Assembly: GCA_964606745.1 (NCBI GenBank)
Contig: CAZSHJ010000002.1
Coordinates: 2,629-66,628 of the forward strand
Length of the DNA stretch: 64,000 nt
Source of the DNA: an uncultured Thermoplasmatales archaeon
Lineage (GTDB): Archaea > Thermoplasmatota > E2 > UBA202 > DSCA01
Reading direction: 5' to 3'
The translations under genes were made by a program, and so were the position numbers. Of the stretch, positions 1-64,000 are shown in pieces. The notes beneath the pieces are model-generated. The model had not been told where the DNA came from, searched no databases, and saw only the letters and a list, made by a program, of their open reading frames with translations. How positions within the stretch are numbered: position 1 is the first letter of the stretch; each line of letters opens with the position of its first letter.

Positions 1-1091
1 CCCTTTGTTGCCAGGGCATACATGGCAGCAAAATTTTGGGCCAAGCCGACAGATGCTATCACCTCTGCCAGTTCTCTCGAGGATTTTACGCCCAGTATTT
101 TCAGTGATATTCTTGCCACCGGATGTATTTTTGTTACCCCCCCTATCGTGCCTGCCGCCATCGGTATTATTATTTTTCCCGCAAGGTCGCAATCCTCGTT
201 TTTCTCCCATGTTGTCAGAGGTTTATAGCCGTTCATTGCAACGTAGGTATGTGCACCTGCCTCTATAGCCCTCCAGTCGTTTCCGGTTGCCATCGCCACC
301 GCGTCTATACCGTTCATGATTCCCTTGTTGTGGGTTGCCGCCCTATACGGGTCAAGAGATGCGAACTCGTATGCATGAATAACATTATCCACCACCTTCT
401 CTCCCCCGATTGCATTCTTATCAAAGACGGCGGTTGCCTCTACTGTACGATGGTCGGCGAGATTGGATATTATGCGAAGCAGCGTTCTTCCTCCAGATAT
501 ATTCTCTATCAAAGGGGCGCATGCCTCTGCCATTGTATTGACGGCATTGGCACCCATCGCATCTCTGACATCAACCAGCAAATGAACGCAGAGCATGTCA
601 TCGCTCAGCTTTCTCACTTCCATGTCCTTCACCCCTCCGCCCAAGCTTACCAGAATTTTATCCTGGGCATTTGCCAGTTCCAGTATTTCATCCCGGTGTT
701 CTTCTATATTTTCCATTGCATTCTCGTTTGCATCCAGCACCTGTATCTGTCCTATCATTACGGGTTCGCTTGCATGTGAGGTAAATCCCCCTTTAATTCT
801 TGCCATTTTTGCAGCGTTGGATGCAGCAGCGACTACTGATGTTTCTTCTATCGCCATCGGTATCAGATAGTCCTTTCCGTTAATCAAAAAATTTGTGGCC
901 ACTCCGAGGGGCATCTGCAGAGAGCCGATAACGTTCTCTATCATCCGGTCGGCTGTTTCCACGTCCAGACCATCCATGGAGGTGAGTATCTTCTCTTCCT
1001 TATCACTCAGCTCTGCGAAATCCTTCACCTTTTTTATTCTTTCTTTAACTGGCAGTTTATAGAATCCAGAAATACGTGATGTTTTTTCCAT
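1..1091 (-). CDS. hmgA: HMG-CoA reductase, class I (partial; C-terminus runs off window start)
   Basis: Minus-strand frame open from ATG (complement of 1089-1091) to position 1. Translation MEKTSRISGFYKLPVKERIKK...ENVIGSLQMPLGVATNFLINGKDYLIPMAIEETSVVAAASNAAK...DAMGANAVN carries the canonical HMGR ENxIG, EExSVVAA and DAMGAN motifs. Not in the supplied ORF track because the ORF is open-ended. Confidence 0.85.
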   Translation of the reverse strand, partial: MEKTSRISGFYKLPVKERIKKVKDFAELSDKEEKILTSMDGLDVETADRMIENVIGSLQMPLGVATNFLINGKDYLIPMAIEETSVVAAASNAAKMARIKGGFTSHASEPVMIGQIQVLDANENAMENIEEHRDEILELANAQDKILVSLGGGVKDMEVRKLSDDMLCVHLLVDVRDAMGANAVNTMAEACAPLIENISGGRTLLRIISNLADHRTVEATAVFDKNAIGGEKVVDNVIHAYEFASLDPYRAATHNKGIMNGIDAVAMATGNDWRAIEAGAHTYVAMNGYKPLTTWEKNEDCDLAGKIIIPMAAGTIGGVTKIHPVARISLKILGVKSSRELAEVIASVGLAQNFAAMYALATK

Positions 1092-1574
1092 GAATGGAAA
1101 GATGAATTTTTTATAAATATATATCGTAGGGAACCCCTTTATTAAAAAGAAGGTGTCTTCACACCCAAAGAATATTTCTCTCCCATCGAAATATTATTTT
1201 TCGCTCATTTTTAAAACAGAGAATCAGATAAAATGTTAAAACTAATAAAGAAAATAGAAAACCAAAATGTTACCAATAACGCAACAAAAGGTTTGCACCC
1301 CAAATTTTCTTTTCTTTGAAGGTAAGTTTTCTTTTTGGAATGGAGTAATTTTTCTTTTCAGAAAAGAAAAAGGGCTCAAATAAGGTCTGCGCATGAAATT
1401 TACAACTCGTTTTTCCCAACCGTACTGTAATAGAGAATCCAGAACAAGAACCATGCAGTCACAAATGCAATTAATCCCCCTATTATCTGAATTACTTCTC
1501 CCATCCTAATAAATTATTGCTCTTATGCATTATAAGCATTTCTAAATTTTTTGGGAAATATCCTGCCTTAAAAT

Positions 1575-3146
1575 TTATGAATTGATTTTTACAACTTCAT
1601 CCAACCTTTTCATCATGAATGCTTTTCCTAAAGAATGAATGAAATAGCCAGCTCTCGGTCCCTTCTTTTGTCCCAGAATTATCTCATAAAGCCACTGAAA
1701 TGCGACTTTTGCCAACATGCCTTCGTTCTCGGCAGATTCATAAATTGCCCTGTGGATTTCTTCCGCATTCCATTCTATGCTATCAAATTTGTTATTCAAT
1801 GCGGCAAAGAATTTTTTCTGTTCATCAGTTGTTTTTACCGGCAATTTTTCCTTGACTTCAAATTTTACAATGTCCGGGGCAGAGTTTACAAGCCAGTATT
1901 TCACTTTCTCAAGCCGGTCACCTAACTTTCTTTCCTCGTGCTCATCAAGCGTGTCTATCTCTCCGTTTCTCTTCAGTATTTTTCGAACACCCTTCCAGTC
2001 CCCTGCTATTTGTGCCAGCGTGACAATATGGCGGTATGATATTTGTCTGGGCATTTTATCGAATGTCTTGGGAAAAGGCTGTGAAAGCTCGTATATCCGT
2101 GCTGCATCCTTTATACCTGTCTTTACATCCTCCTCCCCGAAAACGATTCTCTCATACTTATCATACTCGTCCACCAGATCGAGCAAACCCAGTCCTGCAT
2201 CAAATTCAATATGACGTGATGGCTCCTGTTTCATGAGCAAAAAGCGTAGCACCTCTGGAGGAGTCATTTTAAGCATTTCCTCAGCCGCAACAGCCGTACC
2301 CGTGGAGCCGTGCATTGCCCCTCTGCCTTTCAAATTGATAAATTCATAGACCAGTGGCATCGGGGGCGGATAGCCATAAACTTTTTCAGATATGACCTTG
2401 CCCGTATCCCAGGAGCCGCCGGCGGCAGCATGGTCCTTGCCGAATGCTTCGAAGGTGACGCCAAATATTTTCCAGCGGGCTGGCCAGTCAATACGCCACG
2501 GCAACTTCCCCACCCCTCCATTTCTTATATCTGCCCTCTCCTCGTTGCCGCACTGGCATCTGTAGCTGACGGAAGGGTATTCGTAGGAAGAGATGTCCGA
2601 AGTGAATCTCCCGCATTTCTTGCATCTCACGCTGAGAGGCATCCATGTGTCGGGCAGATTTCTATTCGAGATGTTGTTGAGTATTTCTCTTATTTTGCCT
2701 GCGTTGTCCATGGCGACTTTTATCCCTTCGTTGTATTTTCCCGCTTGGTACATTTCGTGTGCCAAATAAACTGTGGGCTCTATTCCCAGTTCTTTCAGTG
2801 ATTTCAGAAATGGAGAGAGAAAGTGATGTGCATAGCTCTCGTGCTTTCCGCACGGGCATGGAATATCGGACAATGGCATGCCGACGTATTTTTCATATGA
2901 TTTGGACAGAAAAGGGTATACCTTTCGCAGAGTATCGAAGGTATCGCCGATGTATATCAACTCCGCATCACCGCCTTTATCAACCAAGGCCCTGTAAACC
3001 GCCTCTGTTGTGAGCACCTCCCTCATGTTGCCTATGTGGATTGGCCCTGATGGGGTGATGGCGGTCGCAAGAACATGCCTTTTATCCTTTTCAAGCAATT
3101 TTTCGGCTACAACGTCTGCCCAGTGCACAGCCCTTAATTGCCCCAA
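1575..3146 (-). CDS. lysK: Lysyl-tRNA synthetase, class I (archaeal type)
   Basis: 523 aa. N-terminal PSGPIHIGNMREV (HIGH-type motif), zinc-binding Cys cluster, overall class I LysRS architecture. Confidence 0.9.
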   Translation of the reverse strand: MGQLRAVHWADVVAEKLLEKDKRHVLATAITPSGPIHIGNMREVLTTEAVYRALVDKGGDAELIYIGDTFDTLRKVYPFLSKSYEKYVGMPLSDIPCPCGKHESYAHHFLSPFLKSLKELGIEPTVYLAHEMYQAGKYNEGIKVAMDNAGKIREILNNISNRNLPDTWMPLSVRCKKCGRFTSDISSYEYPSVSYRCQCGNEERADIRNGGVGKLPWRIDWPARWKIFGVTFEAFGKDHAAAGGSWDTGKVISEKVYGYPPPMPLVYEFINLKGRGAMHGSTGTAVAAEEMLKMTPPEVLRFLLMKQEPSRHIEFDAGLGLLDLVDEYDKYERIVFGEEDVKTGIKDAARIYELSQPFPKTFDKMPRQISYRHIVTLAQIAGDWKGVRKILKRNGEIDTLDEHEERKLGDRLEKVKYWLVNSAPDIVKFEVKEKLPVKTTDEQKKFFAALNNKFDSIEWNAEEIHRAIYESAENEGMLAKVAFQWLYEIILGQKKGPRAGYFIHSLGKAFMMKRLDEVVKINS

Positions 3147-3226
3147 GCATTTTATTTTTTTGGGTTTTCACTCCGGATATTCTAGTTATCCCAATTTTTA
3201 AATATCTTCATCGATTAATCCATAAA

Positions 3227-5278
3227 ATGAAGAAATGGGCAATATTGGTTGTTGCTATGCTCGTTGTTATCAACTTTTCTATCAGCGGCGGCACAGCAGT
3301 AAAAGAAAAAGAAATTGTTGTGGTATCTGATAGTGATGCTTTCTTTTCTTTGATTTCAACGTCTCTTGCTTTTCATGAAGGGAAGGCGCCGATGCTGCTC
3401 TTTAAAAATAATCTGACTGCACAGCAGAAATTCATTGATGATTACGGTGCTGAAAAACTGATTACCGTGGGAAAGCATGTTGATGTCTCTATTCCTACTC
3501 GGGAATTTCTGGGAGATGCAGTGGCAGTATCATTGGAAATTGCTGAATTCTTTGGGAAGAGTGATGCTGTAGTGGTTATGCCGTACAGCATGGATGAGTA
3601 CAATCTTTCCATGATAGCCACACCCATATCATGTTATCTTGATGCTCCCATACTGCTCTACAACGGGAATGATGATACAGTCCTTTCTGCCATTGGTGAA
3701 TTGCATGCAAAGAATATAATCTCCATTGGAAGCGTTCCCGTCGGAAACATCCATCTCAGAAATGAGGAGGATATCTATGGATATCTATTGGATATTAAGG
3801 ATGTAAAATATATGGCGGTAGCAAATCCAAATGACGAGGTAGAGCCCTCTGTGATGAAAAAACAGGAAACGAATTTTGGCGGACATATTAGGAACCTGCA
3901 ACTCACGCTCTTTTCACAGAAAATAAATCTTGTGGGTACGGACGAGACAACCTTTGGTATATCCGTACCAGATGGCATAAACAGAATCAAGATTTTGATA
4001 GATGTATCGAAAAAAGATTGGGCACCTTATATCATCTCCTCGGTGCTGTATGATGAAAATGGCAAAATGGTCACATATTCATTCAGCCAGGCATATGAAT
4101 TCCAGAAATGCTACATGGATGCATTGTCAATAAATGATACAGGCGATTACACACTGTCAGTAAAGTTATATCATGGGTTCAAGGGCGGTTACTTTTTACA
4201 GCGTGGCTTTTCATATGTAGATGCATCCTTCAATGTCACGGTTGAAGTGCAAAAACTGGCCTCGCCCCATTTGCCTCTTGTCCCAATTTCAAAACTTGCG
4301 CCCTATATAGCGACATACCACGACGGCATGGTTCTCTCAGCCCAGAATGAAATAACAACTGAGGCATACGGGGACATTGCATCTGGTACAGCTGGTGGTG
4401 CCTGGAACAATGTTGCCCTGCAGAAATATGTTAATAGCCAAGTCAACAAAACCGTGAATAAGATTGAAAAGTATATGGAAGATAGCATAAAATGGGTGGC
4501 TGTTGTCGGAGACACCAACATGATGCCCATGTACTACTATAATGGAAGCATGGAGGATGATTACGTAGGTTTCGGCATACCCTCTGACAACCCTTATTTC
4601 ATGAATTTCAGTGTTGCGGCTGGTAGGGTTCTGGCGATGGATGATGTTGACACTTCATTGCTCATAAGCAGGAGCCTTTTTTACGATGAGATTTGCCACG
4701 GGGAGTGGATGAAAAATTTTACGTTCATATTCGGCGAGGGTTTTGGCGAGACAGCGGGCATTTTCCATCAGATTCCTTACTCAAAAGTGGTATCCCAGTA
4801 CGGTTTTTCCACAAGAATTTTTGGGGATTTGAGAAACAGCCGCCATGCACTGGAAAGACTCAATGCGTTTGATGCAAATTATATAGAGTACGAGGGGCAT
4901 GGCGACTGGTACTGGATGTTTTCCAACATATACGGCATAAACTCCTACACCAAGGAGGTTGACTCCAGCCATGCAAAGCATTTTACCATGCAGCCAAGCG
5001 TTGTTTTGAGCGCCGCCTGTTTGATGGGACGGATAGATGGCATACCTCTCGACGAAAATATCGGGATGGCATTTATCCATGCTGGTGCGGGAGCGTTCAT
5101 AGGGGCAACCAGGGAGACGGGGCAGGAGGCGGAGCTTGAGATAATAGAGAACAGCCTTATAAAAAACAACACGAGCATAGGGGAAGCGCTTCTACAGGCA
5201 AAACTTTTCGATAAGCCCCCGACAAAATACGCCCGTGTGCTTTACGGAGACCCTGCATTCAATCCATATGAGCCATAA
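3227..5278 (+). CDS. Secreted clan CD cysteine peptidase, C25 (gingipain)-like, with N-terminal CWB2-type cell-wall-binding repeats
   Basis: Signal peptide MKKWAILVVAMLVVINF. Two to three repeats resembling clostridial cell wall binding repeat 2 (EIVVVSDSDAFFSLISTSLAFHEGKAPMLLF; AVVVMPYSMDEYNLSMIATPISCYLDAPILLYNG). C-terminal His-Gly / Ala-Cys dyad (YEGHGDWYW ... VVLSAACLMGRIDG ... GAGAFIGATRETG) as in gingipain catalytic domains. Confidence 0.7.
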   Translation: MKKWAILVVAMLVVINFSISGGTAVKEKEIVVVSDSDAFFSLISTSLAFHEGKAPMLLFKNNLTAQQKFIDDYGAEKLITVGKHVDVSIPTREFLGDAVAVSLEIAEFFGKSDAVVVMPYSMDEYNLSMIATPISCYLDAPILLYNGNDDTVLSAIGELHAKNIISIGSVPVGNIHLRNEEDIYGYLLDIKDVKYMAVANPNDEVEPSVMKKQETNFGGHIRNLQLTLFSQKINLVGTDETTFGISVPDGINRIKILIDVSKKDWAPYIISSVLYDENGKMVTYSFSQAYEFQKCYMDALSINDTGDYTLSVKLYHGFKGGYFLQRGFSYVDASFNVTVEVQKLASPHLPLVPISKLAPYIATYHDGMVLSAQNEITTEAYGDIASGTAGGAWNNVALQKYVNSQVNKTVNKIEKYMEDSIKWVAVVGDTNMMPMYYYNGSMEDDYVGFGIPSDNPYFMNFSVAAGRVLAMDDVDTSLLISRSLFYDEICHGEWMKNFTFIFGEGFGETAGIFHQIPYSKVVSQYGFSTRIFGDLRNSRHALERLNAFDANYIEYEGHGDWYWMFSNIYGINSYTKEVDSSHAKHFTMQPSVVLSAACLMGRIDGIPLDENIGMAFIHAGAGAFIGATRETGQEAELEIIENSLIKNNTSIGEALLQAKLFDKPPTKYARVLYGDPAFNPYEP

Positions 5279-5337
5279 AAATTGCAAAACGAAAGTTTTA
5301 AGGTAACAATTGCATTATAATCTTTGGAGGCAAAAAT

Positions 5338-8300
5338 ATGCGAGGAAAGAAAGTAGGCATACTTCTTTTGATTGTGGCAAGTTTGGTGATCGCATCTTTT
5401 GTTATTGCAGAGATGAAAAATGGTTTGGATATAAAAGAGGTGAGAGCAGAGCCAAATGGAGGGAACATATTGTATGTTGGTGGAACGGGGCTAGACAACT
5501 ATACAACCATTCAAGCAGCAATAGATGATGCAAATCCAGGAGATACTGTTTTTGTTTATAATGGAACGTATTACGAAAATGTGGTTGTAGATAAATCCAT
5601 TAATCTCATTGGTGAGAACAAAAATACTACTATTATCGATGGAAATGGAACGGGAAATGTTGTGAATATTAGTGCTGACTGGGTAAATATAAGTGGTTTT
5701 TCAATAAGAAATAGTGGCAGCAACTTAAGGATTTTCGGGATATTCGCCAGTGGTTATAACAATATTATCATTTTCTCTTGCATCATCTCAAATAATGACA
5801 TTGGTGTTGTCCTCAGTGGTTACAATAACACTGTTTTCTCTTGCATCATCTCAAATAATGACATTGGTGTTGTTGTCCTCAGTGGTTACAATAACACTGT
5901 TTTCTCTTGCGTTATCTCAAATAATGGTTTTGGTGTTTTCCTCAGTGGTTACAATAACACTGTTTTCTCTTGCATCATCTCAAATAATGGTTTTGTTGGA
6001 ATCAGGCTTGATTCTTCCAGTAATATCACCATTTCTAATAATACTTTTACAAATGATGGTATCACAATCGCTGGTTCTTTATCTCATTTCATTCATAGGA
6101 TTGAGAACAATACAGTAAATGGTAAATCCTTACTCTATTACAAAAATGAAAATAATGTTGTTTTGGATGGGGCTGGGACAGGACAACTAATACTGGTAAA
6201 TTGCAGCAATTTTGAAATAAAAAATATAAACATAAGCGATACACATATTGGAATAGAAGTTGCCTATTCCAGCAATATCACCGTTTCCAACTGCAACCTT
6301 TCAAACAATTATGAGGGCATCAGGCTTGAGTATTCCAGCAACACTACTATCTCCTCCTGCAACATCTCAAACAATTACGATGGCATACAGGTATATTGTT
6401 CAACCAACAATACCATTGCTGACTGTACCATTTCGAGCAACTTTAACGGTATCGGTATCGAGCTTAAGTATTCCAGCAACAACACCATTTCCTCTTGCAC
6501 CATCTCTTCAAACATTTATATCACTTATATCGGCATCCTGCTTTTTGAATCAAGCAACAACAACTTGATTTACCATAACAACTTCATTAACAACGTCAAT
6601 CAAGCATATGATGATGGTGATAACACCTGGGACAACGGTTATCCCTCAGGTGGCAATTACTGGTCTGATTTTGATGAGCCAAGCGAGGGAGCATGGGATA
6701 ATAACAGCGACGGGATTGCAGATTCACCATATTATATACCTAGTGGGAGCAATCAAGATAGATATCCACTTATAAATCCATGGAACATGACAATAAATCA
6801 GCGTCCAACCGTGAACATCGCATTTCCCTTTAATGGTTCAACAGTAAACGGAACTATCATAGTTAATGGAACAGCAAATGATACCGACAACACCATCCAG
6901 AAAGTAGAGATAAAAATAGATAACGGCTCATGGATGATAGCCAATGGAACAACATCATGGAACTATTCATGGGATACGACTACGGTCAGCAATGGAAATC
7001 ATACAATCTATGCTCGCAGCTATGATGGAGAAGACTATTCAACCATCGTGCAAGTAAATGTAACGGTGAATAATATTATACTGCCTCCGCCAAGCATTGT
7101 TTATGTCGATGATGATTTTAATGAATCTACTCCAGGGTGGCAATATGACCACTTTGATAAAATTCAGGATGGGATTGATGCAGTAGCTGATAGCACGGTA
7201 TATGTTTTCAATGGAATATATTATGAAAATGTAGTTGTGAACAAATCAATTAATCTGATTGGAGAGAACAGAAATACTACTATTATTGACGGCAGTGGCA
7301 TGGGGGATGTTGTTTATGTTTCTGCTGATTGGGTGAATATTAGTAATTTTACTATACAAGGTAGTGGAAATAGCTATCCTTTTGATATTGGGGCTGGAAT
7401 GAATATTTGTTCAAACAATAACACCATCTTTTGTAACATCTTCTCTAACAACGGTAATGGCTTAGTACTCAGTTACTCAAACAACAACTCTATAACTTCA
7501 AACCATATCTATAATAATTCTCGGGGTGTCTTACTCAGTTACTCAAACAATAATTCTATTACGGACAACTCTTTTTTAAATGACGGACTTTCTACTACGG
7601 ATTCATATCAAAATACCGTTATCAACAACACGGTTAACGGCAAACCCCTCGTGTATTTGGAAGATGAATCAGATATGGTTGTAGATAATGCAGGGCAGGT
7701 GATACTTGTCAACTGTGACAACATTACTGTCCAAAATTTAGAATTATCTAACACTACTGTTGGTATTGAATTGCAGGACTCCAACAACTGTTTTATATTT
7801 GGTAATCTCATTTCTAATAACAGGTTGGGTATGGTGTTTGATTCTTCTAGCAATAATGTAATTTCTGACTGCAATATTTTAAATAATTCTTTTTCTGAAG
7901 GCCTTGGAGTGGGCATCTCTCTCGATACTTCAGATTATAACACAATTTCAAATTGCAACATCTCACACAATGGGATAGGTATCGCATTGCTACATTCATA
8001 CCTCAATACAATTTATAACTCTGCTATTTCAAACAACTATGCTGGTTTTATCCTATTCGGAACGGGTGACAATACCGTATTCTTCAATAATTTCATTGGC
8101 AATAGATATATTACTTTTCTAAATCCTTCTACTGGGATTATATGGGGTTCTTATCGTTCATATACATACAATGGAACAAATTATACTAATCATCTTGGTA
8201 ATTATTATGATGACTATAGTGGCAATGACACAGATGGAGATGGAATAGGAGATATATCATATAAGATAGATGAACATAGCTATGATCATCATCCTTTAGC

Positions 8301-11300
8301 GATGCCTAAACAAAATTACATCATCTTGCCACCTCCGCAACCTCCAACTGTAAATATAACATATCCTTATAACGGAATGACACTAAACGGTACTGTTATT
8401 ATTACTGGAATAGCTGATGATATCGATGGAATTGTTCAGAAGGTTGAGATAAGTACTGATTTTTTTCAGTGGATAACAGCCGTAGGGACTATTTTATGGA
8501 ATTATACTTGGAATACAACCACAGTAAGCAATGGTTTCCATGTAATATCTGCTCGTAGCTATGACGGAATAGAATACTCAGATATAGCAGCAGTGATGGT
8601 AACGGTGAATAACACCTATGCTTCACTCTCTGTTGTATATGTCGATGATGATTTTAACGAATCTACTCCCAGTTGGGATTACGACCATTTCGACAACATT
8701 CAGGATGGAATTGATGTTGTTGCCGAAAATGGAACTGTATATGTTTACAATGGAACATATTATGAAAATGTTGTTGTGAATAAAACCATAAATCTCATTG
8801 GGGAAGATAGGAATAGCACAATTATAGATGGAAATGGAACAGAAAATGTTGTGAATATTAGTGCTGACTGGGTAAATATAAGTGGTTTTTCAATCAGGAA
8901 TGGTAATTGGTGTGGTATCTATACCCGTTATTCTAACAACACCACTTTAATCGGGAACATTATTAAAGATAATATAGGCAGTGGTACTCTTTCGCTTTTC
9001 TCTAACAACATTACGATATCTCATAACAGCATTTTATTAAATGGTGGAAGTGGCATAGAATTATGGAATCCAAATTTTGCCAATATATCAAACAATATTA
9101 TATCAAAAAATATACTAGATGGCATTAATGTGTCTTCATCAAGTAGCAGCACTTTTACTAGCAATTTAATTAGCAACAATACCATGTTTGGTATACGAAT
9201 GTACGACTCTTCTACAGACAATAATACTATATCTAATAACATTATCTGCAATAATGGTTACGGCATCGAACTCGCATATTCAAACAACAACACAATTTCA
9301 AACTGTAACGTTTCTAATTCCACTATAGGCATCTGGCTTAAGCAAGCGAATAATAATACGATTACTAATATTACATCATATAACAACTGGGGAGATGGAA
9401 TTCGGCTTGTGGAATCATCTTTCAATCATATAGACAGTTGTTTCGTTTTTGGAAGTCAATGGAACGGGCTGGGATTTAACTATTCCTGTAATCATAATGT
9501 GATAAAGAATTGTACTATCGCCAATAACTGGGATGGCATTCGCATTTGCACGTCGTCCCATAACAGTATCTCCATGTGCACTTTAATAAACGAAAACAAC
9601 AATATCATATTGGATATGTCAGATTATACCGATATAGAAAAATGTGAAATAAAGGAAGGACAATCTGGCATCAAACTTGTTTATTCATCAAGCTACAACA
9701 CAATTTCTAACTGCAACATTTCAAACAATGATGAGGGCATCGATCTTGATTCCTCACCCAACAACGAAATCCACTATAACAATATTTATGGAAACAGTGA
9801 ATATGGTATTAGAAATTGGAACAGCGAGTTGCAATACGTGGTAAATGCCGCCTACAATTATTGGGATTTCCTGTCTGGTCCTTATCATCCAACGTTGAAT
9901 CCTACCGGAACGGGCGATAATGTAAGCGACAACGTTGATTTTATTCCTTGGCTTACTGCACCAGTAATAGGCGGAATGGAAGGAACTTTAACTGAGGGAG
10001 AAAATGAAGTCGATGCAATTGATGAGGCAGATACAATTATAGAAATAAATGCTACGGCAAACAACAGTATGAGAATTATTTCTTACGAAGAAGCACCTGT
10101 TGAAGAGCCAGAAGTTGTTAAATCAATAGGAAAATATATTGAGATAGAAGTAGAAAATGAAACTGCTGTTGAATGGCCAATATTCATTCAAATTTATTAC
10201 ACGCAGGAAGATTTAGATAATACCGGAATAACAGAAAATCAAATTATTGGAATTTATTTTTACAATGAAAGCAGTGGCGAATGGGAACTTTACAACGATG
10301 CGGGAGTCAACACAACCGATATCATGGTTAGTAGAAAACAATATGCTGGCTATGTATGGGCAAATGCATGGCATCTCACCAATATGACCATAGGTGCTGA
10401 TAATAACCCTCCAGAAATAAGCAATGTTGATGCAAATCCAGAAAGCCAAGAAATAAATGGATATGTGAATATATCTTGTGTTGTTACAGATAATATTGAA
10501 ACATCAGAAGTTTTTGTTAACATAACATATCCTGATTCAACTTACCACAATCTTTCAATGGTAAATATCGCAGGAAGTGATATCCATTATTACAATGCGT
10601 CTTATTCATCAGAAGGAAATTATGAATACTTCATTTGGGCAAGTGATACAAGTGCAAATGCAAATGTCTCATCAAAGAAATCGTTTTCTGTATTTATTCC
10701 GCAATACACATTAAATATTTTAGTTTCTCCAGAAAGTGCAGGAACTGTTACCCTTAGTCCATCCGGTGGAACATACGATGAAGGAACTGTAGTTACCGTA
10801 ACTGCTCATGCTAATACAGACTATGAATTTAATCATTGGTCTGGAGATGTTTCCAGTAGCAATCCAACAGTGCAAATCACGATGGACAGCGATAAAAGTA
10901 TAACTGTTAATTTCACTGAGAACCCTCCTCATCAGTACACATTAACAGCATCTGTTGACCCATCCGGAAGTGGAAGCATTACATTGAATCCTCTTGGTGG
11001 AACGTATGATGAGGGAACCACCGTTACTGCAACAGCCAATCCAAATACTGGCTATGAATTTGATCATTGGTCAGGAGATGCAAGTGGAATAACAAGCAGC
11101 ATACAAATTACAATGGATAGTGATAAAAGCATAACTGCCCATTTCTCAGTCATACAATACACTCTTACAACATCTATCACTCCATCTGGAAGCGGGTATG
11201 TTACTTTGAATCCAACTGGTGGAACATATGATGAAGGAACTGTTGTGACTGTTACTGCTCATGCAAACTCTGGGTATGAGTTCGACCATTGGTCAGGAGA

Positions 11301-12072
11301 TGCAAGTGGAACAAATCCAAGCATACAAATCACAATGAACTCTGGCAAAACAATAACTGCACATTTTGTAGAGACAACTCCCCCAAATCAACTTCCAACT
11401 GTTGCAATAACTTCTCCAGCCAATGGTGCAACCGTGAGCGGAACTGTGAATATTCAGGGCACGGCTGGTGATGCTGATGGGGCTGTCCAAGACGTGCAAG
11501 TAAAGGTTGATTCAGACTCATGGATTTCAGTGTTTATAGTTGATTCTGGTTCAGGGGGTTATGATTCATGGGGTTATTGGTGGAATACTACCGCTGTTGC
11601 AAATGGAAGCCATACAATTTATGCTCGTAGCTATGACGGAACGGATTATTCAAGCATTGATTCTGTGACGGTGAATGTGAACAACATTCCGCCGAATCAT
11701 AAGCCCACAGTGGATATAATCTTTCCATTGGATGGAACAGAAGTGAAGAAAACATTTACTATCCACGGAACTGCAAACGATGAAGATGGAGATGAAATTC
11801 AGGTGGAGATAAAAATTGGTGATGGAAACTGGACTATTGTTAATGGAACAACAATGTGGAATTATTCATGGGATACAACTGGCTTTGATAATGGAGATTA
11901 TGTTATACAGACAAAGGCATATGATGGGCATGAATATTCAAACATTGACTCAATAATGGTTAAAGTGAATAATAAAAAAGGTGGCGGTGGCATTCCGGGC
12001 TTCGAACTAATTTTGCTTGTGGGGGCAATTGTTGCCGTGCTTTTGATGGGAAGGAGAAAACCCAATCTTTAG
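5338..12072 (+). CDS. Giant (2244 aa) cell-surface protein: right-handed beta-helix (NosD/CASH-like) modules, Ig-like domains, three InlB-B-type repeats, C-terminal PGF-CTERM archaeosortase signal
   Basis: Signal peptide. Many xSNNxxGI beta-helix rungs. A ~520-aa supermodule (VYVDDDFNESTP...YYENVVVNKSINLIGENRNTTIIDG...ADWVNIS cap + helix + QRPTVNI...ARSYDG...VNN Ig-like domain) occurs three times. Three B-repeat-like units (YTLNILVSPESAGTVTLSPSGGTYDEGTVVTVTAHANTDYEFNHWSGD). C-terminus GIPGFELILLVGAIVAVLLMGRRKPNL is a PGF-CTERM. Strong RBS ggaggcaaaaatATG. Confidence 0.85.
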   Translation: MRGKKVGILLLIVASLVIASFVIAEMKNGLDIKEVRAEPNGGNILYVGGTGLDNYTTIQAAIDDANPGDTVFVYNGTYYENVVVDKSINLIGENKNTTIIDGNGTGNVVNISADWVNISGFSIRNSGSNLRIFGIFASGYNNIIIFSCIISNNDIGVVLSGYNNTVFSCIISNNDIGVVVLSGYNNTVFSCVISNNGFGVFLSGYNNTVFSCIISNNGFVGIRLDSSSNITISNNTFTNDGITIAGSLSHFIHRIENNTVNGKSLLYYKNENNVVLDGAGTGQLILVNCSNFEIKNINISDTHIGIEVAYSSNITVSNCNLSNNYEGIRLEYSSNTTISSCNISNNYDGIQVYCSTNNTIADCTISSNFNGIGIELKYSSNNTISSCTISSNIYITYIGILLFESSNNNLIYHNNFINNVNQAYDDGDNTWDNGYPSGGNYWSDFDEPSEGAWDNNSDGIADSPYYIPSGSNQDRYPLINPWNMTINQRPTVNIAFPFNGSTVNGTIIVNGTANDTDNTIQKVEIKIDNGSWMIANGTTSWNYSWDTTTVSNGNHTIYARSYDGEDYSTIVQVNVTVNNIILPPPSIVYVDDDFNESTPGWQYDHFDKIQDGIDAVADSTVYVFNGIYYENVVVNKSINLIGENRNTTIIDGSGMGDVVYVSADWVNISNFTIQGSGNSYPFDIGAGMNICSNNNTIFCNIFSNNGNGLVLSYSNNNSITSNHIYNNSRGVLLSYSNNNSITDNSFLNDGLSTTDSYQNTVINNTVNGKPLVYLEDESDMVVDNAGQVILVNCDNITVQNLELSNTTVGIELQDSNNCFIFGNLISNNRLGMVFDSSSNNVISDCNILNNSFSEGLGVGISLDTSDYNTISNCNISHNGIGIALLHSYLNTIYNSAISNNYAGFILFGTGDNTVFFNNFIGNRYITFLNPSTGIIWGSYRSYTYNGTNYTNHLGNYYDDYSGNDTDGDGIGDISYKIDEHSYDHHPLAMPKQNYIILPPPQPPTVNITYPYNGMTLNGTVIITGIADDIDGIVQKVEISTDFFQWITAVGTILWNYTWNTTTVSNGFHVISARSYDGIEYSDIAAVMVTVNNTYASLSVVYVDDDFNESTPSWDYDHFDNIQDGIDVVAENGTVYVYNGTYYENVVVNKTINLIGEDRNSTIIDGNGTENVVNISADWVNISGFSIRNGNWCGIYTRYSNNTTLIGNIIKDNIGSGTLSLFSNNITISHNSILLNGGSGIELWNPNFANISNNIISKNILDGINVSSSSSSTFTSNLISNNTMFGIRMYDSSTDNNTISNNIICNNGYGIELAYSNNNTISNCNVSNSTIGIWLKQANNNTITNITSYNNWGDGIRLVESSFNHIDSCFVFGSQWNGLGFNYSCNHNVIKNCTIANNWDGIRICTSSHNSISMCTLINENNNIILDMSDYTDIEKCEIKEGQSGIKLVYSSSYNTISNCNISNNDEGIDLDSSPNNEIHYNNIYGNSEYGIRNWNSELQYVVNAAYNYWDFLSGPYHPTLNPTGTGDNVSDNVDFIPWLTAPVIGGMEGTLTEGENEVDAIDEADTIIEINATANNSMRIISYEEAPVEEPEVVKSIGKYIEIEVENETAVEWPIFIQIYYTQEDLDNTGITENQIIGIYFYNESSGEWELYNDAGVNTTDIMVSRKQYAGYVWANAWHLTNMTIGADNNPPEISNVDANPESQEINGYVNISCVVTDNIETSEVFVNITYPDSTYHNLSMVNIAGSDIHYYNASYSSEGNYEYFIWASDTSANANVSSKKSFSVFIPQYTLNILVSPESAGTVTLSPSGGTYDEGTVVTVTAHANTDYEFNHWSGDVSSSNPTVQITMDSDKSITVNFTENPPHQYTLTASVDPSGSGSITLNPLGGTYDEGTTVTATANPNTGYEFDHWSGDASGITSSIQITMDSDKSITAHFSVIQYTLTTSITPSGSGYVTLNPTGGTYDEGTVVTVTAHANSGYEFDHWSGDASGTNPSIQITMNSGKTITAHFVETTPPNQLPTVAITSPANGATVSGTVNIQGTAGDADGAVQDVQVKVDSDSWISVFIVDSGSGGYDSWGYWWNTTAVANGSHTIYARSYDGTDYSSIDSVTVNVNNIPPNHKPTVDIIFPLDGTEVKKTFTIHGTANDEDGDEIQVEIKIGDGNWTIVNGTTMWNYSWDTTGFDNGDYVIQTKAYDGHEYSNIDSIMVKVNNKKGGGGIPGFELILLVGAIVAVLLMGRRKPNL
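5748..6010 (+). repeat. Four near-identical tandem 63-69 nt repeats (one beta-helix rung, ~22 aa each) inside the giant surface-protein gene
   Basis: Direct reading: cagtggttacaataacactgttttctcttgcatcatctcaaataatgacattggtgttg... reiterated. Units encode SGYNNTVFSCIISNNDIGVVL variants with 3-nt indels. Confidence 0.8.
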
Positions 12073-12095
12073 CCATAAAACTCTTAAAACATCTT

Positions 12096-13538
12096 TTGTA
12101 TTACCTCCTCATGCTTTCCGGGGCTGTGTTGGAAGACATAAAGGGCATTGTGGGGGAAGGAGATATTATCACCTCTGTGGCTAAACTTTATTCTTATGGT
12201 TTTGACGCATCCATCCATCATCATATGCCCGACATTGTTATAAGAATCCATAACACTCAGGAAATCAGTAAAATTATGCGGCTGGCGAATGAGCACGGCA
12301 TTCCGGTCATTGCCCGTGGTTCAGGAACCGCCCTCTCGGGTCAGGCAATTCCGATAAAAGGGGGCATTGTGCTGGACATGATGCCAATGAACAAGATAAA
12401 GGAAATAAGAGTTGAGGATTTGTACTGCGTTGTCGAGCCCGGCGTGATATATGGCAAACTCAACCTGGAACTTGCCAAAAAGAAATTCTTCTTTCCGCCA
12501 TCGCCGGGAAGCGGCGACGTCTGCACTGTGGGAGGTATGGTTGCCACAAATGCGTCCGGGATGAGGGCGATAAGGTACGGGGCAACCAGGGATTATGTGC
12601 TAGGGATGGAGGTGGTGCTGTCTGACGGAAGCGTAGCTCACTTCGGAACAAGGACAATCAAGAATTCATCTGGTTACCAGCTTGAGAAGTTGATGGTCGG
12701 GAGCGAGGGCACGCTGGGTATAATCACGGAAATTACATTTCGCATCATCCCGCTGCCGGAAAAACGGGCTATTGCCGTTGCACCCTTCGATTCGCTTGAA
12801 AAGGCGGGACAGGGGGTTTCCAATATTATTGCATCGGGTTTGCTGCCGTCAGCCCTTGAGATAATGGACATTGTATGCATAAAGGCGGTCAACAAATCGA
12901 TGGATATCGGGTTGCCGGAAAACGAGGCGATTATACTGGCTGAAGTAGATGGCGAGAAGGAGGTCATAAAAAGGAAGATACAGCATATGGCGGAGATATG
13001 CAGGAAGAGCGGGGCAGACAACGTTGATTTCACAGATGACGAGGAGGAGATGTTAAATCTTTGGAGGGGCAGGAAAGGAGTACTCCCGTCGCTCTCACGC
13101 TACGGGGAGGATATGATATCCGTTTCACTTGCAGACGATATGTCGGTACCGATATCAAAAATTCCGGTTGCAGTAAAGAAATTCCAAGAAATCGCAAAGA
13201 AATATGGAATAATCATAGGCACTTATGGGCATGCTGGCGACGGTAATCTCCACACGAAAGTTTTAATCAACCCGCTGATGGATGGAAGCTGGGAAAGCGC
13301 CGAGAAGGCCGTTGATGAAATTTACCGCACCGTTATAGCCCTTCAGGGTACTGTCAGCGGCGAGCACGGAATAGGCATATCAAAAGCCCCGTGGATGCAG
13401 ATTGAAAGGAAGGATTCATTGGGGGTCATGGATGAAATAAAAAGGGCGATTGACCCGAAAAACATAATGAATCCCGGAAAGATAATGCAGTGGAAGGGAA
13501 GCATAATTTCATATCTGAGGTACCCGAAACATGAGTGA
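12096..13538 (+). CDS. glcD: FAD-linked oxidase (GlcD / D-lactate dehydrogenase-like, FAD-binding PCMH type)
   Basis: 480 aa with FAD-binding domain (RGSGTALSGQAIP, GGMVATNASG) and C-terminal FAD-oxidase domain (GEHGIGISKAPWM). Overlaps the next gene by 8 nt. Confidence 0.85.
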   Translation: MYYLLMLSGAVLEDIKGIVGEGDIITSVAKLYSYGFDASIHHHMPDIVIRIHNTQEISKIMRLANEHGIPVIARGSGTALSGQAIPIKGGIVLDMMPMNKIKEIRVEDLYCVVEPGVIYGKLNLELAKKKFFFPPSPGSGDVCTVGGMVATNASGMRAIRYGATRDYVLGMEVVLSDGSVAHFGTRTIKNSSGYQLEKLMVGSEGTLGIITEITFRIIPLPEKRAIAVAPFDSLEKAGQGVSNIIASGLLPSALEIMDIVCIKAVNKSMDIGLPENEAIILAEVDGEKEVIKRKIQHMAEICRKSGADNVDFTDDEEEMLNLWRGRKGVLPSLSRYGEDMISVSLADDMSVPISKIPVAVKKFQEIAKKYGIIIGTYGHAGDGNLHTKVLINPLMDGSWESAEKAVDEIYRTVIALQGTVSGEHGIGISKAPWMQIERKDSLGVMDEIKRAIDPKNIMNPGKIMQWKGSIISYLRYPKHE

Positions 13539-14580
13539 AATGAAGCACCTTAAGCAAATCCAGCATGAACTGATGTGCTGCACCGGATGCGGCTACTGCA
13601 AAAAATCCTGTCCCACGTTCGATATATTGAGCACGGAGGCGGACAGCGGCAGGGGGAAGGTATTCATTTCATATGGCATGCTGTCGGGCGAGATAAAGGA
13701 GGACAGCTCGGTTATAGAAGCCCTGCAGAATTGTCCCCTGTGCGGACGGTGCGAAAAGGATTGCCCCTCGCTTGTTAGGATAAGTGATATCATACACGCT
13801 GCACGAAGGGATACGGACGACATTCTTCCAGCCCACCAGACCATTCTGGATAATATGACCAGTCATGGAAATCCTTTCGGTGTGGGTAAGAAAAAGGCGT
13901 ATGCCGGCGGCGGGGCGGCTGCGGGGGCAACGGAGACGGTAAATGTTGCATACTTTTCCGGGTGTATGGAAAATTATCTGGAGCATGGACTGAAAAAGGC
14001 GGTCATTTCCATATTTGGGAAAATTGGGATGAAAGTGGCAGTGGTGGACAAAGAGTGCTGTGGCAATCCAGTTGATATAATCGGCAGGGAAAATCATCAG
14101 ATGAAAAAACTGGGAAAGGAATTGGATGATAATGGCATCAAAAAAATCATTTTTTCCTGTCCGAGCTGCATGCAGTCCTTCCTTCCGTTCAAGGAAAAGT
14201 TCAAGCTTGTCCACATCTCGGAGTTTCTGGAAGGTATGGATTTGAACATGAAAAATTCGGGAATGAAACTCATATATCACGATTCCTCTGTTCTTGGAAG
14301 AAAACTCGGCATATACGACGCACCGAGAAAACTGCTGGAAAAGGCGGGGGGCTTCGTGGAATTTGACGAGAATAAGGAGTTGTCACAGTGCTGCGGCAGT
14401 GATATTGCGTTCAGGGAGGCTTTTTCAGGAACGGCAGGAAAAATGGCTGAAAGAATTGCGGAAGAGGCAAAAGAAAAGAATACAACAATTGTTACAGCAT
14501 CGCCCCACTGCTACCACCATCTTAAAAAATATGGAGATGTGATTGATTTGGTTGAGCTTGTGGATAGGTGTCTGCAGTAA
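13531..14580 (+). CDS. glcF: Fe-S subunit of lactate/glycolate oxidoreductase (GlcF/LldE-like): 2x[4Fe-4S] + 2 CCG domains
   Basis: CTGCGYCKKSCP and CPLCGRCEKDCP ferredoxin motifs. CCGNP and CCGSD cysteine-rich (CCG) motifs. Translationally coupled to the glcD-like gene. Confidence 0.85.
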   Translation: MSEMKHLKQIQHELMCCTGCGYCKKSCPTFDILSTEADSGRGKVFISYGMLSGEIKEDSSVIEALQNCPLCGRCEKDCPSLVRISDIIHAARRDTDDILPAHQTILDNMTSHGNPFGVGKKKAYAGGGAAAGATETVNVAYFSGCMENYLEHGLKKAVISIFGKIGMKVAVVDKECCGNPVDIIGRENHQMKKLGKELDDNGIKKIIFSCPSCMQSFLPFKEKFKLVHISEFLEGMDLNMKNSGMKLIYHDSSVLGRKLGIYDAPRKLLEKAGGFVEFDENKELSQCCGSDIAFREAFSGTAGKMAERIAEEAKEKNTTIVTASPHCYHHLKKYGDVIDLVELVDRCLQ

Positions 14581-14617
14581 ATTCCAATAAGTTTTATTAC
14601 CTGAGAAATATTCTGCT

Positions 14618-15169
14618 TTGATGATACCCAAGAAGTTGTTTCTCACCAAAGGCGTGGGAAGGCATAAGGATAAGTTGCAATCATTCGAGCTTGCCCTAAG
14701 GGATGCAGGTATAGCATCGTGCAATCTTGTGGAGGTTTCAAGTATCGTCCCTCCGAATTGCAGGATAATATCTGCCAAAGAGGGAAAGAAGCACATTAGG
14801 CCCGGACAGATAACATTCTGTGTGATGGCAAAAAATTCAACAAATGAGCCGAACCGATTTGTCGTCTCCTCGATTGGCCTTGCTCTTCCGAAGAACAGAA
14901 ATCTGTACGGTTACCTGTCCGAGTATCACAGCTATGGCGAGACGGCCAAAAAAGCGGGGGATTATGCCGAAGACCTGGCTGCGACCATGCTTGCCACCAC
15001 TCTAGGTCTCGAATTCGACCTGGAGAAGGCATGGGATGAAAGAAAACAGGAATACAGGATGAGCGGACGCATAGTTCGGTCCAGAAATATAACCCAGTCG
15101 GCAAGAGGCGACATAAGCAGGCGGTGGACGACGGTGATTGCTGTTGCAATATTCGTAATGGATGAGTGA
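14618..15169 (+). CDS. pdaD: Pyruvoyl-dependent arginine decarboxylase
   Basis: 183 aa. [40 protein letters not shown] matches the PdaD family, including the SS self-cleavage site. Confidence 0.9.
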
Positions 15170-15193
15170 GATAAAATGAACAGGTCTGATATT

Positions 15194-15613
15194 CTACTTC
15201 AATCTCATTTCCATCAGTCCATCTGGGTTTTTTTCCCTCAGTATTTTTATATCTTCAAGTTTCCGCAGAGCAATCTCATTGACGACATTAACTTCTCCTT
15301 CAAGTAGATGCCCCCCTATTAGGCGGTGGTCCGAAATGGCAAGCGCCACATGAATATGGCATATCACATCGCCCTTTCCATCTCTTCCAATATTTCCTTG
15401 CATCGATACAAGCTCCGCCGCTCCTTCCACTTTTTCTTTGATATATTCTTTTCCGTTGAAATAGCCCACGACTGCATTTTTCAGCATGCCTATGCCCGAC
15501 ATAATCACTGCTGAATGGATGTTCTGCCCTATAATCATCTTCTCCAGATTTTGTATTGTCTGCCCCTCGACAAATTTTGCAACAATGGTATTGCCCTCTT
15601 CTTTTGACTGCAT
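15194..15613 (-). CDS. PPC/DUF296-domain protein (predicted DNA-binding, PD1-like)
   Basis: 139 aa. ELVSMQGNIGRDGKGDVICHIHVALAISDHRLIGGHLLEGEVNVVNEIAL matches the PPC-domain core (HxH ... GGHL). Confidence 0.6.
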   Translation of the reverse strand: MQSKEEGNTIVAKFVEGQTIQNLEKMIIGQNIHSAVIMSGIGMLKNAVVGYFNGKEYIKEKVEGAAELVSMQGNIGRDGKGDVICHIHVALAISDHRLIGGHLLEGEVNVVNEIALRKLEDIKILREKNPDGLMEMRLK

Positions 15614-15642
15614 GATTGTTAAACAAAACCGATTTATAACTA

Positions 15643-18315
15643 TTAATCCCAGAATTGCCTCGTTCTCGAATAATTTATTTCTGCTCTCAGCACCTCTTTA
15701 AGCAGCTCATCTCCCTCTTTCTGCGTTCCAAGAATCCTTGCAGCGGTATCTGGTCCGATTCCGTAGCCTGCCATGACTGTAATAGCCTTTTTTCCGTAAG
15801 AGGCGACGAGAGAGGCGCTTTTGACGGATGCCCTGGCAAATTTTGCTGTTTTTCCCATCTTGAATACCGCTATCATCTTTCCCTTGCATTTCGGGCATAC
15901 CGGCGTTGCTCTCCCCGCCGTGGTGCTCCATTCGTACGAACAGTTCATGCATTTGAGGTTTATGCGAGTGTTCATCAGCCTCTTCTTGAGAGATGCAATT
16001 ACAGCAGAATTGAATTCGGATGGACGAAACGCTTCTCCCTTAACCTTTTCGCCCTGTAAAGAGAATGGGGAAAGCCCCTGAATTTTTATTGATATGTTTC
16101 CTTCCTGCATTTCCTTTAGTACGTACCTTGCATGCTCAATATCCATCTTTTCCCATATGATTCTGTCCACAACTTCTTTTATCAGTGGCAATCCTTCAAA
16201 AACATCCATTATCTTTTCCACGGAAAGTCTTTTGCTATCGACATCCTTGCTCAGCACACCGAATTTTCGTGCAACTTTTATCACTTCCCACTTGATGAAT
16301 GTGCTTTTTTTGAGAATTATCTTCATCAGTTCTTCCATGCCATCGGGATCCGTGTCAAGCATTACATCCTGCACCATTTCCAGGTTGATGGGACGGGCAA
16401 CTCTAAGATAAATCCTGTAAGCATCATTGTCCACGGCAATGGTATCTCCAAGTCGCTGGGCAAGCAGCGAAGCAATAAGTCTGCCCACCGCCTTATTTGT
16501 CATCGAGCCGAAATGCGTGTTTATGTAGATGATGCCTTTCCCTCCCTCTATTGTAACAAGTTTATCTGTGGGGGTAAGGAAATCTTTCTCTGACTGCAAC
16601 TCTATCCCGTCCTCGATAATTTTATCCCTCCTTTTTCCCTCGGCCACCATTCTTCTCATTTTTCCCACTGCCTGTGCCACCTCAAACGGTACGGGAATTT
16701 CCTCCCCTGCCCAGTCGGGGACCATATACGTTCTTTTTGCGGGAAAAACGGTCAGCCGGTCATCATTGCTGACCACTTCCCATGCCTTTCCTTTCATGAT
16801 GAATTTTGCCCCTGGGGTACAGTAATTCAATACGAAGCTTTCATCGAGTTTTCCTATATTTTTATTTGATGATACATCCTGTACATCCATGCTTTTTTCG
16901 TCGGGTATCATGGAGATGTTTTCAAAAAAATAGTCCCTCGTCTTCCTCTTTCTTCCGACAGTTTTTCCGTCATACCATATTATGCGTTGTTCCTCAAGCT
17001 CACCCAGCAAATCCATGAACTTTTTCCTGTCCAGATTTCTGAAGGGGTACGACCTCTTTATAATCCCGTAAATCCTCTCGATGTCTATTTTTCCGTATTC
17101 CACGGTGATGGACAGTATCTGGTTTGCAAGCACTGTCAAAGGACTTTCCCTTATCCTCGTTTTTTCAAGTTCGCCGTTTGTCGCTCTTCCTGCGATTGCA
17201 ATGCTTTCGGCAAAATCCTCGGTGTTTGTTGCAATTATTGTGCCCTTGGCAACTCCCCCGGCATGATGCCCGCTCCTGCCGACCCTCTGTACAAGCCGTG
17301 TCACTTGGCGTGGAGAATTATACTGGATTACGAAGTCGGTATTCCCCACGTCTATGCCAAGCTCCAGCGATGAGGTGCATATAAGTGATTTTATCTTTCC
17401 TTCCTTGAATTTCTCTTCGGCTTCGATTCTCGCATCTCTTGAAAGTGAACCGTGGTGTATGTCTATGGATGCCCCCACCCCGTGAAGATGGGCGGCTAGC
17501 AGTTCCGCCGTATCCCTCGTATTCACAAAGAAGAGGACGGATTTGTGCCGGTCTATCATATCCATAGCCGTTCTGACCACTGCTGCAGAAGTGATGTCGC
17601 ACTCCAGTTTTTCAGCTATTTTTTTATCGCTCTCATCCGTCTTTACAAATTCAACATCAATTTGCATCTCCTTTCCGGTATTTTCCTCTATTATTTCTAC
17701 TGCCCCACTGCCTCCGAAAAAGTCTGCGACCTCTCGGGGTGTCCCCACGGTGGCGGAAAGCCCTACTCTCTGGAAATCGCCCGTTAGTTCCCGTAGCCTC
17801 TCGAGGGCGACGCCGAGCTGCGCCCCCCTTTCCTCTCCTGCCAATTCGTGTACCTCATCGATTACTACCCATTTCACATCCCTGAGGCTGTTTCTCAGAT
17901 TTTTTCCCGTGAAGAGTATCTGCAAAGTTTCCGGCGTGGTGATGAGCATATCCGGCGGATGAAGGGACTGCCTTCTCCTCTCCTTCTTTGTCGTGTCCCC
18001 GTGGCGAACCGCTATATCCATGCCTAACTTCTTTCCCCATGATATTGTTCTTCTGAGCATGTCCCGGTTGAGGGCGCGGAGGGGTGTTATGTAAAGTATA
18101 CTTATTCCGTCTGTCCTGCCATCTCTAAGAAAGAGATTGAAAATGGGGAGCAATGCCGCTTCAGTTTTCCCCATCCCGGTCGGGGCTATAAGCAGGCAGT
18201 TTTTTCCGTTCAGGATTTCGGGTATCGCTTTCAGCTGTGGTGCCGTAAGCTCGTCCAGACCCTCTTCCCTGATAACCTTCTGCAGCAGCGGCTCAAGATT
18301 TGATATCCTCTTCAT
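15643..18315 (-). CDS. lhr: Lhr-type ATP-dependent DEXH helicase
   Basis: 890 aa. Walker A APTGMGKTEAALLP, DEVHEL box, helicase C domain, Lhr-core winged-helix region and C-terminal zinc ribbon (CMNCSYEW...CPKCKGK). Confidence 0.9.
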   Translation of the reverse strand: MKRISNLEPLLQKVIREEGLDELTAPQLKAIPEILNGKNCLLIAPTGMGKTEAALLPIFNLFLRDGRTDGISILYITPLRALNRDMLRRTISWGKKLGMDIAVRHGDTTKKERRRQSLHPPDMLITTPETLQILFTGKNLRNSLRDVKWVVIDEVHELAGEERGAQLGVALERLRELTGDFQRVGLSATVGTPREVADFFGGSGAVEIIEENTGKEMQIDVEFVKTDESDKKIAEKLECDITSAAVVRTAMDMIDRHKSVLFFVNTRDTAELLAAHLHGVGASIDIHHGSLSRDARIEAEEKFKEGKIKSLICTSSLELGIDVGNTDFVIQYNSPRQVTRLVQRVGRSGHHAGGVAKGTIIATNTEDFAESIAIAGRATNGELEKTRIRESPLTVLANQILSITVEYGKIDIERIYGIIKRSYPFRNLDRKKFMDLLGELEEQRIIWYDGKTVGRKRKTRDYFFENISMIPDEKSMDVQDVSSNKNIGKLDESFVLNYCTPGAKFIMKGKAWEVVSNDDRLTVFPAKRTYMVPDWAGEEIPVPFEVAQAVGKMRRMVAEGKRRDKIIEDGIELQSEKDFLTPTDKLVTIEGGKGIIYINTHFGSMTNKAVGRLIASLLAQRLGDTIAVDNDAYRIYLRVARPINLEMVQDVMLDTDPDGMEELMKIILKKSTFIKWEVIKVARKFGVLSKDVDSKRLSVEKIMDVFEGLPLIKEVVDRIIWEKMDIEHARYVLKEMQEGNISIKIQGLSPFSLQGEKVKGEAFRPSEFNSAVIASLKKRLMNTRINLKCMNCSYEWSTTAGRATPVCPKCKGKMIAVFKMGKTAKFARASVKSASLVASYGKKAITVMAGYGIGPDTAARILGTQKEGDELLKEVLRAEINYSRTRQFWD

Positions 18316-19085
18316 ACTATCGCAACAAGCATAACGGCCAGCACGCCAGTGAGAAATATACCGTCAAATGTGCCGGCCCCGCCTATCGATACCATCAACG
18401 CTCCCACCTTCTCTATCTTCCTTATATTCATCAAGTCCGCTCCCACAAGGACGCCCACCACGCCCGAAATGAAGGCTACGGAGGCAGCATTTTGTGGGGC
18501 GACTATGACGGCTACCAGCGATGCCAGAACAGGAGAAACAAATGCGGGCATTGCTATTCCCGTTTCTTTCACGGGTCTCGCCAGCCGATAGCATATGAGG
18601 GCTATGAATACCGTGGCGAACAAGAGGGGGGGATAGAATTCTGCATTCAGACGTGACATCAGGAAAACTGCCATGGCAAGAGGTATGACTGCTCCTCCGA
18701 CATTCACGCTCACTTTTGTAATCCCCTCGGAAATTGCTCTGACCTTTTTGGGCGGGAAAAAGGATGTGTCAAAGGTGTAATGCTCTTTCATGACCTTCAT
18801 GTTCCATACGGGAATATTTATGAAACTGCCGAGAAGCACTGCGAACAGCAAAAAAATTGCAAGGAGGGGCGGGAAACCCAGTTCCTGAAAAACCTGATTT
18901 ATCATTCCTACGAAAAGAAGCGTGAGTGTCATCACCAATAACGGCAGGATTATGAAAAGGAATAGTGTGCCGAATGGGGGCTGTATTTTCATTGATTGGC
19001 TAACAATTCCGCTATTTAATATTTTGCCAGCTATGCCCAAAATTGAAGAAAATAGTATTATATTATGTGTATTGTGTTCCTGCAA
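18312..19085 (-). CDS. Polytopic integral membrane protein (DUF1614-like, uncertain family)
   Basis: 257 aa, 6-7 hydrophobic spans. 4-nt overlap with the lhr start suggests co-transcription. Confidence 0.65.
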   Translation of the reverse strand: MQEHNTHNIILFSSILGIAGKILNSGIVSQSMKIQPPFGTLFLFIILPLLVMTLTLLFVGMINQVFQELGFPPLLAIFLLFAVLLGSFINIPVWNMKVMKEHYTFDTSFFPPKKVRAISEGITKVSVNVGGAVIPLAMAVFLMSRLNAEFYPPLLFATVFIALICYRLARPVKETGIAMPAFVSPVLASLVAVIVAPQNAASVAFISGVVGVLVGADLMNIRKIEKVGALMVSIGGAGTFDGIFLTGVLAVMLVAIV

Positions 19086-19121
19086 TCTCTATTTTGGCAA
19101 TATTATTTTTATATTATGAAA

Positions 19122-19337
19122 TCAATTGATTTCTTTCAATTTTTCTTTTGACTTGATACCAATAGTAATAATTTCAAGAACTACGATAAAAAGGACCACA
19201 ATGAAAGCTTCATTATAAAGCTCAGTATGTTTTTGGCAATTAAGTAAAAACCCTAGTCCGATGCCCTCGCCTAGCAATCTCATAAAGTATATCCAGTACT
19301 CGCGTAGGAATGCATACTTTAAATCTTCTCCAGGCAT
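19122..19337 (-). CDS. Small hydrophobic protein (hypothetical)
   Basis: 71-aa ORF with one TM segment in a <30% GC islet. Weak support. Confidence 0.3.
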   Translation of the reverse strand: MPGEDLKYAFLREYWIYFMRLLGEGIGLGFLLNCQKHTELYNEAFIVVLFIVVLEIITIGIKSKEKLKEIN

Positions 19338-19366
19338 TTTATCATATTATCAAATACGACTTTGGT

Positions 19367-19606
19367 TTAAATATTACTCAACTTGTGCTTTAGCATTAGA
19401 TATGCTATAAATGTAGTAAGGAGTGCAATAATAGGACCTGCCATTATTATAAACAATCCAGTATCTTTTTCAGTGTTCATTTCATATCCAATACCGATAG
19501 CAATTACCATAACAACTATCAATGTTGATAAGGTTTCAAAAACAACTAAACTCTTTAAATTAATACCACTCATGTCCTTCCTCCATACATATGAATATAT
19601 TAACAC
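19367..19606 (-). CDS. Small two-TM protein, paralogue of 19661..20032
   Basis: TM1-YEMNTEKDTGLFII-TM2 mirrors LEMTENKEIGLLLII in the neighbouring ORF. Likely start at internal Met (MSGINLK). Confidence 0.45.
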   Translation of the reverse strand: MLIYSYVWRKDMSGINLKSLVVFETLSTLIVVMVIAIGIGYEMNTEKDTGLFIIMAGPIIALLTTFIAYLMLKHKLSNI

Positions 19607-19660
19607 TATTTAAGTTTGTGCATCTGCTTTATGCTGCAATCATTTTTAGTAAACAAAGCA

Positions 19661-20032
19661 TTATTTAGGGGAATACTTATGAATCAACAATGTGCTAAGG
19701 ATATCCTCCATTAAAAGAATAAAAACTCCTGTTATAATAAGCAATAAGCCTATCTCTTTATTTTCAGTCATTTCTAAAAAAATACCTGCTGTTACAAGTG
19801 CAATCCCTATGGTGATACTTATAACATCTATAACATTTAATTTTCTTAGGTATTTCACGAGATTAGGCATATTATCCCCTCTCTTTCGTTCTATAATATC
19901 CCTTCTATTATTTAATATACCACGTTTTTTTTCATTGTGGCTTGCCGAGTGTGTATCAACTTTTCGAAGGTTGTTGATTGTCCTCATTTTTATCCCACTG
20001 CATAATGCTATCAAATTGATAGCATTATGCAC
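19661..20032 (-). CDS. Small two-TM protein (hypothetical), paralogue of 19367..19606
   Basis: C-terminal 70 aa form a two-TM hairpin homologous to the neighbour. N-terminal extension is basic. Start uncertain. Confidence 0.4.
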   Translation of the reverse strand: MHNAINLIALCSGIKMRTINNLRKVDTHSASHNEKKRGILNNRRDIIERKRGDNMPNLVKYLRKLNVIDVISITIGIALVTAGIFLEMTENKEIGLLLIITGVFILLMEDILSTLLIHKYSPK

Positions 20033-20173
20033 ATTATATAGTATATCGAAACTCTAGTATTTAAGTGTTTCCCCAAGATGTGTTATAGATAACCTTGCCA
20101 CTCTATATCAATAATAGCCTCAGGTATTAAATAGTTTTCTTTTATCCATACTCAACAAGTATTCACCATCCAT

Positions 20174-21799
20174 CTATGTCAGATGTTCCATGATGTATCT
20201 ATGCACGTCCTGGTTTATGGCTATCTCAGAAATGTGGTCTGCATCTCCGTTAGGCCATGCATTTCCTTCTATCATGTAAAAAGGTTTTCCTTTCAGATAG
20301 GGGCTTTCGGTGGGTACCAGCCCATCCGATGAATGTGTGGTACCATCTCCGTTAAAATCTACCGGCATTCCCGCTATGAATCCTATGTCGCTACCTACAC
20401 CGTAATAGTCAACCCGGTCGGTTCCGTTATATCCCATCGCCTCCAGAAATTTGGAGTGGTATATCATATCAGGAATCTGTCCCACCCACGACGGGAAGTA
20501 AAGATAGCCTATTATTTTCTGAATGCTTGAATTTATGCCGGGCGGGACTCCATGGCAGGGCGTACCCACGGAAATCAGGTCATCAATCTGTTCTCCATTT
20601 ATATGAACATCCGGGTCGCCGTCTCCGTGCCACGGATAGCCGTCATCGCCGGGCATCCACGAGTCATTCCAGTAATCGACATCCGCCCCTCCGTGTTCTG
20701 CCATGAATCTTGATACAAGGCCACCCATGCTGTGGGCAACAATATCTATAGTCTGGTTGGGAAGGTAGCCATTCCACACCAGGGCCCGCTCTATTTTTTC
20801 GCTCACTTTTGCGGCTATCCATGGTATGTGGTGATCCTGCCAGCCAGGTTCATATGTAAGAAATTGTATGCCCGATTTGCTCACATCGAAATCAAGCAGT
20901 TTAAATCCCTTTTGTTGCAGTTCCTGGCTGAGATTCCACCATGTATAATTTAAGAGCCAGTTCGTTGTTGAGCCAATCCACCCGTGAATTAGTACCACCG
21001 GAAAATCTCCCGGTTTTTCGGGGTCAACAGTCATATTTATTAACTGGCTGCATTCCATATAGTCAATGTCACCCGATAAATTTTGTTCGAGTTTTGCAGA
21101 GCAAATTATGTCCATGGTGTTGTTTATATCTGATAGGAAAAATGGAATTTTCAGTTTGCCGGCATAGTTTGTCATGCCTTTTTTTTCCTCCAATTTTTCG
21201 AGCGAATTGTTATTCTCCTTCCCGAAGAATGTCCATTTTACCGTTTTATTTGCAAGGGGCTGCCATTTTCGGTCAGTGTATTCCATCAATGTCGCCTCAA
21301 TTATGGATATTTCCCCTGCTATCATATTCCTTTTGCTGCAAGAAAGTGACAGCATGGTTTCGTATAGCACCGGCTGGGCAGTCCCGTTTATCTCAGTTGA
21401 ATATTCGTTTCCCTGCCAGGAAGCCCTTGCTGTTATCTTTACTGTATGATTCATCACATCAACATCGTCCGGGGCATGGTATATTGCAGAGAGCATGCCG
21501 GATGCATTTGTGGCAGATGAATTTGTGCCATGAGGATATGTTATTTTTCCCGTATCTCCGGCGGCAGTTATCTCCCATTCCACATCTGCGGCAATCGGAT
21601 AATTTTTCTCGGATTTTAACAGAATATTAAGGGATATGGATTCGCCTTCATGTATTGTAAACTTTTTCGGGTATCCCTCAAGCACAGCGGATGGATTTTC
21701 ATTTTCGTTTCTGTCCTCCGCCCAGTTGTACAAGAGAATTGATGAAATAAATATGATAATCAGCAATGCAGTTATGAGAATTTTGTTTTTTATCTCCAT
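20174..21799 (-). CDS. Membrane-anchored extracellular lipase/esterase (alpha/beta hydrolase, class 2 lipase-like)
   Basis: N-terminal signal-anchor. ~250-aa N-terminal beta domain. C-terminal hydrolase with VVLIHGWIGS oxyanion region, AHSMGG nucleophile elbow, SSDGLVP Asp and DHISE His. Confidence 0.8.
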   Translation of the reverse strand: MEIKNKILITALLIIIFISSILLYNWAEDRNENENPSAVLEGYPKKFTIHEGESISLNILLKSEKNYPIAADVEWEITAAGDTGKITYPHGTNSSATNASGMLSAIYHAPDDVDVMNHTVKITARASWQGNEYSTEINGTAQPVLYETMLSLSCSKRNMIAGEISIIEATLMEYTDRKWQPLANKTVKWTFFGKENNNSLEKLEEKKGMTNYAGKLKIPFFLSDINNTMDIICSAKLEQNLSGDIDYMECSQLINMTVDPEKPGDFPVVLIHGWIGSTTNWLLNYTWWNLSQELQQKGFKLLDFDVSKSGIQFLTYEPGWQDHHIPWIAAKVSEKIERALVWNGYLPNQTIDIVAHSMGGLVSRFMAEHGGADVDYWNDSWMPGDDGYPWHGDGDPDVHINGEQIDDLISVGTPCHGVPPGINSSIQKIIGYLYFPSWVGQIPDMIYHSKFLEAMGYNGTDRVDYYGVGSDIGFIAGMPVDFNGDGTTHSSDGLVPTESPYLKGKPFYMIEGNAWPNGDADHISEIAINQDVHRYIMEHLT

Positions 21800-21858
21800 C
21801 GCTTTGTAATCGTCTACATTTTATTATAATTTATGTGTTACACATCTATGTTTTATTG

Positions 21859-22983
21859 TCAGATAACAAAAACATCCACCATATCCTTCGATATTTTTCC
21901 TTTATCACTGTAAGCATACACCTCCGCTGTATGGAATCCTGGAGATGTATGCATGTCCCAGGAGAAAGGTGCTTCGTTATCCACATGCTGCTTTTCACCA
22001 TCAACATAAAACTCTGTTCTCTCTGTATTTGTTGCATTTACTCTTATGGTTGTATGTCCGAAAACCCTTGGTATGCCAACCTCAAATACCACCCTGCCGA
22101 ATATTGTTGGCATTTCCCTTCCCATAATGTAGGCATGATAGCGCCTCGGTTCCTCGATGTATACTTTTGGCACATCGGGCATGAAGTTTCCGTATGGGCC
22201 GTCCATATAGAGCACTCCTGTACCGCCGTAGCAGTGGGGTATGAGCATATCTGCATCGTATGCCATTCGGAACCAGCCGTTCTCGCCCCAGTTCGTGCCC
22301 CAGCTGTTTTTCACCAGCCAGCATTGCTGTTCATCATCATAACCGAATAGGGCGACAAGATGGCCGCCTGTCAGCCTGCCCCATCTGTGCTTGTATATGC
22401 CGCCGTGATAATGCATGAAATCCTCCCAGATAAATATACATATGACCAGTGGCCCATGTTCAATCAAAGCCCTTTTTATGCTGTCCATATCGTTTTCAAC
22501 GTATCCCCACTCCGTTATCTTGACGGTTCTGTTCTGCCAATCCGGCAGTGTCATGTTGCACGGTGCATCGGTCTTTCTCTGGGGGTCCGGGAAGCATCCC
22601 TCATCCGGAACGCCGTGTTCTACCAAATAGTCGGATGCATGACTGGTGTTCACGCCCCATGCACATGTGCCGCCCGAGCAGAAGAACAGATGTGCCTCTG
22701 ACAGATCACATCCGAAGTTATATCCGACCTTGTAATGAACCATGGTTTCCAGTGCTGAGCATAGAGCATACGCTTCGCAGCTCGGGCATGGCTCCTGATT
22801 TTTTACGGGCGTGGTAAAATCAGTGCCGTTTATATCCCGCCAGCTAAATTTTTCCGGTAGTGGAGAGGGGGCATCCGTGCTTTCTTGCTCTATTGTTTCC
22901 CTTCCGAAGAAATTATTTCCCAGCCCAGCCGAGGGTAGAAGTAGAGTCAGAACGATTGCAATAGACACAAAGGATTTTTTCAT
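21859..22983 (-). CDS. Secreted papain-family (C1A) cysteine protease with C-terminal extension
   Basis: Signal peptide. QEPCPSCEAYA (catalytic Cys region), GGHLVALFGYD (His) and VKNSWGTNWGENGWFRM (Asn) align with the papain QGxCGSCWAF / GHAV / NSWGxxWGExGY signatures. Confidence 0.85.
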   Translation of the reverse strand: MKKSFVSIAIVLTLLLPSAGLGNNFFGRETIEQESTDAPSPLPEKFSWRDINGTDFTTPVKNQEPCPSCEAYALCSALETMVHYKVGYNFGCDLSEAHLFFCSGGTCAWGVNTSHASDYLVEHGVPDEGCFPDPQRKTDAPCNMTLPDWQNRTVKITEWGYVENDMDSIKRALIEHGPLVICIFIWEDFMHYHGGIYKHRWGRLTGGHLVALFGYDDEQQCWLVKNSWGTNWGENGWFRMAYDADMLIPHCYGGTGVLYMDGPYGNFMPDVPKVYIEEPRRYHAYIMGREMPTIFGRVVFEVGIPRVFGHTTIRVNATNTERTEFYVDGEKQHVDNEAPFSWDMHTSPGFHTAEVYAYSDKGKISKDMVDVFVI

Positions 22984-23187
22984 ATATCGTGAATGTCTGC
23001 TGGATTTTAATATTTATCTCAGCATTTAAAAAAGCCGTAGCGTGTTGTATGATGATGTATGGGCTTATTGACGAAAATTGGCTTGTATCTACCGCTTTGC
23101 CTTTGTTTTGCGGGGGATGTATTGGGGCTTTTAGACGGCTTTTTATTCCTCTCTTTTCCTGTTCCCTTCAGCTTTTCTGCTCGATCT

Positions 23188-23703
23188 TCACTCAGATTCC
23201 GCAGGCGGCGGAGTGAAAGTTCTTGCCGCCAGCTCTTTATCAAGCATGAAAAGTCCGTTCCCTTCCTTTCCTGCAAGCTCTAGTTTTGCTATGATTTCGT
23301 TGTCATTTCCTTCTTCCTCTATCTGCTCTGTTACAAACCAGTGAAGGAATATCTGGGTTGCATGGTCATTTTCTTTTATCGCAAGATCCATCAGATCGTT
23401 TATTGATTTAGTAATAAACTGCTCGTGTTCCAGAGTTTTTTGAAACATATCCATGGTATCCTTGAATTCGGAGGGTGGTTTCTCAATGGCCTTTAGTTTC
23501 ACCTTTCCACCCTGGTCGTTGATGTAGCGGTAAATTCTCATGGCATGGTCCATCTCCTCATAATACTGCACCATGAACCAGTTGGCAAACCCGGGAAGAC
23601 CAATATTCGTGCTGTGTGCCGACATGGACATATATAGATATGCGGAATACATCTCCTTATTGATTTGCTCGTTCAGTGCATCTTCCATTTTTTTATTCAA
23701 CAT
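23188..23703 (-). CDS. ftn: Ferritin-like protein (non-haem ferritin)
   Basis: 171 aa. Four-helix-bundle di-iron ligand pattern (E...YEEMDHA...E..H). Confidence 0.85.
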   Translation of the reverse strand: MLNKKMEDALNEQINKEMYSAYLYMSMSAHSTNIGLPGFANWFMVQYYEEMDHAMRIYRYINDQGGKVKLKAIEKPPSEFKDTMDMFQKTLEHEQFITKSINDLMDLAIKENDHATQIFLHWFVTEQIEEEGNDNEIIAKLELAGKEGNGLFMLDKELAARTFTPPPAESE

Positions 23704-23712
23704 CTATTCGCC

Positions 23713-24363
23713 TCATAACTTTTTGTGGCACAGCCACCAGTCGTAGCACTCTATTTCGCCCTTTTCCTTTGCTTCTTCCCTTTCTTTTATCTGCTCGGTT
23801 GTCCCTGCTGGCGGAATTATAACCCTGTCTGCTATGAGCTCGTTGTTGGGCCACTTGTGGGGCAGTGCAACTTTATTCTCGTCGCTTATCTGCAGTGCTT
23901 TGAGCGCTCTAAGTATCTCGTCCCAGTCCCTTCCTACTTCAGCCGGATAGTAAACTATTGCCCTGATTGTGCCTTTGCTGTCTACTATGAACACTGCCCT
24001 GGCTGTGTTGCTCGCTCCGGAGGGTATCATGCCCAGTGCATCTGCCAGATTACCTCTGTCATCTGCAATTATCGGAAACTCGATTTCCACGCCAAGATTG
24101 TCCTTTATCCACTCCGCCCATTTCAGATGTGCAAATACTTGGTCAATGCTCAGTCCTATGACTTCGGCACCCAGCTCCCTGAACTTCTCGAGCCTGATTT
24201 GCATACCGTAGAACTCCGTTGTGCATACTGGCGTGAAATCGCCGGGATGGCTGAACAGAACGAACCACTTGCCTTTGAAGGCATCTGGCAATTTCATGTG
24301 TCCGTGCGTTGTGTTTACTTCCACTTCCGGGAATTTTTCTCCTATTACTACCATTTTTTTCAC
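23713..24363 (-). CDS. Peroxiredoxin (AhpC/TSA family, Prx6-like)
   Basis: 216 aa with the FTPVCTTE peroxidatic Cys motif. Confidence 0.9.
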
Positions 24364-24367
24364 CTCT

Positions 24368-24772
24368 TTATATTTTTATATCTTTGGAATTAATCCAGAG
24401 ACCATGAACATTGCAATACTCTCTTGCCTCTATTTTATCTGCTTTTATCTCAAACTCTGCTTCTGGCTTGTCGCCGGGTTTCAGGACTTTTCTGTATGCC
24501 TTGCCATCGGCAATCACCTGAATCCATTCTATGTAATGCTTTTCTTCCATCGGGTGGTTCTGATTCTGCCCTACTTTCACAACTACTCCATTCTCTGTTT
24601 TCTCAATATAGGGCACATGTTTTTCAGTTGAAGCATCTTCACTTTTTCCTTCCATTAGTTTCATTGGCTGTCCGCAGCATACAAGTTCCCCCATTCCGCT
24701 GTGCAGCACTTCCACAATATTTCCACATATTTCACATTTATATATCTCCCTTATTTTTGTCATATTTCTCAC
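24368..24772 (-). CDS. dfx: Desulfoferrodoxin (2Fe superoxide reductase)
   Basis: N-terminal desulforedoxin Cys motifs (CEICGN ... CCGQP) plus SOR domain ([23 protein letters not shown]). Confidence 0.9.
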
Positions 24773-24794
24773 CTCTTATTTTATATTTCACCTC

Positions 24795-25370
24795 TCAATA
24801 ATTTTCAACCCAGAGTTCGTAATAACTCTGAGGGTGCCTGCAGGCAGGGCATGCCTCCGGTGCTTCCTCGCCCTCATGAACATATCCACAGTTGCAGCAC
24901 TTCCATTTTACCACCTTATCTTTTTTGAACACGCTTTTATTTCTCACATTATCCAGGAGTTTGCGGTATCTACGTTCATGGTATGCTTCAACTTTGGCAA
25001 TCTCTATGAAACTCCGGGCAATCTCTGGGAAACCTTCTTTCTCTGCCACGTCGGCAAATTCTGGGTAAAGCTTGCCCCATTCCATTTTTTCGCCTTCTGC
25101 CGCAGCCAGCAGATTTCCTTCGGTACTTCCTATAACTCCTGCAGGATACGACGCCTTTATTTCCACATCTCCTCCCTCCAAATATTTGAAGAATATCTCG
25201 GCGTGCTCCTTCTCGTTGTCAGCCGTCTCCGAGAATATTGCCGATATCTGTTCATAGCCTTCTTTCTTTGCCTTGGATGCAAAGTACGTGTATCGCATCC
25301 TTGCCTGCGACTCCCCCGCAAAAGACGCGAGGAGATTTTTTTCCGTTTCAGTTCCTTTTAAATTTTTCAT
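24795..25370 (-). CDS. rbr: Rubrerythrin
   Basis: Di-iron ferritin-like domain followed by rubredoxin-like CCNCGY...CPACRHP. Confidence 0.9.
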   Translation of the reverse strand: MKNLKGTETEKNLLASFAGESQARMRYTYFASKAKKEGYEQISAIFSETADNEKEHAEIFFKYLEGGDVEIKASYPAGVIGSTEGNLLAAAEGEKMEWGKLYPEFADVAEKEGFPEIARSFIEIAKVEAYHERRYRKLLDNVRNKSVFKKDKVVKWKCCNCGYVHEGEEAPEACPACRHPQSYYELWVENY

Positions 25371-25382
25371 TTTTTCATCTCC

Positions 25383-26555
25383 TTAAATATTTTTATGCTT
25401 TTCATATATTTTATCTGCCAGTTTATCCAGCGTTTTAAAATCATCCTGCTTTGGATGGCCCTTTATTACAACAGGCTCAATAATCTCCACCTTCAGATTT
25501 TTTACCATTTCCTTGAGCTGTTCAACCATTTTTCCTCCCCAGCTATATGAGCCGATTATCGAGACAAATTTGGTTTTTGGTCTCAAAGCGTTTGCCAGAT
25601 ATGCTGCGTATATGGCAGAGGGATGCGCCCCGGACAGCACCGTGGGCGAGGCGATAACAATGGTGGCTGCATCAACAAGTGCCATAGCCAGCTCGCCTAT
25701 GTCTACAACTGTTAAATTAAATGGTTTTACTTCTATGCCTTTTTTCATGAGTGCATCTATGAAATAATTAACCATGGCGGCAGTACTCCCGTGCATGGAA
25801 ACATATGGCAGAACAACCTCGTTTTTCGCTTCATCGGAAATCCATTCCCTGTATGCATTTATTATGAATTCGGGATTGTCATAGACAGGACCGTGGCTCG
25901 GGGCAATTAATTCAATGTCCAGCTCTTCTATTCTGCCCAGATTTTTTCTTATTGCTGTACGGAACGGCATCATTATCTCTGCATAATATCTCTTTGCTGC
26001 CTCGTAGACTTTTCTTTCATCTTCAACAAAAAGTTTGCTTGTGGCAAGATGTGAACCTAGGAAATCGCATGTGAACAGAATTTTATCCTCTTTCAGATAT
26101 GTGAGCATTGTTTCCGGCCAGTGAACCCACGGGGCATGGATGAATTCAAGGGTTTTATTTCCCAGAGACAAGATATCACCGTCATTTACTTCCATAAACC
26201 TTTCTTCAGGCACATGGAGCAGATCAACGAGCATTATCTTGCATTTCGGCGTGCAGACAACCTTTGCATCGGGATATTGTTTAAGTACCTCCGGGATTGA
26301 ACCGGAATGATCCTGCTCCGCATGATGGGCAATGATGTAATCCACTTCTTCCCCCGCTTCTTCTAGGTTGTCCATCAACTCATTTGCTTTGCTCGTGTCC
26401 ACGGTGTCCATCAGTGCTGTCTTCTCACTCCCTTTTATAAGATAGGAGTTGTAACTGGTGCCGTCGGGAAGCGGAATGAGTTCGTCAAAAAGTTTCCTAT
26501 CCCAGTCTATTACTCCTGCCGAATATATGTCCGGTTTGATTTTCCTTACATTCAT
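25383..26555 (-). CDS. fprA: Flavodiiron protein (FprA-type O2/NO reductase)
   Basis: Metallo-beta-lactamase-like di-iron domain (HHAEQDHSG) fused to a flavodoxin-like domain. Confidence 0.9.
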   Translation of the reverse strand: MNVRKIKPDIYSAGVIDWDRKLFDELIPLPDGTSYNSYLIKGSEKTALMDTVDTSKANELMDNLEEAGEEVDYIIAHHAEQDHSGSIPEVLKQYPDAKVVCTPKCKIMLVDLLHVPEERFMEVNDGDILSLGNKTLEFIHAPWVHWPETMLTYLKEDKILFTCDFLGSHLATSKLFVEDERKVYEAAKRYYAEIMMPFRTAIRKNLGRIEELDIELIAPSHGPVYDNPEFIINAYREWISDEAKNEVVLPYVSMHGSTAAMVNYFIDALMKKGIEVKPFNLTVVDIGELAMALVDAATIVIASPTVLSGAHPSAIYAAYLANALRPKTKFVSIIGSYSWGGKMVEQLKEMVKNLKVEIIEPVVIKGHPKQDDFKTLDKLADKIYEKHKNI

Positions 26556-26556
26556 T

Positions 26557-27024
26557 CTATACCAACACTATATCATCAGCTTCAGATTTTAAAGAATTTT
26601 CATTCATGGATTCTTTCTCGAGGCAATCTTTACATAATCCCTTGAAGTATCCGTGCATCTCATCAATTCTATGCCCCATGTCCATAATCTTCCCGGGATA
26701 GAGGCGGTCAACGTCCATATCAATTATCACACCGCATTTCTTGCACATAAAATGGTGGTGCGCCGTTGTCTTGAAATCGTATCTTAGTTCATGTCCCGAT
26801 ATGGTCAGTACTTGTATAACATTATGTCTGTTCAGTGTTTTCAGGGTATTGTAGATAGTTGTTTTTGAAAGTGACGGATTATTCTTTTTCAAATCGGAGT
26901 ATATTTTCTCGGCACTCGGGTGTATTCTGTTTTCATCAAGATACTTCAATACATACATTCTCTGTGGCGTTACCTTCATGTTATTGCTCTTCAGGATGTC
27001 TCTATATTTCTCGTAGTTTTCCAA
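26557..27024 (-). CDS. perR: Fur-family metalloregulator (PerR-like)
   Basis: 155 aa. Winged helix plus HHHFMCKKCG ... CKDC metal-site pattern. Heads an operon of peroxide/O2 detox genes. Confidence 0.85.
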   Translation of the reverse strand: MENYEKYRDILKSNNMKVTPQRMYVLKYLDENRIHPSAEKIYSDLKKNNPSLSKTTIYNTLKTLNRHNVIQVLTISGHELRYDFKTTAHHHFMCKKCGVIIDMDVDRLYPGKIMDMGHRIDEMHGYFKGLCKDCLEKESMNENSLKSEADDIVLV

Positions 27025-27057
27025 ATTCTCACCTTATTGATTGTAGTTGATTTTATT

Positions 27058-27072
27058 TTGTAATTATTACAA
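27058..27072 (-). promoter_or_regulatory. Perfect 7-1-7 palindrome TTGTAATtATTACAA (candidate PerR/Fur box) upstream of perR
   Basis: Read directly. 34-48 nt upstream of the perR start codon. 13/15 match to the Bacillus PerR-box consensus TTATAATnATTATAA. Confidence 0.55.
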
Positions 27073-27160
27073 TTTGAGATAGAATACAAATGAGATATTT
27101 AAGCTTTTGCCCATCATAGGAAAAAATTTTAATTGTTTGGCCGTTAAGAAGTGATTCTTG

Positions 27161-27946
27161 ATGGAAAAGAAGAATTTGGGTTATGTACTGGCATTGGACG
27201 AGGGGACATCCAGTGCCAAAGCTTTTGTAATTGACCATTCGGGCTTGATTGCAGGAAAGGGACAGTGTCCATTCAATCAATATTTTCCAAAACCGGGATG
27301 GGTTGAACATAGCCCCGAAGAGATATGAGATGCACAGATAAAAGCCATCAAGCAATCCCTGCATGATGCCGCCGTCAATACAAAGCAAATTGCATCCGTT
27401 GGGATTGCCAACCAGAGGGAAACTGCAATATTATGGGACATGAAATCGAATCAATCTGTCCACAATGCAATCGTATGGCAGGACAGAAGAACATCTGAAA
27501 TAATTGATGCTTTATCAGAAGATGAACGGGCATTGATAAAGGGGAAGACCGGTCTTGTTGCCGATTCCTATTTTTCCGCATCAAAGATAAAATGGATGCT
27601 CGACATCATTCCGGGATTGAGGAGAAGGGCGGAGCAGGGGGAACAGGCTGCTTTGGGCGCCTATATTTATATAGAGAACAACGGGGCATTGCCTTTTGAA
27701 TGGAAGCCGGTGAAAAAGGGCAGAAATATTCGGCTGTTGATTCCACATTACATAAGCGGAGAGAATGACGTGAAGGTTTATGCCAGGGTGAGAAAACCGC
27801 TGCGAAACGTGACTATAAAATTTCCTGAGATTGCAAGGAAAGACAGCAGGAAGGCGGTGATGCCCGGAGAGATGATAATGACCCGATTGAGAAAACAGGA
27901 ACTCAACCGGGTTAAAGGGAAGGTTACTATGGAGGCCATAGTATGA
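27161..27946 (+). pseudogene. Decayed glycerol-locus remnant: N-terminal ~165 codons of glycerol kinase fused in-frame to the C-terminal ~80 codons of the G3P-dehydrogenase-associated FAD oxidoreductase; internal TGA
   Basis: [28 protein letters not shown]...[16 protein letters not shown] is GlpK-like. It hits TGA (27326-27328) exactly where the conserved Trp (EIW) is expected. Glycerol-kinase similarity ends at KIKWMLDIIPGLRRRAEQGEQAALG. The tail GRNIRLLIPHYI...VYARVRKPLRNVTIKF...AVMPGEMIMTRL parallels the C-terminus of the 62847..63929 protein (GKNVRYVVPQFL...FYFRVKEESEDVNIVI...VVKPPEMVKVVM). Confidence 0.7.
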
Positions 27947-27980
27947 AAATGAACAAGAAAAAAAAGAAATAACCTGTATC

Positions 27981-28322
27981 ATGTGCCCGCTCGGATGCAA
28001 AATCACGGTAACTACAAGAGGTAATGTTATTCTTGATATCAGTGGAAATGCATGTCGCACCGGTGAGGGATATGCGCGGCAGGAGATATTATCGCCTTCC
28101 AGAATCATCATGAGTGTCGTGAGGTGCAGGAGGTGCGATATGCCGACCGTTTCGGTAAAAACGGAAAAGCCAGTCCCGAAAGACCGTATGGAAGATATCA
28201 TGAGAAGTTTGAGGGATATCGAGGTTGAAGCCCCCGTGAATGCAGGCGACGTTATTGTCGAGAATGTGCTGGGCCTTGGGATTAATATTATTGCAACCAG
28301 AAGTGTAAGAAAGAAGAAGTGA
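27981..28322 (+). CDS. DUF1667-type small Cys-rich protein (paralogue of 62498..62872)
   Basis: CPLGC...NACRTGEGYARQE and C-terminal GDVIVENVLGLGINIIATRSVRKK parallel CPLGC...NRCARGKKYVIQE...GDVIAANTGGTGVAIIASRDMVKK in the intact glp cluster. Confidence 0.7.
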   Translation: MCPLGCKITVTTRGNVILDISGNACRTGEGYARQEILSPSRIIMSVVRCRRCDMPTVSVKTEKPVPKDRMEDIMRSLRDIEVEAPVNAGDVIVENVLGLGINIIATRSVRKKK

Positions 28323-28324
28323 TA

Positions 28325-29090
28325 TTATGCGTGTGCCTTTATCCAGTCGACTATCGTTTTGTGAATTTCATCGGCCCATTCTGGGTCTTCGAATATTTCG
28401 TGATATGCCCCCCTAAATTCCCTCAGCGTTTTATCTTCGATCTTTAACTCCTGCATGAATTCACGTGCTCCCTTTATCGGTGCCAGTACATCTGCCGTTC
28501 CATTCAAAATCAGCACGGGTACGGTGATATTTTCAGCTTCTAAATGGGTCTTCTTCATGTGGACAAAAAGGCTTCTTGCAAGTGCGATAGAAATGCGGTC
28601 ATGCACCAGCGGATCATTGATGTAATTTTCAACGGTTTCTTTATTTCTTGAAAGTGTTTCCGGTTTTATTGTGTTGTTAATCGTCGCAGATGGCATGATT
28701 GCACCTAAAAATTTGGCAAGTCCGACGAAATCTTGAGGTATTATCGCCGTGGGCGAGAGCAGGTGCTGAGGCTATCATTCCCTTAATTCTACTGGGGTAA
28801 AGTTCGGCATATCTGATGGCTGTGACCCCCCCGAGGCTGTGCCCAAGAATAAATGGTTTTTTGTTAATCTCATCTATTATTTCGTTTATTATGCCAAGGG
28901 CATCCTCAACTCTTGCATGCCCCCTCTTTCCATCGCTTTTTCCGTGTCCCGGCCAATCGAAGGTATAGACGGCAAAACCTTCGTCGTTGAGCATTTTGAT
29001 GAGCCCCTCATATCTTCCGCAGTGCTCTCCAAGCCCGTGCACGGTTATGACCCAATCCTTGCCCTTCCCGAATTTTGTTTTGTATATCAT
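28325..29090 (-). pseudogene. Alpha/beta hydrolase (lysophospholipase/monoglyceride-lipase-like) split by a frameshift
   Basis: ORFs 28677..29090 (HGLGEHCGRY...GHSLGG...SAPAL) and 28325..28696 (C-terminal Asp/His region) are two halves of one ~255-aa hydrolase in different frames. Could also be a sequencing error. Confidence 0.6.
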
Positions 29091-29209
29091 AAAATCAGGA
29101 AATATATCTGGAGATAAAACTTAAACTTTGTTCATGTTTTTTCATTTCCCGTTGTGTCGCACGGTGAAATTTCCGTACCTGTACAATAAGCTATTTAAGG
29201 CATTCCACC

Positions 29210-29905
29210 ATGTTAATCATGCTCGTTTTCATTCACGGGATGTTATCCAATGCTAGCGTATGGGACCCCGTCATCACTTATTTTAATGAGAGGGGCTTTT
29301 CATGCAATGCGGTAAATTTAAAAGAAGGATTGGATTTGAGGAAAACACGTTTTCAGGATTACGTGGATAAAGTAAAGGCAGTGGTAACAGAAGATGATAT
29401 AGTAATCGGGCATTCAATGGGCGGCTTGGTCGTCCAGAAGGTGGCGGAGGAAGCCGATATAAAGGGCGGCGTTGGCATATGCCCTGCAGCACCAAAGGGA
29501 GTCAAGTTTCGTGGTGATATTGTGCTATCCTCTGCCAAGTATGCACTAAAAGTTATCATGGGAAAACCGTTTAAAGAAGATTATCCGTATGTTAAAAAAT
29601 ATATGTTAGTCGGGGTAGGAGAAGAAGAGGCGAGAGCCATCTACAAAAAATTGGAAAAACAATCGGCAATTGTTACGCATGAACTGGGGATGAACAAGAT
29701 AGCGGTAGATGAAAATAAAGTGAATTGTCCCCTCCTCTTCATTGCAACAAAGAATGATAAGGTATGTGCCCCCGAACTGGTTAAGAGAATTGCAGAAAAA
29801 TACAATGCAGAATACAGGTTATATAACGGTTGCCATCATTTTTTTTGTAATGACAATTGGCAAGACATAGCAGAGGAAATCCACAAATTTATAACAAAAT
29901 TATAG
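29210..29905 (+). CDS. Alpha/beta-fold hydrolase
   Basis: 231 aa. VFIHGM oxyanion region and GHSMGG nucleophile elbow. Confidence 0.75.
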   Translation: MLIMLVFIHGMLSNASVWDPVITYFNERGFSCNAVNLKEGLDLRKTRFQDYVDKVKAVVTEDDIVIGHSMGGLVVQKVAEEADIKGGVGICPAAPKGVKFRGDIVLSSAKYALKVIMGKPFKEDYPYVKKYMLVGVGEEEARAIYKKLEKQSAIVTHELGMNKIAVDENKVNCPLLFIATKNDKVCAPELVKRIAEKYNAEYRLYNGCHHFFCNDNWQDIAEEIHKFITKL

Positions 29906-30139
29906 GGAATGCCCTTCCATTCTGTTGCAATAATCCGGGCATATTACCCCGCATATCATGTAAAATAATAACCGGCAATTAGCTAAACGAAATCACCTGC
30001 AAAGCACCATTTTAAGGCAAAAATGCATTGCTACTTATTAATACAATTAATCTAATAAAAAATAAAAAATAAAAATGTAAAAGGTAAATGAGACGGTGCA
30101 AAGTTGATTTGTTCTGAAATTATTCTTTCTTTATACCTT

Positions 30140-30331
30140 TTATTCTATTACTTCAACATTTACTGCTTTTGGTCCCCTGTCTTCTTCCTTGACATCAAAT
30201 TTTACTTTTTGTCCAACCATCAATGGTTTATCTCCCTTAACTTCAGACTGGTGGACAAAAATATCTTTTGCCGTTCCTTCTGCTCCAATAAAGCCGTAAG
30301 ATGTCATCCATCTTTTAACTGTTCCTTCCAT
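30140..30331 (-). CDS. csp: Cold-shock domain protein (CspA family)
   Basis: 63 aa. MEGTVKRWMTSYGFIGAEGTAKDIFVHQSEV...GQKVKFDV..GPKAVNV aligns with CspA RNP1/RNP2 motifs. Confidence 0.85.
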   Translation of the reverse strand: MEGTVKRWMTSYGFIGAEGTAKDIFVHQSEVKGDKPLMVGQKVKFDVKEEDRGPKAVNVEVIE

Positions 30332-30513
30332 TTTTATTACCGTATCCTACATGGCAGACCCTTATATTTAGTTTATGGTGGTATGGTCGTGCCCATTTGC
30401 CCGTTTTGGGGGTTTTATCTATCTGTGAAAAACCATAATTAGGTAAATTTGGGATATTGTGGACTTTGTAAGACCATAACTATTAATAATACATTCTGGA
30501 TTTAAGATTCAAA

Positions 30514-30792
30514 GTGATATATATGGCAAGGGAAGTAACGGAATTTCTGAATCTGCCTGCGTATACCCGCGACGGGATTTATGTGGGTGATGTAAGAAAT
30601 GTGGCTTTGAATACGGAAGAGAGAAGAGTAGACAGTTTGATAATCACGAATACTAACTCTGAGTTGGTGGAAAATTCTGCGGACATTGGTGTGCCATACA
30701 GGTGGGTGTCGGCAGCCGGGGACATAATAATATTGAGTTATTTCCCCGAGAAAGTATCCGTTGAAGGGGAGGAAGAGGCGGAGGAGGAATAG
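30514..30792 (+). CDS. PRC-barrel domain protein with acidic tail
   Basis: EVTEFLNLPAYTRDGIYVGDVRNVALNTEERRVDSLII fits the archaeal PRC-barrel pattern. Probable start at 30523. Confidence 0.6.
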   Translation: MIYMAREVTEFLNLPAYTRDGIYVGDVRNVALNTEERRVDSLIITNTNSELVENSADIGVPYRWVSAAGDIIILSYFPEKVSVEGEEEAEEE

Positions 30793-30854
30793 TCACGGAA
30801 AAACATATATATCGAATATCCAATAACAAAATACTTTAGAAATAGAGGTGAAAT

Positions 30855-31811
30855 ATGCCGAGAAAAAGTCTTGCTTTAGGAGTGATATTTGGGGTTGTCG
30901 TACTTTTATCAAGTTCTGTACTTTCCCCAGTTGCAGATGCATTGGATTGGGGGGCTATGAGTGCTTCTCCTAATGTTACCCCTTATTATATCGACAGATA
31001 CGGGAGTGGCTCTCTGACGCTTACCGTGAGTTATAGTGCCTTCTTTTTCCAGTACTTTCCGGTGTGGGTGGAGATAAATATTATTAACTGTCCGAGTTGG
31101 CTTACTGTTACCCCAGCGCAGAAAAACTTCGTGTTGCAGAAGGCAGAGAGCAAAGCTGTCAAGATAGGTCTGACTCTCAATCAGCAGGATGTTGAGGCAG
31201 GCAACATGCAGGTTGTAGAATTTGAGGTTACCGGTAGGATAATTCTGGGTGGAGAACTGAGGCAGGTGGCGACGGGTAAGGCGGATATACAGGTGGGTGT
31301 AAATCCATATACCCAGATAACTCTCGAGATTGCAAAGCCAATAGAAAGGACAGCCCCTGACAGGGAATTAACATTTCCTATCACTGTGAAAAACTGGGGG
31401 AATGCACAGACAACCGTTACATTAAGCCTGACAGATGACCCCGGAAAATGGAGGTACATAATAAACCCACAGCAGATTATTTTATCTCCTAAAAAATCCG
31501 GCGATTCGAATCCGACGGAACAGGTGGCATCACTGACACTTACATCGCCTCACGGAGCCGTCATTTCATACCACAACGACTGGCAGGGAATTGCAATACA
31601 GGCAGTGGCAAGAACGGATGGCAAGTATTACATTCTACAGGGTGATCATTTCGAAGTTTCCCAGCAGGATAAGGAGAAAGTTACGATTTTCAATGGTTAT
31701 GCAACCATGCTTGCAAAGAACAAGGGATTTTATGTTCCGGGTTTCGATTCAATATTGCTCATAGGGGCGCTGGTTTCAATAGTGTTGATGATGAGGCGGA
31801 AGAGGCAGTGA
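30855..31811 (+). CDS. Secreted surface protein with PGF-CTERM sorting signal (hypothetical)
   Basis: Signal peptide. C-terminus VPGFDSILLIGALVSIVLMMRRKRQ (PGF + TM + basic tail). Confidence 0.75.
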   Translation: MPRKSLALGVIFGVVVLLSSSVLSPVADALDWGAMSASPNVTPYYIDRYGSGSLTLTVSYSAFFFQYFPVWVEINIINCPSWLTVTPAQKNFVLQKAESKAVKIGLTLNQQDVEAGNMQVVEFEVTGRIILGGELRQVATGKADIQVGVNPYTQITLEIAKPIERTAPDRELTFPITVKNWGNAQTTVTLSLTDDPGKWRYIINPQQIILSPKKSGDSNPTEQVASLTLTSPHGAVISYHNDWQGIAIQAVARTDGKYYILQGDHFEVSQQDKEKVTIFNGYATMLAKNKGFYVPGFDSILLIGALVSIVLMMRRKRQ

Positions 31812-31851
31812 ACCAACTAACTATATAAACGAAGAACAGATACATTTTTGC

Positions 31852-33606
31852 ATGAGGAAGATGCGTAAAGTTGTATTCCTGTTGTTGGCTATTATATTCT
31901 TAATGTTTTCCATGCCTTTACAGGAACCGGCAAGGGCAGGAATTATCCCATGGGATGAATGGTCAAATTTCTGGTGGAACGTGCAGGTAGAGCCGGTGGG
32001 TGATTCCACTGCAACTGTAGAGCCTCTGGGACAGTACAAATTTCATTTCAAATTCTGGAACGGGGGAGTTGTAAATAGTCCTTCAAAGATTCCTTTGCGT
32101 TATTATCTTAGAATTACCAACATAAGCGGTGAGGGATGGAATGCATATGTAAATCCCACGTTTATTTATCTTGGCCAGGATGAGTCATACAATGCCACTG
32201 TATCTGTAACAGCAAGTGTGAAACCATCATATATTGCGAATATAACATGCGAGATTGCAATGCACGTGAAATTAACGGATTTCATAAAATATGGGAGTAT
32301 AACTTTTCAGGTTCGTTCGCAGCCGTACCGCTGGCTGGGTGTTGATATACCGAACCCTGTTGTGGAAGGGAAGCAGGAGCATGTTTATACGATTCCAATC
32401 AATATAGAAAATAACGGAAATTATGATGATGAATATCTTATTTCCGTGCCATATGCCCCGTCTAACTGGTTGTATGCTCTCTCGGAGCAGAAGGTATATC
32501 TCTTCCCTGGCGAGAGTGCCCGGGTAAATCTGACATTTTATATTCCTCACGAGAGGCTTTACATCCAGTATGAGAATTATCTAATGCAGGTGAGGGTGCA
32601 ATCGGTAAATGACCCGGGATACTACATAACAAGGCCTGTTGTCGTGAGTTTGAGCGGCTTACACATGACTGTGGGGCAGCTTGCCGTTTTTGCTTCTATT
32701 ATGCCGTCTATCACTTTGCTGGTCGCTCTGGGCATTTCATTGACACATTTGAACAATCCCTGTCGTTGCATCCCGAAGCCGTGGAAGGAAAAGCAGGAGA
32801 GAGCCCGTCTCTCAAAGCTTGTACAGGGAGATGCATTAAAAGAGAAGAAGATGATGAAAGAGGAATGGAAATCAGCGTTTTACTATTGCAAGGGTGAAGC
32901 GGAGAGAAAACGGAAGTTGAAGCACCTCTTGGACAAAAAAGCAAGGAGTCAGAGGGCTCTGGAGAGGGAGATAATCGGGGAGTGGAAAAAAGCCTGGACG
33001 ATGCCCTACCAGGAATGGAAGAGGCAAACCGAAGAGCTCAGGGATGAATACGAGGTACGGAAGAGGAAACTTCTTTCCGGATGGAGGGAAGTAAATACCA
33101 GGATAAAAAGGACTGACAGAGAGATGGGTTGTCAGATTCCACTTATACCGAAGCTCGAGATGCCCCCGTTAAAGATGATTCCCGAGCCCGGCAAATTGCC
33201 GAAACCCCGCATACCGAAGTACGAAGTGAACAGCAGGCGACTTAAACTTGTAGGACCTGACAAGATTTTGCTGGAGAGAATCATGATGCCTCTAAAGAGG
33301 GGCAAAAATATTGCGAGGATGGAGAGCGATAAGATAAGGAGTATGGGGACTGGACGGAAAGAAAAGTTAAGGCTGGCATTTGCCGCACTGGGTAAAAAAT
33401 TGGATGTCGAGGTGGCAAGGGCAAATAGTAAAATCAGAATCGAGAGAGAAAGGGCAACGGGAAGCAGAAAAATTATGGAGCAGAGGAGGACGGAGGAGGG
33501 AAAAAGGAGGGAGAGGCGTAGGATTGAAGAGGATAAAAGAAAAAGGGAAAAACTGGTGAGAAAGAAGGCAGAATTAAAGAAAAGATTTGGGAAAAAGAAG
33601 AATTGA
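31852..33606 (+). CDS. Type I membrane protein: signal peptide, ~270-aa extracellular beta domain, one TM, ~300-aa extremely K/R/E-rich cytoplasmic tail
   Basis: TM LAVFASIMPSITLLVALGISL at aa ~283. Tail full of EWK/KRK/RRE runs (KKMMKEEWKSAF...GEWKKAWTMPYQEWKRQTEELRDEYEVRKRK...RRTEEGKRRERRRIEEDKRKREKLVRKKAELKKRFGKKKN). Confidence 0.7.
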   Translation: MRKMRKVVFLLLAIIFLMFSMPLQEPARAGIIPWDEWSNFWWNVQVEPVGDSTATVEPLGQYKFHFKFWNGGVVNSPSKIPLRYYLRITNISGEGWNAYVNPTFIYLGQDESYNATVSVTASVKPSYIANITCEIAMHVKLTDFIKYGSITFQVRSQPYRWLGVDIPNPVVEGKQEHVYTIPINIENNGNYDDEYLISVPYAPSNWLYALSEQKVYLFPGESARVNLTFYIPHERLYIQYENYLMQVRVQSVNDPGYYITRPVVVSLSGLHMTVGQLAVFASIMPSITLLVALGISLTHLNNPCRCIPKPWKEKQERARLSKLVQGDALKEKKMMKEEWKSAFYYCKGEAERKRKLKHLLDKKARSQRALEREIIGEWKKAWTMPYQEWKRQTEELRDEYEVRKRKLLSGWREVNTRIKRTDREMGCQIPLIPKLEMPPLKMIPEPGKLPKPRIPKYEVNSRRLKLVGPDKILLERIMMPLKRGKNIARMESDKIRSMGTGRKEKLRLAFAALGKKLDVEVARANSKIRIERERATGSRKIMEQRRTEEGKRRERRRIEEDKRKREKLVRKKAELKKRFGKKKN

Positions 33607-33670
33607 AAATGGGAAATTTCAGATATAAGGAGTTAGGCGAAATTACTGTTAGTTTAAGGAGAAGATAAAC

Positions 33671-34243
33671 ATGACTACAAAACCAGTTGTAATTAAGTTC
33701 TTTGCTCCTGTCATTGATGTCACAATTAATGCTCTAATGGCTGCTATTGATCAGAAAATGAAGCAAGGGATAACAGATTTTATAATCCTAATTTCATCAC
33801 CTGGTGGCTCAGTTTTTCACGGTTTAAGCGCATACAATTATTTGAAAGGATTACCTGCCACAATAACTACGCATAATTTCGGTAGTGTGGACTCAATAGG
33901 TGTTGTTCTATATTGTGGTGGTTCAAAAAGGCTATCAGTACCTCAGGCAAGATTCTTACTTCATGGTGTTAGTACCAACTTTGAACAGAAGACAAGCTTA
34001 GAAGAAAAGCAATTAGAAGAGAGATTGAAAGGATTAAGAATCGACATTGAGAATATCGCAAAAGTAATTGCAGCAAATACGGGTAAAAGCGTGGAAGCCG
34101 TGACGGATGCGATGCTTGAACGGACAACATTGAATCCTGAAGAAGCACAATCTTGGGGTCTTGTGAACGAAATTAAATCAGATCTCTTTGAAGCGGGTAG
34201 CGAAGTGATTTCGATTCAATTTCAACAACCACAAAAACCGTAA
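33671..34243 (+). CDS. ClpP-family (S14-like) serine protease, stand-alone
   Basis: FIILISSPGGSVFHGLSAYNYL...FGSVDSIGVVLYCGGSKRLSVPQARFLLHGV...EEAQSWGLVNEI aligns with ClpP [22 protein letters not shown]...GQAASMGAFLL...RVMIHQP...EAVEYGLVD. Strong RBS aggaga. Confidence 0.75.
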   Translation: MTTKPVVIKFFAPVIDVTINALMAAIDQKMKQGITDFIILISSPGGSVFHGLSAYNYLKGLPATITTHNFGSVDSIGVVLYCGGSKRLSVPQARFLLHGVSTNFEQKTSLEEKQLEERLKGLRIDIENIAKVIAANTGKSVEAVTDAMLERTTLNPEEAQSWGLVNEIKSDLFEAGSEVISIQFQQPQKP

Positions 34244-34441
34244 CGTTGCCTATCAGTGCATATTCGGCTTTGTTCCTTCGGAAACTTCTCATATCCGTTA
34301 CACGTTATCCGAAATTGCAACTTTATTGAATAAGGAATAGATTGGTAGGTGGAAGTCCTCCAGCCTCTCAATATTCAATACCTGATGATGTGATGATGAA
34401 ATAGATGTGTAACTATGCCATGAGACCGTTAATAACTTATA

Positions 34442-35968
34442 TTGCCGTTACATTACATTTCTGATATTATGATAGAGAAGAAGATGCTATCCATACTCGT
34501 TCTTTTTGTATTGGTAGTGCCTGTTGGAATTACGACCAATTTTTTCAATGCCGGTGAGGGAAAAGAATCCAGTACTGTCTATGGCGAATTTCATCAAGCG
34601 GGTAGTGCATTCGTTCCACCTGACAACATCACCGTGGTGGTGGACGTTATGCGTCTTCGTGCCATGACGCTTTGTGACGACAACCCCGGATTTTATTTCA
34701 AGATATTCATAAACGGCGAGAATTCCATGTGGATGGACCAAGTTGTCAATGGCAAGGACATATGGTTTGAGTGGCCCACTGCTGCCGCGACAATCCCGTA
34801 CGATGTCAATAAAACCGTTATCATACAGATAGAGGTATTGGAAGAACGCAGGGGGCAGGATGCTCAGTGCGATATAAGCAAGGAGAAGGGTCCGTATGAG
34901 GGCGGGAAAACCGTTACCCTTTTCTATGATATGAAAAGAGGAGAGTGGACAGGTGACGATTATCTCAAGGATGGAAACGGATACGGCCATTGCTCCGGTT
35001 TTGAGGACGGGAGCGAGGACGAGAATGACTGCGAGATATGGTTCGATGTTTATCAATGGGGTGAAGATGGGTGGTGGGGCGATGAAGACCGTTTGACTTA
35101 CTGGGAAAAAGTCCATGTTTACAAACTAAACGGCTCGGAGAATTATGGTAGAGAGGATTTCAACGGCGACGGCATACCAATGTATTGGGAGGACAAATAC
35201 GGATTTGACCCGTTTGCCGAAAGCAATGTCTCGCAGCAGGATCCTGACAAGGACGGGTTGACAAATTTCGAAGAGTGTAAAACATCTCAGTGGCTTTCAG
35301 ACCCGTTTGCCCAAGATGTATTCGTGGAAGTGGATGGCATGCAGGCCAAACATTCATGGCAGGATCCATATATGTTGCCCAAGGAGTCTCAAAATCTGAT
35401 ATGCAATCCGTTTGCCAGGCATAACATCACGCTTCACATAGACGACGGCATCATGTGCGGCGGCGGGGATTTGATTCCGTATGACGACGGTATGAGCAGC
35501 AAGGATTTGATGGCTGCCCGGTACAAGTATTTCCTCAATGAAGATGAGAATAACTGGAAAAGGGGAGTTTTCCATTGTGCCATCGTATGTAACCAGATGG
35601 AGTGGTACGGCCGACCGGCGGGCGGGAGAATGTTCTACACAGACAGCCATTGTGTTGGCGGGCAGTATGTTCGGAACTGGGCATGGGCATTCTATCTGCA
35701 GGGAAGCAGCTATTACAAGGCATTTGCAAGCGTGTTCATGCATGAACTTGGTCACACTCTTGGCTTGCTCGGTTTTGAAGGTATAGACAATGAAAATAGC
35801 AGATTTCTATGGTATAAAGAGTACTGGGATTGGGGCACGTACAGAAGCTGTATGAACTACCGCTATGTGTACAAACTGGTAGATTATTCAAGCGGTGATG
35901 ATGATGACTATGATCAGGATGACTGGGCCGCGCTTGACTTGACCCGCTTCACTGGAGAGGGTTGGTGA
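34442..35968 (+). CDS. Secreted zinc metalloprotease (HExxH, metzincin-like) with Ca-binding aspartate-rich repeats
   Basis: Signal peptide (MLSILVLFVLVVPVG; true start probably 34484). DPDKDGLTNFEE TSP3-like motif. C-terminal FMHELGHTLGL zinc-binding motif. Confidence 0.75.
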   Translation: MPLHYISDIMIEKKMLSILVLFVLVVPVGITTNFFNAGEGKESSTVYGEFHQAGSAFVPPDNITVVVDVMRLRAMTLCDDNPGFYFKIFINGENSMWMDQVVNGKDIWFEWPTAAATIPYDVNKTVIIQIEVLEERRGQDAQCDISKEKGPYEGGKTVTLFYDMKRGEWTGDDYLKDGNGYGHCSGFEDGSEDENDCEIWFDVYQWGEDGWWGDEDRLTYWEKVHVYKLNGSENYGREDFNGDGIPMYWEDKYGFDPFAESNVSQQDPDKDGLTNFEECKTSQWLSDPFAQDVFVEVDGMQAKHSWQDPYMLPKESQNLICNPFARHNITLHIDDGIMCGGGDLIPYDDGMSSKDLMAARYKYFLNEDENNWKRGVFHCAIVCNQMEWYGRPAGGRMFYTDSHCVGGQYVRNWAWAFYLQGSSYYKAFASVFMHELGHTLGLLGFEGIDNENSRFLWYKEYWDWGTYRSCMNYRYVYKLVDYSSGDDDDYDQDDWAALDLTRFTGEGW

Positions 35969-36918
35969 GCAGTTTCATGAAGGTGCAAATATTTTCTTTT
36001 GTTCTCCTTCTTTTTTTTCTCAGCTCATTCTCTGGCTGCCTGAGTGATAGTGATAGAGATAATGACGGGCTGTACGACAGTGTAGAGGAGAAGGGATGGG
36101 ATATTGGTGTAACCTATGTAGGTGAAGATTTAAGCAAGGCAGTTCATGTCACGTCCAGTACCCATAAAAAAGATACAGATGGCGATGGGTTGACCGATTA
36201 TCAGGAGTGGTCATCCTCTGTCGGCGGATGCGTAACAAATCCCAGAGAAAAAGACTCAGATGGCGATGGGTTGACCGATTACGAGGAGATAATAGTATAT
36301 GGAACAGACCCTCTGCACTGGGCGGATGATATAGACAAGGACAATGTATGGTGGAACGGCGATTATGAGGAGATAGAGTATTACCGGGGCAGGGGAATCG
36401 ATGATGCCACTATAAGGCAATTTTTAAACAATTCGGATGTTGACGGAGACGGTATCAAAGACGGGAATGACATCGATCCTCTTAGCGACCTTGAAGTCAG
36501 GATAACAATAGAAGGTGTAAAAGTAACCTCTGATATGGATGATAATGATGATCTGCTAGAAACAGTCTTTGACATTGTAACGGACGGGGAATCGAACTCC
36601 TCGACAATGATATATGTCCCTGTGGGGGTTAACTATTCTGTAAATATGAGTTTTAATGTCGATTTGAATGATATGGGCATTCCCGGGGAGTACAACAACA
36701 GCATATCCCTTGATGTCATAGATGAAGATAAGGGTCTGGAACGCAAGCCGCTGGACGTAGATGGTTTTCCCGGCATGGACGTGGTAAAAATTGTCCCTTC
36801 AGGCGGGTATGCAAGAAATGATTTCAACATCAACTCGGACTGCAGGCATTATCATTTGAGTGGTACGGACGGTGAGATTTGGTTCAGCATAGAAGATGTC
36901 AGCACCCCGTGGTCTTAA
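35962..36918 (+). CDS. Lipoprotein-like secreted protein with thrombospondin type-3-like Ca-binding repeats
   Basis: Lipobox-like FSGC. DTDGDGLTDYQE and DSDGDGLTDYEE repeats. Probable start at 35977 (MKVQIF). Confidence 0.7.
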   Translation: MVSSFMKVQIFSFVLLLFFLSSFSGCLSDSDRDNDGLYDSVEEKGWDIGVTYVGEDLSKAVHVTSSTHKKDTDGDGLTDYQEWSSSVGGCVTNPREKDSDGDGLTDYEEIIVYGTDPLHWADDIDKDNVWWNGDYEEIEYYRGRGIDDATIRQFLNNSDVDGDGIKDGNDIDPLSDLEVRITIEGVKVTSDMDDNDDLLETVFDIVTDGESNSSTMIYVPVGVNYSVNMSFNVDLNDMGIPGEYNNSISLDVIDEDKGLERKPLDVDGFPGMDVVKIVPSGGYARNDFNINSDCRHYHLSGTDGEIWFSIEDVSTPWS

Positions 36919-36992
36919 ATTGTCTTAAACTATTTAATCTTCGGTGACCTGCTTTAGAACAAAATTCATCTTATAAAATCCAAGCGAGAAAA

Positions 36993-37092
36993 CCCAGACC
37001 TTTAGGTCTGGGATGAATCGCCTGGAAAATTATAAAACGCCGATAGGCGTTTTCTTCCCCTTGAGGGGAAAGCCACGCAATTTATTGCGTGG
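36993..37092. other. Four consecutive perfect tetraloop stem-loops between convergent genes (candidate bidirectional terminator array or small structured RNA)
   Basis: cccagacc-ttta-ggtctggg (36993-37012); aaaacgcc-gata-ggcgtttt (37034-37053); ttcccc-ttga-ggggaa (37055-37070); ccacgcaa-ttta-ttgcgtgg (37073-37092). All read directly. Confidence 0.6.
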
Positions 37093-37173
37093 AAGGGGTG
37101 ACCCGGTCAAGAATTTTTTATCCGGTTTCCATGAGGTTCTAAGTGGCATTATTCATTTTCTATCTTTTTTTTA

Positions 37174-38364
37174 TTAACTCATCAACTCCTTCAGTTTTCC
37201 TTCCTCGATTGCCGTCTTTATCTCCATGGATATCCTCCTTCCGGTGGAAACTCGCCTTCTCCATAACGTATTGCCGTATGGGTGCCCCACGGACATGTGG
37301 ACATTCGTTCCGCCGCCTATGCGTGGCGCCACGTCATAAATGTAAAAGTGCAGGTCTTTATCGAGACACGTCTGGAGGCAGAATGGTCCAATTACACCGT
37401 AGTCATAGTGTTTCTGCGTTGCCTTCACGTATCTCTCCCCGAGTTCAAATACCTTTTCAAGCTGTGATTCCCTGAGCGTTGCGGAGTTGTGGCCGCACAC
37501 CGTGTATTCAGGAATCTGTTGTTTCTCGGGCAGGCTCAACTGTTGCTGGGCAGGAAGGCGGACATGCCCGTCCAAGCTGCTCTCGAATCTCCAGTCAATT
37601 CCAAGTAGTTCGAGTTCTTTGCTTATGGGGGAGTAGAAGAAATCGAAATTGAATACTGGCCCTATGATATATCTCTCTATCCTGCCTCTTTCCAGATCTT
37701 CCTCGGTTATCACCCCCTGCTGGAGCAGTTGTCCAGATTTTTCCATGTATTCGCTGTATGACGAGCAGGTGAAGAAGCCCCGCTCCAGTTTTTTTACCGC
37801 ATGATGGAGCTTGACTATGCACAACTCATCTATATTTCTTGGGTCATCTATCTTTTCCGGGAAGGGCATTCCCTCTCTCTCCAAGAGCCAGTAGTAATCT
37901 CTCTCCTCCGTCCTCTCCTCGGTGCGCAGTAAATTCCTGGAGCCGAACATGGGCACACGAAAATTTTCCTCTATCTCATCAAGTTTGCAATACGATGTGA
38001 ATGACCGGTTTGGAATAAAAATCACATTTTCCTCAATCAGCCTTTCCTGATTTTTCTCAAGCAAAATCTCGTTGAATTTTTCAAACACCCATGTTTCATC
38101 GACGCATCCCCTCCATACCGTCCCGTCCTTCCTGTGGGCTTTGAAATATTGCGAATATGTTTTCTCCCTGCCTTTCTGGCATACAGCAAGTGTTTTAAAT
38201 CCCTCGTCAACAGCCCCGTCAAAGGTGTCGAGAGCGGAGTGGGACGCCACAGCCCCTATTTTTATGTTGTCAGTGTCATATTCATCAAGCGTCTCCAATA
38301 TCTTGCTTCTATCAATCATTTTATCGCCAATAGTGAATGCCAGACGGGTTTTTAAATTATGCAA
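37174..38364 (-). CDS. purP: 5-formaminoimidazole-4-carboxamide ribonucleotide synthetase
   Basis: 396 aa ATP-grasp protein; matches the archaeal PurP family (also overlaps the next gene by 8 nt). Confidence 0.88.
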   Translation of the reverse strand: MHNLKTRLAFTIGDKMIDRSKILETLDEYDTDNIKIGAVASHSALDTFDGAVDEGFKTLAVCQKGREKTYSQYFKAHRKDGTVWRGCVDETWVFEKFNEILLEKNQERLIEENVIFIPNRSFTSYCKLDEIEENFRVPMFGSRNLLRTEERTEERDYYWLLEREGMPFPEKIDDPRNIDELCIVKLHHAVKKLERGFFTCSSYSEYMEKSGQLLQQGVITEEDLERGRIERYIIGPVFNFDFFYSPISKELELLGIDWRFESSLDGHVRLPAQQQLSLPEKQQIPEYTVCGHNSATLRESQLEKVFELGERYVKATQKHYDYGVIGPFCLQTCLDKDLHFYIYDVAPRIGGGTNVHMSVGHPYGNTLWRRRVSTGRRISMEIKTAIEEGKLKELMS

Positions 38365-39616
38365 CCTGCCTCACACTTGCAACCGGATAGAGTGCTGCCA
38401 TCATCACACCGAGAACAACAAGTGCAATACCGACCCCGTATAAATCGGCTGTATATCCTATCAATGGGGCAAGTATGGCAGCAACAAGAGTTTTCATCAG
38501 CGATTCAATACTCAGTCCCGAAGCCATAGTCTCGCTGGATATCCGGTTGCTTATGTAGCTCACATTCATCGGTCTGCGGACATTTTTGAGCAAATACAAT
38601 GCAATAAAAAGGGATATCAATACCATGATAATGAAGTTAATTCCCGTTCGTTCCATGGCTAAAAGAAAAATTCCCGTCATAGATGTGATTAGTATCCCTC
38701 CGGCGAGCGTTGCATTTATGGCAAGGGATAGATTGCCTGTTCTCTTAATCAGCTTGTAGGAATTCTTCGATGCAAGGCTGGTGAGCAGATATATGAAGAA
38801 ATATGTTATGCCCACCACGACTGCAGTTCTTTCTTTCCCGGTCAGAAAGAGCATCACCGGCAGGGAAATTGCAAATGACTTGAGTATCGGCTGGAGATAA
38901 TTTTTGGATACCTCGAAGGACCCATCGAAAAGTGACGAATTTGCCATGCCCCTCAGGGCATTCCTGTTTCTTAACATCCCGGCAAATGCCTTCAGCGTTC
39001 CACGCATCTGTTTGCCCATGCCAGTCCTGTTCCTGTTATGCATCCCGTCCAGTTCTGCTGGGTAAGTCCCGACATTCAATATGTCTATGCCATAAGGAAT
39101 TATCGCTATGAGAAAAATTATTGCATAGTTTCCGGTGTGGAACACTATGGCTGCGGCTATGAGAGAGTTGACGGCGGAACCGAATTGGGATGCTGCCCTT
39201 GTATGTCCATAGTATTCCACTTTTTTACCCTGCATGCTGTTTATCTGGAGATATTCCATTATCATTGCTTTGTGCGTTCCCGTCCTGAAAGCGTCTCCGA
39301 GTGCATAAAGAATCATTGCCATGGCAAAGATGTAGAAGTCCCTGAAGATGAAGAATAGGGCAAATGACATGATGTATGACAAAAAAGACATAACCATGGA
39401 CCTTTTCCTTCCGAATGAGTCGGCATATATTCCGGTAGGTAGTTCAAGAACGGTCGTGGACATCATGCGTATTGATATAAGAACGCCTATCATGGCATAG
39501 GAAAGGCCGATTGATAGGAAGTAAAGAATGATGAAGGGTTCGTAAAATTTGAGGTTTTTTAGGAAACCGTACAAAGCAAATCTGTAGAACATGCGGTCAC
39601 GGTATATTTCGTTCAC
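38357..39616 (-). CDS. MFS transporter
   Basis: 419 aa, ~12 TM segments. MFS loop motif region GRKRSM after TM2. Confidence 0.8.
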   Translation of the reverse strand: MNEIYRDRMFYRFALYGFLKNLKFYEPFIILYFLSIGLSYAMIGVLISIRMMSTTVLELPTGIYADSFGRKRSMVMSFLSYIMSFALFFIFRDFYIFAMAMILYALGDAFRTGTHKAMIMEYLQINSMQGKKVEYYGHTRAASQFGSAVNSLIAAAIVFHTGNYAIIFLIAIIPYGIDILNVGTYPAELDGMHNRNRTGMGKQMRGTLKAFAGMLRNRNALRGMANSSLFDGSFEVSKNYLQPILKSFAISLPVMLFLTGKERTAVVVGITYFFIYLLTSLASKNSYKLIKRTGNLSLAINATLAGGILITSMTGIFLLAMERTGINFIIMVLISLFIALYLLKNVRRPMNVSYISNRISSETMASGLSIESLMKTLVAAILAPLIGYTADLYGVGIALVVLGVMMAALYPVASVRQVA

Positions 39617-39841
39617 AACAATGAATGACTTTTAGGATATATAGAAATGTCCGATGTACAAAAAGTTGGGAGGCGGGTTCTCCATATTGGGATAAAAAAT
39701 TAATCAAAATGGAGAACCCAATTAGTAAAGCAATTCCGATATATATTGTTTACGCTATGATGCGGTTATCATGTTTTTTTGAGAATACTAAATAATATTC
39801 CGCAAGTTTTAAATTTAGCAGATTGTTAGCAAAGTGGTAAA

Positions 39842-40264
39842 ATGAGCAAACCTATAGGTGTCAGAATCGATGAAAGACAGGAGGAGGTATGGCAAACTTT
39901 CAAAAATTTCGTCGAAAAAAAATATGGGAAGAAACATACCGTCCTTGGAAATGAACTGATAAAGGCATTGCAGATATATCTTGAACTGAACGTAAAATCG
40001 GAGAGAAAAAAACTCGGTAGGGTGGAAACGCAGTTCATCACCCAGAGGGCAGGGGATATCGAGATAAAATCAATAAGGGAGACTTCATACGATTTGCTTA
40101 ATTCCATGATGGCAGCGAGGGGATATATCGGCAACCTCGAATCTACCTATCTGGAGAGGGGCAAGCCAATTCCCGTTGAAGAGTGGGGAAAAATAAACAA
40201 AGTAAAGCAGCAGCTGTCGCATGCACAGGCAATTCTCCAAGAGAGAATAGAAAACATAGGTTAA
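39842..40264 (+). CDS. Hypothetical protein, possible ribbon-helix-helix N-terminus
   Basis: KPIGVRIDERQEEVWQTFKNFVEKKYG...LGNELIKALQIYLE has a beta-strand/helix/helix pattern. Abuts the next gene by 2 nt. Confidence 0.5.
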   Translation: MSKPIGVRIDERQEEVWQTFKNFVEKKYGKKHTVLGNELIKALQIYLELNVKSERKKLGRVETQFITQRAGDIEIKSIRETSYDLLNSMMAARGYIGNLESTYLERGKPIPVEEWGKINKVKQQLSHAQAILQERIENIG

Positions 40265-40265
40265 A

Positions 40266-41333
40266 TTGAAAAAACTCGGTTTTATTGTAAACCCGATTGC
40301 AGGTATGGGCGGATGTGTTGGTTTGAAGGGCACCGATGGCGTGGTGGAGGAGGCAGTAAGGAGAGGGGCAAAGCCCGTGGCTCCTGAAAGGGCAAATTTT
40401 TTTTTATCGTGTCTCAGAAAAGATTTCGAGATTTATACATGTTCGTTTCCCATGGGCAAGGATGTTTTGAAAGAATGTAATATGAACGCATCGGTTGTCT
40501 GTACGCCTTCTTCACCCACAACGGCGGATGATACAAAAAATGCGGTTGCAAATATGAAGCACGTTGATCTAATTCTATTTGTCGGGGGTGACGGTACTGC
40601 AAGGGATGTTATGGAAACGGTTGGCACAGACATGCCTGTACTCGGCATACCATCCGGCGTGAAAATGTACTCTGCTGTCTTTGCCCAGACCCCCCGCCAC
40701 GCCGCCGAGATAGTGAATGAGTTTGCGGATGGTTTGCCGCTGGAGGAAAGGGAGGTTGTGGATATAGACGAGGAGTTATTCAGGAAGGGTAAACTTGGTG
40801 TGTCCGTGAAGGGATATTGCCTCACGCCCGTGCATGAAAGGGTGCAATCGTCAAAGGGATTTTTTTCGGGAGGGACAGCGGCAAAGAAAATTATTGCTAT
40901 GCACGTTGCTGAAAAAATGGATGAAGAAACGATATGCATCATCGGCGGCGGTAGCACAACATGGGAGTTGAAGAAAGCCATCGGGATAGACGGTTCGATT
41001 CTAGGCGTGGATGTGGTAAGGGGAAATAAATTGCTGTGCAGGGATGCGGCGGAGGCGGATATTAAGAAATTGCTGTGCGGGAGAAATAGAATTATTGTTA
41101 GCCCCCTCGGCGGATATGGATTTATATTCGGCAGGGGGAACGAGCAGATAAGCCCCGAAATATTGAGTGCCGTAGGAAAAGAAAATATAGTTGTTATCTC
41201 TACACCGGAAAAACTGGCGACTCTTCGTTCCCTCAAAGTCGATACGGGAGATGATGCCCTGGATAGAAATTTAAAGGGATATATCAGGGTTATTACGGGA
41301 TACGGAGAAAGCAAGTTGATGCGGGTAGAATAA
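40266..41333 (+). CDS. ATP-NAD kinase family protein (COG3199/AcoX-like)
   Basis: LGFIVNPIAGMGG N-terminal motif and LILFVGGDGTARDV (GGDGT) motif. Confidence 0.75.
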   Translation: MKKLGFIVNPIAGMGGCVGLKGTDGVVEEAVRRGAKPVAPERANFFLSCLRKDFEIYTCSFPMGKDVLKECNMNASVVCTPSSPTTADDTKNAVANMKHVDLILFVGGDGTARDVMETVGTDMPVLGIPSGVKMYSAVFAQTPRHAAEIVNEFADGLPLEEREVVDIDEELFRKGKLGVSVKGYCLTPVHERVQSSKGFFSGGTAAKKIIAMHVAEKMDEETICIIGGGSTTWELKKAIGIDGSILGVDVVRGNKLLCRDAAEADIKKLLCGRNRIIVSPLGGYGFIFGRGNEQISPEILSAVGKENIVVISTPEKLATLRSLKVDTGDDALDRNLKGYIRVITGYGESKLMRVE

Positions 41334-41787
41334 ATTTATCTGCCCTAAACTGCATTTTAATTTGTTTATGACACAATTAAAGTAATTTGAACAATAACAT
41401 ATGACGTATGACGCATTAACTGCCATATTTGTCGGGCTTGGCAAAAAGCAATACCCAGAATGGGTCTCTATCTCTGAGGGGCGGAATGCCCCTATTATTT
41501 TTCATTTGTTGAGTTTTGAAGGTGCCGTAAGCTAGGTATTATTGATGATTTGAGTGAATCGGAATAAAATGATACTGAGCATAAAGTGCACACAAATCTC
41601 TTACATCCATTCCATGACCCTCATATCAAAAGAAATACTTGCTACATGTTAGCGTGGTAATGTAAACCAAACTATTAAATATTATTTTTTTATTTTCTTT
41701 ATTGGTTGGGAGAAGTGAAGCCGTGGTTTAGTTAGTAGTAGTCTGGCTTTTTCTGGCAAAATATACAAAAAAGAGGAGGAGAAAAAA

Positions 41788-44700
41788 ATGAAAAAGATAG
41801 GCAAGATTATGATGTGTCTGCTGGTAGCAGCAGTTTTTGTGGTGCCTCTTATACCACTGGAAAATATGGTGGAAGCTAATAATAGTACAGATTATAAATT
41901 GTTAATAATCGGTCCAGACGAATTCGCAGATGAAATGATTATGTTAAGGGATCATAAGGATTCCATTGGTATACCAGCCCTAGTGGTTGGCTTGAAACAA
42001 ATAGATACTATGTGGGGTAATGCTGGTGTTGATGAACCTGAGCAAATTAAAAAATGTATTGAACATTATGAGAAAGAATTTGACATTGAATATGTTTTGC
42101 TAGTCGGTGATTGTGATAAATTCCCTGTGAGATATACTGCCAGCTGCGTTGACTATGCTGATGAACCCGTTGAAATTTTATTTGCAAATACTGATTTGTA
42201 TTACGCTGATTTATATTATGATTCATGGCTCAAACTTTTTGATGATTGGAATTCCAGGAAACAAGGTATTCACATGCAATATTTTGGTGAAGTTTATAAA
42301 AAAGATCCAATAAATTATGATAACTTTGATGGGTTTCCCGATATTGCCGTGGGCAGAATTCCTGCATCAACAGCCAATGAAGTAGAAACATACGTAAAGA
42401 AAGTTATCAACTATGAGCTTAATTATCCCACCAGCAAAAACGTGTTTATAGCCGAAAAGGATGGAGTTGAATCAACTCAGGAAAGCCTTGACCATGCAAA
42501 GGATTTGGCAGAACATTTTAAAAAGAATGGTTTCCTCCCAGAAGTTTACTACTTCGGCGAATTAGAAAAATACAATACTGCTGATAAAATTGTGGCATCA
42601 AATCAAAGGGCTCCTTTGATTAATGGTTATCTATCTATGTCCCTGTTTGCGAGTTTTTGGGGACACGCTTCACCAACAGGATGGAGTTGGTATGATCATC
42701 CAGATCTAAACACGCTGAGCAATAAAGATAATTTACCCATCATATTTTCTAATGGATGTGACATAGCTCGATTTGCCCCAAAAGAAGGGGAGCCATATAT
42801 AGGTATTAATGGAGACGAATGGTGGAGAACTGGTCAGCTTGTGATGTATTATGATTATGATGATCATTCGAATTTGATTACCATACATAGTGATGAAAAA
42901 TATGATAGCACAAAAACTACAGAAATACGATTAGCACAAGGGGATATAGTTGACTCGAATGACAACCAGCAAGAAGCAGTATATGTTGTTGAGACATACG
43001 AGGAAGATATACATAAAGTGGCATTAATGGTTTACCATCATGGATCAAAATTCGAACGCCAAGGTTTTTATCTTAAAAGATTTGAAAATGCATATAATCC
43101 AGATGTTGCCACTGGTAATTTTGATACTGATCCAGAAGATGAGGTTGCTGTTACTTATGAATATGGTAACGGAAACGTCATCATTTCGTTTTATGATTTA
43201 GTTGATGCATATGCTAAAACAACTGGGAAAAAGTATCAAACATTTAGTTGTGTTGGATCCATATTGTTAAATGATTGTTCACATCCACGTGTTACCACAG
43301 GGGATTTTACCTCAGATTCTTCTCAGGATGAACTTGTTGTTTCGGTGATAGATGGTAATGGAAAGCTTGCTATCTTTACATATGAAATTAATAAGGTTCA
43401 TGGGATTGAGTATGCATATCGTCGGATAAGTGATATCAGACTTGATATTACATGGAGAGAATATCTTCCTGAAGATACTTTTGTTCCAATGGTTGCAGCA
43501 GGAAATCTAGATTCTGGAGACCCTAAAGATGAAATAGTTACAACCTTTATTGATGAACAGGAGAGATTAGCTGTTCTCGCATTCGATTTCCTGGGGCCCA
43601 ATAATATAGTTAGAATTGGCGATATTCGACTTGAAGATGCACAGAATGCCGATGTTACAATGGGAGATTTTAATAATGATCAAGTTGATGACATTGTGGT
43701 AACCTTCGAAGATGGACTTGGGAGGGTAGGTATTCACGTATATAATTATAATAATGCACAACCCTCAATTGATAAAAGGTTACAAGAAAGTGGTGATGTT
43801 CGACTCAATGATGCCTCCAATCCAACGGTTTCCGTGGGTAATTTCGATTCAGATTCCTCTAAAGAAATAGCTGTTTTTATGATAGATGGCTCGACTCAGG
43901 GTGCTGTTTTTGTGTACGACTATGTTGGAATAAATAATCTTAAACGGTTAAGTTCTTTTAGGGAAAAGCAGACAATAAACCCTTTTATACCCTTGGATAT
44001 TGTGTGCGGTAATTTTGATCATGAAATAAATATCGATGAAATTGTTACCTATTTTTATCGTTCTGCACATATTCTACCAAATCCTCCTGTTTCTGTTCAG
44101 CCTTCAAAATTTGATGTTGAATCAATGGCGGAAGATTTTCTTGTCAAAAGCAATAATGGGGCAATAGTATTTATAGGCTCTAACACGGGCGCTCAAGAAT
44201 ACGCTACAGACCTTGGCGATCTTTTTTTTGAGGCCTACCTTGACAAAGCCATCGATGTTGTTGGCGATATGTGGAATTATGCGGTTGCTGAGTACTATAA
44301 GGTCCACGATCCTGCAACTATTAAACAGGTAGAAAATTGTTTGGAAGATCCTAATAAAGTATGTTATTATAAATGTACTGAGTTATATCAACCAGCGAAA
44401 TTACATTTTTTTGGTGATCCATCGATAGTGGTGGGGGGATTAACGCAAAATTCTGGATCAACGCAAAATACCGAATTATTTATAACTCATGATACAACAA
44501 TGGCTCCTATTGAATACAACAACGTTACCATAAAAATAATGAATTCTGATATTGTTTTAGATTGCAATGGTGCAACAATTCAGGGAAGAGGCACAGGCTC
44601 TGCAATTGAAATATCAAAGGGAATTAATGATGTTACAATCAAGAATGGCATCATAAAGAATTATAATTACGGAATTCATTGTTCTTCCAATAACAACAAA

Positions 44701-45279
44701 ATACTGAATAATCTTATTACCTCAAACAAATATGGTCTCAACCTCAATAGCTGTGAAGCAAATAAAATTGAGAATAACTCTGTGACTTATAATGAGTATG
44801 GTATGGGTCTATATGATTCTTCAGGTAATTCAATGGTAAACAACATATTGGCTGATAATACCGAAGAAGACATATATTTATCTAATTCTCCAGATAACAC
44901 CATATTTAATAATGCTCAATATAAATCGCCGATAGCGAGCTTTGAGTATTCGCCGAAATCGCCAGTTGAAGTCAACACAACGGTGTTCTTTACTGATACA
45001 TCTGTTGATACTGATGGGATTATCGAAGATTGCACATGGTATTTTGAGGATGGGACGGTCGTCTATGAAACGGCAACTAGTTATACTTTTACCGAGGCTG
45101 GGGAACATTCTGTAACTGTTACGGTTACTGATGATGACGGAGCAACAGCTAGGTATACTGCAACAATCGAGGTGACGAAGGAAGATGTAGATGATAATAC
45201 GCCCGGGTTTACACTCTTGCTGTGTATTGCAGCAATTTTCATCATTATACAGCAAAAGAAGAAGGGAGGTAAAAAATGA
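41788..45279 (+). CDS. Large surface protein: C25 (gingipain-like) peptidase domain with ~450-aa FG-GAP-repeat insertion, beta-helix repeats, PKD domain and PGF-CTERM
   Basis: Signal peptide. C25-like N-terminus (KLLIIGPDEF ... YVLLVGDCDKFPV). His-Gly/Cys motifs FWGHASPTGWSW and IFSNGCDIARF, then GAIVFIGSNTGAQ ~460 aa later. Six FG-GAP-like repeats (TGDFTSDSSQDELVV, MGDFNNDQVDDIVV, VGNFDSDSSKEIAVF ...). NosD-like rungs (NGIIKNYNYGIHCSSNNNKILNN). PKD-like domain. C-terminus TPGFTLLLCIAAIFIIIQQKKKGGKK. Strong RBS aagaggaggag. Confidence 0.8.
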   Translation: MKKIGKIMMCLLVAAVFVVPLIPLENMVEANNSTDYKLLIIGPDEFADEMIMLRDHKDSIGIPALVVGLKQIDTMWGNAGVDEPEQIKKCIEHYEKEFDIEYVLLVGDCDKFPVRYTASCVDYADEPVEILFANTDLYYADLYYDSWLKLFDDWNSRKQGIHMQYFGEVYKKDPINYDNFDGFPDIAVGRIPASTANEVETYVKKVINYELNYPTSKNVFIAEKDGVESTQESLDHAKDLAEHFKKNGFLPEVYYFGELEKYNTADKIVASNQRAPLINGYLSMSLFASFWGHASPTGWSWYDHPDLNTLSNKDNLPIIFSNGCDIARFAPKEGEPYIGINGDEWWRTGQLVMYYDYDDHSNLITIHSDEKYDSTKTTEIRLAQGDIVDSNDNQQEAVYVVETYEEDIHKVALMVYHHGSKFERQGFYLKRFENAYNPDVATGNFDTDPEDEVAVTYEYGNGNVIISFYDLVDAYAKTTGKKYQTFSCVGSILLNDCSHPRVTTGDFTSDSSQDELVVSVIDGNGKLAIFTYEINKVHGIEYAYRRISDIRLDITWREYLPEDTFVPMVAAGNLDSGDPKDEIVTTFIDEQERLAVLAFDFLGPNNIVRIGDIRLEDAQNADVTMGDFNNDQVDDIVVTFEDGLGRVGIHVYNYNNAQPSIDKRLQESGDVRLNDASNPTVSVGNFDSDSSKEIAVFMIDGSTQGAVFVYDYVGINNLKRLSSFREKQTINPFIPLDIVCGNFDHEINIDEIVTYFYRSAHILPNPPVSVQPSKFDVESMAEDFLVKSNNGAIVFIGSNTGAQEYATDLGDLFFEAYLDKAIDVVGDMWNYAVAEYYKVHDPATIKQVENCLEDPNKVCYYKCTELYQPAKLHFFGDPSIVVGGLTQNSGSTQNTELFITHDTTMAPIEYNNVTIKIMNSDIVLDCNGATIQGRGTGSAIEISKGINDVTIKNGIIKNYNYGIHCSSNNNKILNNLITSNKYGLNLNSCEANKIENNSVTYNEYGMGLYDSSGNSMVNNILADNTEEDIYLSNSPDNTIFNNAQYKSPIASFEYSPKSPVEVNTTVFFTDTSVDTDGIIEDCTWYFEDGTVVYETATSYTFTEAGEHSVTVTVTDDDGATARYTATIEVTKEDVDDNTPGFTLLLCIAAIFIIIQQKKKGGKK

Positions 45280-46691
45280 AAATTAAAAGAATCAAAGACA
45301 AATCCGTGCTAATAAAGAAAAAACTGCCGAATGTTATTATCTTTTTTTTGTTGCTTTGCTCCGTATGTACTATTTCGGGGTGCCTTGAAACTACAACGGA
45401 GATTGTGAACATCATGGAGCTTAAAGGCCCTGATTGGCAAGACTATATCGATAAAGAAGTTACTGTTGAAGGTATTTTCGTTAAAGACCCTCTTCCTATG
45501 TTGGTAACTACTCTGGATATAATGAAGACCAATCTCGAATTGCCTGACGAACACTTCATACGTTTATCGGGTGTACCAATTCAAGAAATAACACCAGAAA
45601 AGTATGGGGGCAGAGAACTGCGAGTTAAAGGTGTGATTAAGGTAATTGGTAACGATAATGATACCCACGTTAATTTAACAAAGTCATTAATGGGATTAGA
45701 CGTTGTTTCGTTTGAGTCCATCAGACTAGTGGACGAATATAATCCGGAGATACAGTCAATTGAAATACATCCTGATTCTCATTTTTCTCAGGCAGATAGA
45801 TATGCCATACTATTTAGCGGTGGTGGAAAGCACACTTCAAATCATGTACGGTACTGGAATGATTTAAAATTTATGTATAGTACGTTGGTAAATGAATATA
45901 AGTACTCAGAAGATTTGATAGTGGTTCTCTATGCTGATGGGACTGGCCGCGATAGTCAAATTCCGGTACATTATGCAGCAACACAAACAAATCTAGAAAC
46001 TGTTTTTGGGTTACTACGGGAAAGTTCAACGACTGAAGATCAAATATTTTTTTATACAACGGACCATGGGGGCGGGTTCTGTAAGAATGGAATAATTAGC
46101 ATGGGCAAAGTATACTATATATGTGGCGGTCGCCATGATTCAGATGGGGATGAAGGAATAACGGACACTATTTCCGAATCAGCATATAATCTAGATCTCA
46201 ATGATGACGGATTAATTTCGGGTAGTGTTTCCTGGGATGAAGAACTACGCAGTTGGGGGGGCCACATTATCGATGATTCTTTTGACGGTATGCTTGCCAA
46301 TTTAAACTATAATAAAATGATTATTGTTATGGAGCAGTGTTTCAGCGGAGGTCTTATTGCTGATATGGCACGGAGTGGTAATAACAGAATCATCATGTCG
46401 GCTGCTGGTGAATACGAGCCATCGGAGGCAATGCCACCAGATTATAACTACAACGAGTTCGTCTACTATTTTACTTGTGCCGTTAATAGAGAAACACCTG
46501 CTGGATTATCGGTAAACGCTGATTATGACGGCGATGGTGACATTTCAATGGTTGAGGCTTTCAACTATGCGAGAAACCATAACACGCGTTCAGAGACACC
46601 ATGGTACGAGGATAGCGGTGATGGTGTTCCCCATTCTGGAGAAATGCCATCTCAGGGTGAAGGACTCTTAGGAAGCGATACAACATTGTAA
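45276..46691 (+). CDS. Lipoprotein, clan CD cysteine peptidase, C13 legumain-like
   Basis: Start overlaps the preceding stop (ATGA). Lipobox-like ISGC. QIFFYTTDHGGG and IIVMEQCFSGGL match the legumain FxxDHG / EACESG His/Cys dyad context. Confidence 0.75.
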   Translation: MKIKRIKDKSVLIKKKLPNVIIFFLLLCSVCTISGCLETTTEIVNIMELKGPDWQDYIDKEVTVEGIFVKDPLPMLVTTLDIMKTNLELPDEHFIRLSGVPIQEITPEKYGGRELRVKGVIKVIGNDNDTHVNLTKSLMGLDVVSFESIRLVDEYNPEIQSIEIHPDSHFSQADRYAILFSGGGKHTSNHVRYWNDLKFMYSTLVNEYKYSEDLIVVLYADGTGRDSQIPVHYAATQTNLETVFGLLRESSTTEDQIFFYTTDHGGGFCKNGIISMGKVYYICGGRHDSDGDEGITDTISESAYNLDLNDDGLISGSVSWDEELRSWGGHIIDDSFDGMLANLNYNKMIIVMEQCFSGGLIADMARSGNNRIIMSAAGEYEPSEAMPPDYNYNEFVYYFTCAVNRETPAGLSVNADYDGDGDISMVEAFNYARNHNTRSETPWYEDSGDGVPHSGEMPSQGEGLLGSDTTL

Positions 46692-46860
46692 TGACAACTA
46701 TCTATTTGCTTGGTTACATTTAACTAACCTGTTATAACCTGTGTTGATTCCAACTATGTTCATGTGTGTAGTATAGCTTAGCTATTTGGAAAGGTAGCAA
46801 TCAACTATATTTTTATAGTAATATCTGATATATCTTGAGCGCTGTCAGGAGGTGTAAAAT

Positions 46861-47808
46861 ATGGATAAAGAAAAAAATAATGTAGGTTTTGTGAAAATGT
46901 TGGCAATAGCAGCAGTTATAATAAGCCTAATTGCTCTTGCTGTTGGGGGGTACGCTACGACCGGCGAAGGTTTGCAAGGCCCAGCTGGACCACAGGGACC
47001 GCAGGGCGAAATGGGACCTGCACCCGAGCATGAATGGTCGGGCAGCCAACTTCGCTTCAAAAACCCTGACGGAACTTGGGGGACATTTACAGAACTTATT
47101 GGGCCACAAGGACCGCAAGGTGAGCAAGGTCCACAGGGTCCAGCGGGGGAAGGGGATGGTCATTCACTTGATGCAGTTGATGGCTCTCATTTGGATGTGG
47201 TTTATGTCAATAATCAGGGCAATGTCGGGATTGGAACAATGAGCCCAAGTGCAGAGCTTGACATAACTGGAGATGCCCAGGTAAGCGGCGACTACAAATA
47301 TACAACGGCGAAAACCTACTATCTGAATATCCCACCAATTGCCTTTCATGCTACTGATAGAAATATTAATGTTGATGATGAAAGTTTCGATCTACAGTGG
47401 GAATATAATGGATACATTCGTGGCGATGGTTCCAGCTCTAGTCCTTTTGATGTGGAACTTTGGAGCCCCGTTTACTTACCGGATGGTGCCACTATAACAA
47501 ATGTAACAATCTATTATCAAGATTACGATGCTAGTTACAGTTTGGAAATACGTATGACATTATATGCAAGGATTCATTCTGATATGGGTCATAGGGCAAT
47601 TGTGGATATTGGACCTATTATCACGGGGCTTGCGCCTGGCTTGGAAAAATCCCATAATAATACACCAAGCCAGGAATATAATAAAATAAACAACCAACTC
47701 TATCACTATTACATCCGGCTGTATTTCGAGGCGGGTGATATTAACAACGACGGCTTAGCATTCAACGGCTGTCTCATCGAATATACCATGGACACCATCG
47801 CACCCTAA
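46861..47808 (+). CDS. Membrane-anchored collagen-like protein with globular C-terminal domain
   Basis: N-terminal signal-anchor ([18 protein letters not shown]). Two G-X-Y tracts ([18 protein letters not shown]; [20 protein letters not shown]). ~200-aa C-terminal domain. RBS ggaggtg. Confidence 0.75.
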
Positions 47809-48088
47809 CAATGCATATCTCTCTTTTCCCTGTTTTCACAGGTTGTAGCATAGGGTAGGATTTTATGTTATCCATGGTGTTATTTAGTCCTAATACCCTA
47901 CAGCTTTTTTCTGGCATGATATATGCATTAACCTACTACTCCGGCATTTCCAAAACCATGAAGGAAAAATCACCTGTATCAGTCGTGAGCTTGTTTCCAA
48001 CTGAATCATAGAGAGCTATCCCCAGAAGATCGCCGTGACTTCCGTAACAACCATAGCCGTCATCCATAGTAGTTATCAACTTGATTTT

Positions 48089-48529
48089 TCATATCATATG
48101 CAAAACTTTTTGCATTTTCAAAATATCTCTCTGGTTGGGTCTGCTCTCCTCCGCCTTGCAGAATGGTCTTACCTTTATCACCGCGTTATAATATGCCTTC
48201 AGTCCCCTGCAGTTAAAGCTTCCAAGTATGGAGAAACCTTTTTCTGTCAATCGTTTGGTCAATGCTTTGTCGAAGTTATTAATCAGTGGAAGTTTTTTGC
48301 TTCTGCTTGTGGAAAAAATAAATGTCTTCATTTCTTTAGCATCCAGACCGTCAACGAATTTCAGCAGACTTTTATGGTGCTTACCGTAATATATTCCCGA
48401 GCCGAAACCTATCAAATCATAATCCTTAATATCACCCGGGCTTTTCTCACTTGTTTTGTGAATCTCTGCATAAAGTGTTTCTGACATCGCCCTTGCAATT
48501 TTCTAGGTATTTCCATGATGCACGGGCAT
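48089..48529 (-). pseudogene. Flavodoxin-like protein remnant (N-terminus truncated, TAG at conserved Glu)
   Basis: ORF 48089..48487 holds only the C-terminal half (DLIGFGSGIYYG). Upstream in frame reads MPVHHGNT-TAG-KIARAMSE, matching YHSxxGNTEKMAEA with GAG>TAG. The stretch is capped by the stop of the adjacent gene. Confidence 0.45.
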
Positions 48530-48538
48530 ATAAAACAA

Positions 48539-49501
48539 TCATGGTCTGAGTACAATATGTTTTCTGTTTTTCCCTTTATTCACTTCTTCGATTATTTCAT
48601 CTATCTTGCCCTGTATAATGCCAACGGCATCTATTATTGAATCTGTTCTGACAATAACACATGCAAATTTATTCAGCATTCTTGTGATGTTTGGCCCAAA
48701 TCTTCTGCCTGCAAGAACATCAACCTCGTACAGAGAATTGGCAGTGGCTCTGGCTTTTTTTGGATCGCCCCCTTTTATTGACTCGTTCTCCTCAATTTTT
48801 ACGTTTTCCCTTTCTTCTATCATTTCCGCCTTTCCATTGTGGAATCTGTAGATATGGAAAAACTTTGCAGAGCCAAAGTGGTCATCTTTAAGATCATTTC
48901 CATTGTCGGTACCAAATGCAATAATCAACGTTTTATCTTTCCGAAAGTTTAGCACAACTCCATCTTCATAATTTCCATCGTGCATAAGTCTTTTAAGGTA
49001 TTTCCTCTCAAAATGGAAATTAGAATTTTTTATCTCCTCCACGATATCCTCAACACCCATATCCGATAGATTCCATAAGGGCTGGTCTGATCTATTATGT
49101 TTTGGATAAACCGAGAGGATACCACCAATTTTTAAAATCCTGCAGATTTCCTTGTACAGTTCTTTTCTTTGTTTTCTGTCCATGTAATGCAAAATGTCGT
49201 AAAGCAGGACAGCGTCAATAGATTTGTTTTCCAGATTTATTTTTAAATCTTCCGATATTTCTAATGAAACTATATTCTCCAACCCTTTTGATTCTGCTGT
49301 CTTTAACAATTCGTTTATTGAGTTTCTGTCTCTGTCTGCAGCGTAAACCTTGCCTTCTTTTCCGGTCACTCTGGCAGCAGGGATTGTATATGTACCATTT
49401 CCACACCCAAAATCCAGTACACTCTGTCTTTCTTTAATTCCTATTTCCCTCAAAAATTTCTTTCCATCCTCTCTCAACCATTTTTTACTGTTTTCTTTCA
49501 T
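48539..49501 (-). CDS. Fusion protein: class I SAM-dependent methyltransferase + NifX/NifB-type (dinitrogenase FeMo-cofactor-binding family) domain
   Basis: N-terminal VLDFGCGNGTYT motif. C-terminal LIIAFGTDNG...HFGSAKFFHIY...VDVLAGRRFGPNITRML...VIVRT matches the PF02579-type fold. Confidence 0.75.
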   Translation of the reverse strand: MKENSKKWLREDGKKFLREIGIKERQSVLDFGCGNGTYTIPAARVTGKEGKVYAADRDRNSINELLKTAESKGLENIVSLEISEDLKINLENKSIDAVLLYDILHYMDRKQRKELYKEICRILKIGGILSVYPKHNRSDQPLWNLSDMGVEDIVEEIKNSNFHFERKYLKRLMHDGNYEDGVVLNFRKDKTLIIAFGTDNGNDLKDDHFGSAKFFHIYRFHNGKAEMIEERENVKIEENESIKGGDPKKARATANSLYEVDVLAGRRFGPNITRMLNKFACVIVRTDSIIDAVGIIQGKIDEIIEEVNKGKNRKHIVLRP

Positions 49502-49528
49502 GGTCTTTTAATTTACTTTGTCTCGGGA

Positions 49529-50797
49529 TTAGACTTTCTTCTCTATGACCCTGCCGAGTCTTTTTATTCCCTCGGTTATATTTTCGTCTGATGGGTTTGA
49601 GAAATTCAGGCGCATTGAGTTCGAGCCGCCGCCGTCGACATAAAAAGCTCTCCCGTGCACGTATGCCACCTTCTCTTTCAGGGCGTCCTGGAACATTTCC
49701 TTGGTGTCGATATGCTCCGGCAGTGTTGCCCACAAAAACATTCCGCCGTGCGGATGCGTCCACTTGCATCCTTCCGGGAAGTACTGTTCAAGGGCATCAA
49801 GCATGAGATCGCGTTTCCTCTTGTACATCTCTATTATGCGCGGGATATGTCGATCCATGAACCCATCTCTTATGAAACGGTAGGCAATTGACTGGGTGAA
49901 CGTCGGGGTGCACAAATCCACCGACTGCTTTGCAATAATCATCTTCTCCGTCACTGCTTTCGGGGCAACGACATATGCAAGACGGAAGCCTGGGGCAAGA
50001 ATCTTGGAGAATGTACCGAGGTATACGACGTTTTCATCATATGTCTTTATTGCTTTAATCGGTTTTCCATCGAAACGGAGCTTGCCATATGGATCGTCTT
50101 CAATGAGGATAATCTCATATTTCCCTGCGATTTCCGCAATTCTTTTTCTCCTCTCCTCGGGCATAACCACCCCTGCAGGGTTTTGAAATGTCGGTATGGT
50201 ATAGATAATCTTTAATCTTTCTCCGTTTCTCTTGCTTTCCTTTATTTTTTCTTCCAGTTTATCCACGTCCATGCCGTTGTCATCCAATGGAATTCCAACC
50301 ATTTTTGCCATGTATGAATGGAAGGCGTTTATTCCGCCGAGATAGGTGGGCAGCCCGAGAAATACCGTATCCCCTTCATTCAGGAAAATGCGACCTATCA
50401 AATCCAGTGCCTGCTGCGAGCCGACGGTAATGAGGACATTATCAGTATCTGCTTTGATACCGTCCTTTTTGACCATGGAAACTATTTCGTCTATCAGCTT
50501 TCTCCGGCCCGGGGTTGTTCCATACTGAAGGGCAATTTCTCCCTCCTCTCTGAGCATATCCTTCACAATTTTTTCAATGTCTTGTATCGGAAATGCACCA
50601 GGATTGGGCAGGCCGCCGCCGAAGGATATCACTCCAGGTATCTGTGAAACTTCCAGCAATTTTCTTATCTCGGAAGACCTCATCTTTCTTACAATATCAG
50701 AGTATAATCCTGTAATATTCATCGCATGGTAAATGCATGTTTTCCTTAAAGTTATTGCCTGACTATTGACAGCATTTATCATTCGTATATATGGCAT
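49529..50797 (-). CDS. PLP-dependent class I aminotransferase (ARO8/LysN-like)
   Basis: SFGGGLPNPGAFP N-terminal motif. TFSKILAPGFRLAY PLP-lysine motif. Confidence 0.85.
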   Translation of the reverse strand: MPYIRMINAVNSQAITLRKTCIYHAMNITGLYSDIVRKMRSSEIRKLLEVSQIPGVISFGGGLPNPGAFPIQDIEKIVKDMLREEGEIALQYGTTPGRRKLIDEIVSMVKKDGIKADTDNVLITVGSQQALDLIGRIFLNEGDTVFLGLPTYLGGINAFHSYMAKMVGIPLDDNGMDVDKLEEKIKESKRNGERLKIIYTIPTFQNPAGVVMPEERRKRIAEIAGKYEIILIEDDPYGKLRFDGKPIKAIKTYDENVVYLGTFSKILAPGFRLAYVVAPKAVTEKMIIAKQSVDLCTPTFTQSIAYRFIRDGFMDRHIPRIIEMYKRKRDLMLDALEQYFPEGCKWTHPHGGMFLWATLPEHIDTKEMFQDALKEKVAYVHGRAFYVDGGGSNSMRLNFSNPSDENITEGIKRLGRVIEKKV

Positions 50798-51245
50798 CCA
50801 TTATCTGATTTGATTCCTCAATCGTCAAATGTCGTTTTCTGAAGGGGCAAAATTAATTTAGCCGGTATTTCGGGATTAGGAAATATAATCACTCCCACCT
50901 TATCGTCTTCCTTGGTCTTTTCTACATATGCAACAGCATTTATTTTATGATTGAACAGAATATAGGTATTTTGAGGTGGGGCTGGTATGATTACACCTTT
51001 TTAATTTTAAACTCGCCATATCCCATGGGTGTAAATTCTAGATAATATCCTTCCTTTATATCGTGGAGTGAATGCTTTGAAAAACCCTCATTTCGCTAAA
51101 TTCAGCGAAAAATCTTCTCTGTTGGATTGAGGAATTTTTTATTCATTTGCCACTTTTTCAAAGCGTTCAAAGCCCAAGCTGGCGTAATGTTTATATACCG
51201 CCTCTTGTATATACATTTCCCACAAAAATCCCACGAGATGAAGAA

Positions 51246-51665
51246 ATGATTTCACTAGTAAGGTTGGACACTAGAGGACGGCTGGTAATACCTACTGAAT
51301 TCCGAGAAATCCTCGGTCTTAAAGAAGGGGATGAAGTATTAATCAGCCTAGACACAAAAACAGATACAATAACAATTAGTCCGATTTATGAGGGACCAGA
51401 TCGTCTGATAAAAATGGAAATTGAATTTGGTGATACGCCAGGGTGTTTGGCAAAAATCTCAAAGAAAATTGCTGACATGAAAATCGATTTAGTAATGACT
51501 GAATCAAAGAGTTCTCAGCGTAGGAGGAAAGCTCGATGGGATATTATCGCTGATATTTCAAAATGTTCATACTCAGTCAATCAAATTAAACAATTGCTGT
51601 TACAATCCGGTTTTGTGGAATCCATGAGCATTGTTAAGATGACTCATGGTTGTCTTCATTGCTGA
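51246..51665 (+). CDS. AbrB/SpoVT-type DNA-binding domain fused to an ACT domain (candidate amino-acid-responsive regulator)
   Basis: MISLVRLDTRGRLVIPTEFREILGLKEGDEV (swapped-hairpin AbrB motif). Then IKMEIEFGDTPGCLAKISKKIADMKIDLV (ACT-like). The listed ORF starts at 51147 but the homology begins at 51246. Confidence 0.7.
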   Translation: MISLVRLDTRGRLVIPTEFREILGLKEGDEVLISLDTKTDTITISPIYEGPDRLIKMEIEFGDTPGCLAKISKKIADMKIDLVMTESKSSQRRRKARWDIIADISKCSYSVNQIKQLLLQSGFVESMSIVKMTHGCLHC

Positions 51666-51713
51666 TTGTATTCAGGACTCTTTGAGATATACATTTTGTA
51701 AGGGGGTTGTTTT

Positions 51714-52556
51714 ATGATAAAACTTGCCGTTCCAAATAAGGGAAGAATGTTTAAACCAACTGTAGAATTGCTTAGAAACTCGGGTTTCGAACCAAAAGAT
51801 TTTGATGAAAGACGACTGTACGTTGAAACAAATTTTGGCGACATAAGCATACTTTTTGTTAGAACCGACGATATAGGACACTATGTTCAGTCAAATGTAG
51901 CAGATTTAGGTATAACTGGCTATGATATTGTTGTCGAAAAAAAATTTGCAGTAGAGAAACTACTTGATTTGAATTATGGTTTTTGTAAATTGGTGCTTGC
52001 TGGTCCAGAAAAAAAGAGCTTCAAAGATGGAATTAAAGTAGCTACAAAATATAAAAATATTACAAGAGAATACCTCAAGAAAAAAAGAATTCAAGCTGAA
52101 CTCATTAGTTCATCAGGTGCAACAGAGGTCAAGCCGAAACTTGGTCTTGCTGATTTTATTGTTGATACCACTTCTACAGGCTCTACCCTTAAAATGAACG
52201 ATCTCATTATATATGATATACTTTTGAAATCATCAAATGCTATTCTTATAGCAAATAAAAAAAGCGTAGTTGAAAAAAAGAAAGAAATCGCTGGCATAAA
52301 ACTGGCAATTGAGAGTGTTGTTCTTGCAGAAAATAGAAACTACGTGATGTTTAACGTTTCCAAGGAAATCTTATCAAAGATAGTAGGTCAAATACCTTGT
52401 ATGAAGGCGCCAACTATTGTAAAAACGAGCGATGAAAATACTGTTTCTATACAAACTGTTGTTCCCACAAATGATATCTCGAAGATGATAACCTGGTTGA
52501 AAAACTATGGTGCGACAGATATTATTGTCATGGACATTAAACGAGTTGTAATATAG
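51714..52556 (+). CDS. hisG: ATP phosphoribosyltransferase (long form)
   Basis: 280 aa; N-terminal MIKLAVPNKGRM and overall length match the long-form HisG family. Confidence 0.92.
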   Translation: MIKLAVPNKGRMFKPTVELLRNSGFEPKDFDERRLYVETNFGDISILFVRTDDIGHYVQSNVADLGITGYDIVVEKKFAVEKLLDLNYGFCKLVLAGPEKKSFKDGIKVATKYKNITREYLKKKRIQAELISSSGATEVKPKLGLADFIVDTTSTGSTLKMNDLIIYDILLKSSNAILIANKKSVVEKKKEIAGIKLAIESVVLAENRNYVMFNVSKEILSKIVGQIPCMKAPTIVKTSDENTVSIQTVVPTNDISKMITWLKNYGATDIIVMDIKRVVI

Positions 52557-53852
52557 GTGATTTTGATGATTAAAATCTATGAATTAAAGAAAATGGCCAA
52601 TGATGAACGTTATTTTATCATGAGAAGATCAGGGTTAGACATTGAAGGTGTAAAAAACAAGGTGAATGCAATATTAGAAGATGTCAAACTCAATGGGGAC
52701 AAGGCAATTCGAAAATATACAGAACGTTTTGACAGAGTAAAACAGGATGATTTCCGTGTATCAAAAGAGGAAGTCGACAGGGCTTGGAAAAAAATTGACA
52801 AGGTTCTTCTTGCGAGAATAAAGCAACAGATAAAATATTCGAAAAAATTCCATAAAACACAGGTTAAAAATGAAAGAAAATGTGAAATCGATGAAGGTAT
52901 AATTTTAGGTGAAAAATATACTCCGATTGAATCAGTTGGATTATATGTTCCTGGTGGTAGAGCCGTATATCCCAGTGTGTTACAGATTCTTGCTGTTCCT
53001 GCCAAGATTGCTGGCGTTCCCCGGGTTGTTGTCTGCACTCCACCTGACACTGATGGAAAAATCTCGGAATCTTTTTTAGTCGTCGCTAGTCTTCTCGGTC
53101 TTGATGAGATTTATAAGATGGGTGGAGCACAAGCTATTGCAGCGTTAGCCTATGGAACTGAGTCTATAAAACCGGTCAAGAAGATCGTGGGGCCAGGGAA
53201 TATTTATGTGAGCTGCGCAAAAATGCTTGTTTTTGGAATAGTAAATATTGATATGCCAGCAGGTCCGAGTGAGGCGTTAATTCTAGCTGACTCATCTGCT
53301 AATCCATGTTTTGTTGCAGCAGATATTCTTGCAAGATGTGAACATGATCCGGATGCTTCTGCAGTGTTACTCACAGACTCAAAAATGCTGGCAAATCAGA
53401 TAAAAAAAGAAATTAAAAGGCAGTTTTCATATCTTAAAAGACAAAGTATAATAAAAAAAGCTCTTTCAAAATATTCTGCGATTATTATCTGTGACAGCTG
53501 GGATGAAATTATTAATTTCACAAATGAGTATGCACCTGAACACCTTGAAATTATGGTTACACAGCCTTGGGATTTGTTGCCACGAATTGTCAATGCAGGT
53601 TCCATTTTTTTAGGTGAATATGCACCAGTGGCCATTGGAGATTATGCATCTGGAACAAATCATGTTCTCCCAACTGGGCAATATGCTAAGATGTTCTCAC
53701 CAGTAGGTGTTGAAACATTTCAGAAGAAATCAGAATTTCAATATGTAACAAAAGAAGGGCTGAGGCTTTTATATCCGATAGTTCGAGAACTTACTGCTGT
53801 TGAGGGATTGGATGCACATTATAACTCAGTTAAAGTGAGGTTGGAAAAATGA
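52557..53852 (+). CDS. hisD: Histidinol dehydrogenase
   Basis: 431 aa; length and sequence pattern match HisD, including the C-terminal GDYASGTNHVLPT region. Confidence 0.92.
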   Translation: MILMIKIYELKKMANDERYFIMRRSGLDIEGVKNKVNAILEDVKLNGDKAIRKYTERFDRVKQDDFRVSKEEVDRAWKKIDKVLLARIKQQIKYSKKFHKTQVKNERKCEIDEGIILGEKYTPIESVGLYVPGGRAVYPSVLQILAVPAKIAGVPRVVVCTPPDTDGKISESFLVVASLLGLDEIYKMGGAQAIAALAYGTESIKPVKKIVGPGNIYVSCAKMLVFGIVNIDMPAGPSEALILADSSANPCFVAADILARCEHDPDASAVLLTDSKMLANQIKKEIKRQFSYLKRQSIIKKALSKYSAIIICDSWDEIINFTNEYAPEHLEIMVTQPWDLLPRIVNAGSIFLGEYAPVAIGDYASGTNHVLPTGQYAKMFSPVGVETFQKKSEFQYVTKEGLRLLYPIVRELTAVEGLDAHYNSVKVRLEK

Positions 53853-54466
53853 AACTAGGGTTTGATATAAAGAAGAATGCAGATGAAGTAAAAATAGAAA
53901 GGACAACAAAAGAAACAAGGGTAACTGTTAGTATAAATCAGATAAAAAACAAGAAACTTAATGTGGAGACTACAAACCCTTTTCTTGATCACATGATTGA
54001 AACTCTTGCTTGGAGAGCAAACCTCAATATAGCCGTTCATATTAGTACTGAAATAAAACTAAGCCATCCCATAGCTGAAGATATTGGAATAACACTGGGA
54101 AGAGCAATTCTAGAACTCTACAAAATAAAGATATCTGAGGGGGTCGAGGGATTTGGATTTGCCCGTGGATTAATAGATGAAGCATTTGCAGATGCAACAA
54201 TAAGCATTGAGGGGCGAGTGAATTATTTCATAGATGGACATAGGTTTGAAAATGTAGATGGCACAAGCGAGTACGATCTTATCTCATTTTTAGAAGGTTT
54301 CAGTCAGGGCTGTAAATGCACTTTAAGAATAAGTTATTCTGGAAAAGATCCTCATCACTCATGGGAATCAGTTTTCAGAGCATTAGGACTTGCAATAAGG
54401 AAAACACTTGAAGCAAATAGTTGGAGAAAAGGAACGATATCCGGAATGAAAGGAACTTTGGAATAA
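53849..54466 (+). CDS. hisB: Imidazoleglycerol-phosphate dehydratase
   Basis: 205 aa; TRVTVSIN and DHMIETLA segments match the IGPD family (start overlaps the hisD stop). Confidence 0.9.
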   Translation: MKLGFDIKKNADEVKIERTTKETRVTVSINQIKNKKLNVETTNPFLDHMIETLAWRANLNIAVHISTEIKLSHPIAEDIGITLGRAILELYKIKISEGVEGFGFARGLIDEAFADATISIEGRVNYFIDGHRFENVDGTSEYDLISFLEGFSQGCKCTLRISYSGKDPHHSWESVFRALGLAIRKTLEANSWRKGTISGMKGTLE

Positions 54467-54475
54467 AATGAAAGG

Positions 54476-55078
54476 GTGAATAGTGTGATAGGAATATTTG
54501 ACTATGGCATGGGAAATATACAGAGTGTATACAATGCTTTTATATGTCTAGGTGCAAAGGTAGAATGCAGAGCGCCCAATGACCTACGAGATGTTGATGC
54601 AGTTGTTTTACCAGGTGTTGGTGCTTTCAAAGATACTGCATTTCAGCTTGAACCATATAAGAAGAATATTATGGAGTTTTTGAGCAGTGGGAAACCTTTT
54701 TTGGGCATATGTATAGGTTTTCAATATCTCTTTGAAGAAAGCTTTGAAAATGGTCGGTGGAAGGGGCTGGGTTTTTTTCCAGGAAAAATTAATAGACTCT
54801 CTGCGAAAAAGCTTCCGCAGATAGGTTGGAATACACTAAAAATCAAAAAAGAAACACCTATTTTAAAGAAAGTTCCCTCTGGGGGTTTTGTTTACTATAT
54901 TAATTCGTATGCAGCAAGTGGAAAAAATGCTCTTGCAACAAGTTTCTATAGAGAGGAATTTGCTGCAGTAGTTGGAAAAGGAAATGTATTTGCTACACAA
55001 TTTCATCCTGAAAAAAGCGGTATGGTCGGTCTTAGGATTCTTGATAACTTTATAAGGGTGGTCCATCAATGTTTGTGA
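54476..55078 (+). CDS. hisH: Imidazole glycerol phosphate synthase, glutamine amidotransferase subunit
   Basis: GTG start. IGIFDYGMGN and the class I GATase Cys region (GICIGFQ). Confidence 0.9.
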   Translation: MNSVIGIFDYGMGNIQSVYNAFICLGAKVECRAPNDLRDVDAVVLPGVGAFKDTAFQLEPYKKNIMEFLSSGKPFLGICIGFQYLFEESFENGRWKGLGFFPGKINRLSAKKLPQIGWNTLKIKKETPILKKVPSGGFVYYINSYAASGKNALATSFYREEFAAVVGKGNVFATQFHPEKSGMVGLRILDNFIRVVHQCL

Positions 55079-55758
55079 TTCCTAGCGTTGATATTTTAAA
55101 TGAAAAATGTGTGCAATTAGTCGGTGGTAGAGTTGAAACAGCAAAGGTTTATGGCTCTCCATTAGAATGCTTTAAAAAATGGGCGGGTAAAGGTGCCGAC
55201 ATAGTCCACATAGTGGATTTGAATGCTGCTTTTAACTGTGGTTCAAATAAAGAAATTATATTTGAATTGATGAAAAGCGGTTATGCTGATATTCAAGTTG
55301 GCGGTGGAATACGAAATGAGGAATATGCATACGAGCTAGTTAATAGAGGTGCACGACGTATCATTATTGGAAGTAAAGGTTTAGATACCAATTTTCTGGA
55401 AAAGCTCAGTAAAAATATTTCTAACGGTCAGATAATGGTTGCCCTTGATGTTAGATCTGGAAGAATTGTAGCAGATGGTTGGCAGACAAACACCAAGATA
55501 AAATATGATTATGGTGTTAGAAAAATCAGATCATATGTTGGGTCTATTTTATCAACTGATGTCACTAGTGAAGGATTACTAAAAGGACCTGATTCTGAGT
55601 TGTTGAAGACGTTGATGTGGGAGAATATTCCAACATATGCCTCAGGTGGGTTTACCACGAGAAAGGATATTGAGCTTGCAGAAAAGCTTGGCTTTTCTGG
55701 AGTTGTTATCGGTAGGGCATTGTATGAGGGTAAAATGAATTTGGAGGACTTGTGGTGA
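55069..55758 (+). CDS. hisA: ProFAR isomerase
   Basis: 229 aa; N-terminal IPSVDIL and overall sequence pattern match HisA. Confidence 0.9.
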   Translation: MFVIPSVDILNEKCVQLVGGRVETAKVYGSPLECFKKWAGKGADIVHIVDLNAAFNCGSNKEIIFELMKSGYADIQVGGGIRNEEYAYELVNRGARRIIIGSKGLDTNFLEKLSKNISNGQIMVALDVRSGRIVADGWQTNTKIKYDYGVRKIRSYVGSILSTDVTSEGLLKGPDSELLKTLMWENIPTYASGGFTTRKDIELAEKLGFSGVVIGRALYEGKMNLEDLW

Positions 55759-56513
55759 ACATGCTTGCAAAAAGGATTATACCTTGTCTTGATGTGGATA
55801 AAGGAAAGGTTTTGAAAGGGGTTAAATTCCAAGGATTAACTGTCGTTGGTGATCCAGCAGAACTCGCTGACATTTATTATAGACAAAGTGCTGATGAACT
55901 GGTTTTTTTAGATATAGGGGCATCTCCGCAACATAGGGGGACTTTATTTGATGTTGTTAAAAAAGTTTCACAGAATGTTTTCATTCCTTTAACCGTTGGC
56001 GGTGGAATTAGAACTATCGAGGATGTCCAGAGGGCGCTTTCAAATGGAGCAGATAAAGTTTCAATAAATACTGCTGGTGTATTCAATCCTGGATTTATTA
56101 AAGAATCTGCAGAGAGATTTGGATCTCAATGTATTGTCTGTGCAATTGATGCGCAGAGGGAAGACAGTTCTTGGATCGTTCTTACTAATGGTGGGAGAGA
56201 AAAAACTGGTTTAGATGCAGTTTTTTGGGCAAAAAAAGCAGCAAAATATGGAGCTGGAGAGATACTCCTTACAAGTTGGGATGCAGATGGAACGAAACAA
56301 GGATATGATATCGAACTTACAAGAAGAATTGTTGATAGCATAAACATTCCTGTTATTGCATCTGGTGGTGCTGGATCGCTACAAGACATTTTAGACGTTT
56401 TAGGGAGGGGAAAAGCTGATGCTGCTTTAGTAGCCAGTCTTTTCCATTTTGGAACCTATACCGTGAGTGACGTAAAGAACTATTTAAAAAACAAAGGGGT
56501 GAAAGTAAGATGA
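55752..56513 (+). CDS. hisF: Imidazole glycerol phosphate synthase, cyclase subunit
   Basis: 253 aa; N-terminal RIIPCLDV and overall sequence pattern match HisF. Confidence 0.92.
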   Translation: MVNMLAKRIIPCLDVDKGKVLKGVKFQGLTVVGDPAELADIYYRQSADELVFLDIGASPQHRGTLFDVVKKVSQNVFIPLTVGGGIRTIEDVQRALSNGADKVSINTAGVFNPGFIKESAERFGSQCIVCAIDAQREDSSWIVLTNGGREKTGLDAVFWAKKAAKYGAGEILLTSWDADGTKQGYDIELTRRIVDSINIPVIASGGAGSLQDILDVLGRGKADAALVASLFHFGTYTVSDVKNYLKNKGVKVR

Positions 56514-57106
56514 ATAATAATATTGGTAAATTAAAATATAAAAACGGTTTAATCCCGGTGATAACACAGGATATAGAAGGAAAACTATTAATGCAGGCAT
56601 ATGCTAACGAGGAAGCAGTAAAGAAATCACTTGAAACAAAAAAAGCTTGGTACTGGTCCAGAGAAAGAAAAAAACTATGGATGAAAGGTGAGGAATCCGG
56701 CAACACTCAGGAGATAATTGGAGTATTTACTGATTGTGACAGGGATTCTTTATTATATATAGTCAAGCAAAAAGGTGTTGCATGTCATAAAGGAGATTAC
56801 TCTTGTTTTAATGAGCAAATACTTGGTAAAAAAGGGATACCTGTCCTAGAAGAAGTTTATCAAGTAATAAGAGAGCGAAAAAAACTCAAAACAAATAATA
56901 GTTATGTGACAAGTATAATAGAAGATGATAAACGTTTAATCGGTAAAATACGAGAAGAAAGCGAGGAGCTAATTGAAGCTTTTACGGAAAATGATAATCT
57001 TGTCTGGGAAGCTGCAGATGTGATATTTCACACATTTCTACTTCTGGCAAATAGGAATGTAGAATGGAATGAACTAGTCAAGGAATTTCGAAAAAGAAGA
57101 AAGTAA
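56510..57106 (+). CDS. hisIE: Bifunctional phosphoribosyl-AMP cyclohydrolase / phosphoribosyl-ATP pyrophosphatase
   Basis: HisI domain (GLIPVITQD...WYWSRERKKLWMKGEESGNTQ...CDRDSLL...CH) plus C-terminal HisE-like helical domain. Confidence 0.9.
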   Translation: MNNNIGKLKYKNGLIPVITQDIEGKLLMQAYANEEAVKKSLETKKAWYWSRERKKLWMKGEESGNTQEIIGVFTDCDRDSLLYIVKQKGVACHKGDYSCFNEQILGKKGIPVLEEVYQVIRERKKLKTNNSYVTSIIEDDKRLIGKIREESEELIEAFTENDNLVWEAADVIFHTFLLLANRNVEWNELVKEFRKRRK

Positions 57107-57289
57107 AAATCGACTGGATTAGAGCTCCGGTGCACTCTAGTCTTCGACACAAATAATTTCTTATCCATTTAGGCCGGGAATACTGCATGATATGTATCGA
57201 AGCGTAAGACCTGCAGATGAGAGACCGTTTCTTTTAACTTGTTAACCATTGTATATCAGTTGTGCGCGGTAGACCATAGGGTCTGCCCC

Positions 57290-57700
57290 TCAATGGCACG
57301 ACAGGAGAAAAGAACAATATGAATGTTATAAATGGCGGTAGCTATAAAAAGAATTTAGGTGACACTCGACATAGCCAGGTAAACACGATGTTTGTGACTT
57401 AATGTCGATTCAACTGTTTCTGGAGTAAGGATGCTTTTAGGGAGCTGAAACATTTTGGTTTTGCTGGAAATCATGTTCACTCCCATGTGAGCATTCCAAA
57501 AAGATATTCAGTTCAAGATGCAGAGATCGTGTTGAAATCCCGTAGTGCTAAAAGAATATTCAAGAAGCCTCCTGGCTTTGGGAAACGGTATCCACGTGGG
57601 GGCTTTTGGAGCGGATAAGAGCATCATAAGTCAACAGGAAAAATAAACTTGGGGCCAGCATGTATCTGCAATAGCAACGGTTATCTTGATTTACCGCCGA
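57290..57700 (+). mobile_element. IS200/IS605-family TnpA (Y1 HUH transposase) remnant, degraded
   Basis: Frame 57403-57618 reads ...FAGNHVHSHVSIPKRYSVQDAEIVLKSRSAKRIFKKPPGFGKRYPRGGFWSG-stop (HUH motif HVH; family pattern HVHLLVSIPPKYSVS..LKGKSS..L...P.LKK.YWG..FWS.GYF). N-terminal third is not recoverable and the C-terminus is frameshifted. Stem-loop agacc-atag-ggtct at ~57271-57284 sits where an IS left-end hairpin would be. Confidence 0.5.
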
Positions 57701-57877
57701 GTGAGATGCGGTATGGCCGAGCCCATTGTGGGCGAGGGCTTGCCTTATAAGGGAGCAGCCCCTATTTCGCAGTAAGCCATGGTTTATAATGTATTAATAG
57801 ACTCCCCATACTTTCTTTGTTCTTTGGCATGTGCATTAGAAAAGCATTTTAATCGATACCGATTGCATGAGGGATAA

Positions 57878-58795
57878 ATGGCAGACGCTTTACTTTACAT
57901 GCTGGAACTTGCAATAGGCCTTGCATTTTTAGTCAAGGGAAGCGACATCTTCATTGACGGGGCGGCGGCGGTGGCAAAAAAAGCGGGCATCTCGGAGCAT
58001 ATGATAGGCTTGACTCTCGTGGCGTTTGCGACCTCCCTGCCCGAGCTGGCGGTTTCATCCGTTGCGTCCTTCAAGAGAGCAGAGGGGATAGCGATAGGTA
58101 ATGTTGTAGGCTCCAATGTTGCCAATATATGTCTTGTGCTGGGCGTTGCCGCCCTGATAATGCAGATGAAAACAACCAGGGAGACGAGGAGGGATGCGAT
58201 TTTCATGGTGGCTGTAACAATCGTCCTTTTCGCATTTATTGCAATTGATAAGAGTATAGACTGGTACGACGGTCTGATTTTTTTGTTGCTCTATGCTTTC
58301 TTCATTTTTTATCTTTACAGGACACATAGGGGGAGTGATAAAATCGAAGCGAAACAAGGGAGCTATGCAAAAGAAATTGTTTTTGTTGTTCTCGGTGCGG
58401 CAGGCGTTGTGCTTGGTGCCCATTTTCTGGTGGAATCCGGAACCGGCATTGCGACACTTCTCGGTATTTCTCCTCTTGTCATAGGCCTGACAATGTTGGC
58501 TCTTGGCACGTCTCTCCCGGAACTGGCAAGTTCAGTAGCAGCCGCTTTGAAGGGAAAGCACGGCATTGCAATAGGAAATGTGGTCGGGAGCAACATCATC
58601 AATATTTTACTCGTGCTGGGTGTGGCAGGTATAATAAACCCGATTGGGGCGGAGGAAACATTGTATGTGACCATGCCATTTCTGTTGTTCGTATCGGTGG
58701 TGGCTGCAATTTTTGCCAGCAAGAAAATTGGAAAGATGGAAGGCATCTTTTTGCTGGCATTATATGCATCTTTCATAATCCTTTTATTTTTATGA
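57878..58795 (+). CDS. Ca2+/cation antiporter (CaCA family, YrbG-like)
   Basis: Two alpha-repeats (GLTLVAFATSLPELAVS...GNVVGSNV and LALGTSLPELASS...GNVVGSNI). ~10 TM segments. Confidence 0.85.
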   Translation: MADALLYMLELAIGLAFLVKGSDIFIDGAAAVAKKAGISEHMIGLTLVAFATSLPELAVSSVASFKRAEGIAIGNVVGSNVANICLVLGVAALIMQMKTTRETRRDAIFMVAVTIVLFAFIAIDKSIDWYDGLIFLLLYAFFIFYLYRTHRGSDKIEAKQGSYAKEIVFVVLGAAGVVLGAHFLVESGTGIATLLGISPLVIGLTMLALGTSLPELASSVAAALKGKHGIAIGNVVGSNIINILLVLGVAGIINPIGAEETLYVTMPFLLFVSVVAAIFASKKIGKMEGIFLLALYASFIILLFL

Positions 58796-58870
58796 GGGCC
58801 TGCAAAATATTTATTTGGAAATAAATGCCACATATTTTGACCCTTTTCCTCAAAAAAATTTAAGTATTGT

Positions 58871-60826
58871 ATGCCAATTACCCACCAGATAATCATGAGT
58901 GAAATAGTAAAAGGGCAGCAGATTTTTGCGTCTCCTGAAGCATTTAGAAAAAGCGCATGGGTGAAGGACGAGGGCGTATATGCGGAAGGAGATGATTATG
59001 AATCCTTCTGGGGAAAAAGAGCGGAAGAATTGGTTGACTGGTATGAAAAATGGGATAAAGTACTGGTTAAAGATCCTCCTTACTATAAATGGTTTGTGAA
59101 TGGAAAGCTTAACCTTTCTTACAATTGTCTGGACAGGTGGATAGAGAAAGGAAAGGGTGACAAGCTTGCCTATATCTGGGAGGGGGAGGATGGGGAGGTG
59201 AGAAAATACACCTACAAGGAATTGCATAAGGAAGTAAACAAATTTGCAAATGTTTTGAAGAACTTGGGAGTTAAGAAGGGGGACGTGATCTCCATATTTC
59301 TTCCAATGATACCTGAACTGCCGATATCCCTGCTTGCATGTGCCCGCATCGGTGCCCCGCACTCGGTTGTTTTTGCCGGTTTCAGTGCAGATTCATTGAG
59401 GGACAGGATGATTGATGCCGAGTCAAAGTATGTGATTACATGCGACGGTTATTCCAGAAGAGGAAAGCTGATAGACCACAAGAAGAAGGCAGATAGTGGT
59501 GTTGAAGGTCTGGATGTGAAGAACATAGTGGTAAAACGTGGAGGAAACGAAGTCAGCATGAAGGAGGGCAGGGATTACTGGTGGCATGAATTAATGGAGA
59601 GTGCATCCGAGACATGCAAGCCCGAAGTTATGGATGCCGAGGATTTGCTCTTTTTAATGTACACTTCTGGAACGACGGGCAAGCCAAAGGGAGTAATGCA
59701 TACGACGGGCGGTTATCTTGTCGGTGCCATGACAACCATGAAATGGGTATTTGATGTCAAGGACGATGACGTGTACTGGTGTACTGCCGATGTGGGCTGG
59801 ATAACGGGGCACAGCTATATCGTTTACGGTCCGCTTGCGATGGGTGTCACAAGCATAATGTATGAAGGCACACCAGATTATCCTAAGCCGGATAGGTGGT
59901 GGGAAATTATCGAAAAATACAAGGTTACGATTCTTTATACTGCGCCGACTGCAATAAGAATGTGCATGAAACAGGGCGAAAAATGGCCGGACATGCATGA
60001 TTTGAGCAGTCTCCGTCTGCTGGGAAGCGTAGGCGAACCTATAAACCCTGAGGCATGGCTCTGGTACCATAAAACAATTGGAAAGGAGAAATGCCCGATT
60101 GTTGACACCTGGTGGATGACGGAAACAGGCATGCACATAATAACTCCTCTGCCGGGCGTGACAAAAACCAAGCCGGGCTCTGCCACTTTTCCGTTTCCCG
60201 GGATAAAGGCAGAGATAAGAGATGAGAACGGCATCGTTCCACTCGGACATAAAGGAGAACTGGTGATAACTACGCCATGGCCTTCCATGTTGCGCGGGCT
60301 GTATAACGCTCACGAGAAATATATCGAGGAATATTGGTCAAAATATGGCATGGGCAATTTTTATACGGGTGACGGTGCGATTATCGATAAGGACGGTTAT
60401 TTCTGGCTTCTCGGGAGGGTTGGGGACGTGCTTAATGTCGCCGGCCATCGACTCGGGACAGCGGAGGTGGAAAGCGCTCTGGTAGATCATCGGTCCGTTG
60501 CAGAATCTGCAGTTGTGGGCATTCCTCATGATATTAAAGGGCAGGTTCCGTTTGCATATGTAGTATTGAGGCAGGGATTCTCTCCGTCCGATGAACTGAA
60601 GAAAGAGCTTATCGGGCATGTAACAAAGTTGATAGGGCCCACGGCACGCCCGAGCGGCATTCTTTTTGTCGAGGATTTGCCAAAGACCAGAAGCGGAAAG
60701 ATAATGAGGAGAATACTCAAAAATCTTGCATCTGGAGAGGAAAAAATAGGTGATACTACCACACTGCAAAACCCCGAGATTGTAGACGAGATACACAAAG
60801 AGCTGAAAAACAACCATTTCGGTTAA
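58871..60826 (+). CDS. acs: Acetyl-CoA synthetase (AMP-forming)
   Basis: 651 aa. YTSGTTGKPKGV AMP-binding motif and conserved C-terminal Lys region (SGKIMRR). Confidence 0.9.
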   Translation: MPITHQIIMSEIVKGQQIFASPEAFRKSAWVKDEGVYAEGDDYESFWGKRAEELVDWYEKWDKVLVKDPPYYKWFVNGKLNLSYNCLDRWIEKGKGDKLAYIWEGEDGEVRKYTYKELHKEVNKFANVLKNLGVKKGDVISIFLPMIPELPISLLACARIGAPHSVVFAGFSADSLRDRMIDAESKYVITCDGYSRRGKLIDHKKKADSGVEGLDVKNIVVKRGGNEVSMKEGRDYWWHELMESASETCKPEVMDAEDLLFLMYTSGTTGKPKGVMHTTGGYLVGAMTTMKWVFDVKDDDVYWCTADVGWITGHSYIVYGPLAMGVTSIMYEGTPDYPKPDRWWEIIEKYKVTILYTAPTAIRMCMKQGEKWPDMHDLSSLRLLGSVGEPINPEAWLWYHKTIGKEKCPIVDTWWMTETGMHIITPLPGVTKTKPGSATFPFPGIKAEIRDENGIVPLGHKGELVITTPWPSMLRGLYNAHEKYIEEYWSKYGMGNFYTGDGAIIDKDGYFWLLGRVGDVLNVAGHRLGTAEVESALVDHRSVAESAVVGIPHDIKGQVPFAYVVLRQGFSPSDELKKELIGHVTKLIGPTARPSGILFVEDLPKTRSGKIMRRILKNLASGEEKIGDTTTLQNPEIVDEIHKELKNNHFG

Positions 60827-60941
60827 CCCGATCCTGCCTCTTTCATGCATGCTGGAAACTAAACCTGTGATGGGCAGCAATCTCCTCTGGTAGTTTCTCC
60901 ATAAAAACTATTTTTGTCGGGGACTTTAACGCCTCTGCTCC

Positions 60942-62501
60942 TCAGGTGCGCCACTTGAACGAACGCTCTATTGCCCTCTTCCATCCCTCGTAGAGCATGT
61001 TCCTTTTCCCCCTATCCATATACGGCTCGAATATTCTGTCAACTTTTCTCTTTTCAATGACTTCATTTTTTGATTGCCAGTAGCCGGATGCAAGCCCTGC
61101 AAGATATGCCGCTCCAAGGGCAGTGCCGTCGAGAATATCCGGTCTTTCGACCTTCACATCGAGCATATCCGCCATGAACTGTAGCAGAAAATCGTTTCGG
61201 GATGCGCCGCCGTCTGCCTTGATTGACGAAATTTTTAAGCCGGTATCGATTTCCATTGACAACAGAATGTCCCTGCACCTGTAAACGATGCCCTCGAGGA
61301 CGGCCCGCACTATGTGCTCCTTCTCCGTTTTTCTGCTCAAACCCACGGCAATGCCGCATGCATGGGGGTCCCAGTAAGGAGACGATAATCCCGTAAAAGC
61401 CGGCACAAAGTATACACCCGCCGTGTCCTCGACATCATTGGCCATGGCACCGGAGTCCTCCACGTTCCGTATAATGCCCACGTCCTTAAGCCACTGAACG
61501 GCAGAACCCGTCGTGTTCGTCATTCCCTCGAGCATGTAAGTTACCTTCCCGCCCATGCCCCATGCTATAAGGGGTACGAGCTTATGAAGGGATGCAGGTG
61601 GTTTGCCCCCCACATTCATGTCGATGAAGCTTCCGGTGCCGTTTGTACATTTTACCTCGCCGGGGTTGAAACATCCTTCGGCAAACAGAGATGCCTGCTG
61701 ATCCGCAACAGCACTTTTTATTGGTACCTTTGCCCCCAAAATTTCCCTATCAACGCTTCCGAAATCCCCTGCCGTATCCCGTACTTCTGGAAGGATATCA
61801 ACCGGAATTTCGAATATCTCGAGGAAAAGCCTGCTCCATTTAAGGGCAAAGGAATCGAACATACCCGTCGAACTTGCATTGGAATAGTCGGTTGCATGAA
61901 CCCTGCCCTTTGTCAAATTCCATATCAGCCACGTATCCATCGTACCGCATACAAGGTCTCCCCTCAGTGCTTTTTCCCTTGCTCCGTCCACATTATCCAG
62001 CAACCAGCGGGTGTGGGCGAGGGCAGAGGCAGGCGTGAAAGAGAGATTGGACGCCGTTACAAGAAGTGCCCCGGTGTTTGTCATGCGCAAGCCCTTCCAT
62101 ACCTTTGAAAAGCCCTTTGTAACATGCCCTATCGCCTTGACTGCCCTGATTTTTCCCTTTCTGTCCATCTCCTCGCATACGTCAGCCGTCCTTGTATCAT
62201 GCCACGTTATCGCATTGTATATCGGTCTGCCGCTCTTCCTGTCCCACAGAAGATTTGTCGAACGCTGCGTGGTGATGCCGATTGCCTCTATTTCCTTTGC
62301 CCCTACTTTGCCGCCCATCGTTTTTCTCATAACGGAAATACACTTTTTCCATACCTCCGATGCATCCTGTTCGCACCATCCGGGACAAGGAAAAACCTGG
62401 GAAATCTCCTCGTAAGCATGTGAAACAATGCGTCCATCGTGGTCAAAAATGATTGCACGTATGCCCGTCGTCCCCTCATCTATTGCCATAATATATCTCA
62501 T
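60942..62501 (-). CDS. glpK: Glycerol kinase
   Basis: 519 aa, FGGY kinase. N-terminal AIDEGTTGIRAIIFD; full length. Confidence 0.92.
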   Translation of the reverse strand: MRYIMAIDEGTTGIRAIIFDHDGRIVSHAYEEISQVFPCPGWCEQDASEVWKKCISVMRKTMGGKVGAKEIEAIGITTQRSTNLLWDRKSGRPIYNAITWHDTRTADVCEEMDRKGKIRAVKAIGHVTKGFSKVWKGLRMTNTGALLVTASNLSFTPASALAHTRWLLDNVDGAREKALRGDLVCGTMDTWLIWNLTKGRVHATDYSNASSTGMFDSFALKWSRLFLEIFEIPVDILPEVRDTAGDFGSVDREILGAKVPIKSAVADQQASLFAEGCFNPGEVKCTNGTGSFIDMNVGGKPPASLHKLVPLIAWGMGGKVTYMLEGMTNTTGSAVQWLKDVGIIRNVEDSGAMANDVEDTAGVYFVPAFTGLSSPYWDPHACGIAVGLSRKTEKEHIVRAVLEGIVYRCRDILLSMEIDTGLKISSIKADGGASRNDFLLQFMADMLDVKVERPDILDGTALGAAYLAGLASGYWQSKNEVIEKRKVDRIFEPYMDRGKRNMLYEGWKRAIERSFKWRT

Positions 62502-62872
62502 TTTTTCACCATATCGCGCGAAGCGATGATTGCCACGCCCGTACCGCCCGTATTTGCAGCAATTACATCACCACACTTCACGGGTGTCTTAGCTTTTATT
62601 TTGGAAAGTTCCCTAACACACCTACCCATTGCATCCCTCGGAATTTTTCCGTCGCTCCTGACAGGCAGCAGGGAATGAATTCCGTTTTCAACAAATACCG
62701 TTGTCGTGAGCGTCCTTCTGGGATCGGTCATCTCCTGAATGACGTATTTCTTTCCTCTGGCACACCTGTTTCCCGTAACTGTTATTTCATCTCCCTTTTT
62801 CTCAGCCGTTATCGCACAGCCGAGCGGACATTCTATACATGTGAATTCATTTCTCATATTTGCCCTCCACAT
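62498..62872 (-). CDS. DUF1667-type small Cys-rich protein of the archaeal glycerol-3-phosphate dehydrogenase cluster
   Basis: CIECPLGC...NRCARGKKY. 4-nt overlap with glpK. Paralogue of 27981..28322. Confidence 0.75.
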   Translation of the reverse strand: MWRANMRNEFTCIECPLGCAITAEKKGDEITVTGNRCARGKKYVIQEMTDPRRTLTTTVFVENGIHSLLPVRSDGKIPRDAMGRCVRELSKIKAKTPVKCGDVIAANTGGTGVAIIASRDMVKK

Positions 62873-64000
62873 CTATTCTCACTTCACCGCCCGTATTGGC
62901 AAGCAACGATGATGGCATTACCACTTTAACCATCTCGGGGGGTTTTACAACCATTTCCCTTTTCTCAAAAATAATTCTGTCGCCGTCAGAGATGACTATA
63001 TTCACATCCTCGCTCTCCTCCTTCACCCTGAAATAAAAAGTAATGCTGTCCATATCCAGACCTCTCAGAAACTGTGGCACAACATAGCGTACATTCTTTC
63101 CGGCCGTAATATTAACCCTGCCCGCCTCTTCAATTTTCCCCGCCGCATATTTTCCGGCATACGTTCCAGCGATTTCGGAAGCAAGAGTGACATCATCAAC
63201 CAGGTCATGCACATGGGCAACATTCCCGCATGCAAATATCCCCGGTACCGAAGTTTCCATGTGCTCGTCAACAAACGGCCCTCCCGTCCTCTTATCAATA
63301 GCGATGCCGACCTGTTTTGAAAGCTCATTCTCCGGAATTAATCCCACGGCCAGGATAAGGCAGTCGCACGGGATAAACCTCTCGGTTTCTTTTATGGGAC
63401 TCATCGATTCATCAACCCTTGCTATCGTAACCCCTTCCACACGTTCCTTTCCCTTTATGTCGGTAATAGTATGGGACAGATGAAGCGGAATGTCGTAATC
63501 ATCAAGGCATTGAACGATGTTCCTTGTAAGCCCTCCTGGTTTCGGCAGGAGTTCGTACACGCCCTCCACCTCCGCCCCCTCCAGGGCGAATCGTCTCGCC
63601 ATTATCAATCCCACGTCACCGGAGCCCAACATTACAATTTTTCTGCCGGGCATCACACCCTCGATATTGATGAGCCGCTGTGCCGTGCCTGCAGTGTAAA
63701 TGCCGGCAGGCCTCGTTCCGGGAATTAAAATCTGATTTCTTGTTCGTTCCCTGCATCCCATTGCAAGAACTATTGCCCTTGCCTCTATTTCCATGATTCC
63801 GGCAGGATTTGTCGCCACGATTTTTCTATCCATGCCAATCTCGAGAACTGCTGTTTCAAGCCTTACATCGATATCGGACTTTTTCACGCCGTCTATAAAA
63901 TGCTGTGCATATTCGGGTCCTGTCATCATCTCATTGAAAATGAAATTGCCGAATCCGTCATGTATGCACTGGGGAAGTATACCTCCCAGCTCGTCTTCCC
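62847..64000 (-). CDS. FAD/NAD(P)-binding oxidoreductase of the G3P-dehydrogenase cluster (5' end likely beyond window)
   Basis: NAD-binding IVMLGSGDVGLIMA. The frame stays open upstream of the listed Met to the window edge and the FAD-binding GxGxxG is missing, so the true start is probably outside the window. Confidence 0.75.
   Translation of the reverse strand, partial: EDELGGILPQCIHDGFGNFIFNEMMTGPEYAQHFIDGVKKSDIDVRLETAVLEIGMDRKIVATNPAGIMEIEARAIVLAMGCRERTRNQILIPGTRPAGIYTAGTAQRLINIEGVMPGRKIVMLGSGDVGLIMARRFALEGAEVEGVYELLPKPGGLTRNIVQCLDDYDIPLHLSHTITDIKGKERVEGVTIARVDESMSPIKETERFIPCDCLILAVGLIPENELSKQVGIAIDKRTGGPFVDEHMETSVPGIFACGNVAHVHDLVDDVTLASEIAGTYAGKYAAGKIEEAGRVNITAGKNVRYVVPQFLRGLDMDSITFYFRVKEESEDVNIVISDGDRIIFEKREMVVKPPEMVKVVMPSSLLANTGGEVRIDVEGKYEK

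Follow-up and report, generated by a model that had tools for sequence, protein, structure and literature searches.

Profile searches and sequence inspection recovered all of the genes that an earlier note had listed in this DNA, and they are given with their neighbors in Table 1. The window, i.e., the whole stretch of 64,000 nucleotides that was analyzed, is ordinary chromosome of an uncultured sediment Thermoplasmatota archaeon near the MBG-D/Thermoprofundales group. It corresponds to the JGI metagenome contig Ga0315543_1000224. The relatives found by LysRS similarity are all uncultured Thermoplasmatota MAGs, among them the Thermoprofundales MAGs M9B1D and SG8-52-3, and their metagenomes are of sediment, vent or soda-lake origin. 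Habitat and phylum agree with MBG-D/Thermoprofundales, and the GC class is alike (about 42-43%, as in MAGs M9B2D, M11B2D and 3300003432D); the order of the contig was placed by LysRS similarity only (57-61% to Thermoprofundales MAGs, 81% to one other MAG).

Table 1. Features of the window, with the profile matches or sequence traits that define them.
Feature	Position	Strand	Basis
C25a, exported C25 (gingipain-family) cysteine peptidase homolog, 683 aa	3227..5278	+	PF01364
Giant adhesin-like surface protein, 2244 aa	5338..12072	+	Pfam domains, PGF-like tail
Lipase-like alpha/beta hydrolase, exported or N-terminally anchored, 541 aa	20174..21799	-	borderline profile matches, AHSMGG
Secreted papain-family (C1) cysteine peptidase, 374 aa, C-terminal Big_7-like domain	21859..22983	-	PF00112
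Alpha/beta hydrolase, Hydrolase_4-type, frameshifted	28325..29090	-	PF12146, two ORFs
Alpha/beta hydrolase, 231 aa, cytoplasmic, no signal peptide	29210..29905	+	PF12146 and PF12697 matches
Surface protein, 318 aa, choice-of-anchor-T-like domain and PGF-like C-terminal anchor signal	30855..31811	+	NF041740
Type-I membrane protein, 584 aa	31852..33606	+	NF041740, E 2.9e-14
Stand-alone ClpP-fold serine protease homolog, 190 aa, cytoplasmic	33671..34243	+	PF00574
Metzincin-fold HExxH protein, secreted	34442..35968	+	N-terminal C2-like beta-sandwich, TSP3-like Ca-binding repeats
TSP3-repeat protein with lipobox, putative lipoprotein	35962..36918	+	PF18884
Low-GC island, 6.75 kb, between convergent ends of the NAD kinase and flavodoxin genes	41334..48088	.	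synteny, GC
C25b, exported C25 peptidase, 1163 aa	41788..45279	+	PF01364, NosD, PKD
C13 (legumain-like) cysteine peptidase, 471 aa, lipobox signal, N-terminal OB-like domain	45276..46691	+	
Collagen-like protein, N-terminally anchored, 315 aa	46861..47808	+	GXY runs

The gene list thus stood, whereas the secretion count, the PGF-CTERM label and the low-GC claim of the earlier note were overstated. Six of the nine hydrolases that it called secreted carry export signals (two C25, C13, C1, the lipase-like protein and the metzincin-fold HExxH protein); an N-terminal signal is missing from the ClpP-like protein and from the two alpha/beta hydrolases. N-terminal hydrophobic signals were found in 11 of the 14 listed proteins and in none of the core enzymes. 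The ClpP-like protein matches PF00574 (79 bits, E 4.5e-22), a PHROG head-maturation protease (E 7.7e-23) and the PDB entry 9uxt 'Clp protease' (E 1.6e-19), the last alignment beginning at residue 7. In the hydrolase at 28325-29090, where an N-terminal hydrophobic segment was looked for and was absent, two ORFs cover positions 4-122 and 134-239 of the PF12146 profile and the frame switches at about 28730; it is probably cytoplasmic and a pseudogene or an assembly error. The N-terminus of its neighbor is a core beta-strand (VFIHG), and the NCBIfam esterase matches of this protein are all below cutoff. These three proteins look cytoplasmic and should not be counted as secretome.

The tails of the giant protein, the 318-aa protein and C25b consist of xPGF, a hydrophobic stretch and K/R. 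The tripartite signal is that of the PGF-CTERM/archaeosortase A system of Haloferax volcanii and methanogens, in which it also ends large surface proteins. However, the canonical model does not fit the window's tails (TIGR04126, 9.6 bits against a cutoff of 24.5). The best-fitting model is Heimdall-CTERM NF045529, with 27.2 bits for the giant protein (tail IPGFELILLVGAIVAVLLMGRRKPNL, tested alone), 23.8 for the 318-aa protein (tail YVPGFDSILLIGALVSIVLMMRRKRQ) and 14.9 for C25b, so that one of the three reaches the cutoff of 24. No archaeosortase gene was found within the window. For these two reasons the anchoring chemistry is a matter of prediction.

As for base composition, most of the genes had been said to sit in lower-GC patches. 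Only five of the 15 listed genes have a GC3 below 0.40 (the giant protein, ClpP-like, C25b, C13 and collagen-like genes); the other ten lie at 0.42-0.55 and are core-like. The largest low-GC block of the window is the histidine operon, with a GC as low as that of the inserted genes described below. Low GC by itself is therefore no marker of secretome genes.

C25a matches PF01364 (61.5 bits, E 1.1e-16) with a catalytic domain at residues 397-679. It has an N-terminal hydrophobic signal (KD 2.79) and candidate catalytic motifs, spotted by eye, at GHG (H558) and AAC (C598); its GC3 is 0.47. In L003, the nearest genome, the order is LysRS-C25a-(polyprenyl synthase)-GlcD and the C25a ortholog, 80% identical, adjoins LysRS; the gene is missing in L005, L006, L009 and L010. 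C25a thus appears to be a genus-level gene common only to the nearest relative. The giant protein (NosD/beta-helix in eight stretches, four Big_7, three InlB B-repeats and Gmad2 by Pfam) has a GC3 of 0.32. At its site, L003 has the polyprenyl synthase gene instead, and in L005-L010 LysRS directly abuts GlcD. Judged by synteny, the giant adhesin-like gene appears to be a strain-specific low-GC insertion.

The C1 and lipase-like genes have another history. The C1 peptidase matches PF00112 (E 5.9e-39) and has a signal peptide. The lipase-like protein carries an AHSMGG motif and gives PGAP1, Lipase_2 and DUF676 matches of 24.4, 20.3 and 22.3 bits, each at cutoff, and matches to PDB lipases with E 0.008-0.45. 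Their GC3 values are 0.52 and 0.47. In L005, L006, L009 and L010 the order is LysRS-GlcD...DUF1614-lipase-C1, with syntenic orthologs at 61-64% (C1) and 51-64% (lipase-like) identity. This pair appears to be an inherited locus.

The metzincin-fold protein is also inherited and belongs to a Thermoplasmatota-specific, unannotated family; its closest database homolog is 80% identical. A sequence-level match was sought in Pfam, NCBIfam and PDB families, and none was found. The true start is probably an internal ATG near 34469-34484. HExxHxxG and the invariant Met-containing turn (SCMNY) are present as in metzincins (archaemetzincin, adamalysins, ulilysin/pappalysins), but the canonical third-ligand position (HExxHxxGxxH/D) has no His or Asp and is variable or Gly, and the C2-like domain and TSP3 repeats are additions. 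The TSP3 gene (PF18884 E 7e-13; N-terminus ...LSSFSGC) overlaps the metzincin gene by 7 bp, and its orthologs, at 42-78% identity, adjoin a metzincin gene every time. The two genes appear to form an inherited locus. In some relatives only, the pair is adjoined by the two choice-of-anchor-T proteins. The 318-aa protein (NF041740 E 1.1e-10, under cutoff) has an ortholog with the same tail type in L092 (53%), and the gene is missing in L087 and L088. The 584-aa protein has a signal peptide, a choice-of-anchor-T-like ectodomain and a TM segment, and its tail of about 280 aa is K/R/E-rich; its orthologs are in L092 (49%) and L098 (32%). At the ClpP-like site of L092, the metzincin gene and the 584-aa-protein gene are separated by 70 bp only. 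The ClpP-like gene (GC3 = 0.29) thus appears to be a strain-specific single-gene low-GC insertion.

The island has a GC of 0.35-0.39. In L095 its site is empty, with 3 bp between the stop codons of NAD kinase and flavodoxin. The gene order of L095 (methyltransferase-flavodoxin-NADK, without the island) recurs in L083 and L085, where the methyltransferase and NAD kinase matches are about 490 bp apart. An integrase, a tRNA and a convincing direct repeat were looked for at the island flanks, and none was found. The closest non-self homolog of C25b (GC3 = 0.28) is merely 33-38% identical and that of C13 55-58%. These values, against 80% for the inherited metzincin, support the split between insertion and inheritance. 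From these comparisons, the C25b-C13-collagen-like cassette appears to be a strain-specific low-GC insertion.

C25b matches PF01364 in two stretches (147 bits, E 9.7e-43). It shares the clan CD catalytic domain and His-Cys dyad with the gingipains RgpB and Kgp of Porphyromonas gingivalis (MEROPS C25); in the alignment to RgpB, H293 (GH) and C324 stand in the columns of His211 and Cys244, at very low sequence identity (E 1.7e-6). Both are multidomain endopeptidases kept at the cell surface with a cleavable C-terminal sorting signal, as predicted for C25b. Unlike the gingipains, C25b has an FG-GAP-like repeat insert (repeats GNFD.D..DE; homologs with PF01839/PF13517), a NosD beta-helix and a PKD domain, and its anchor is a PGF-like TM signal, not a T9SS CTD, in an archaeon without T9SS. 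The C13 protein, whose Pfam match spans just 52 residues, keeps the invariant His-Gly and Cys catalytic motifs of legumain/asparaginyl endopeptidase (MEROPS C13), but it is only 17-18% identical to that family and differs from it in its prokaryotic lipobox signal and N-terminal OB-like domain. The collagen-like protein (GC3 = 0.38) has only two runs of six GXY triplets (residues 37-54 and 81-98), followed by a C-terminal domain; its matches to Scl-type adhesins and phage tail fibres are confined to the GXY region.

A host-associated lifestyle had been among the proposals of the earlier note. By analogy with the gingipains and the collagen-like and InlB-like adhesins of animal-associated bacteria, the organism could be host-associated or even pathogenic. 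What speaks for it is domain names only (gingipain-family C25, InlB B-repeat, collagen-like adhesin similarity), the collagen-like part is just 2 x 18 residues, the same families are standard among free-living sediment archaea, and the source and every relative are sediment, vent or lake metagenomes. We regard this lifestyle as very improbable.

The main task of the exported peptidases might be not to feed the cell but to mature, shed or remodel its own surface proteins, C25 acting in the manner of the PorU sortase and the legumain-like protein being a processing enzyme or transpeptidase, so that proximity to anchored adhesins would be functional. A gap of 60 bp separates C25a from the gene of the giant anchored protein downstream, but L003 carries C25a without that gene. 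C25b is itself anchored and its stop codon overlaps the C13 gene by 4 bp; however, C25-C13 adjacency was seen in the window only, and three C13 homologs lie in unrelated contexts with no C25 or anchored neighbor. The best NCBIfam match of C25b is the T9SS sortase PorU domain, at 62 bits against a cutoff of 420, a score that reflects general C25 homology. The resemblance of the C13 model to legumain is only slightly greater than that to the transpeptidases OaAEP1 and GPI transamidase. In addition, protein catabolism by MBG-D was not seen in 13C-protein SIP, where MBG-D remained unlabelled; the SIP authors regard peptidase counts as a poor proxy for protein catabolism and name cell-wall rearrangement among the possible uses of such enzymes (PMC9123169). 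On balance, this seems unlikely to be their main role.

The wealth of secreted protease and surface-protein genes in the window is real, and it is a lineage trait already described. An extracellular peptidase repertoire of MBG-D was reportedly treated by Lloyd in 2013. Thermoprofundales MAGs carry 27-54 extracellular peptidases and 10-21 C25 genes each, with 6-15 extracellular C25 and 3-7 extracellular C01A per MAG, and C25 and C01A are strongly transcribed (Zhou 2019, PMC6461988). From these published densities, which are of other MAGs and not of the source genome, 0.6-1.0 exported peptidases are expected in 43.5 kb and five were found. The window-wide enrichment claimed earlier therefore amounts to about 5-8 times the Thermoprofundales average (Poisson P = 3e-4 to 4e-3), and it becomes marginal (0.02-0.24) after correction for about 55 such windows per genome. 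The clustering may thus be biologically meaningless: in a lineage where 2-3 Mb hold 30-50 genes for exported peptidases, one 43-kb stretch with five would be expected, and this one would have been chosen post hoc. The presence of at least five separate loci with differing histories fits this, and three of the nine listed hydrolases, being cytoplasmic, inflate the count. Besides the uncorrected P, what speaks against chance is that PGF-tailed proteins are about 30 times denser than in relatives (three in the window, four in 1.9 Mb of relatives' loci) and that three independent surface/protease insertions in 45 kb suggest a region tolerant of, or attractive to, such cargo. We hold pure chance to be quite unlikely.

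The hot spot is probably a set of independent pieces side by side (inherited loci, C25a, three strain-specific insertions and cytoplasmic hydrolases) in an MBG-D/Thermoprofundales-type chromosome, and no single functional unit. The interpretation of the earlier note is partly supported on this reading. Its accessory, laterally mobile label holds for the ClpP-like gene, the giant adhesin and the C25b-C13-collagen-like cassette, which close relatives lack at the same sites, but not for C1 and lipase or for metzincin and TSP3; C25a is shared with the nearest genome. The peptidase repertoires of relatives are comparably rich genome-wide, which speaks against that note, while in its favor one third of the genes differ in composition (GC3 of 0.28-0.38 in inserted genes versus about 0.50 in core genes).

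In such an arrangement, the exported proteins would cross the membrane by N-terminal Sec-type signals and may be retained at the surface by the C-terminal xPGF-transmembrane-basic signal, a lipobox cysteine or an N-terminal anchor. An archaeosortase-like enzyme encoded outside the window presumably cleaves the C-terminal signal and makes the link to a lipid. The cysteine and zinc endopeptidases may cleave external proteins near the cell, which would serve peptide uptake, surface remodelling or both, and the repertoire would turn over as foreign genes of lower GC insert at intergenic sites. Extracellular proteolysis and peptide scavenging are the standard published reading for the lineage, one limited to genomic inference; since the SIP result for MBG-D was null, a nutritional role of the peptidases is not established.

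The families C25, C01A and C13 also make up part of the published MBG-D/Thermoprofundales repertoire, where many members have signal peptides and PKD domains and no cysteine family is more expanded than C25. Genes of this last family were reported there on predicted mobile fragments, namely predicted plasmid fragments in 27 genomes (Liu 2022, PMC9585477). The M09B collagenases dominant in the published MAGs are missing from the window. Conversely, the metzincin-fold family lacks any Pfam or MEROPS-type annotation and for that reason does not appear in the published MEROPS tables, and the insertion history resolved per site is specific to the present analysis.

An ORF listing combined with Pfam and NCBIfam scans gave a map of about 54 genes. 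The archaeal markers in the window are class I LysRS, a pyruvoyl arginine decarboxylase and PurP. An oxidative-stress cluster (ferritin, peroxiredoxin, desulfoferrodoxin, rubrerythrin, FprA-like protein and Fur) and further housekeeping genes (NAD kinase, a complete his operon, ACS and glycerol kinase) were also found. The listed secretome items are interspersed with these housekeeping genes of an archaeal chromosome segment. No tRNA genes or Rfam families were found across the window. The best 80 LysRS loci all came from uncultured Thermoplasmatota MAGs of sediments and vents. The LysRS is 81% identical to that of the closest MAG, and 61% and 57% identical to those of the Thermoprofundales MAGs M9B1D and SG8-52-3. 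From these sequence comparisons, the source is a probable member of the order Thermoprofundales.

Coordinates of the listed proteins and the features on which their assignments are based
Feature	Position	Evidence or description
C25a	3227-5278	PF01364, 61.5 bits
Giant adhesin-like protein	5338-12072	2244 aa
Lipase-like	20174-21799	borderline domain matches; AHSMGG elbow
C1 (papain)	21859-22983	PF00112, E 5.9e-39
Alpha/beta hydrolases	28325-29090; 29210-29905	PF12146 matches
PGF318 surface protein	30855-31811	318 aa
sec584 membrane protein	31852-33606	584 aa
ClpP-like	33671-34243	PF00574, 79 bits
HExxH protein	34442-35968	no Pfam, NCBIfam or PDB sequence match; predicted fold upheld
TSP3 lipobox protein	35962-36918	
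C25b	41788-45279	PF01364, 147 bits; NosD and PKD
C13-like	45276-46691	Pfam match over 52 residues only; predicted fold upheld
Collagen-like	46861-47808	two runs of six GXY triplets only

Both C25 (gingipain-family) homologs exceed the PF01364 gathering score. An internal insert divides the match of C25b (147.3 bits, cutoff 23) into two stretches. When C25b was aligned with 4ief_B/1cvr_A by phmmer, fwGHasptgW fell on ytGHGSETAW and sngC on dvaC, with the GH and C lined up with the catalytic residues His211 and Cys244 of RgpB. The PF01364 score and the position of the clan CD His-Cys dyad mark C25b as a member of the C25 family. For C25a, YEGHGDW (H558) and SAAC (C598) form a candidate dyad, these motifs being picked by eye only; no match of C25a to PDB sequences was obtained, even at E 10. 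The nearest database homologs of C25b are only 33-38% identical. Within its catalytic domain, the stretch of residues about 430-760 (42900-44100) carries an insert of six or seven GNFD.D..DE[IV] repeats, which are FG-GAP/VCBS-like and probably form a beta-propeller. This architecture is shared by very few homologs, all of them distant (P0257, P0258 and P0260). The identity of C25b as a PorU-like T9SS sortase was rejected (NF033707, 62 bits against a cutoff of 420). No T9SS components were detected, and the contig is archaeal.

The C1 protein scored 134.8 bits against PF00112 (cutoff 20.7), and the motifs CPSCEAYA, GGHLV and KNSWG were spotted by eye. The profile match and the Cys/His/Asn triad assign it to the papain family, as judged from sequence. 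Since PDB sequence searches with the C13 and HExxH proteins gave nothing useful, a fold search was needed to identify both. The C13 protein is predicted to possess a legumain-type caspase-like fold with a conserved His and Cys. Its nearest database homologs are 55-58% identical, some of them from bacteria. Three genomic contexts of C13 homologs were checked for a conserved C25-C13 module, and none of them had a C25 gene or an anchored neighbour; such a pairing was thus rejected as a general module.

The HExxH protein is predicted to possess a metzincin catalytic fold with the HExxH motif and a Met-turn. At least 150 homologs were found, all of them "hypothetical" proteins of Thermoplasmatota MAGs, in which HExxH and the Met-turn-like SCMNY motif are invariant. 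Together with the fold match, this upholds the earlier call of an HExxH peptidase, now as a metzincin-fold protein. The canonical position of the third zinc ligand (His/Asp of HExxHxxGxxH/D) is not conserved: the sequence here is HELGHTLGLLG, and the residue varies across the family consensus. The third ligand may be located elsewhere in the protein. The nearest database homolog is 80% identical, and some family members carry a fused NosD beta-helix domain. The family, which includes P0001-P0120, seems restricted to Thermoplasmatota MAGs. It has no Pfam or NCBIfam model and, being missed by current domain databases, would also be missed by MEROPS-based censuses of these archaea.

The ClpP-like protein exceeded the PF00574 cutoff (20.2), whereas the NCBIfam ClpP equivalogs gave 51-67 bits against cutoffs of 228-360. 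It matches phage prohead (head-maturation) proteases equally well, yet no other viral gene was found nearby. By eye, the Ser and His motifs of the triad are there, with Thr at the Asp position. No partner Clp ATPase was found in the 64-kb window. The best solved relative is a 183-aa "Clp protease" (PDB 9uxt, E 1.6e-19), ahead of canonical ClpPs. Since this alignment starts at residue 7, the N-terminus belongs to the fold and is not a signal. The collagen-like protein gave 23.9 bits against NF038329 (cutoff 325).

In a hydrophobicity scan, 11 of the 14 listed proteins had a strong N-terminal hydrophobic segment after Lys/Arg; none was found in the core enzymes, the two alpha/beta hydrolases or the ClpP-like protein. 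Lipobox-like ...SGC motifs were observed on the C13 and TSP3 proteins. The C-termini of the giant protein, PGF318 and C25b read IPGFE..., VPGFD... and TPGFT..., respectively. After each motif come a hydrophobic helix and a cluster of K/R residues; TM-like segments lie at residues 2215-2233, 291-309 and 1136-1154. The earlier note had named these three as PGF-CTERM archaeosortase substrates. The tripartite layout stands: the motif, predicted TM helix and basic cluster lie at the extreme end of what appear to be signal-peptide proteins. The canonical assignment does not, as the giant tail gave 9.6 bits against the TIGR04126 cutoff of 24.5 and the PGF318 and C25b tails had no match at E <= 1. Heimdall-CTERM (NF045529, cutoff 24) was the best-fitting model, with 27.2, 23.8 and 14.9 bits for the isolated 40-aa tails of the giant protein, PGF318 and C25b, and 20.1 and 18.3 bits for the full-length giant protein and PGF318. 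The 1.9 Mb of DNA from relatives contains four tails of this kind, so the signal is a feature of the lineage. No archaeosortase gene was found in the 64-kb window, and no PGF-like tails were found among the metzincin-family and C13-family homologs.

The membrane protein sec584 has a signal peptide, a choice-of-anchor-T-like ectodomain and a TM segment near residues 263-300. Its tail of about 280 aa is extremely rich in K/R/E and predicted to be cytoplasmic; its upstream paralog uses a PGF-like anchor instead.

We compared the synteny of each locus with that of relatives by tblastn. In L003, the order is LysRS, C25a (80% identity), polyprenyl synthase and GlcD, and the giant gene is absent. In L005, L006, L009 and L010, LysRS abuts GlcD and C25a is absent. 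The order DUF1614-lipase-C1 is kept in these same four loci at 51-64% identity, and PurP-TSP3-metzincin in ten loci. L092 also has sec584-PGF318, with 70 bp only where the window carries the ClpP-like gene. In L087 and L088 this side is occupied by different genes. One of those in L088 is an integrase-like ORF (13731-14774) directly past the metzincin gene, at the position of sec584/PGF318, which hints at repeated integration beside the metzincin-TSP3 pair.

In L083, L085 and L095, the order is aminotransferase-methyltransferase-flavodoxin-NADK, and only 3 bp separate the stop codons of the final two genes. Therefore, the 6.75-kb segment 41334-48088, which carries the C25b, C13 and collagen-like genes, is an insertion between convergent genes. 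The segments 5338-12072, 33671-34243 and 41334-48088 are absent at the orthologous sites of close relatives and deviate in composition, as expected of genomic islands or laterally acquired segments. The identities of the nearest homologs of the metzincin, C13 and C25b proteins agree with this insertion picture. As for hallmarks of mobility, there is no tRNA in the window and no recombinase domain in the Pfam scans. Flanking repeats at the C25b island are short and at chance level, and the sole 16/18 match is not at the island boundaries. The flavodoxin gene abutting this island (48089-48540, minus strand) is interrupted by an in-frame TAG at a position that encodes Arg in the L095 ortholog (161 aa). 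Either the gene is a pseudogene or the TAG is a sequencing error; recoding of the codon is much less likely.

The C25b and C13 genes overlap by 4 bp in one low-GC cassette. A far-fetched reading is that the pair would form a surface-protease module that is mobile and self-contained. As a transpeptidase or activator in the manner of GPI transamidase or asparaginyl ligases, the legumain-like lipoprotein would mature the C-terminally anchored C25b or attach it via its hydrophobic tail, independently of archaeosortase. We consider this very improbable.

The earlier note had also placed most of the secretome genes in lower-GC patches. This applies to the giant (GC3 0.32), ClpP-like (0.29), C25b (0.28), C13 (0.35) and collagen-like (0.38) genes, but not to the other ten listed genes, which are host-like (0.42-0.55; core genes about 0.45-0.57). 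A rank test of listed versus other genes was not significant (P 0.17), and gave P 0.007 once the his operon was excluded. An AbrB-like regulator and the his operon (hisG, D, B, H, A, F, IE) at 51147-57106 form the largest low-GC segment in the window, with GC3 of 0.24-0.30 against about 0.50 in flanking genes. Low GC is thus not specific to the secretome. This block may be a laterally acquired biosynthetic operon; no counterpart was found among the 160 loci compared.

In Table S3 of Zhou 2019, Thermoprofundales MAGs have 27-54 extracellular peptidases each (13-24 per Mb), with 10-21 C25 in total per MAG and C13 in one of eight MAGs (PMC6461988). From these published densities, 0.6-1.0 exported peptidases are expected in 43.5 kb, and five were observed (Poisson P 3e-4 to 4e-3; 0.02-0.24 when multiplied by about 55 windows). 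For the two C25 genes, 0.32 were expected (P 0.04). In 1.9 Mb of relatives' loci, tblastn detected C25-like sequence at four places and neither C13 nor ClpP-like genes. The claimed enrichment is real, but it is modest and made of independent loci.

Extracellular C25, C11, C10, C13 and C01A peptidases, highly transcribed, have been reported as the defining genomic feature of MBG-D/Thermoprofundales (PMC6461988), and C25 has been found on predicted plasmid fragments in 27 genomes (PMC9585477). A large exported-peptidase set is already known for this lineage. In 13C-protein SIP, MBG-D was not labelled, and the authors call peptidase counts a poor proxy for protein catabolism (PMC9123169). These points weaken the lifestyle drawn in the earlier note and leave room for a less likely surface-remodelling role; nothing was found in support of host association. 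On the whole, its observation is partly confirmed and its interpretation partly supported. If our reading is right, this is one more case of MBG-D-type sediment Thermoplasmatota whose cell-surface cysteine and zinc peptidases form a large repertoire, part of it mobile; these enzymes may add to protein turnover in marine sediments. The new points are minor but concrete: an insertion map in which inherited and recently inserted secretome genes are told apart site by site, evidence that the local C-terminal anchor signal differs from canonical PGF-CTERM, and the unannotated metzincin-fold family.

One alpha/beta hydrolase gene is frameshifted. It is the Hydrolase_4 gene of a decayed patch (27440-29090), which also holds an FGGY_N fragment (168 aa) and a DUF1667 gene. 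The FGGY_N and DUF1667 pieces (27.4-28.3 kb) share only 26% and 37% identity, respectively, with their intact counterparts at 60942-62872, the glycerol kinase and DUF1667 genes. Their origin by recent duplication was rejected on this ground, and the patch represents an old paralogous cluster. Between DUF1614 and the lipase gene, an AT-rich spacer of 1.1 kb (19086-20173, GC 0.31) was found, against about 150 bp in L005, L006 and L009. On its minus strand are two or three ORFs, all small and hydrophobic.

Follow-up and report, generated by a model that had tools for sequence, protein, structure and literature searches.

A predicted peroxide-responsive, autoregulated oxidative-stress operon with a PerR-box-like operator in an anaerobic Thermoplasmatota archaeon

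The window, a 64,000-nucleotide stretch of DNA from an uncultured anaerobic Thermoplasmatota archaeon, carries a minus-strand operon of six intact ORFs that encode a PerR-like Fur-family regulator, a flavodiiron protein, rubrerythrin, desulfoferrodoxin, peroxiredoxin and ferritin. A perfect 7-1-7 palindrome is located in front of the regulator gene. From the sequence we predict, with a probability of about 0.72, that this is an autoregulated oxidative-stress operon in which a PerR-type repressor acts on the palindromic box and is released by peroxide, in agreement with the peroxide-responsive autoregulation proposed in the initial annotation. The locus comprised the following features:

27096–27110, minus strand: predicted archaeal core promoter, with a BRE-like GCAAAAG (27110–27104) and the TATA box CTTAAATA (27103–27096)
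27083–27089, minus strand: upstream half-site TTGTATT, located between TATA and the predicted transcription start, 17 nt 5' of the main box
27058–27072, no strand assigned: main PerR-box-like 7-1-7 operator TTGTAAT-N-ATTACAA, a perfect palindrome with the letters TTGTAATtATTACAA
27041–27055, minus strand: degenerate second box position (+17 to +31), TAAAATCAACTACAA, of which the 3' arm ACTACAA (27047–27041) alone is kept
27029–27033, minus strand: Shine-Dalgarno sequence GGTGA, read from the sequence 4 nt 5' of the regulator TTG start
26557–27024, minus strand: perR-like Fur-family regulator, 155 aa, TTG start; Pfam FUR match with E 1e-25, residues 14–107
25383–26555, minus strand: class-A flavodiiron protein (O2/NO reductase), 390 aa; Pfam ODP, Lactamase_B and Flavodoxin_1
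24795–25370, minus strand: rubrerythrin (peroxidase), 191 aa; NCBIfam RuberyRbr, 308 bits against a cut-off of 200
24368–24772, minus strand: desulfoferrodoxin (two-iron superoxide reductase); TIGR00320, 202.5 bits against a cut-off of 146.9, both Pfam domains
23713–24363, minus strand: peroxiredoxin with 1-Cys Prx C-terminal domain; NCBIfam PRK13189, 360.5 bits against a cut-off of 211, Pfam AhpC-TSA and 1-cysPrx_C
23188–23703, minus strand: non-heme ferritin, 171 aa; Pfam Ferritin, 153.8 bits
23028–23033, minus strand: T6 tract 3' of the ferritin gene, read from the sequence as a candidate transcript end

The six genes, their minus-strand orientation and their order agreed with the initial annotation, and the identities were supported by both Pfam and NCBIfam. 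The intergenic spacers were 1, 12, 22–31, 4–13 and 9 nt in operon order; the 2–30 nt given previously came close to the computed span of 1–31 nt, and this spacing suggests that the six genes are co-transcribed. The probable start of the desulfoferrodoxin, judged from orthologs, is the ATG at 24763, one ortholog beginning with MTKVREIYKC, and that of the peroxiredoxin is probably the ATG at 24354. The translated flavodiiron protein contained the H-x-E-x-D-H motif as HAEQDH, had no rubredoxin domain and scored below the NCBIfam flavorubredoxin equivalog cut-off. The rubrerythrin consisted of the Pfam Rubrerythrin domain and a rubredoxin-like domain, and the ferritin reached 135 bits against NCBIfam PRK10304, which is below its 178-bit cut-off. 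As archaeal RNA polymerase stops at oligo-T tracts, the T6 tract is a candidate transcript end; it also overlaps the TATA-like TTTTTTAAAT of the next gene, which encodes a papain-family protease and starts 204 nt past the ferritin stop. In 80 Thermoplasmatota relatives, the flavodiiron protein, peroxiredoxin, ferritin, rubrerythrin and desulfoferrodoxin were found to recur downstream of the perR-like gene phylum-wide. Most of the relatives' clusters also hold a flavin-reductase-rubredoxin fusion, a likely electron donor, and other genes that the window lacks, so that the earlier description of the operon as complete is generous.

The regulator showed the architecture of the Fur family, with an N-terminal winged-helix DNA-binding domain and a C-terminal dimerization domain. 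Its top match in the PDB was Bacillus subtilis PerR (2fe3, E 5.5e-21, aligned over residues 8–139), and Streptococcus pyogenes PerR was also among the best matches. The NCBIfam PerR models NF052545 and NF047406 gave 107.1 and 77.8 bits, compared to 73 bits for Bacillus Fur and 36.6 bits for the Zur model PRK11639, which was the ninth-ranked family. The protein is PerR-like yet outside every curated PerR equivalog, all cut-offs being missed (180 bits for NF052545 and 200 bits for NF047406). By alignment, residues H35, D83, H89, H91 and D102 correspond to H37, D85, H91, H93 and D104 of B. subtilis PerR (BsPerR), the ligands of its regulatory Fe/Mn site (PMC11724291). Cysteines C94, C97, C131 and C134, arranged in two CxxC motifs, align to its Zn(Cys)4 site (C96, C99, C136 and C139), and all nine metal ligands were invariant in 34 homologs. 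A fifth cysteine, C107, is near-invariant among the homologs and is missing from the protein of the window. Residue N59, within TTIYNTL, aligns to BsPerR N61 (YNNL) and is conserved in at least 90% of the homologs; B. subtilis Fur has Arg at this position and the Fur chain 9ire reads YRTL. PerR is distinguished from Fur by Asp instead of Glu at positions D85 and D104 and by Asn instead of Arg at position N61. The complete BsPerR ligand set and the best structural match to PerR support the original perR assignment, and we infer that the regulator is a bacterial-type PerR-like repressor and a putative peroxide sensor.

The box TTGTAATTATTACAA was located 34–48 nt upstream of the TTG start, counted from its first base (27058–27072 relative to 27024), as had been reported. 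An exact copy occurred once in the window and in none of 300 shuffles. Since perfect 7-1-7 palindromes, irrespective of sequence, number 10 in the window (4.5 in shuffles), palindromy alone says little, and the significance of the box derives from its conservation across species. This was assessed in 80 species-level Thermoplasmatota loci with regulators 47–76% identical to that of the window. The initial annotation had named a lack of conservation in orthologous promoters as grounds for rejecting the palindrome; in 69 of the 80 loci it is present ahead of the perR-like gene, at the corresponding position and with no more than one mismatch (33 perfect, 36 with one mismatch), and the distance to the start codon was 33–45 nt in most loci. 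Sites with at most one mismatch numbered 76 in 938 kb, all of them upstream of a perR-like gene, against ∼1.2 in shuffles. Box-anchored alignment of 74 promoters showed a mean of 1.4 bits of information per specified position in the box and ∼0.07 in the distal flanks. Because the sequence recurs at this spot in ∼70 related species, we predict that the box is very probably the binding site of the PerR-like repressor of the operon. The previously noted match of 13 of 15 positions to the B. subtilis PerR box TTATAATNATTATAA was correct in number, positions 3 and 13 being different, but the Zur box of Gram-positive bacteria, TCGTAATNATTACGA, agrees equally well in its core, with 13 of 15 positions shared and differences at positions 2 and 14, so that this comparison does not by itself discriminate PerR from Zur. 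Neither the window nor the ±7 kb around perR in the 80 relatives yielded a further box site at a second target promoter, and the regulon evidence within the lineage is therefore one promoter per genome.

The predictions of the core promoter and of the transcription start follow the established geometry of archaeal promoters. In the 74 box-aligned promoters cgAAAnnTTTAAATAcc was conserved at −38 to −22, the TATA 8-mer started at −31 ± 1 relative to the box in 60 of 73 loci, and the distance from the TATA end to the box start was 23 nt in the window as well as in 60 of 73 promoters. This arrangement suggests BRE/TATA function for 27096–27110 and, as the box begins at a fixed 23 nt past these elements, the box should cover the predicted transcription start (about +1 to +15). 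Positions −17 to −11, occupied by the upstream half-site, carried 0.7–1.9 bits; 43 of 75 loci had a half-site that departs from TTGTAAT at one position at most, and box-likeness was seen at the −17 offset only. On the other side, the second box has the consensus TAGTAATnATTACAA among the relatives, exactly at +17, and was present with at most three mismatches in 31 of 75 loci at this offset and in 0 at every other tested offset. Half-site and second box sit in a 17-bp register with the main box. The box-anchored alignment further showed a conserved GGTG at +37 to +40, and a TTG start is also common among the perR-like orthologs.

Among 120 metagenomic exact matches to the box, sampled arbitrarily, 17 were located immediately 5' of genes related to O2/ROS (perR-like, rubrerythrin or reverse rubrerythrin, peroxiredoxin, desulfoferrodoxin or DUF4492-cydAB). 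Several of these 17 had bacterial −35/−10 promoters in which the box falls on the −10 or shortly past it, and their regulators came from Alloprevotella, Muribaculum and Fibrobacter. Three metagenomic exact matches adjoin Lrp/AsnC regulators. These uncharacterized PerR-like systems resemble that of the window in the exact 15-bp box directly upstream of perR-like genes, in their link to rubrerythrin and in the recognition helix (S/T)LSxTTVYNTL, and at one bacterial locus a second box likewise follows the 17-bp phase. They differ in their bacterial promoters and in their proteins, which are 36–45% identical to that of the window and in several cases have altered ligands, e.g., HAH for HHH. The box accompanies perR-like genes in archaeal TATA, bacterial sigma70 and Bacteroidota promoters.

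It is unlikely that the regulator senses metal as a Fur-, Mur- or Zur-like protein, with the box as its operator and the operon tuned to iron, manganese or zinc supply. The equal match of the box to the Zur core, the presence of ferritin and four iron proteins in the operon, and a regulator that falls below all curated PerR cut-offs while still reaching 73 bits with the Bacillus Fur model would be consistent with such a sensor. Metal dependence is expected under either reading, because PerR proteins themselves require Fe or Mn as corepressor. The PerR models (107 and 78 bits) outscored both Fur (73 bits) and Zur (37 bits), PerR proteins were the top PDB matches, and the residues at the D85, D104 and N61 positions are those of PerR, all of which argues against a metal sensor. 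Furthermore, no znuABC-like gene adjoined perR and no metal-uptake gene was linked to it in the window or in the 80 relatives, and in bacteria the same box is found upstream of rubrerythrin, peroxiredoxin and cytochrome bd genes.

The box could also be an element of the core promoter or an initiator, or be bound by an unrelated transcription factor, with the Fur-family linkage being incidental, which we regard as improbable. It is situated where the transcription start or initiator is expected, the conserved TgTTAAA stretch upstream does not resemble the box and could be a promoter-proximal element, AT-rich palindromes are as common in the window as the ten perfect examples indicate, and the three matches beside Lrp/AsnC regulators would fit another factor. 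However, the 7-1-7 architecture and the Fur-family box core are present, the other promoters in the 938 kb are without the box and, unlike a basal element, the box travels with perR-like genes across archaeal and bacterial promoter types. An action of the palindrome in RNA, as a 5'-leader hairpin for stability or translation, is very improbable, even though the box is predicted to form the first 15 nt of the transcribed leader. The one-nucleotide loop of a 7-1-7 repeat cannot close, the predicted leader fold had −1.8 kcal/mol (z +0.6) with 138 of 200 shuffles folding equally well or better, and the arm substitutions across orthologous promoters were one-sided in 52 cases and compensatory in 0.

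Reading the system as PerR-type, its parallels to B. subtilis PerR are the Fur-family fold with five aligned regulatory ligands and Cys4 zinc site, the 7-1-7 inverted repeat with 13 of 15 identical positions, and an iron-storage gene among the targets, mrgA in B. subtilis and, by prediction, ferritin in the window. B. subtilis PerR represses its own gene (PMC11724291), and autoregulation is predicted here from the box. In contrast to B. subtilis, the box has G/C instead of A/T at positions 3 and 13, the regulator lies far below the curated PerR cut-offs and heads one compact operon, the host is an archaeon with a BRE/TATA promoter instead of a sigma-A promoter, and the targets are of the anaerobe type rather than catalase, AhpCF and heme synthesis. 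[quoted passage not shown] The rbr-perR-rbo operon of Clostridioides difficile has the same regulatory logic and gene content, and the best NCBIfam model of the regulator, NF052545 (TransRegPerRClab), is likewise a PerR model. Clostridial PerR differs in that its targets are spread over several promoters and in the basal transcription machinery, and the regulator of the window, with a score of 107 bits, stays short of the 180 bits required by NF052545. The perR-rbr-rdl operon of Desulfovibrio, whose PerR operators are computational predictions only, is also a rubrerythrin operon headed by perR, and a palindrome is located ∼36 nt upstream of its start (PMC545781). Its operator AtCAGTAATtGTTACTGgT shares the GTAAT-N-(A/G)TTAC core (PMC545781 Table 7), but has outer CAG...CTG in place of TTG...CAA and belongs to a bacterial promoter.

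The only experimentally characterized archaeal PerR found in the literature searched is SisPerR of Saccharolobus islandicus, an H2O2-responsive, autoregulated Fur-family repressor with perR as direct target (PMC11724291). The regulator of the window is likewise an archaeal Fur-family protein with predicted autoregulation. SisPerR, however, has a partial canonical ligand set plus novel residues, whereas in the regulator of the window the bacterial set is complete. SisPerR controls the metal-homeostasis genes dps, nirD and mntH and not ROS-scavenging enzymes (PMC11724291), which we counted against the autoregulated oxidative-stress reading, the present regulator standing at the head of ROS-scavenging genes. 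PerR homologs are reported to be scarce in Euryarchaea beyond Methanobacteria and Methanomicrobia (PMC11724291).

In the proposed working of the operon, a single transcript would extend from the predicted start at ∼27072 to the T-tract near 23030 and encode the PerR-type repressor followed by five enzymes. The flavodiiron protein would reduce O2, rubrerythrin and peroxiredoxin would reduce H2O2 and desulfoferrodoxin superoxide, and ferritin would sequester iron. When oxidant is absent, a metal-loaded PerR-like dimer would occupy the 7-1-7 box TTGTAATnATTACAA and repress the operon, and the half-site TTGTATT and the second box, kept in relatives and decayed here, would probably bring in further dimers. 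With the repressor at the box, TBP and TFB could still bind, and the recruitment of RNA polymerase or open-complex formation would be blocked, which is the usual mode of repression in archaea. Peroxide would oxidize a His ligand at the regulatory Fe site, H35 or H89 (H37 and H91 in BsPerR), leading to release of the repressor, and the whole operon, perR included, would be derepressed.

The six minus-strand genes of the operon are all intact, as judged from the listing of open reading frames (ORFs) and from reading of the sequence, and each gene identity is backed by both Pfam and NCBIfam.

Genes of the operon (window positions)
26557-27024, minus strand: Fur-family regulator, with a TTG start and a GGTGA Shine-Dalgarno sequence 4 nt upstream
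25383-26555, minus strand: class-A flavodiiron protein (Pfam/NCBIfam)
24795-25370, minus strand: rubrerythrin (passes the curated equivalogue cut-off)
24368-24772, minus strand: two-domain desulfoferrodoxin (passes the curated equivalogue cut-off)
23713-24363, minus strand: peroxiredoxin with a 1-Cys C-terminal domain (passes the curated equivalogue cut-off)
23188-23703, minus strand: ferritin (Pfam/NCBIfam)

Because the genes are separated by only 1-31 nt (spacers of 1, 12, 22-31, 4-13 and 9 nt, the ranges reflecting the choice of start codon), a single transcript is the natural reading. The ferritin gene is followed by a T6 tract (23028-23033), and the next gene, which encodes a papain-family protease, starts 204 nt past the ferritin stop codon.

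The operon was compared with 80 loci, taken at species level, that encode regulators with 47-76% identity to that of the window; nearly all regulator homologues come from Thermoplasmatota MAGs (Thermoplasmata, 'Thermoplasmatales', Methanomassiliicoccales and Proteinoplasmatales). The flavodiiron protein, peroxiredoxin, ferritin, rubrerythrin and desulfoferrodoxin genes are found downstream of perR phylum-wide, in varying order and with extra genes present. The commonest insert is a gene for a 231-aa flavin-reductase-rubredoxin fusion, probably an electron donor, between perR and the flavodiiron gene (7412-8107 in the relative's locus L040, and an equivalent gap in most of the loci L003-L078). 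Flavodiiron proteins adjoining the fusion are often only ∼35% identical to that of the window, whose operon does not contain the fusion. L040, the one extended cluster that was viewed in detail, also encodes a PAS_10 protein, a rubredoxin-less rubrerythrin-like protein and a NifU_N protein. The cluster is most compact, with six genes, in the window and in the relative's locus L001. Since these two do without the extra genes, the description of the operon as complete in the initial annotation holds in the sense that all six genes are intact, while the additional cluster genes of the relatives are missing in the window.

Divergently from perR lies a broken glycerol kinase gene (27158-28322, plus strand), whose two ORFs align with FGGY_N positions 1-48 and 87-151; the latter ORF continues into unrelated sequence and stops before a DUF1667 gene (27981-28322). 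The remnant looks like the product of a deletion that took most of a glpK-dehydrogenase cluster, and it is not an assembly artefact because L081 and L082, two Logan assemblies independent of each other, have the same arrangement.

The palindrome TTGTAATTATTACAA occupies 27058-27072 and lies 34-48 nt ahead of the perR start codon, as had been described, and it occurs once in the window. The word itself was absent from 300 of 300 shuffles. Perfect 7-1-7 palindromes of any sequence numbered 10 in the window and 4.5 in shuffles; palindromy alone, at only about twice the shuffle frequency, was rejected as evidence. From the window alone the box is barely beyond chance, and the comparative data are decisive. 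Within 200 nt upstream of the regulator start, the best match to TTGTAATNATTACAA was perfect in 33 of the 80 loci, had one mismatch in 36 and two mismatches in six, and the distance from box to start was 33-45 nt in most loci. In the Methanomassiliicoccales MAG loci L039, L048 and L075 this distance was 18-23 nt. Across 938 kb of the relatives' loci there were 76 sites with at most one mismatch, all of them at perR promoters, compared to ∼1.2 such sites in block shuffles. In a box-anchored alignment the specified positions averaged 1.4 bits, with 2.3 bits at G3 and 2.9 bits at C13, and the flanks (-60 to -40 and past +45, counted from the first base of the box) held ∼0.07 bits. The box stands out in this alignment as a sharp conserved footprint amid otherwise diverged intergenic DNA. 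Lack of conservation in orthologous promoters had been named beforehand as the result that would speak against the palindrome being an operator; by the counts over 80 loci and 938 kb and by the information content, it is kept at the orthologous perR promoters.

The same alignment revealed the layout of the promoter. A core promoter, cgAAAnnTTTAAATAcc, is conserved at -38 to -22 from the box, with the first base of the TATA 8-mer at -31 ± 1 in 60 of 73 loci. Two additional conserved elements are in strict 17-bp register with the main box; box-likeness is confined to offsets +17 and -17, with none at neighbouring offsets.

Promoter elements accompanying the main box
27110-27096, minus strand: BRE/TATA, GCAAAAG-CTTAAATA, from sequence reading
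27089-27083, minus strand: upstream half-site TTGTATT, at -17 to -11, conserved in the alignment
+17 to +31 from the box: second full box TAGTAATnATTACAA, conserved in relatives

Of this second box, the window and its nearest relative keep just the 3' arm, ACTACAA (27047-27041), the rest having decayed. Further downstream, GGTG is conserved at +37 to +40, and a TTG start is common to many orthologues. Archaeal TATA boxes are centred ∼26-27 nt before the transcription start, so the distance between TATA and box puts the predicted start close to the box's first base (∼27072), and the box itself would cover positions of roughly +1 to +15 of the transcript.

Four relatives (L006 at 6732, L007 at 66, L032 at 6731 and L061 at 6727) carry an extra strong box of 14-20 bits, 225-248 nt upstream of perR, which may mark an alternative upstream promoter or a long leader. 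There is no obvious ORF between this box and perR in L061, and the start-proximal box is weak or absent in L007 and L061. Apart from these four loci, no internal operators above chance were found within ±7 kb of perR in the 80 relatives. A weight-matrix scan of the window, with 0.9 matches of at least 9 bits expected by chance, returned just 19163 (11.3 bits) and 43529 (9.7 bits) besides the main box. These are at chance level, and the regulon is therefore not extended within the window. The former (TAGTAATAATTTCAA, 19163-19177, two mismatches) is the sole other near match in the window and sits within a small predicted membrane-protein ORF, among small hydrophobic ORFs and with no stress gene nearby.

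The regulator belongs to the Pfam Fur family. Its two top NCBIfam models are PerR models (107 and 78 bits), followed by Bacillus Fur (73 bits) and, far lower, Zur (37 bits); the curated cut-offs were reached by no PerR, Fur or Zur model. Among solved structures the top matches were B. subtilis PerR (BsPerR; 2fe3, E 5.5e-21) and S. pyogenes PerR. When aligned to 2fe3 and compared with the published BsPerR ligand list (PMC11724291), H35, D83, H89, H91 and D102 correspond to H37, D85, H91, H93 and D104 of BsPerR, and C94, C97, C131 and C134 are the counterparts of its Cys4 zinc site. All nine metal ligands are invariant among 34 homologues. In the structure-based match alignment N59 lies opposite N61 of BsPerR, where a Fur chain has Arg. 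Asp at position 104 and Asn at position 61 are PerR-type and not Fur-type residues. A fifth cysteine (C107, in a C-P motif), which is not among the four BsPerR zinc ligands, is nearly invariant in homologues and is Arg in the regulator of the window (R107-L108 codons at 26704-26709; DRLYPG in the window versus DCPYLG in relatives).

An exact-match scan of metagenome contigs gave at least 120 occurrences of the box. Among these listed matches, an arbitrary sample in which the fraction at O2/ROS genes is indicative and not a rate, 17 lie immediately upstream of O2/ROS-related genes.

Exact boxes at O2/ROS-related genes
7 of 17: directly before perR-like genes (36-55% identical)
3 of 17: at rubrerythrin or reverse rubrerythrin genes (in contig L095 a perR-like gene follows)
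1 of 17: at a 2-Cys peroxiredoxin gene
1 of 17: with a desulfoferrodoxin gene ∼400 nt downstream
5 of 17: 15 nt before DUF4492-cydA-cydB (cytochrome bd oxidase), on near-identical Bacteroidales contigs

The cydAB group (L111, L130 at 7267-7281, L132, L190 and L200) consists of gut Bacteroidales-like contigs on which the box is divergent from a TolC-like gene, and suggests that an O2 reductase is under PerR-like control in these bacteria. Several of the 17 promoters are clearly bacterial (TTGACA...TATAAT), with the box at or just past the -10 element, and in one of the 17 the box is repeated at the 17-bp phase. The regulators found by exact look-up are from Alloprevotella, Muribaculum and Fibrobacter, and are named 'Fur family peroxide stress response transcriptional regulator' by one source; the recognition helix TTVYNTL is common to them and the archaeal proteins. 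From these comparisons the box is predicted to be the operator word for a PerR-like subfamily that spans both domains and goes with oxygen defence. On three further contigs (L083, L118 and L154) it is flanked by an Lrp/AsnC-type regulator gene on one side and, on the other, by a divergent gene that is asparagine synthetase-like by sequence appearance alone; here the AT-rich palindrome probably serves an unrelated purpose.

The initial annotation is confirmed in its observation, and its interpretation as peroxide-responsive autoregulation is supported by the operator conservation, the promoter geometry and the PerR ligand set, from which we infer both binding and signal. At a probability of roughly 0.7, a metal-loaded PerR-like dimer would occupy the main box over the predicted transcription start, probably assisted by the phased flanking sites, and would repress the operon by excluding RNA polymerase. 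Peroxide would then oxidise a His ligand of the Fe site and release the repressor, so that perR and the five enzyme genes would be derepressed together.

The main alternative is a purely metal-responsive, Fur/Zur-like role. The box matches the core of the Zur box as well as it does the PerR box (13/15; PMC545781) and the gene content of the operon is iron-rich, but the occurrence of the box before perR-like and O2-defence genes in both domains argues against a zinc regulon, and we consider such a role unlikely. The same distribution argues against a basal promoter element, and the box being this or the site of an unrelated factor is very improbable. Least probable is an RNA hairpin formed by the palindrome, which was rejected: arm changes over 77 sites were one-sided in 52 cases and compensatory in none, and the leader RNA has a fold of just -1.8 kcal/mol (z +0.6). 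With arms that change one-sidedly and a leader that folds poorly, it is the half-site sequence that is conserved, as expected of protein-DNA contact.

The closest functional analogue of PerR-type repression of the operon is the C. acetobutylicum PerR regulon, which comprises rubrerythrins, desulfoferrodoxin, flavodiiron proteins and their donors (PMC5050335), and a second is the C. difficile rbr-perR-rbo operon; structurally, the regulator is closest to B. subtilis PerR. The PerR of Saccharolobus islandicus (SisPerR) is autoregulated and H2O2-responsive. However, it targets dps, nirD and mntH and not scavenging enzymes, whereas the regulator of the window heads a scavenging-enzyme operon, and the SisPerR ligand set is partly different, whereas the full BsPerR set is kept in the window (PMC11724291). 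The authors of the SisPerR study reported PerR homologues as scarce in most Euryarchaea and proposed horizontal transfer for the non-crenarchaeal ones (PMC11724291). In the literature searched, SisPerR was the sole experimentally studied archaeal PerR, the exact motif strings were in no paper, and no link between PerR and Thermoplasmatota was found. To our knowledge, oxygen and peroxide sensing in strictly anaerobic archaea is poorly known.

Taken jointly, we lean towards a reading in which a PerR-operator module of bacterial type, with a full canonical Fe/His site, is common to anaerobic Thermoplasmatota, the Methanomassiliicoccales methanogens among them. This module, possibly acquired horizontally, would have been adapted to a BRE/TATA promoter in the form of several boxes phased at 17 bp, an array that extends from just after TATA to ∼+32. 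Archaea would thereby have their first canonical PerR circuit with direct control of ROS/O2-scavenging enzymes, and TTGTAATnATTACAA would be the defining operator word of an 'anaerobe PerR' regulon that spans both domains, is shared by Bacteroidota, Fibrobacter and bacteria with sigma70 promoters, and takes in cytochrome bd.

The mechanism itself is expected and not new; the operon is a new archaeal case of the PerR type, marked by an unusually well-defined phylum-wide operator and an archaeal promoter layout, and would show neatly how a repressor and operator of bacterial type can function at an archaeal promoter. The motif can be used to predict oxidative-stress regulons in metagenomes of both domains, and the 15-bp site, the fixed promoter geometry and the ligand residues make up a testable regulatory model for uncultured anaerobic archaea. 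In dozens of Thermoplasmatota species the O2/ROS cluster is headed by a predicted PerR-like repressor with all the ligands and by a sharply delimited operator; these species include members of the Methanomassiliicoccales, an order of gut methanogens, and of lineages that abound in marine sediments.

Follow-up and report, generated by a model that had tools for sequence, protein, structure and literature searches.

The following features lie side by side at the locus under study, which occupies part of a window, that is the whole stretch of 64,000 nucleotides that was analysed. The evidence base throughout consists of metagenome assemblies.

27025–27157 (no strand): conserved divergent promoter/operator region between a Fur/PerR-family regulator gene (26557–27024, minus strand) and glpK'
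27158–27643 (plus): glpK pseudogene (glpK'), N-terminal 162 codons, start TTG 27158 or ATG 27161; Pfam FGGY_N
27326–27328 (plus): nonsense TGA at the Trp of the EIW motif, a single TGG>TGA transition; contigs L019 and L005 of relatives have TGG
27629–27643 (plus): deletion junction, the 15-nt stretch GCGGAGCAGGGGGAA (AEQGE) belonging to both parent genes; the tblastn match to GlpK ends at 27643 and that to NOX starts at 27629
27629–27946 (plus): C-terminal ~100 codons of a NOX-type (Pyr_redox_2) gene, in frame with glpK'; stop TGA 27944–27946
27943–27972 (plus): ancestral start of a DUF1667 (MOX) gene, ATG 27943, overlapping the upstream stop as ATGA; GGAGG 5' of the ATG, as in relatives
27963–28322 (plus): DUF1667 ('MOX') body, open frame; first usable ATG 27981, ORF 27981–28322
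28325–29090 (minus): convergent alpha/beta hydrolase gene (Hydrolase_4, monoacylglycerol-lipase-like), split into ORFs of 137 and 123 aa

Translation of positions 27158–27946 on the plus strand gave a single reading frame that is interrupted by one in-frame stop only. Residues 9–159 of the fusion matched positions 1–151 out of the 245 positions of Pfam FGGY_N (PF00370, E 3.4e-41), so that glpK' covers roughly the first 60% of this domain, the remainder of FGGY_N and the whole of FGGY_C being deleted; a Pfam search of the fusion returned no match to FGGY_C (PF02782). The fragment was 47% identical to residues 1–160 of E. coli GlpK in a tblastn alignment that stops at nucleotide 27643, and it was 70.5% identical to the full-length orthologue of 494 aa in L019. 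The likeness to archaeal and bacterial GlpKs of the FGGY family extends over residues 1–162 at 52–56% identity and includes the motifs DEGT, GWVEH, NQRET and WQDRRT. Unlike a working GlpK, the fragment has the first half of domain I only, no domain II (FGGY_C) and a stop at a conserved Trp. A tblastn search of the 64-kb window with E. coli GlpK revealed no further GlpK fragment that could represent the missing C-terminal part, and a split gene or an insertion was rejected on this account.

Where the L019 orthologue reads through 494 aa, the frame of glpK' meets a stop at codon 57 and an uninterrupted frame of ~500 codons is not found. The codon is the TGA at 27326–27328, and the Trp at this site is kept in 7 out of 7 other GlpKs aligned. 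Since no stop is used more often in the window than TGA, which ends 22 of the 44 long ORFs, the codon was taken to be a true nonsense codon and recoding was rejected. The sequence-only reading, in which TGA had replaced the conserved Trp of EIW and served as an ordinary stop elsewhere, was thereby upheld. The same TGA was observed in two contigs from a second sample, L001 (JGI 3300031358) and L002 (Logan SRR8556772).

The second half of the fusion was 61.5% identical to residues 324–427 of the NOX encoded on L021 (E 5e-40) and 57% identical to that on L020. The tail had been recognised previously as the end of an oxidoreductase, which is correct, at a length of ~80 codons, which falls short of the ~100 codons found. 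Neither Pyr_redox_2 nor any other Pfam domain matched in this tail, the FAD/NAD-binding body having been deleted. In a codon-level comparison with glpK of L019 and NOX of L020 and L021, the junction stretch corresponded to '..RAE(K/Q)GE' in GlpK as well as to '..AAEQGEQAA' in NOX. The deletion is estimated at ~3.48 kb and is in-frame; it took out glpK beyond its first third, the entire glpTk gene and NOX up to codon ~325 (~75% of that gene). A DAO-family glycerol-3-phosphate (G3P) dehydrogenase gene of the glpTk/glpA type is absent between 27158 and 28322 and present in L021 (498 aa).

Three-frame translation downstream of the junction showed that ATG 27943 opens a frame of no more than 9 codons (MKMNKKKKK*), closed early by a 1-nt frameshift within a run of eight A residues (A8) at 27958–27965. 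Relatives read M..(E/K)ITCIMCPLGC in a single frame without the A-run. The 'EITC' part of the N-terminal CxxCxxxC...C motif falls in the -1 frame, in which ATG 27981 is the first start codon, and initiation there results in loss of the first Cys of the motif. The body is otherwise still open, matching PF07892 over profile positions 3–82 of 82 (E 3.6e-31) with 66–70% identity to the Thermoplasmata orthologues P0125, P0126, P0127 and P0129, and a DUF1667 product of 113 aa (P0121) is on record at NCBI, JGI and Logan.

Both flanks of the cluster were analysed as well. Intact orthologues of the convergent hydrolase, of 255 and 256 aa, gave two tblastn HSPs in different frames (29090–28728 and 28726–28328) on account of a 2-nt deletion at ~28727, which parts the GHSLGG nucleophile from the C-terminal portion expected to hold the His and acid residues. 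The Logan contig L004 was identical over this lesion. On the other side, a TATA-like ATATTTAAG box and a perfect palindrome of the 7-1-7 form, TTGTAATTATTACAA (27058–27072), occur in the region between the regulator gene and glpK', and this block was nearly invariant when the window was aligned at the DNA level with L005, L006 and L007. As this region looks intact, the relic may still be transcribed from the putative Fur-side promoter.

The native gene order was established from contigs of relatives, in which a Fur gene is divergent from glpK, followed by a glpTk-type G3P dehydrogenase gene, NOX, DUF1667 and a convergent alpha/beta hydrolase gene. L019 carries Fur divergent from the full-length glpK with TGG at the Trp site. 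L021 reads the C-terminus of glpK, a DAO/Fer2_BFD protein of 498 aa, a Pyr_redox_2 protein of 427 aa, DUF1667 of 123 aa and a hydrolase of 255 aa. L020 reads NOX, DUF1667, a hydrolase of 256 aa, a PRC gene and a 318-aa gene, the last two of which are matched in the right flank of the window at 30514 and 30855. An intact orthologous operon is thus found at the syntenic position across these three contigs. A first search of genome contigs with the fusion protein returned no relative. A contig search with the Fur alignment led to the closest MAGs, represented by L006 and L007, whose contigs end at the Fur-glpK boundary and are silent on glpK. In L005, glpK breaks off at the very codon where it does in the window and continues into the interior of a DUF114-type protease gene. 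An ancient truncation common to both, or a hot spot of recombination, was considered and rejected as unreliable. This contig is 1.4 kb long with 2.6x coverage, departs from the otherwise near-identical glpK of L019 from residue ~128 and is probably chimeric.

The operon of L021, taken as ancestral, shares with the GlpTk-NOX-MOX G3P dehydrogenase complex, a system known from 2019 work and outlined in PMC11962113 and bioRxiv 10.1101/2024.02.29.582781, a three-gene module beside glpK. The module encodes a G3P dehydrogenase of the DAO family that carries Fer2_BFD, an 'NADH oxidase' of the Pyr_redox_2 type and a DUF1667/molybdopterin-oxidoreductase-Fe4S4-like small subunit, the Thermoplasmata versions being sequence-based assignments. 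Compared with this system, the relic has no G3P dehydrogenase gene, has lost ~75% of NOX, retains 162 codons of glpK with a stop and has a frameshifted DUF1667 start. A further cluster at 60942–64000 and beyond, on the same contig, proved to be an intact glpTk-NOX-DUF1667-glpK cluster on the full contig (GlpTk 585 aa) and is of the same kind. Its oxidoreductase had been described as an intact ORF starting at 63929; that ORF runs off the end of the window and encodes a NOX of 415 aa on the full contig. The relic was 25–38% identical to this cluster as compared to 58–76% to orthologues in other genomes. Judged by these identities, the cluster is an old paralogue and not the relic's parent.

We interpret the locus as the wrecked remnant of a second operon for glycerol catabolism, recently inactivated, in an uncultured Thermoplasmata archaeon from sediment, a reading to which we assign a probability of roughly 0.86. 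Four disabling lesions are found in the cluster, namely the ~3.48-kb deletion, the TGA nonsense codon, the 1-nt frameshift in DUF1667 and the 2-nt deletion in the hydrolase gene. A decayed and non-functional glycerol locus, with a GlpK N-terminus fused to an oxidoreductase C-terminus and followed by DUF1667, had been proposed from the letters, and translation, Pfam matches and orthologue alignments bear this out. As relatives show, the ancestral operon consisted of a Fur/PerR-family regulator gene divergent from glpK (494 aa), glpTk (498 aa), NOX (427 aa) and MOX (123 aa), followed by the hydrolase gene (255 aa). Given that glpK, oxidoreductase and DUF1667 follow in this order natively in relatives, a single internal deletion explains the fusion. 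This deletion crossed over inside the 15-nt quasi-repeat encoding AE(K/Q)GE in both glpK and NOX, presumably via microhomology-mediated recombination or replication slippage, and left an in-frame chimera of GlpK (1–162) and the C-terminal ~100 residues of NOX. The chimeric ORF is in-frame because the quasi-repeat has the same codon register in both of these otherwise unrelated genes. The TGG>TGA transition cuts the chimera at codon 57, a 1-nt change in the A8 run throws the DUF1667 start out of frame and a 2-nt deletion splits the hydrolase. The locus would consequently make neither glycerol kinase nor G3P dehydrogenase any longer, and its loss was plausibly tolerated because the paralogous cluster at 60942–64000 is intact.

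The timing of decay was evaluated with amino-acid relative-rate counts instead of dN/dS, since ~70% amino-acid identity implies saturation of the synonymous sites. Tajima counts for glpK' were 11–16 against 6–9 and those for the NOX tail 16 against 7–11, the excess being small and not individually significant in either case. No acceleration was observed for DUF1667 (about 9 against 8) or the hydrolase (26 against 20; 26 against 35). Where 7 other GlpKs are invariant, glpK' had five unique changes (W57*, I73V, T84A, G98N and P100S) as compared to 0–3 per other sequence, and T84A, G98N and P100S set it apart from other GlpKs at otherwise invariant residues. Selective constraint may thus be relaxed in the fused gene only. 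The little extra divergence in these tests argues for recent decay and the conserved synteny for vertical descent. The relic had been thought to be old or laterally acquired, for which neither the synteny nor the rates, unaccelerated in DUF1667 and hydrolase and mildly raised in the fused gene, speak. Paralogy with the cluster at 60942–64000 is old, and decay is young.

As a pseudogene cluster the relic is ordinary and fairly young. It resembles bacterial and archaeal pseudogenes formed by microhomology deletions in having several independent lesions, an intact orthologue in relatives and an intact paralogue in the genome. Set against ordinary reductive gene loss, nothing is unusual except the codon-aligned quasi-repeat that gave an in-frame chimera, and in this respect the relic is a clean case of two unrelated genes joined in frame by a deletion between microhomologies in codon register. 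It documents the ongoing loss of a redundant glycerol/glycerolipid module made up of a lipase-like hydrolase, glycerol kinase and the GlpTk-NOX-MOX dehydrogenase. For metabolic reconstruction of the MAG one glycerol pathway should be counted, not two, and the chimeric 168-aa ORF (P0001) along with fragments of 55 and 113 aa, all listed as genes in public protein sets, constitute an annotation trap. Beyond such bookkeeping the importance of the relic is small.

The junction might instead have been created in silico, in that an assembler leap over the AEQGE-coding stretch made a chimeric join in a genome whose glpK-glpTk-NOX is in fact intact. The junction does lie exactly on sequence common to both genes, and contigs were seen to break or to be suspect nearby: L001 and L002 both end at window position 27620, 9 nt before the junction, the related MAG contigs L006 and L007 likewise break at the Fur-glpK boundary and the low-coverage L005 seems to be a chimera within glpK as well. 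The second sample is thus silent on the junction, and the ending at 27620 might be due to a gap in coverage or to a variant in the population. Exact-protein look-ups with the 113-aa DUF1667 product and the 168-aa chimera recovered no independent contig across the junction, and the Fur query gave a short contig only. With only 15 nt, and imperfect in relatives, the common stretch falls below the k-mer lengths of assemblers. The ORF across the junction, P0001 (168 aa, from ATG 27440, reported as 'FGGY_N'), has entries in NCBI, JGI and Logan, the last based on a different assembler, with the proviso that these records may stem from the same one or two samples. Among 5.8 billion proteins there was no intact allele of this species' glpK. 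The three other lesions are independent of the join and show the operon to be dead anyway, two of them being reproduced at the contig level in the second sample (the TGA in L001 and L002, the hydrolase frameshift in L004). An assembly artefact is accordingly considered very unlikely.

Partial function of the locus, whether by readthrough or recoding of the TGA, by the 168-aa chimera acting as a new protein or by rescue of DUF1667 through -1 ribosomal or transcriptional slippage in the service of the paralogous GlpTk-NOX, is very unlikely. The conserved and seemingly intact promoter/operator region, the in-frame deletion and the DUF1667 body, an ORF without internal stop or rate acceleration, are all compatible with it, and the A8 run holds a dnaX-type heptamer, A_AAA_AAG, so placed that a -1 shift would lead into the DUF1667 frame. 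Unaccelerated rates are equally explained by recent inactivation, however, and no other stop is as common in this organism as TGA. The chimera has kept only half of FGGY_N, none of FGGY_C and nothing of the flavin/NAD-binding body of NOX. Programmed -1 frameshifting of the dnaX type was rejected, as neither the heptamer nor the A-run and frameshift at the DUF1667 start are present in relatives and no stimulatory RNA structure was found 3' of A_AAA_AAG, the sequence there folding no better than shuffles (z +0.62). Residual function of the DUF1667 gene may be entertained from its clean ORF. A remnant that is not fully dead, being transcribed from a Fur/PerR-controlled promoter and making DUF1667 (MOX) for the paralogous GlpTk-NOX by -1 slippage at A_AAA_AAG/A8 or by re-initiation at ATG 27981, or one in which the A-tract forms an on/off switch, is more doubtful again.

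The reading least able to account for the data is the one first proposed for the locus, a tandem-duplication junction of the 60942–64000 cluster followed by internal deletion and long divergence and decay; it would give the order glpK, oxidoreductase, DUF1667 and has both clusters on one contig, 33 kb apart, yet these lie on opposite strands, both flanks of the relic are syntenic with genomes of relatives in which the order glpK-glpTk-NOX-DUF1667 is native and intact, and it is hardly credible. Pairwise alignment with the intact cluster did recover the GlpK half (31% identity to GlpK at 60942–62501, minus strand, E 1e-28) and DUF1667 (37–38% to the copy at 62498–62872), the oxidoreductase tail giving a weak match to the C-terminal end of the oxidoreductase in that cluster (23–25%, E 3e-4). 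The same three parts were 70%, 66–70% and 61% identical, respectively, to the syntenic orthologues.

The locus around 27158-27946 is an ordinary, recently inactivated and vertically inherited paralogous glpK-glpTk-NOX-MOX operon that bears a neat in-frame deletion. Translation of 27158-27946 gave a single frame with one internal stop, followed by a DUF1667 gene and a convergent hydrolase.

Features of the decayed locus and its right flank
27158-27946, forward: fused frame of the glpK N-terminus (glpK') and the tail of a Pyr_redox_2 oxidoreductase (NOX)
27326-27328, forward: internal TGA
27981-28322, forward: DUF1667 ORF (PF07892, E 3.6e-31)
29090-28328, reverse: hydrolase, split into ORFs of 137 and 123 aa
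30514: PRC-barrel gene
30855: 318-aa gene

Residues 9-159 of the fused frame match positions 1-151 of 245 in the Pfam domain FGGY_N (E 3.4e-41). The match to E. coli GlpK (residues 1-160, 47% identity) stops at nucleotide 27643, and identity to the intact 519-aa GlpK of the window is 31% (E 1e-28); the latter differs from both by an insertion of ~25 residues at about residues 113-150. The last ~100 residues are only weakly similar to the C-terminus of the Pyr_redox_2 oxidoreductase encoded in the window's other cluster (23% identity, E 3e-4). The sequence-only reading of a glpK N-terminus, an oxidoreductase C-terminus and a DUF1667 gene was accordingly right apart from two details: the C-terminal part is present but spans ~100 codons and not ~80, and the oxidoreductase called intact in the other cluster extends past the window end. 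A search of the whole window found no further GlpK fragment.

The TGA takes the place of the Trp in an EIW motif, a residue conserved as W in each of the seven further GlpKs aligned; the orthologue has TGG, so that one TGG>TGA transition accounts for the change. TGA terminates 22 of the 44 non-overlapping window ORFs of at least 150 codons, TAA 17 and TAG 5. TGA is the main stop of the organism and the codon in glpK' is therefore a nonsense mutation, which bears out the earlier view of a decayed second glycerol locus with a genuine stop. The same TGA was observed in contigs L001 (JGI 3300031358) and L002 (Logan SRR8556772), which show no more than one mismatch to the window over 22634/24664-27620 and whose gene calls include a 55-aa FGGY_N fragment. 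Since the window was assembled from another sample (JGI 3300031651, contig Ga0315543_1000224, 71,489 nt), a one-off assembly error is ruled out for the TGA.

The organism is a member of the Thermoplasmata. Its nearest genome loci come from 'Thermoplasmata archaeon AUK021' and an uncultured Thermoplasmatales MAG (Fur 75-76% identity, FprA ~85%). Assemblies break repeatedly in or near glpK: L001 and L002 at 27620, and the two closest MAG contigs, L006 (positions 1-150) and L007 (1-92), at the Fur-glpK boundary, L006 five codons into glpK. Intact orthologous loci were found on three contigs. On L019 (JGI Ga0136651), retrieved by a clade-specific degenerate DNA pattern, glpK is full-length (494 aa), has TGG at the Trp position and is divergent from the same Fur-family gene. 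L020, from the same sample, carries NOX (incomplete at the contig end), DUF1667 (123 aa), a convergent alpha/beta hydrolase (256 aa), a PRC-barrel gene and a 318-aa gene, the last two being common to the right flank of the window. The single Logan contig L021 (SRR15988954) holds the glpK C-terminus, a DAO/Fer2_BFD dehydrogenase (498 aa), Pyr_redox_2 (427 aa), DUF1667 (123 aa) and the convergent hydrolase (255 aa). Identity to these orthologues was 70.5% for glpK', 58-61.5% for the NOX tail (E 5e-40), 66-70% for DUF1667 and 70-76% for the hydrolase. The native order is therefore glpK-glpTk-NOX-DUF1667. One internal deletion would suffice to make the relic from it, and the tandem-duplication junction proposed earlier is wrong. 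The ancestral module represents a G3P dehydrogenase of the GlpTk-NOX-MOX type, known from Thermococcus kodakarensis and its relatives (PMC11962113; bioRxiv 10.1101/2024.02.29.582781).

The GlpK match stops at 27643 and the NOX match starts at 27629, leaving a 15-nt overlap (GCG GAG CAG GGG GAA, AEQGE) common to both parent genes. The corresponding sites, with the break marked by a slash, read AGA GCG GAA AAG GGA GAA / ATA in L019 glpK, GCG GAG CAG GGC GAG / CAG GCG in L021 NOX and GCT GAG CAG GGG GAG / CAG GCT in L020 NOX. The crossover fell within this quasi-repeat, whose codons line up in the two genes, and this accounts for the in-frame fusion; the deletion was probably microhomology-mediated. 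Judged by the lengths of the genes on L019 and L021, it removed about 3.48 kb: glpK from codon ~158 to the end, the entire glpTk and the first ~328 codons of NOX.

The junction and lesions were read from assembled contigs, and an assembler error at the shared stretch was considered. L001 and L002 both stop 9 nt short of the junction, so that the second sample does not confirm it; their common end, reached by two assemblers from one set of reads, is consistent with a gap in coverage, though it may be a population variant. An imperfect repeat of 15 nt is too short for an assembler to be misled by it, and the operon is dead regardless of the junction on account of three other lesions. A 168-aa protein from the junction-spanning ORF (P0001) is recorded from NCBI, JGI and Logan; the Logan record must come from a contig other than L002, which does not reach the junction. 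The low-coverage ENA contig L005 (2.6x), with glpK cut at the same codon, was set aside as probably chimeric. At L005:1010-1403 glpK codon ~162 runs into the interior of a gene for a DUF114/SDH-type Clp-fold protease, with a terminal GCTGAAGCTTTA tandem repeat, and the contig departs from the near-identical L019 from GlpK residue ~128 onward. Its break at the same GE codon is an odd coincidence.

In relatives DUF1667 starts at an ATG overlapping the NOX stop (ATGA), 3' of GGAGG, and reads M..(E/K)ITCIMCPLGC in a single frame. Both signals are kept in the window (ATG 27943), where this frame encodes MKMNKKKKK before a stop at 27970-27972; EITCIMCPLGC follows in the -1 frame, past an A8 run (27958-27965). 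The first usable start is ATG 27981, with loss of the first Cys of CxxCxxxC..C. An A_AAA_AAG heptamer within the run has the right register for -1 slippage, which was rejected since no A-run was found at this start in relatives and the RNA 3' of the heptamer folds no better than shuffles (z +0.62). We read the site as a plain homopolymer frameshift.

Intact orthologues match the hydrolase in two HSPs (29090-28728 and 28726-28328). A single nucleotide stands in place of codon 122, indicating a 2-nt deletion, and the second sample has the same sequence at this site (Logan contig L004). About 1.4 kb (29210-30331) is extra relative to L020, where the PRC gene directly follows the hydrolase; it holds a second, intact 231-aa alpha/beta hydrolase (29210-29905, forward) and a cold-shock-domain (CSD) gene (30140-30331, reverse). 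JGI contig L003 matches from 28820 with a 14-nt register shift at about 30085, and L004 stops at 30083. The intergenic stretch that precedes the CSD gene would thus contain a small repeat or be polymorphic for an indel.

Changes unique to the window or to a sister sequence were counted with an outgroup. The counts were 11-16 versus 6-9 for glpK', 16 versus 7 and 16 versus 11 for the NOX tail, about 9 versus 8 for DUF1667 and 26 versus 20 and 26 versus 35 for the hydrolase. Five changes (W57*, I73V, T84A, G98N, P100S) are unique to the window at GlpK positions that do not vary among the seven other sequences, against 0-3 in each of those. This is a mild sign of relaxed constraint in the fused gene; the relative-rate counts gave no such sign in DUF1667 and the hydrolase. 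On these counts the lesions appear young relative to the ~70% divergence between lineages, and recent lateral acquisition is disfavoured because synteny is conserved on both flanks. The earlier suggestion that the relic is old or lateral is wrong. Its low identity to the other cluster, including 37% between the DUF1667 copies (27981-28322 and 62498-62872), is due to ancient paralogy.

The other cluster is cut by the window at 64000, and its order was taken from the full contig L022, also Logan L023.

Genes of the other cluster, in order
GlcD-like FAD oxidase, 482 aa
Fer4_8/CCG protein, 408 aa
GlpTk-like DAO/Fer2_BFD dehydrogenase with an extra BON domain, 585 aa
NOX, 415 aa
DUF1667, 119 aa
60942-62501, reverse: GlpK, 519 aa

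The first three (L022:306-4706) make up an unusual arrangement for a G3P dehydrogenase module. The cluster is complete; presumably the organism can do without the decayed operon for this reason.

The spacer between the Fur-family gene and glpK' contains a perfect 7-1-7 palindrome at 27058-27072, TTGTAATTATTACAA, which looks like a Fur/PerR box. This divergent promoter region (27025-27157) is nearly invariant in L005, L006 and L007, which suggests a predicted Fur/PerR-type operator common to the glycerol operon and an oxidative-stress cluster downstream of the regulator.

Oxidative-stress cluster (22600-27024, reverse)
25383-26555, reverse: flavodiiron protein FprA
24795-25370, reverse: rubrerythrin
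after rubrerythrin, reverse: desulfoferrodoxin, peroxiredoxin and ferritin (Pfam calls on L001)

A very large ORF of 2244 aa was also observed at 5338-12072 on the forward strand.

Follow-up and report, generated by a model that had tools for sequence, protein, structure and literature searches.

The gene pair and its neighbourhood

Two genes, ORF1 (positions 30855–31811, 318 aa) and ORF2 (31852–33606, 584 aa), lie on the plus strand of the window, the whole 64-kb stretch of DNA that was analysed, and a spacer of 40 nt (31812–31851) separates them. Both reading frames are real and conserved, and the shared strand and spacing reported in an earlier note on this DNA stand, as do its coordinates for the two. 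A second ATG at 31861 is a possible alternative start of ORF2; most homologs start with MRK. ORF1 encodes a secreted protein in which two beta-sandwich domains precede a sorting signal of the PGF type at the C terminus. ORF2 encodes a type I membrane protein (AF2 pLDDT 83), and the topology that the note had read from it (an extracellular beta-rich domain, one transmembrane (TM) helix and a charged tail) is recovered in the AF2 model.

The pair sits within a larger cluster, absent from the earlier note, which begins with a PRC gene and continues after ORF2 with TSP3-repeat and HExxH proteins. The PRC gene (30523–30792, plus strand) encodes an 89-aa, CdpB1-like PRC-barrel protein with a poly-Glu C-terminal tail, assigned from PF05239, PDB profile matches and synteny. 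Downstream of ORF2 a variable slot is occupied by a gene for a ClpP-family serine-protease-like protein of 190 aa (33671–34243, plus strand; CLP_protease E=4.5e-22). This gene occurs only in the window and in the duplicate locus L003, the other loci having large CARDB/Big-domain proteins or none, and since it is confined to this lineage we rejected it as a core member of the cluster. The next protein, of about 500 aa (34469–35968, plus strand; the listed frame opens with a TTG at 34442, and 34469 is the first ATG), begins with a hydrophobic segment and also contains a TSP3-like stretch and the sequence HELGH. It matches M43/reprolysin profiles weakly at the HExxH motif and is a putative secreted zinc metalloprotease; its homologs lie downstream of ORF2 in 17 of 30 listed rows, with E values down to 1e-233. 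A secreted protein with TSP3 repeats of the calcium-binding type and a lipobox-like FSGC follows (35977–36918, plus strand; TSP3_bac E=7e-13). It adjoins ORF2 or the ~500-aa protein, again in 17 of those 30 rows, and 4-nt overlaps are common.

The order PRC-ORF1-ORF2, on one strand, is kept at all 30 loci listed, while the upstream neighbours vary. Overlaps of stop and start codons are frequent across these loci. GCA_964414415.1, GCA_011052825.1 and GCA_028719305.1 are examples of metagenome-assembled genomes with the module. Within the window a separate TATA-like box precedes each gene, so co-transcription is not established there. The same arrangement is also found beside distant PRC orthologs, where sequence similarity hardly reveals the ORF1-like and ORF2-like genes. 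The adjacency at 30/30 loci and the frequent codon overlaps make a partner relation between ORF1 and ORF2 plausible, as the note had proposed; the signalling role that it attached to this partnership is unsupported. The genes form a conserved cell-envelope module of an uncultured Thermoplasmatota clade. We considered a defence system or mobile element and rejected it, as PADLOC gave no matches and the scanned neighbours (class I LysRS, the his operon, Lhr) are ordinary chromosomal genes. No ftsZ, sepF or archaeosortase gene was found among the larger ORFs scanned in the window, and the literature on PGF-CTERM, Thermoplasmata and S-layers yielded no paper on this module.

Two paralogous ectodomains with different anchors

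The ORF1 protein consists of an N-terminal signal-like helix, the two beta-sandwich domains and a tripartite sorting signal (aa 294–318; 31734–31808, plus strand) in which VPGF is followed by a hydrophobic helix and RRKRQ. Its C terminus reads ...KNKGFYVPGF-DSILLIGALVSIVLMM-RRKRQ. All 19 homologs keep the PGF residues (P295, G296 and F297) unchanged, together with K288, N289, G291, F292 and Y293; the AF2 model places a C-terminal helix at residues 297–317. This is the succession of PGF, helix and basic residues that characterizes substrates of archaeosortase A. Among the CTERM models, the isolated C terminus scored 24.2 bits with Heimdall-CTERM (cutoff 24) and 15.1 bits with Loki-CTERM, and an ORF1 homolog reached 22.5 bits with the latter (cutoff 19.9). 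The PGF-CTERM model TIGR04126 was not listed for the isolated C terminus even at E<=10. The earlier designation of ORF1 as a PGF-CTERM protein is thus right by motif, but the profile scores fall to Heimdall- and Loki-CTERM. With its PGF signal of the archaeosortase type, ORF1 would, as a putative substrate, be cleaved and lipid-anchored. No conserved N-glycosylation sequons were found in ORF1.

In ORF2, AF2 predicts a signal-like helix at aa 3–20 and two Ig-like beta-sandwiches at 44–156 and 162–267, which together make up the ectodomain (aa 34–270; 31951–32661, plus strand). Its fold matches are generic (tandem Ig, integrin-calf-like). Four N-x-S/T sequons, at residues 114, 130, 149 and 226, are conserved in 14 or more of 17 homologs. 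The tail contains none, and this distribution supports the predicted extracellular placement of the domain. The two ectodomains align with each other (BLASTP E=1e-11; hhalign 95.9%). Judged from their sequences, the two proteins are paralogs that share a pair of Ig-like domains but carry unlike anchors: one fold is encoded twice in tandem and held in two different ways. The earlier note had made no mention of this paralogy. The NCBIfam family choice-of-anchor T (NF041740) gave 41.2 bits for ORF1 and 52.9 bits for ORF2, and as both scores are below its cutoff of 70, the two proteins are distant relatives of that family and not members. A search of the literature on choice-of-anchor proteins returned nothing relevant to family T.

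The cytoplasmic tail of ORF2

The TM helix of ORF2 (aa 274–301; 32671–32754, plus strand; an AF2 helix with 63% hydrophobic residues) leads into a tail of 283 residues, with 89 K+R and 42 D+E (46% charged, net charge +47, pI 10.5). AF2 folds this tail into helices at 325–425 and 471–583, with a Pro-rich linker between them. Directly at the membrane stands the motif NPCxxIPKPW (aa 302–311; 32755–32784, plus strand), in which P308, K309, P310 and W311 are invariant. It is the tail element with the deepest conservation, recurring in the form KPxKPW in the distant family members from L030 and L031 and in P0054. Tail helix 1 (aa 325–425; 32824–33126, plus strand) is basic and amphipathic and bears the motifs MKEEWKSA and EW..AW..P..EW. 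Its pLDDT is about 82–96, its dN/dS is 0.14, and a period of 3.6–3.7 residues is seen in its hydrophobicity as well as in its conservation. The linker (aa 426–470; 33127–33261, plus strand) contains the near-invariant PEPGKLPKPRIPxYxVD, with P446, P452, P455 and Y457 invariant, and a remnant of this motif, PEP...P[FY]x[VI]D, is discernible in the L030 protein. Beyond the linker, helix 2a (aa 471–530; 33262–33441, plus strand) is again conserved and amphipathic in the AF2 model (period 3.6, dN/dS 0.13–0.17). Helix 2b (aa 531–584; 33442–33603, plus strand) is a low-complexity K/R/E segment that resembles an ER/K single alpha-helix. It is 69% charged and 13% hydrophobic, has 0.26 i/i+4 opposite-charge pairs per residue and shows no helical periodicity. 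Its length varies, with lineage-specific indels in alignment columns 568–590.

Across 17 aligned homologs the tail is conserved over its whole length, with W311, W378, W382, P308, P310, P446, P452, P455 and Y457 invariant. For unsaturated pairs its dN/dS is 0.08–0.24, against 0.15–0.20 for the ectodomain. On this comparative evidence the tail is translated and under purifying selection. The end-to-end conservation and the dN/dS values rule out an untranslated or mis-called extension with the true stop elsewhere, a possibility that the note had raised against itself. Its description of the tail as hyper-charged holds for the composition, but about 230 of the 283 residues constitute a conserved domain of amphipathic helices and fixed motifs, and plain low-complexity K/R/E sequence is confined to the last ~54 residues. 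The tail had no matches in Pfam, NCBIfam, PDB or PADLOC, which agrees with the remark in the note that this architecture has no obvious family. A profile search with the tail retrieved 12 proteins among 1.84 billion (1.84e9) representatives, and the full-length ones all have the architecture of ORF2.

The upstream PRC-barrel protein and charge covariation

The upstream PRC protein is small, consists of a single domain, scores 38.1 bits with PF05239 (cutoff 21.2) and carries a net charge of −12 over its whole length. Its acidic C-terminal tail is present at every locus examined. Over residues 1–73 its profile matches the PDB chains 8qzo_A (E=9e-19) and 8onw_A (E=6e-17), a similarity of the CdpB kind. 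The 8onw chains (two of 92 aa and two of 76 aa) agree in length and count with those built for A. fulgidus CdpB1 according to the preprint, from which we infer that 8onw and 8qzo are Archaeoglobus CdpB1, the closest solved relative of the PRC protein. Literature searches with the codes 8ONW and 8QZO gave nothing useful. The PRC subfamily (1442 matches at E<=1e-10) far outnumbers the ORF2 family, so the PRC protein clearly functions without ORF2 elsewhere.

The net charges of the PRC C-terminal tail and of the ORF2 tail vary inversely, with a Spearman rho of −0.78 (n=25), or −0.86 per residue; these values are computed without phylogenetic correction and over few independent clades. Between the means of 13 clades rho is −0.63 (p=0.02). 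The controls were not significant (ORF2 ectodomain, +0.35; ORF1 ectodomain, −0.31; PRC core, +0.32). In distant members of the family the tail is close to neutral (+5 to +13) yet retains the motifs, so the charge as such is not the conserved feature.

A possible link between coat and division machinery

The constant position of the pair after a CdpB1-like gene suggests that the cell coat may be connected to the division machinery. In the mechanism that we propose, ORF1 and ORF2 would assemble on the outer face of the membrane into a coat or S-layer-like layer, of which ORF2 would be the membrane-spanning subunit. On the inner face its basic tail would dock the acidic-tailed PRC protein and, through this, SepF and FtsZ, and the surface layer would thereby be coupled to the division or cytoskeletal apparatus. 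The predicted contact pairs the acidic PRC tail and the Pro-rich motif with the basic helical tail, and the peptide PEPGKLPKPRIPKYEVN is a proposed PRC-binding candidate alongside fragments of the ORF2 tail. That ORF2 ties the surface layer to CdpB-type cytoplasmic filaments is the reading we favour, tentatively, and we regard it as quite possible though short of probable. The stricter version is doubtful: here ORF2 would be a single-pass, integrin-like anchor from envelope to divisome, its ectodomain in the coat with lipid-anchored ORF1 and its tail bound to CdpB1-type filaments through the Pro-rich motif and charge complementarity, so coupling the coat to the FtsZ/SepF ring. A scaffold role for ORF2, which the note had raised, is compatible with the data.

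A plain surface or adhesion module is a rival explanation. ORF1, ORF2 and the TSP3 and metalloprotease-like proteins would build or remodel an extracellular matrix or an adhesin layer, while the tail served only to keep ORF2 in position by lying on the anionic inner leaflet, by oligomerising, or both, and the PRC gene would be a neighbour by regulation or history, its product making no contact. The amphipathic period of 3.6–3.7, with Trp and K/R on set faces, is usual for helices that lie at interfaces or bind lipid. The TSP3 repeats, together with weak matches to the cohesion proteins MtsD and CglD, suggest matrix or cohesion, other large surface proteins fill the variable slot downstream of ORF2, and PRC proteins mostly come from stand-alone genes in varied neighbourhoods. 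Such a module nevertheless leaves the PRC adjacency unexplained, which holds at 30/30 loci and in distant lineages though the other upstream neighbours change. Nor does it explain why the charge covariation is specific to the tail, and the invariant Pro-rich motif resembles a protein-docking site more than a lipid binder. We consider this explanation somewhat unlikely.

Two further roles for the tail have less to recommend them. Basic C-terminal tails of Oxa1/YidC-type insertases bind ribosomes, and with its extreme positive net charge (+47) and ER/K-like end the ORF2 tail could likewise bind nucleic acid or ribosomes and keep translation or the nucleoid close to where the envelope is assembled, with the PRC barrel taking part. 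PRC barrels also occur in the ribosome-maturation factor RimM and are frequently encoded near translation genes. We judge such a tether improbable: the tail matches no known RNA-, DNA- or ribosome-binding family, the distant tails are near-neutral yet keep their motifs, and the PRC protein is nearest to CdpB1, a division protein, and not to RimM. Signal transduction, to which the earlier note had pointed, is very improbable. ORF2 does have the layout of a receptor (ectodomain, single TM helix, long helical cytoplasmic region), and its ectodomain might sense a ligand or ORF1 while the tail relayed the event by a conformational or oligomeric change. However, the Pfam and NCBIfam searches reveal no recognisable output or transmitter domain in the tail, whether kinase, HAMP, GGDEF, cyclase, DNA-binding or similar, and the cluster has no response-regulator gene.

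The favoured link of the surface layer to CdpB-type filaments bears on a gap in archaeal cell biology. According to the paper on haloarchaeal CdpA, little is known of how the FtsZ-based divisome (FtsZ, SepF, CdpB1/2) is attached to the envelope; CdpB1/2 bind SepF and require a membrane anchor, and a direct homolog of the known anchor, CdpA, is missing in some more distant archaeal taxa. ORF2 would be a concrete anchor candidate in another phylum, from a gene triad held together over deep divergence and with a tail domain outside the known families. If the link is real, ORF2 is a second, independently evolved answer to the anchoring role that CdpA has in haloarchaea. Even with no division link, the module defines ORF1 and ORF2 as the principal conserved pair of surface proteins in a clade of uncultured archaea from sediments and vents.

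Comparison with known systems

Archaeal S-layer glycoproteins are very abundant, lattice-forming secreted proteins of tandem Ig-like domains, held at the membrane and bearing conserved N-glycosylation sites. ORF1 resembles the S-layer glycoprotein of Haloferax volcanii and PGF-CTERM substrates in its signal peptide, tandem Ig-like domains and PGF, TM and basic signal, and the predicted structures agree with secreted, membrane-anchored tandem Ig-like proteins of the S-layer kind. Unlike the characterised archaeal S-layer glycoproteins, ORF1 has just two domains and no conserved sequons; its partner is a TM-anchored paralog. On the 259 positions of choice-of-anchor T, ORF1 aligns over 47–185 and ORF2 over 61–242, and the pair fits the name of that family, one fold with alternative anchors.

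The tail helices 1 and 2a, with their period of 3.6–3.7 residues, resemble hendecad amphipathic helices, and the last 54 residues resemble ER/K single alpha-helices in composition and i/i+4 charge pairs; both are structural classes rather than families. The ORF2 tail differs from generic ER/K spacers in being strongly positive overall and in having fixed motifs with Trp and Pro.

On the cytoplasmic side, the small single-domain PRC barrel encoded upstream, nearest to A. fulgidus CdpB1, is the feature that the locus shares with the CdpB1/CdpB2-SepF complex. CdvA of Thermoproteota likewise joins a PRC barrel to a long helical region at the membrane in cell division. In CdvA, however, the barrel is fused to a coiled-coil, whereas here barrel and helices are encoded by different genes, the helices as part of a surface protein. 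A binding element for ESCRT-III was not identified. CdpA and ORF2 are both membrane proteins with a long stretch in the cytoplasm, and by analogy the cytoplasmic part of ORF2 could keep filaments of PRC-barrel proteins attached to the membrane. By its description CdpA stands apart: four TM segments at the N terminus are joined through a disordered linker to a small C-terminal domain, whereas in ORF2 a signal peptide and a large ectodomain precede a single TM helix and the helical tail. By architecture the two proteins appear unrelated, and their resemblance would be one of functional analogy alone.

Two paralogous surface proteins with different anchors

The same-strand gene pair described in the earlier note was confirmed as two forward-strand ORFs 40 nt apart, ORF1 at 30855-31811 (318 aa) and ORF2 at 31852-33606 (584 aa). 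ORF1 starts with a hydrophobic, signal-like helix, and its AF2 model (pLDDT 81, pTM 0.66) shows a pair of beta-sandwich domains and, near the C-terminus, a helix (297-317) lying between KNKGFYVPGF and RRKRQ. In the ORF2 model (pLDDT 83), a signal-like helix (3-20) is followed by beta-sandwiches at 44-156 and 162-267 and a TM helix at 274-301. The model and the composition thus bear out the proposed beta-rich ectodomain, single TM segment and charged tail. The ectodomain has four conserved N-x-S/T sequons and the tail has none; together with the positive-inside rule, this distribution fixes the predicted topology, with the ectodomain outside the cell and the tail in the cytoplasm. In fold searches, the two models matched only generic sandwiches of the Ig, PapD, ASH and integrin-calf types.

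BLASTP aligned ORF1 with ORF2 over 141 aa (28% identity, E=1e-11), their profiles matched each other reciprocally, and hhalign paired ORF1 93-260 with ORF2 106-259 (probability 95.9%, E=6e-9). Judged by these alignments, the two are paralogs, copies of one predicted fold that differ in their anchors. Against NCBIfam 'choice-of-anchor T', ORF1 scored 41 and ORF2 53 bits, both below its 70-bit cutoff. The ORF1 signal had been called PGF-CTERM. Its PGF is invariant, but no match to the TIGR04126 model was reported; the isolated ORF1 C-terminus scored as Heimdall-CTERM (24.2 bits, cutoff 24) and that of one homolog as Loki-CTERM (22.5 bits, cutoff 19.9).

The ORF1 loop PHG(T/A)xISYHN (aa 232-241, window 31548-31577) is almost invariant among ORF1 homologs, and its residues 235-240 have AF2 pLDDT <50. 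The equivalent position holds a related IPHE..YIQY in ORF2 and PPYGFGYH in distant members, which raises the possibility of a functional or interface loop common to these proteins.

The cytoplasmic tail of ORF2

The tail of 283 residues, described earlier as a ~300-aa hyper-charged K/R/E segment, is indeed charged (89 K+R versus 42 D+E, 46% charged, net +47, pI 10.5). The AF2 model places a helix at 325-425, a Pro-rich linker with a short beta-hairpin at 426-470 and a second helix at 471-583. The 21 ORF2 homologs from a collection of 5.8 billion proteins align end to end, nearly all at 575-597 aa. Invariant or near-invariant tail motifs are NPCxxIPKPW beside the membrane, KKLMKEEWKSA, KQxxLxxxI..EW..AW..P..EW and PEPGKLPKPRIPxYxVD; residues so conserved would not be expected to survive low-complexity drift. 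From two ortholog pairs with unsaturated dS, dN/dS was 0.14 for helix 1, 0.08-0.24 for the linker and 0.13-0.17 for helix 2a, compared with 0.15-0.20 for the ectodomain. Hydrophobicity and conservation are both periodic in helices 1 and 2a (3.6-3.7 residues), and each therefore presents a single conserved apolar face. The C-terminal ~54 residues (69% charged, 13% hydrophobic) are aperiodic and variable in length, and resemble an ER/K single helix. Taken together, motifs and periodicity make most of the tail a conserved, structured domain, and only its end a K/R/E-type spacer. An untranslated or otherwise unreal tail was rejected on the end-to-end conservation, the fixed motifs and the dN/dS of 0.08-0.24.

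Two cytoplasmic cysteines are near-invariant, C304 (in the NPC motif, just past the TM helix) and C346 (helix 1); C304, C306 and C346 map to window 32761-32769 and 32887-32889. Metal binding, disulfide formation and lipidation are possibilities.

The tail had no match in Pfam, NCBIfam, PDB sequences or PADLOC, in agreement with the view that the second protein has no obvious family. Its profile (residues 303-537) retrieved 12 proteins at E<=0.001 among 1.84 billion cluster representatives. Every full-length match has 500-621 aa and a tail starting at residue ~290-346, the ORF2 architecture, which points to a domain confined to the ORF2 family.

A conserved gene cluster

We examined 30 loci, the window and 29 fetched locus records (a few are duplicates of one contig). 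The order ~90-aa PRC-barrel gene (window 30523-30792, forward strand), ORF1, ORF2 on one strand was found in 30/30. This co-occurrence makes the partnership proposed for the pair plausible, within a larger cluster that the earlier note missed. Where the contig runs on, genes for a ~310-aa TSP3-repeat protein and a ~500-aa HExxH protein come next, in variable order, and stop and start codons frequently overlap. Genes farther upstream vary by locus (cold-shock protein, Nramp, Na/Ca exchanger, arginase, Cas4, PKD protein). All module-bearing records but one, labelled only 'archaeon', are titled as Thermoplasmatales, Thermoplasmata or Thermoplasmatota MAGs.

The slot between ORF2 and the TSP3-repeat/HExxH genes is variable. 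In the window it holds a ClpP-family protease-like gene (33671-34243, 190 aa) before the HExxH gene, found only in this lineage and with weak matches also to phage ClpP-like prohead proteases. Elsewhere it holds large CARDB/Big-domain surface proteins (1291 aa at locus L006; ORFs of 1112 and 734 aa at L001) or is empty. At another locus, L020:3259-5787 (MAG isolate Dive96_bin3.341), the ORF2 homolog runs on as a single 842-aa ORF, the C-terminal part of which corresponds to the final portion of the TSP3-repeat protein. Given the 4-nt overlap of these two genes in sister loci, either ORF2 and TSP3 are genuinely fused in frame here or the assembly is wrong.

A/T-rich, TATA-like boxes lie ~25-45 nt upstream of the PRC, ORF1 and ORF2 starts (30478-30492, 30801-30815 and 31821-31830), which suggests separate promoters in the window genome, although at other loci module genes often overlap. 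ORF1 alone has a strong Shine-Dalgarno sequence (GAGGTGA), and ORF2 may be leaderless.

The PRC-barrel protein and charge covariation

The PRC protein passes Pfam PF05239 (38 bits, cutoff 21), and its profile matched PDB chains 8qzo_A (E=9e-19), 8onw_A (~6e-17) and 8onw_D (~9e-17). The matched 8onw chains are of 92 aa (two) and 76 aa (two). In the Archaeoglobus fulgidus CdpB1:CdpB2 crystal (Nussbaum et al., preprint), CdpB1 was built as 1-92 in two heterodimers and 1-76 in the other two. From this agreement in chain lengths and counts, on which the identity of 8onw rests, we infer CdpB1 orthology for the PRC protein. In Haloferax, an ordered FtsZ ring depends on CdpB1, which binds SepF and assembles into filaments together with CdpB2.

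The PRC subfamily is far wider than the ORF2 family (1442 matches at E<=1e-10). On two long contigs, L030 and L031, distant PRC orthologs each have one or two ORF1-like genes downstream (E 1e-17 to 1e-9), and both contigs encode a single-pass protein resembling ORF2 (E 1e-13 and 3e-19). These ORF2-like proteins retain only the juxtamembrane KPxKPW..PEE and M.EEY.S.LLWY, plus a PEP...P[FY]xVD remnant in the L030 protein. The triad is thus older and more widespread than direct sequence searches reveal.

All module PRC proteins end in an acidic, mostly poly-Glu tail. Across 25 loci its net charge correlated inversely with that of the ORF2 tail (Spearman rho -0.78; per residue, -0.86). The controls gave no significant relation (ORF2 ectodomain +0.35, ORF1 ectodomain -0.31, PRC core +0.32). 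Over 13 clade means rho was -0.63 (p=0.02). The correlation, which is not phylogenetically corrected and draws on few independent clades, fits, and hints at, electrostatic co-adaptation of two contacting tails.

Other genes in the window

An alpha/beta-hydrolase (Hydrolase_4; 28325-29090, reverse strand) is split into overlapping ORFs of 123 and 137 aa, likely by frameshift, pseudogenization or sequencing error; an intact paralog adjoins it (29210-29905, forward). FGGY_N (sugar/glycerol kinase) fragments of 55 and 168 aa and a DUF1667 gene at 27440-28322 look like kinase-gene remnants, an intact FGGY kinase lying at 60942-62501 (reverse). Predicted extracellular proteins are dense at 3227-12072 and 41788-46691, with two C25 (gingipain-like) peptidases, a C13 (legumain-like) protein and a 2244-aa NosD/beta-helix/Big_7/Flg_new_2 giant; a C1 peptidase is encoded at 21859-22983 (reverse). 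This set fits a protein-degrading sediment archaeon. A 172-aa protein with a MazE/AbrB-type antitoxin-like domain (51147-51665) is encoded just upstream of the his operon.

Discussion

The earlier interpretation of the gene pair is partly supported. The genes belong to a conserved envelope module in which a CdpB1-like gene precedes those of two paralogous surface proteins with Ig-like domains, ORF1 with an archaeosortase-type signal and ORF2 with a TM helix and a private cytoplasmic domain. As far as the literature was searched, the module is undescribed. We tentatively propose, as a possibility short of probable, that ORF1 and ORF2 form a joint assembly on the cell exterior and that the ORF2 tail docks the PRC-barrel protein inside, which by analogy with CdpA would link the coat to the division/cytoskeletal apparatus.

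Alternatively, the cluster could be an adhesion or matrix module in which the ORF2 tail simply lies along the inner leaflet and the PRC gene is a bystander. This reading is somewhat less likely than the docking one and leaves the constant gene order and the charge relation between the two tails unexplained. A tail this basic might instead tether polyanions, ribosomes or nucleic acids, which we consider improbable. A receptor role for ORF2 is slightly more improbable still, and the suggestion that ORF2 is a signalling partner was not sustained, as no evidence points to an output domain of enzymatic or signalling type.

The module offers a candidate, open to testing, for a link between envelope and divisome outside haloarchaea. 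The authors of the CdpA paper remark that little is known of how these division proteins connect to the envelope. Some archaeal taxa at greater evolutionary distance have no direct homolog of CdpA, the membrane anchor of Haloferax CdpB1. The likeness of ORF2 to haloarchaeal CdpA would lie in the proposed anchoring of a PRC-barrel division protein, and is one of analogy only.
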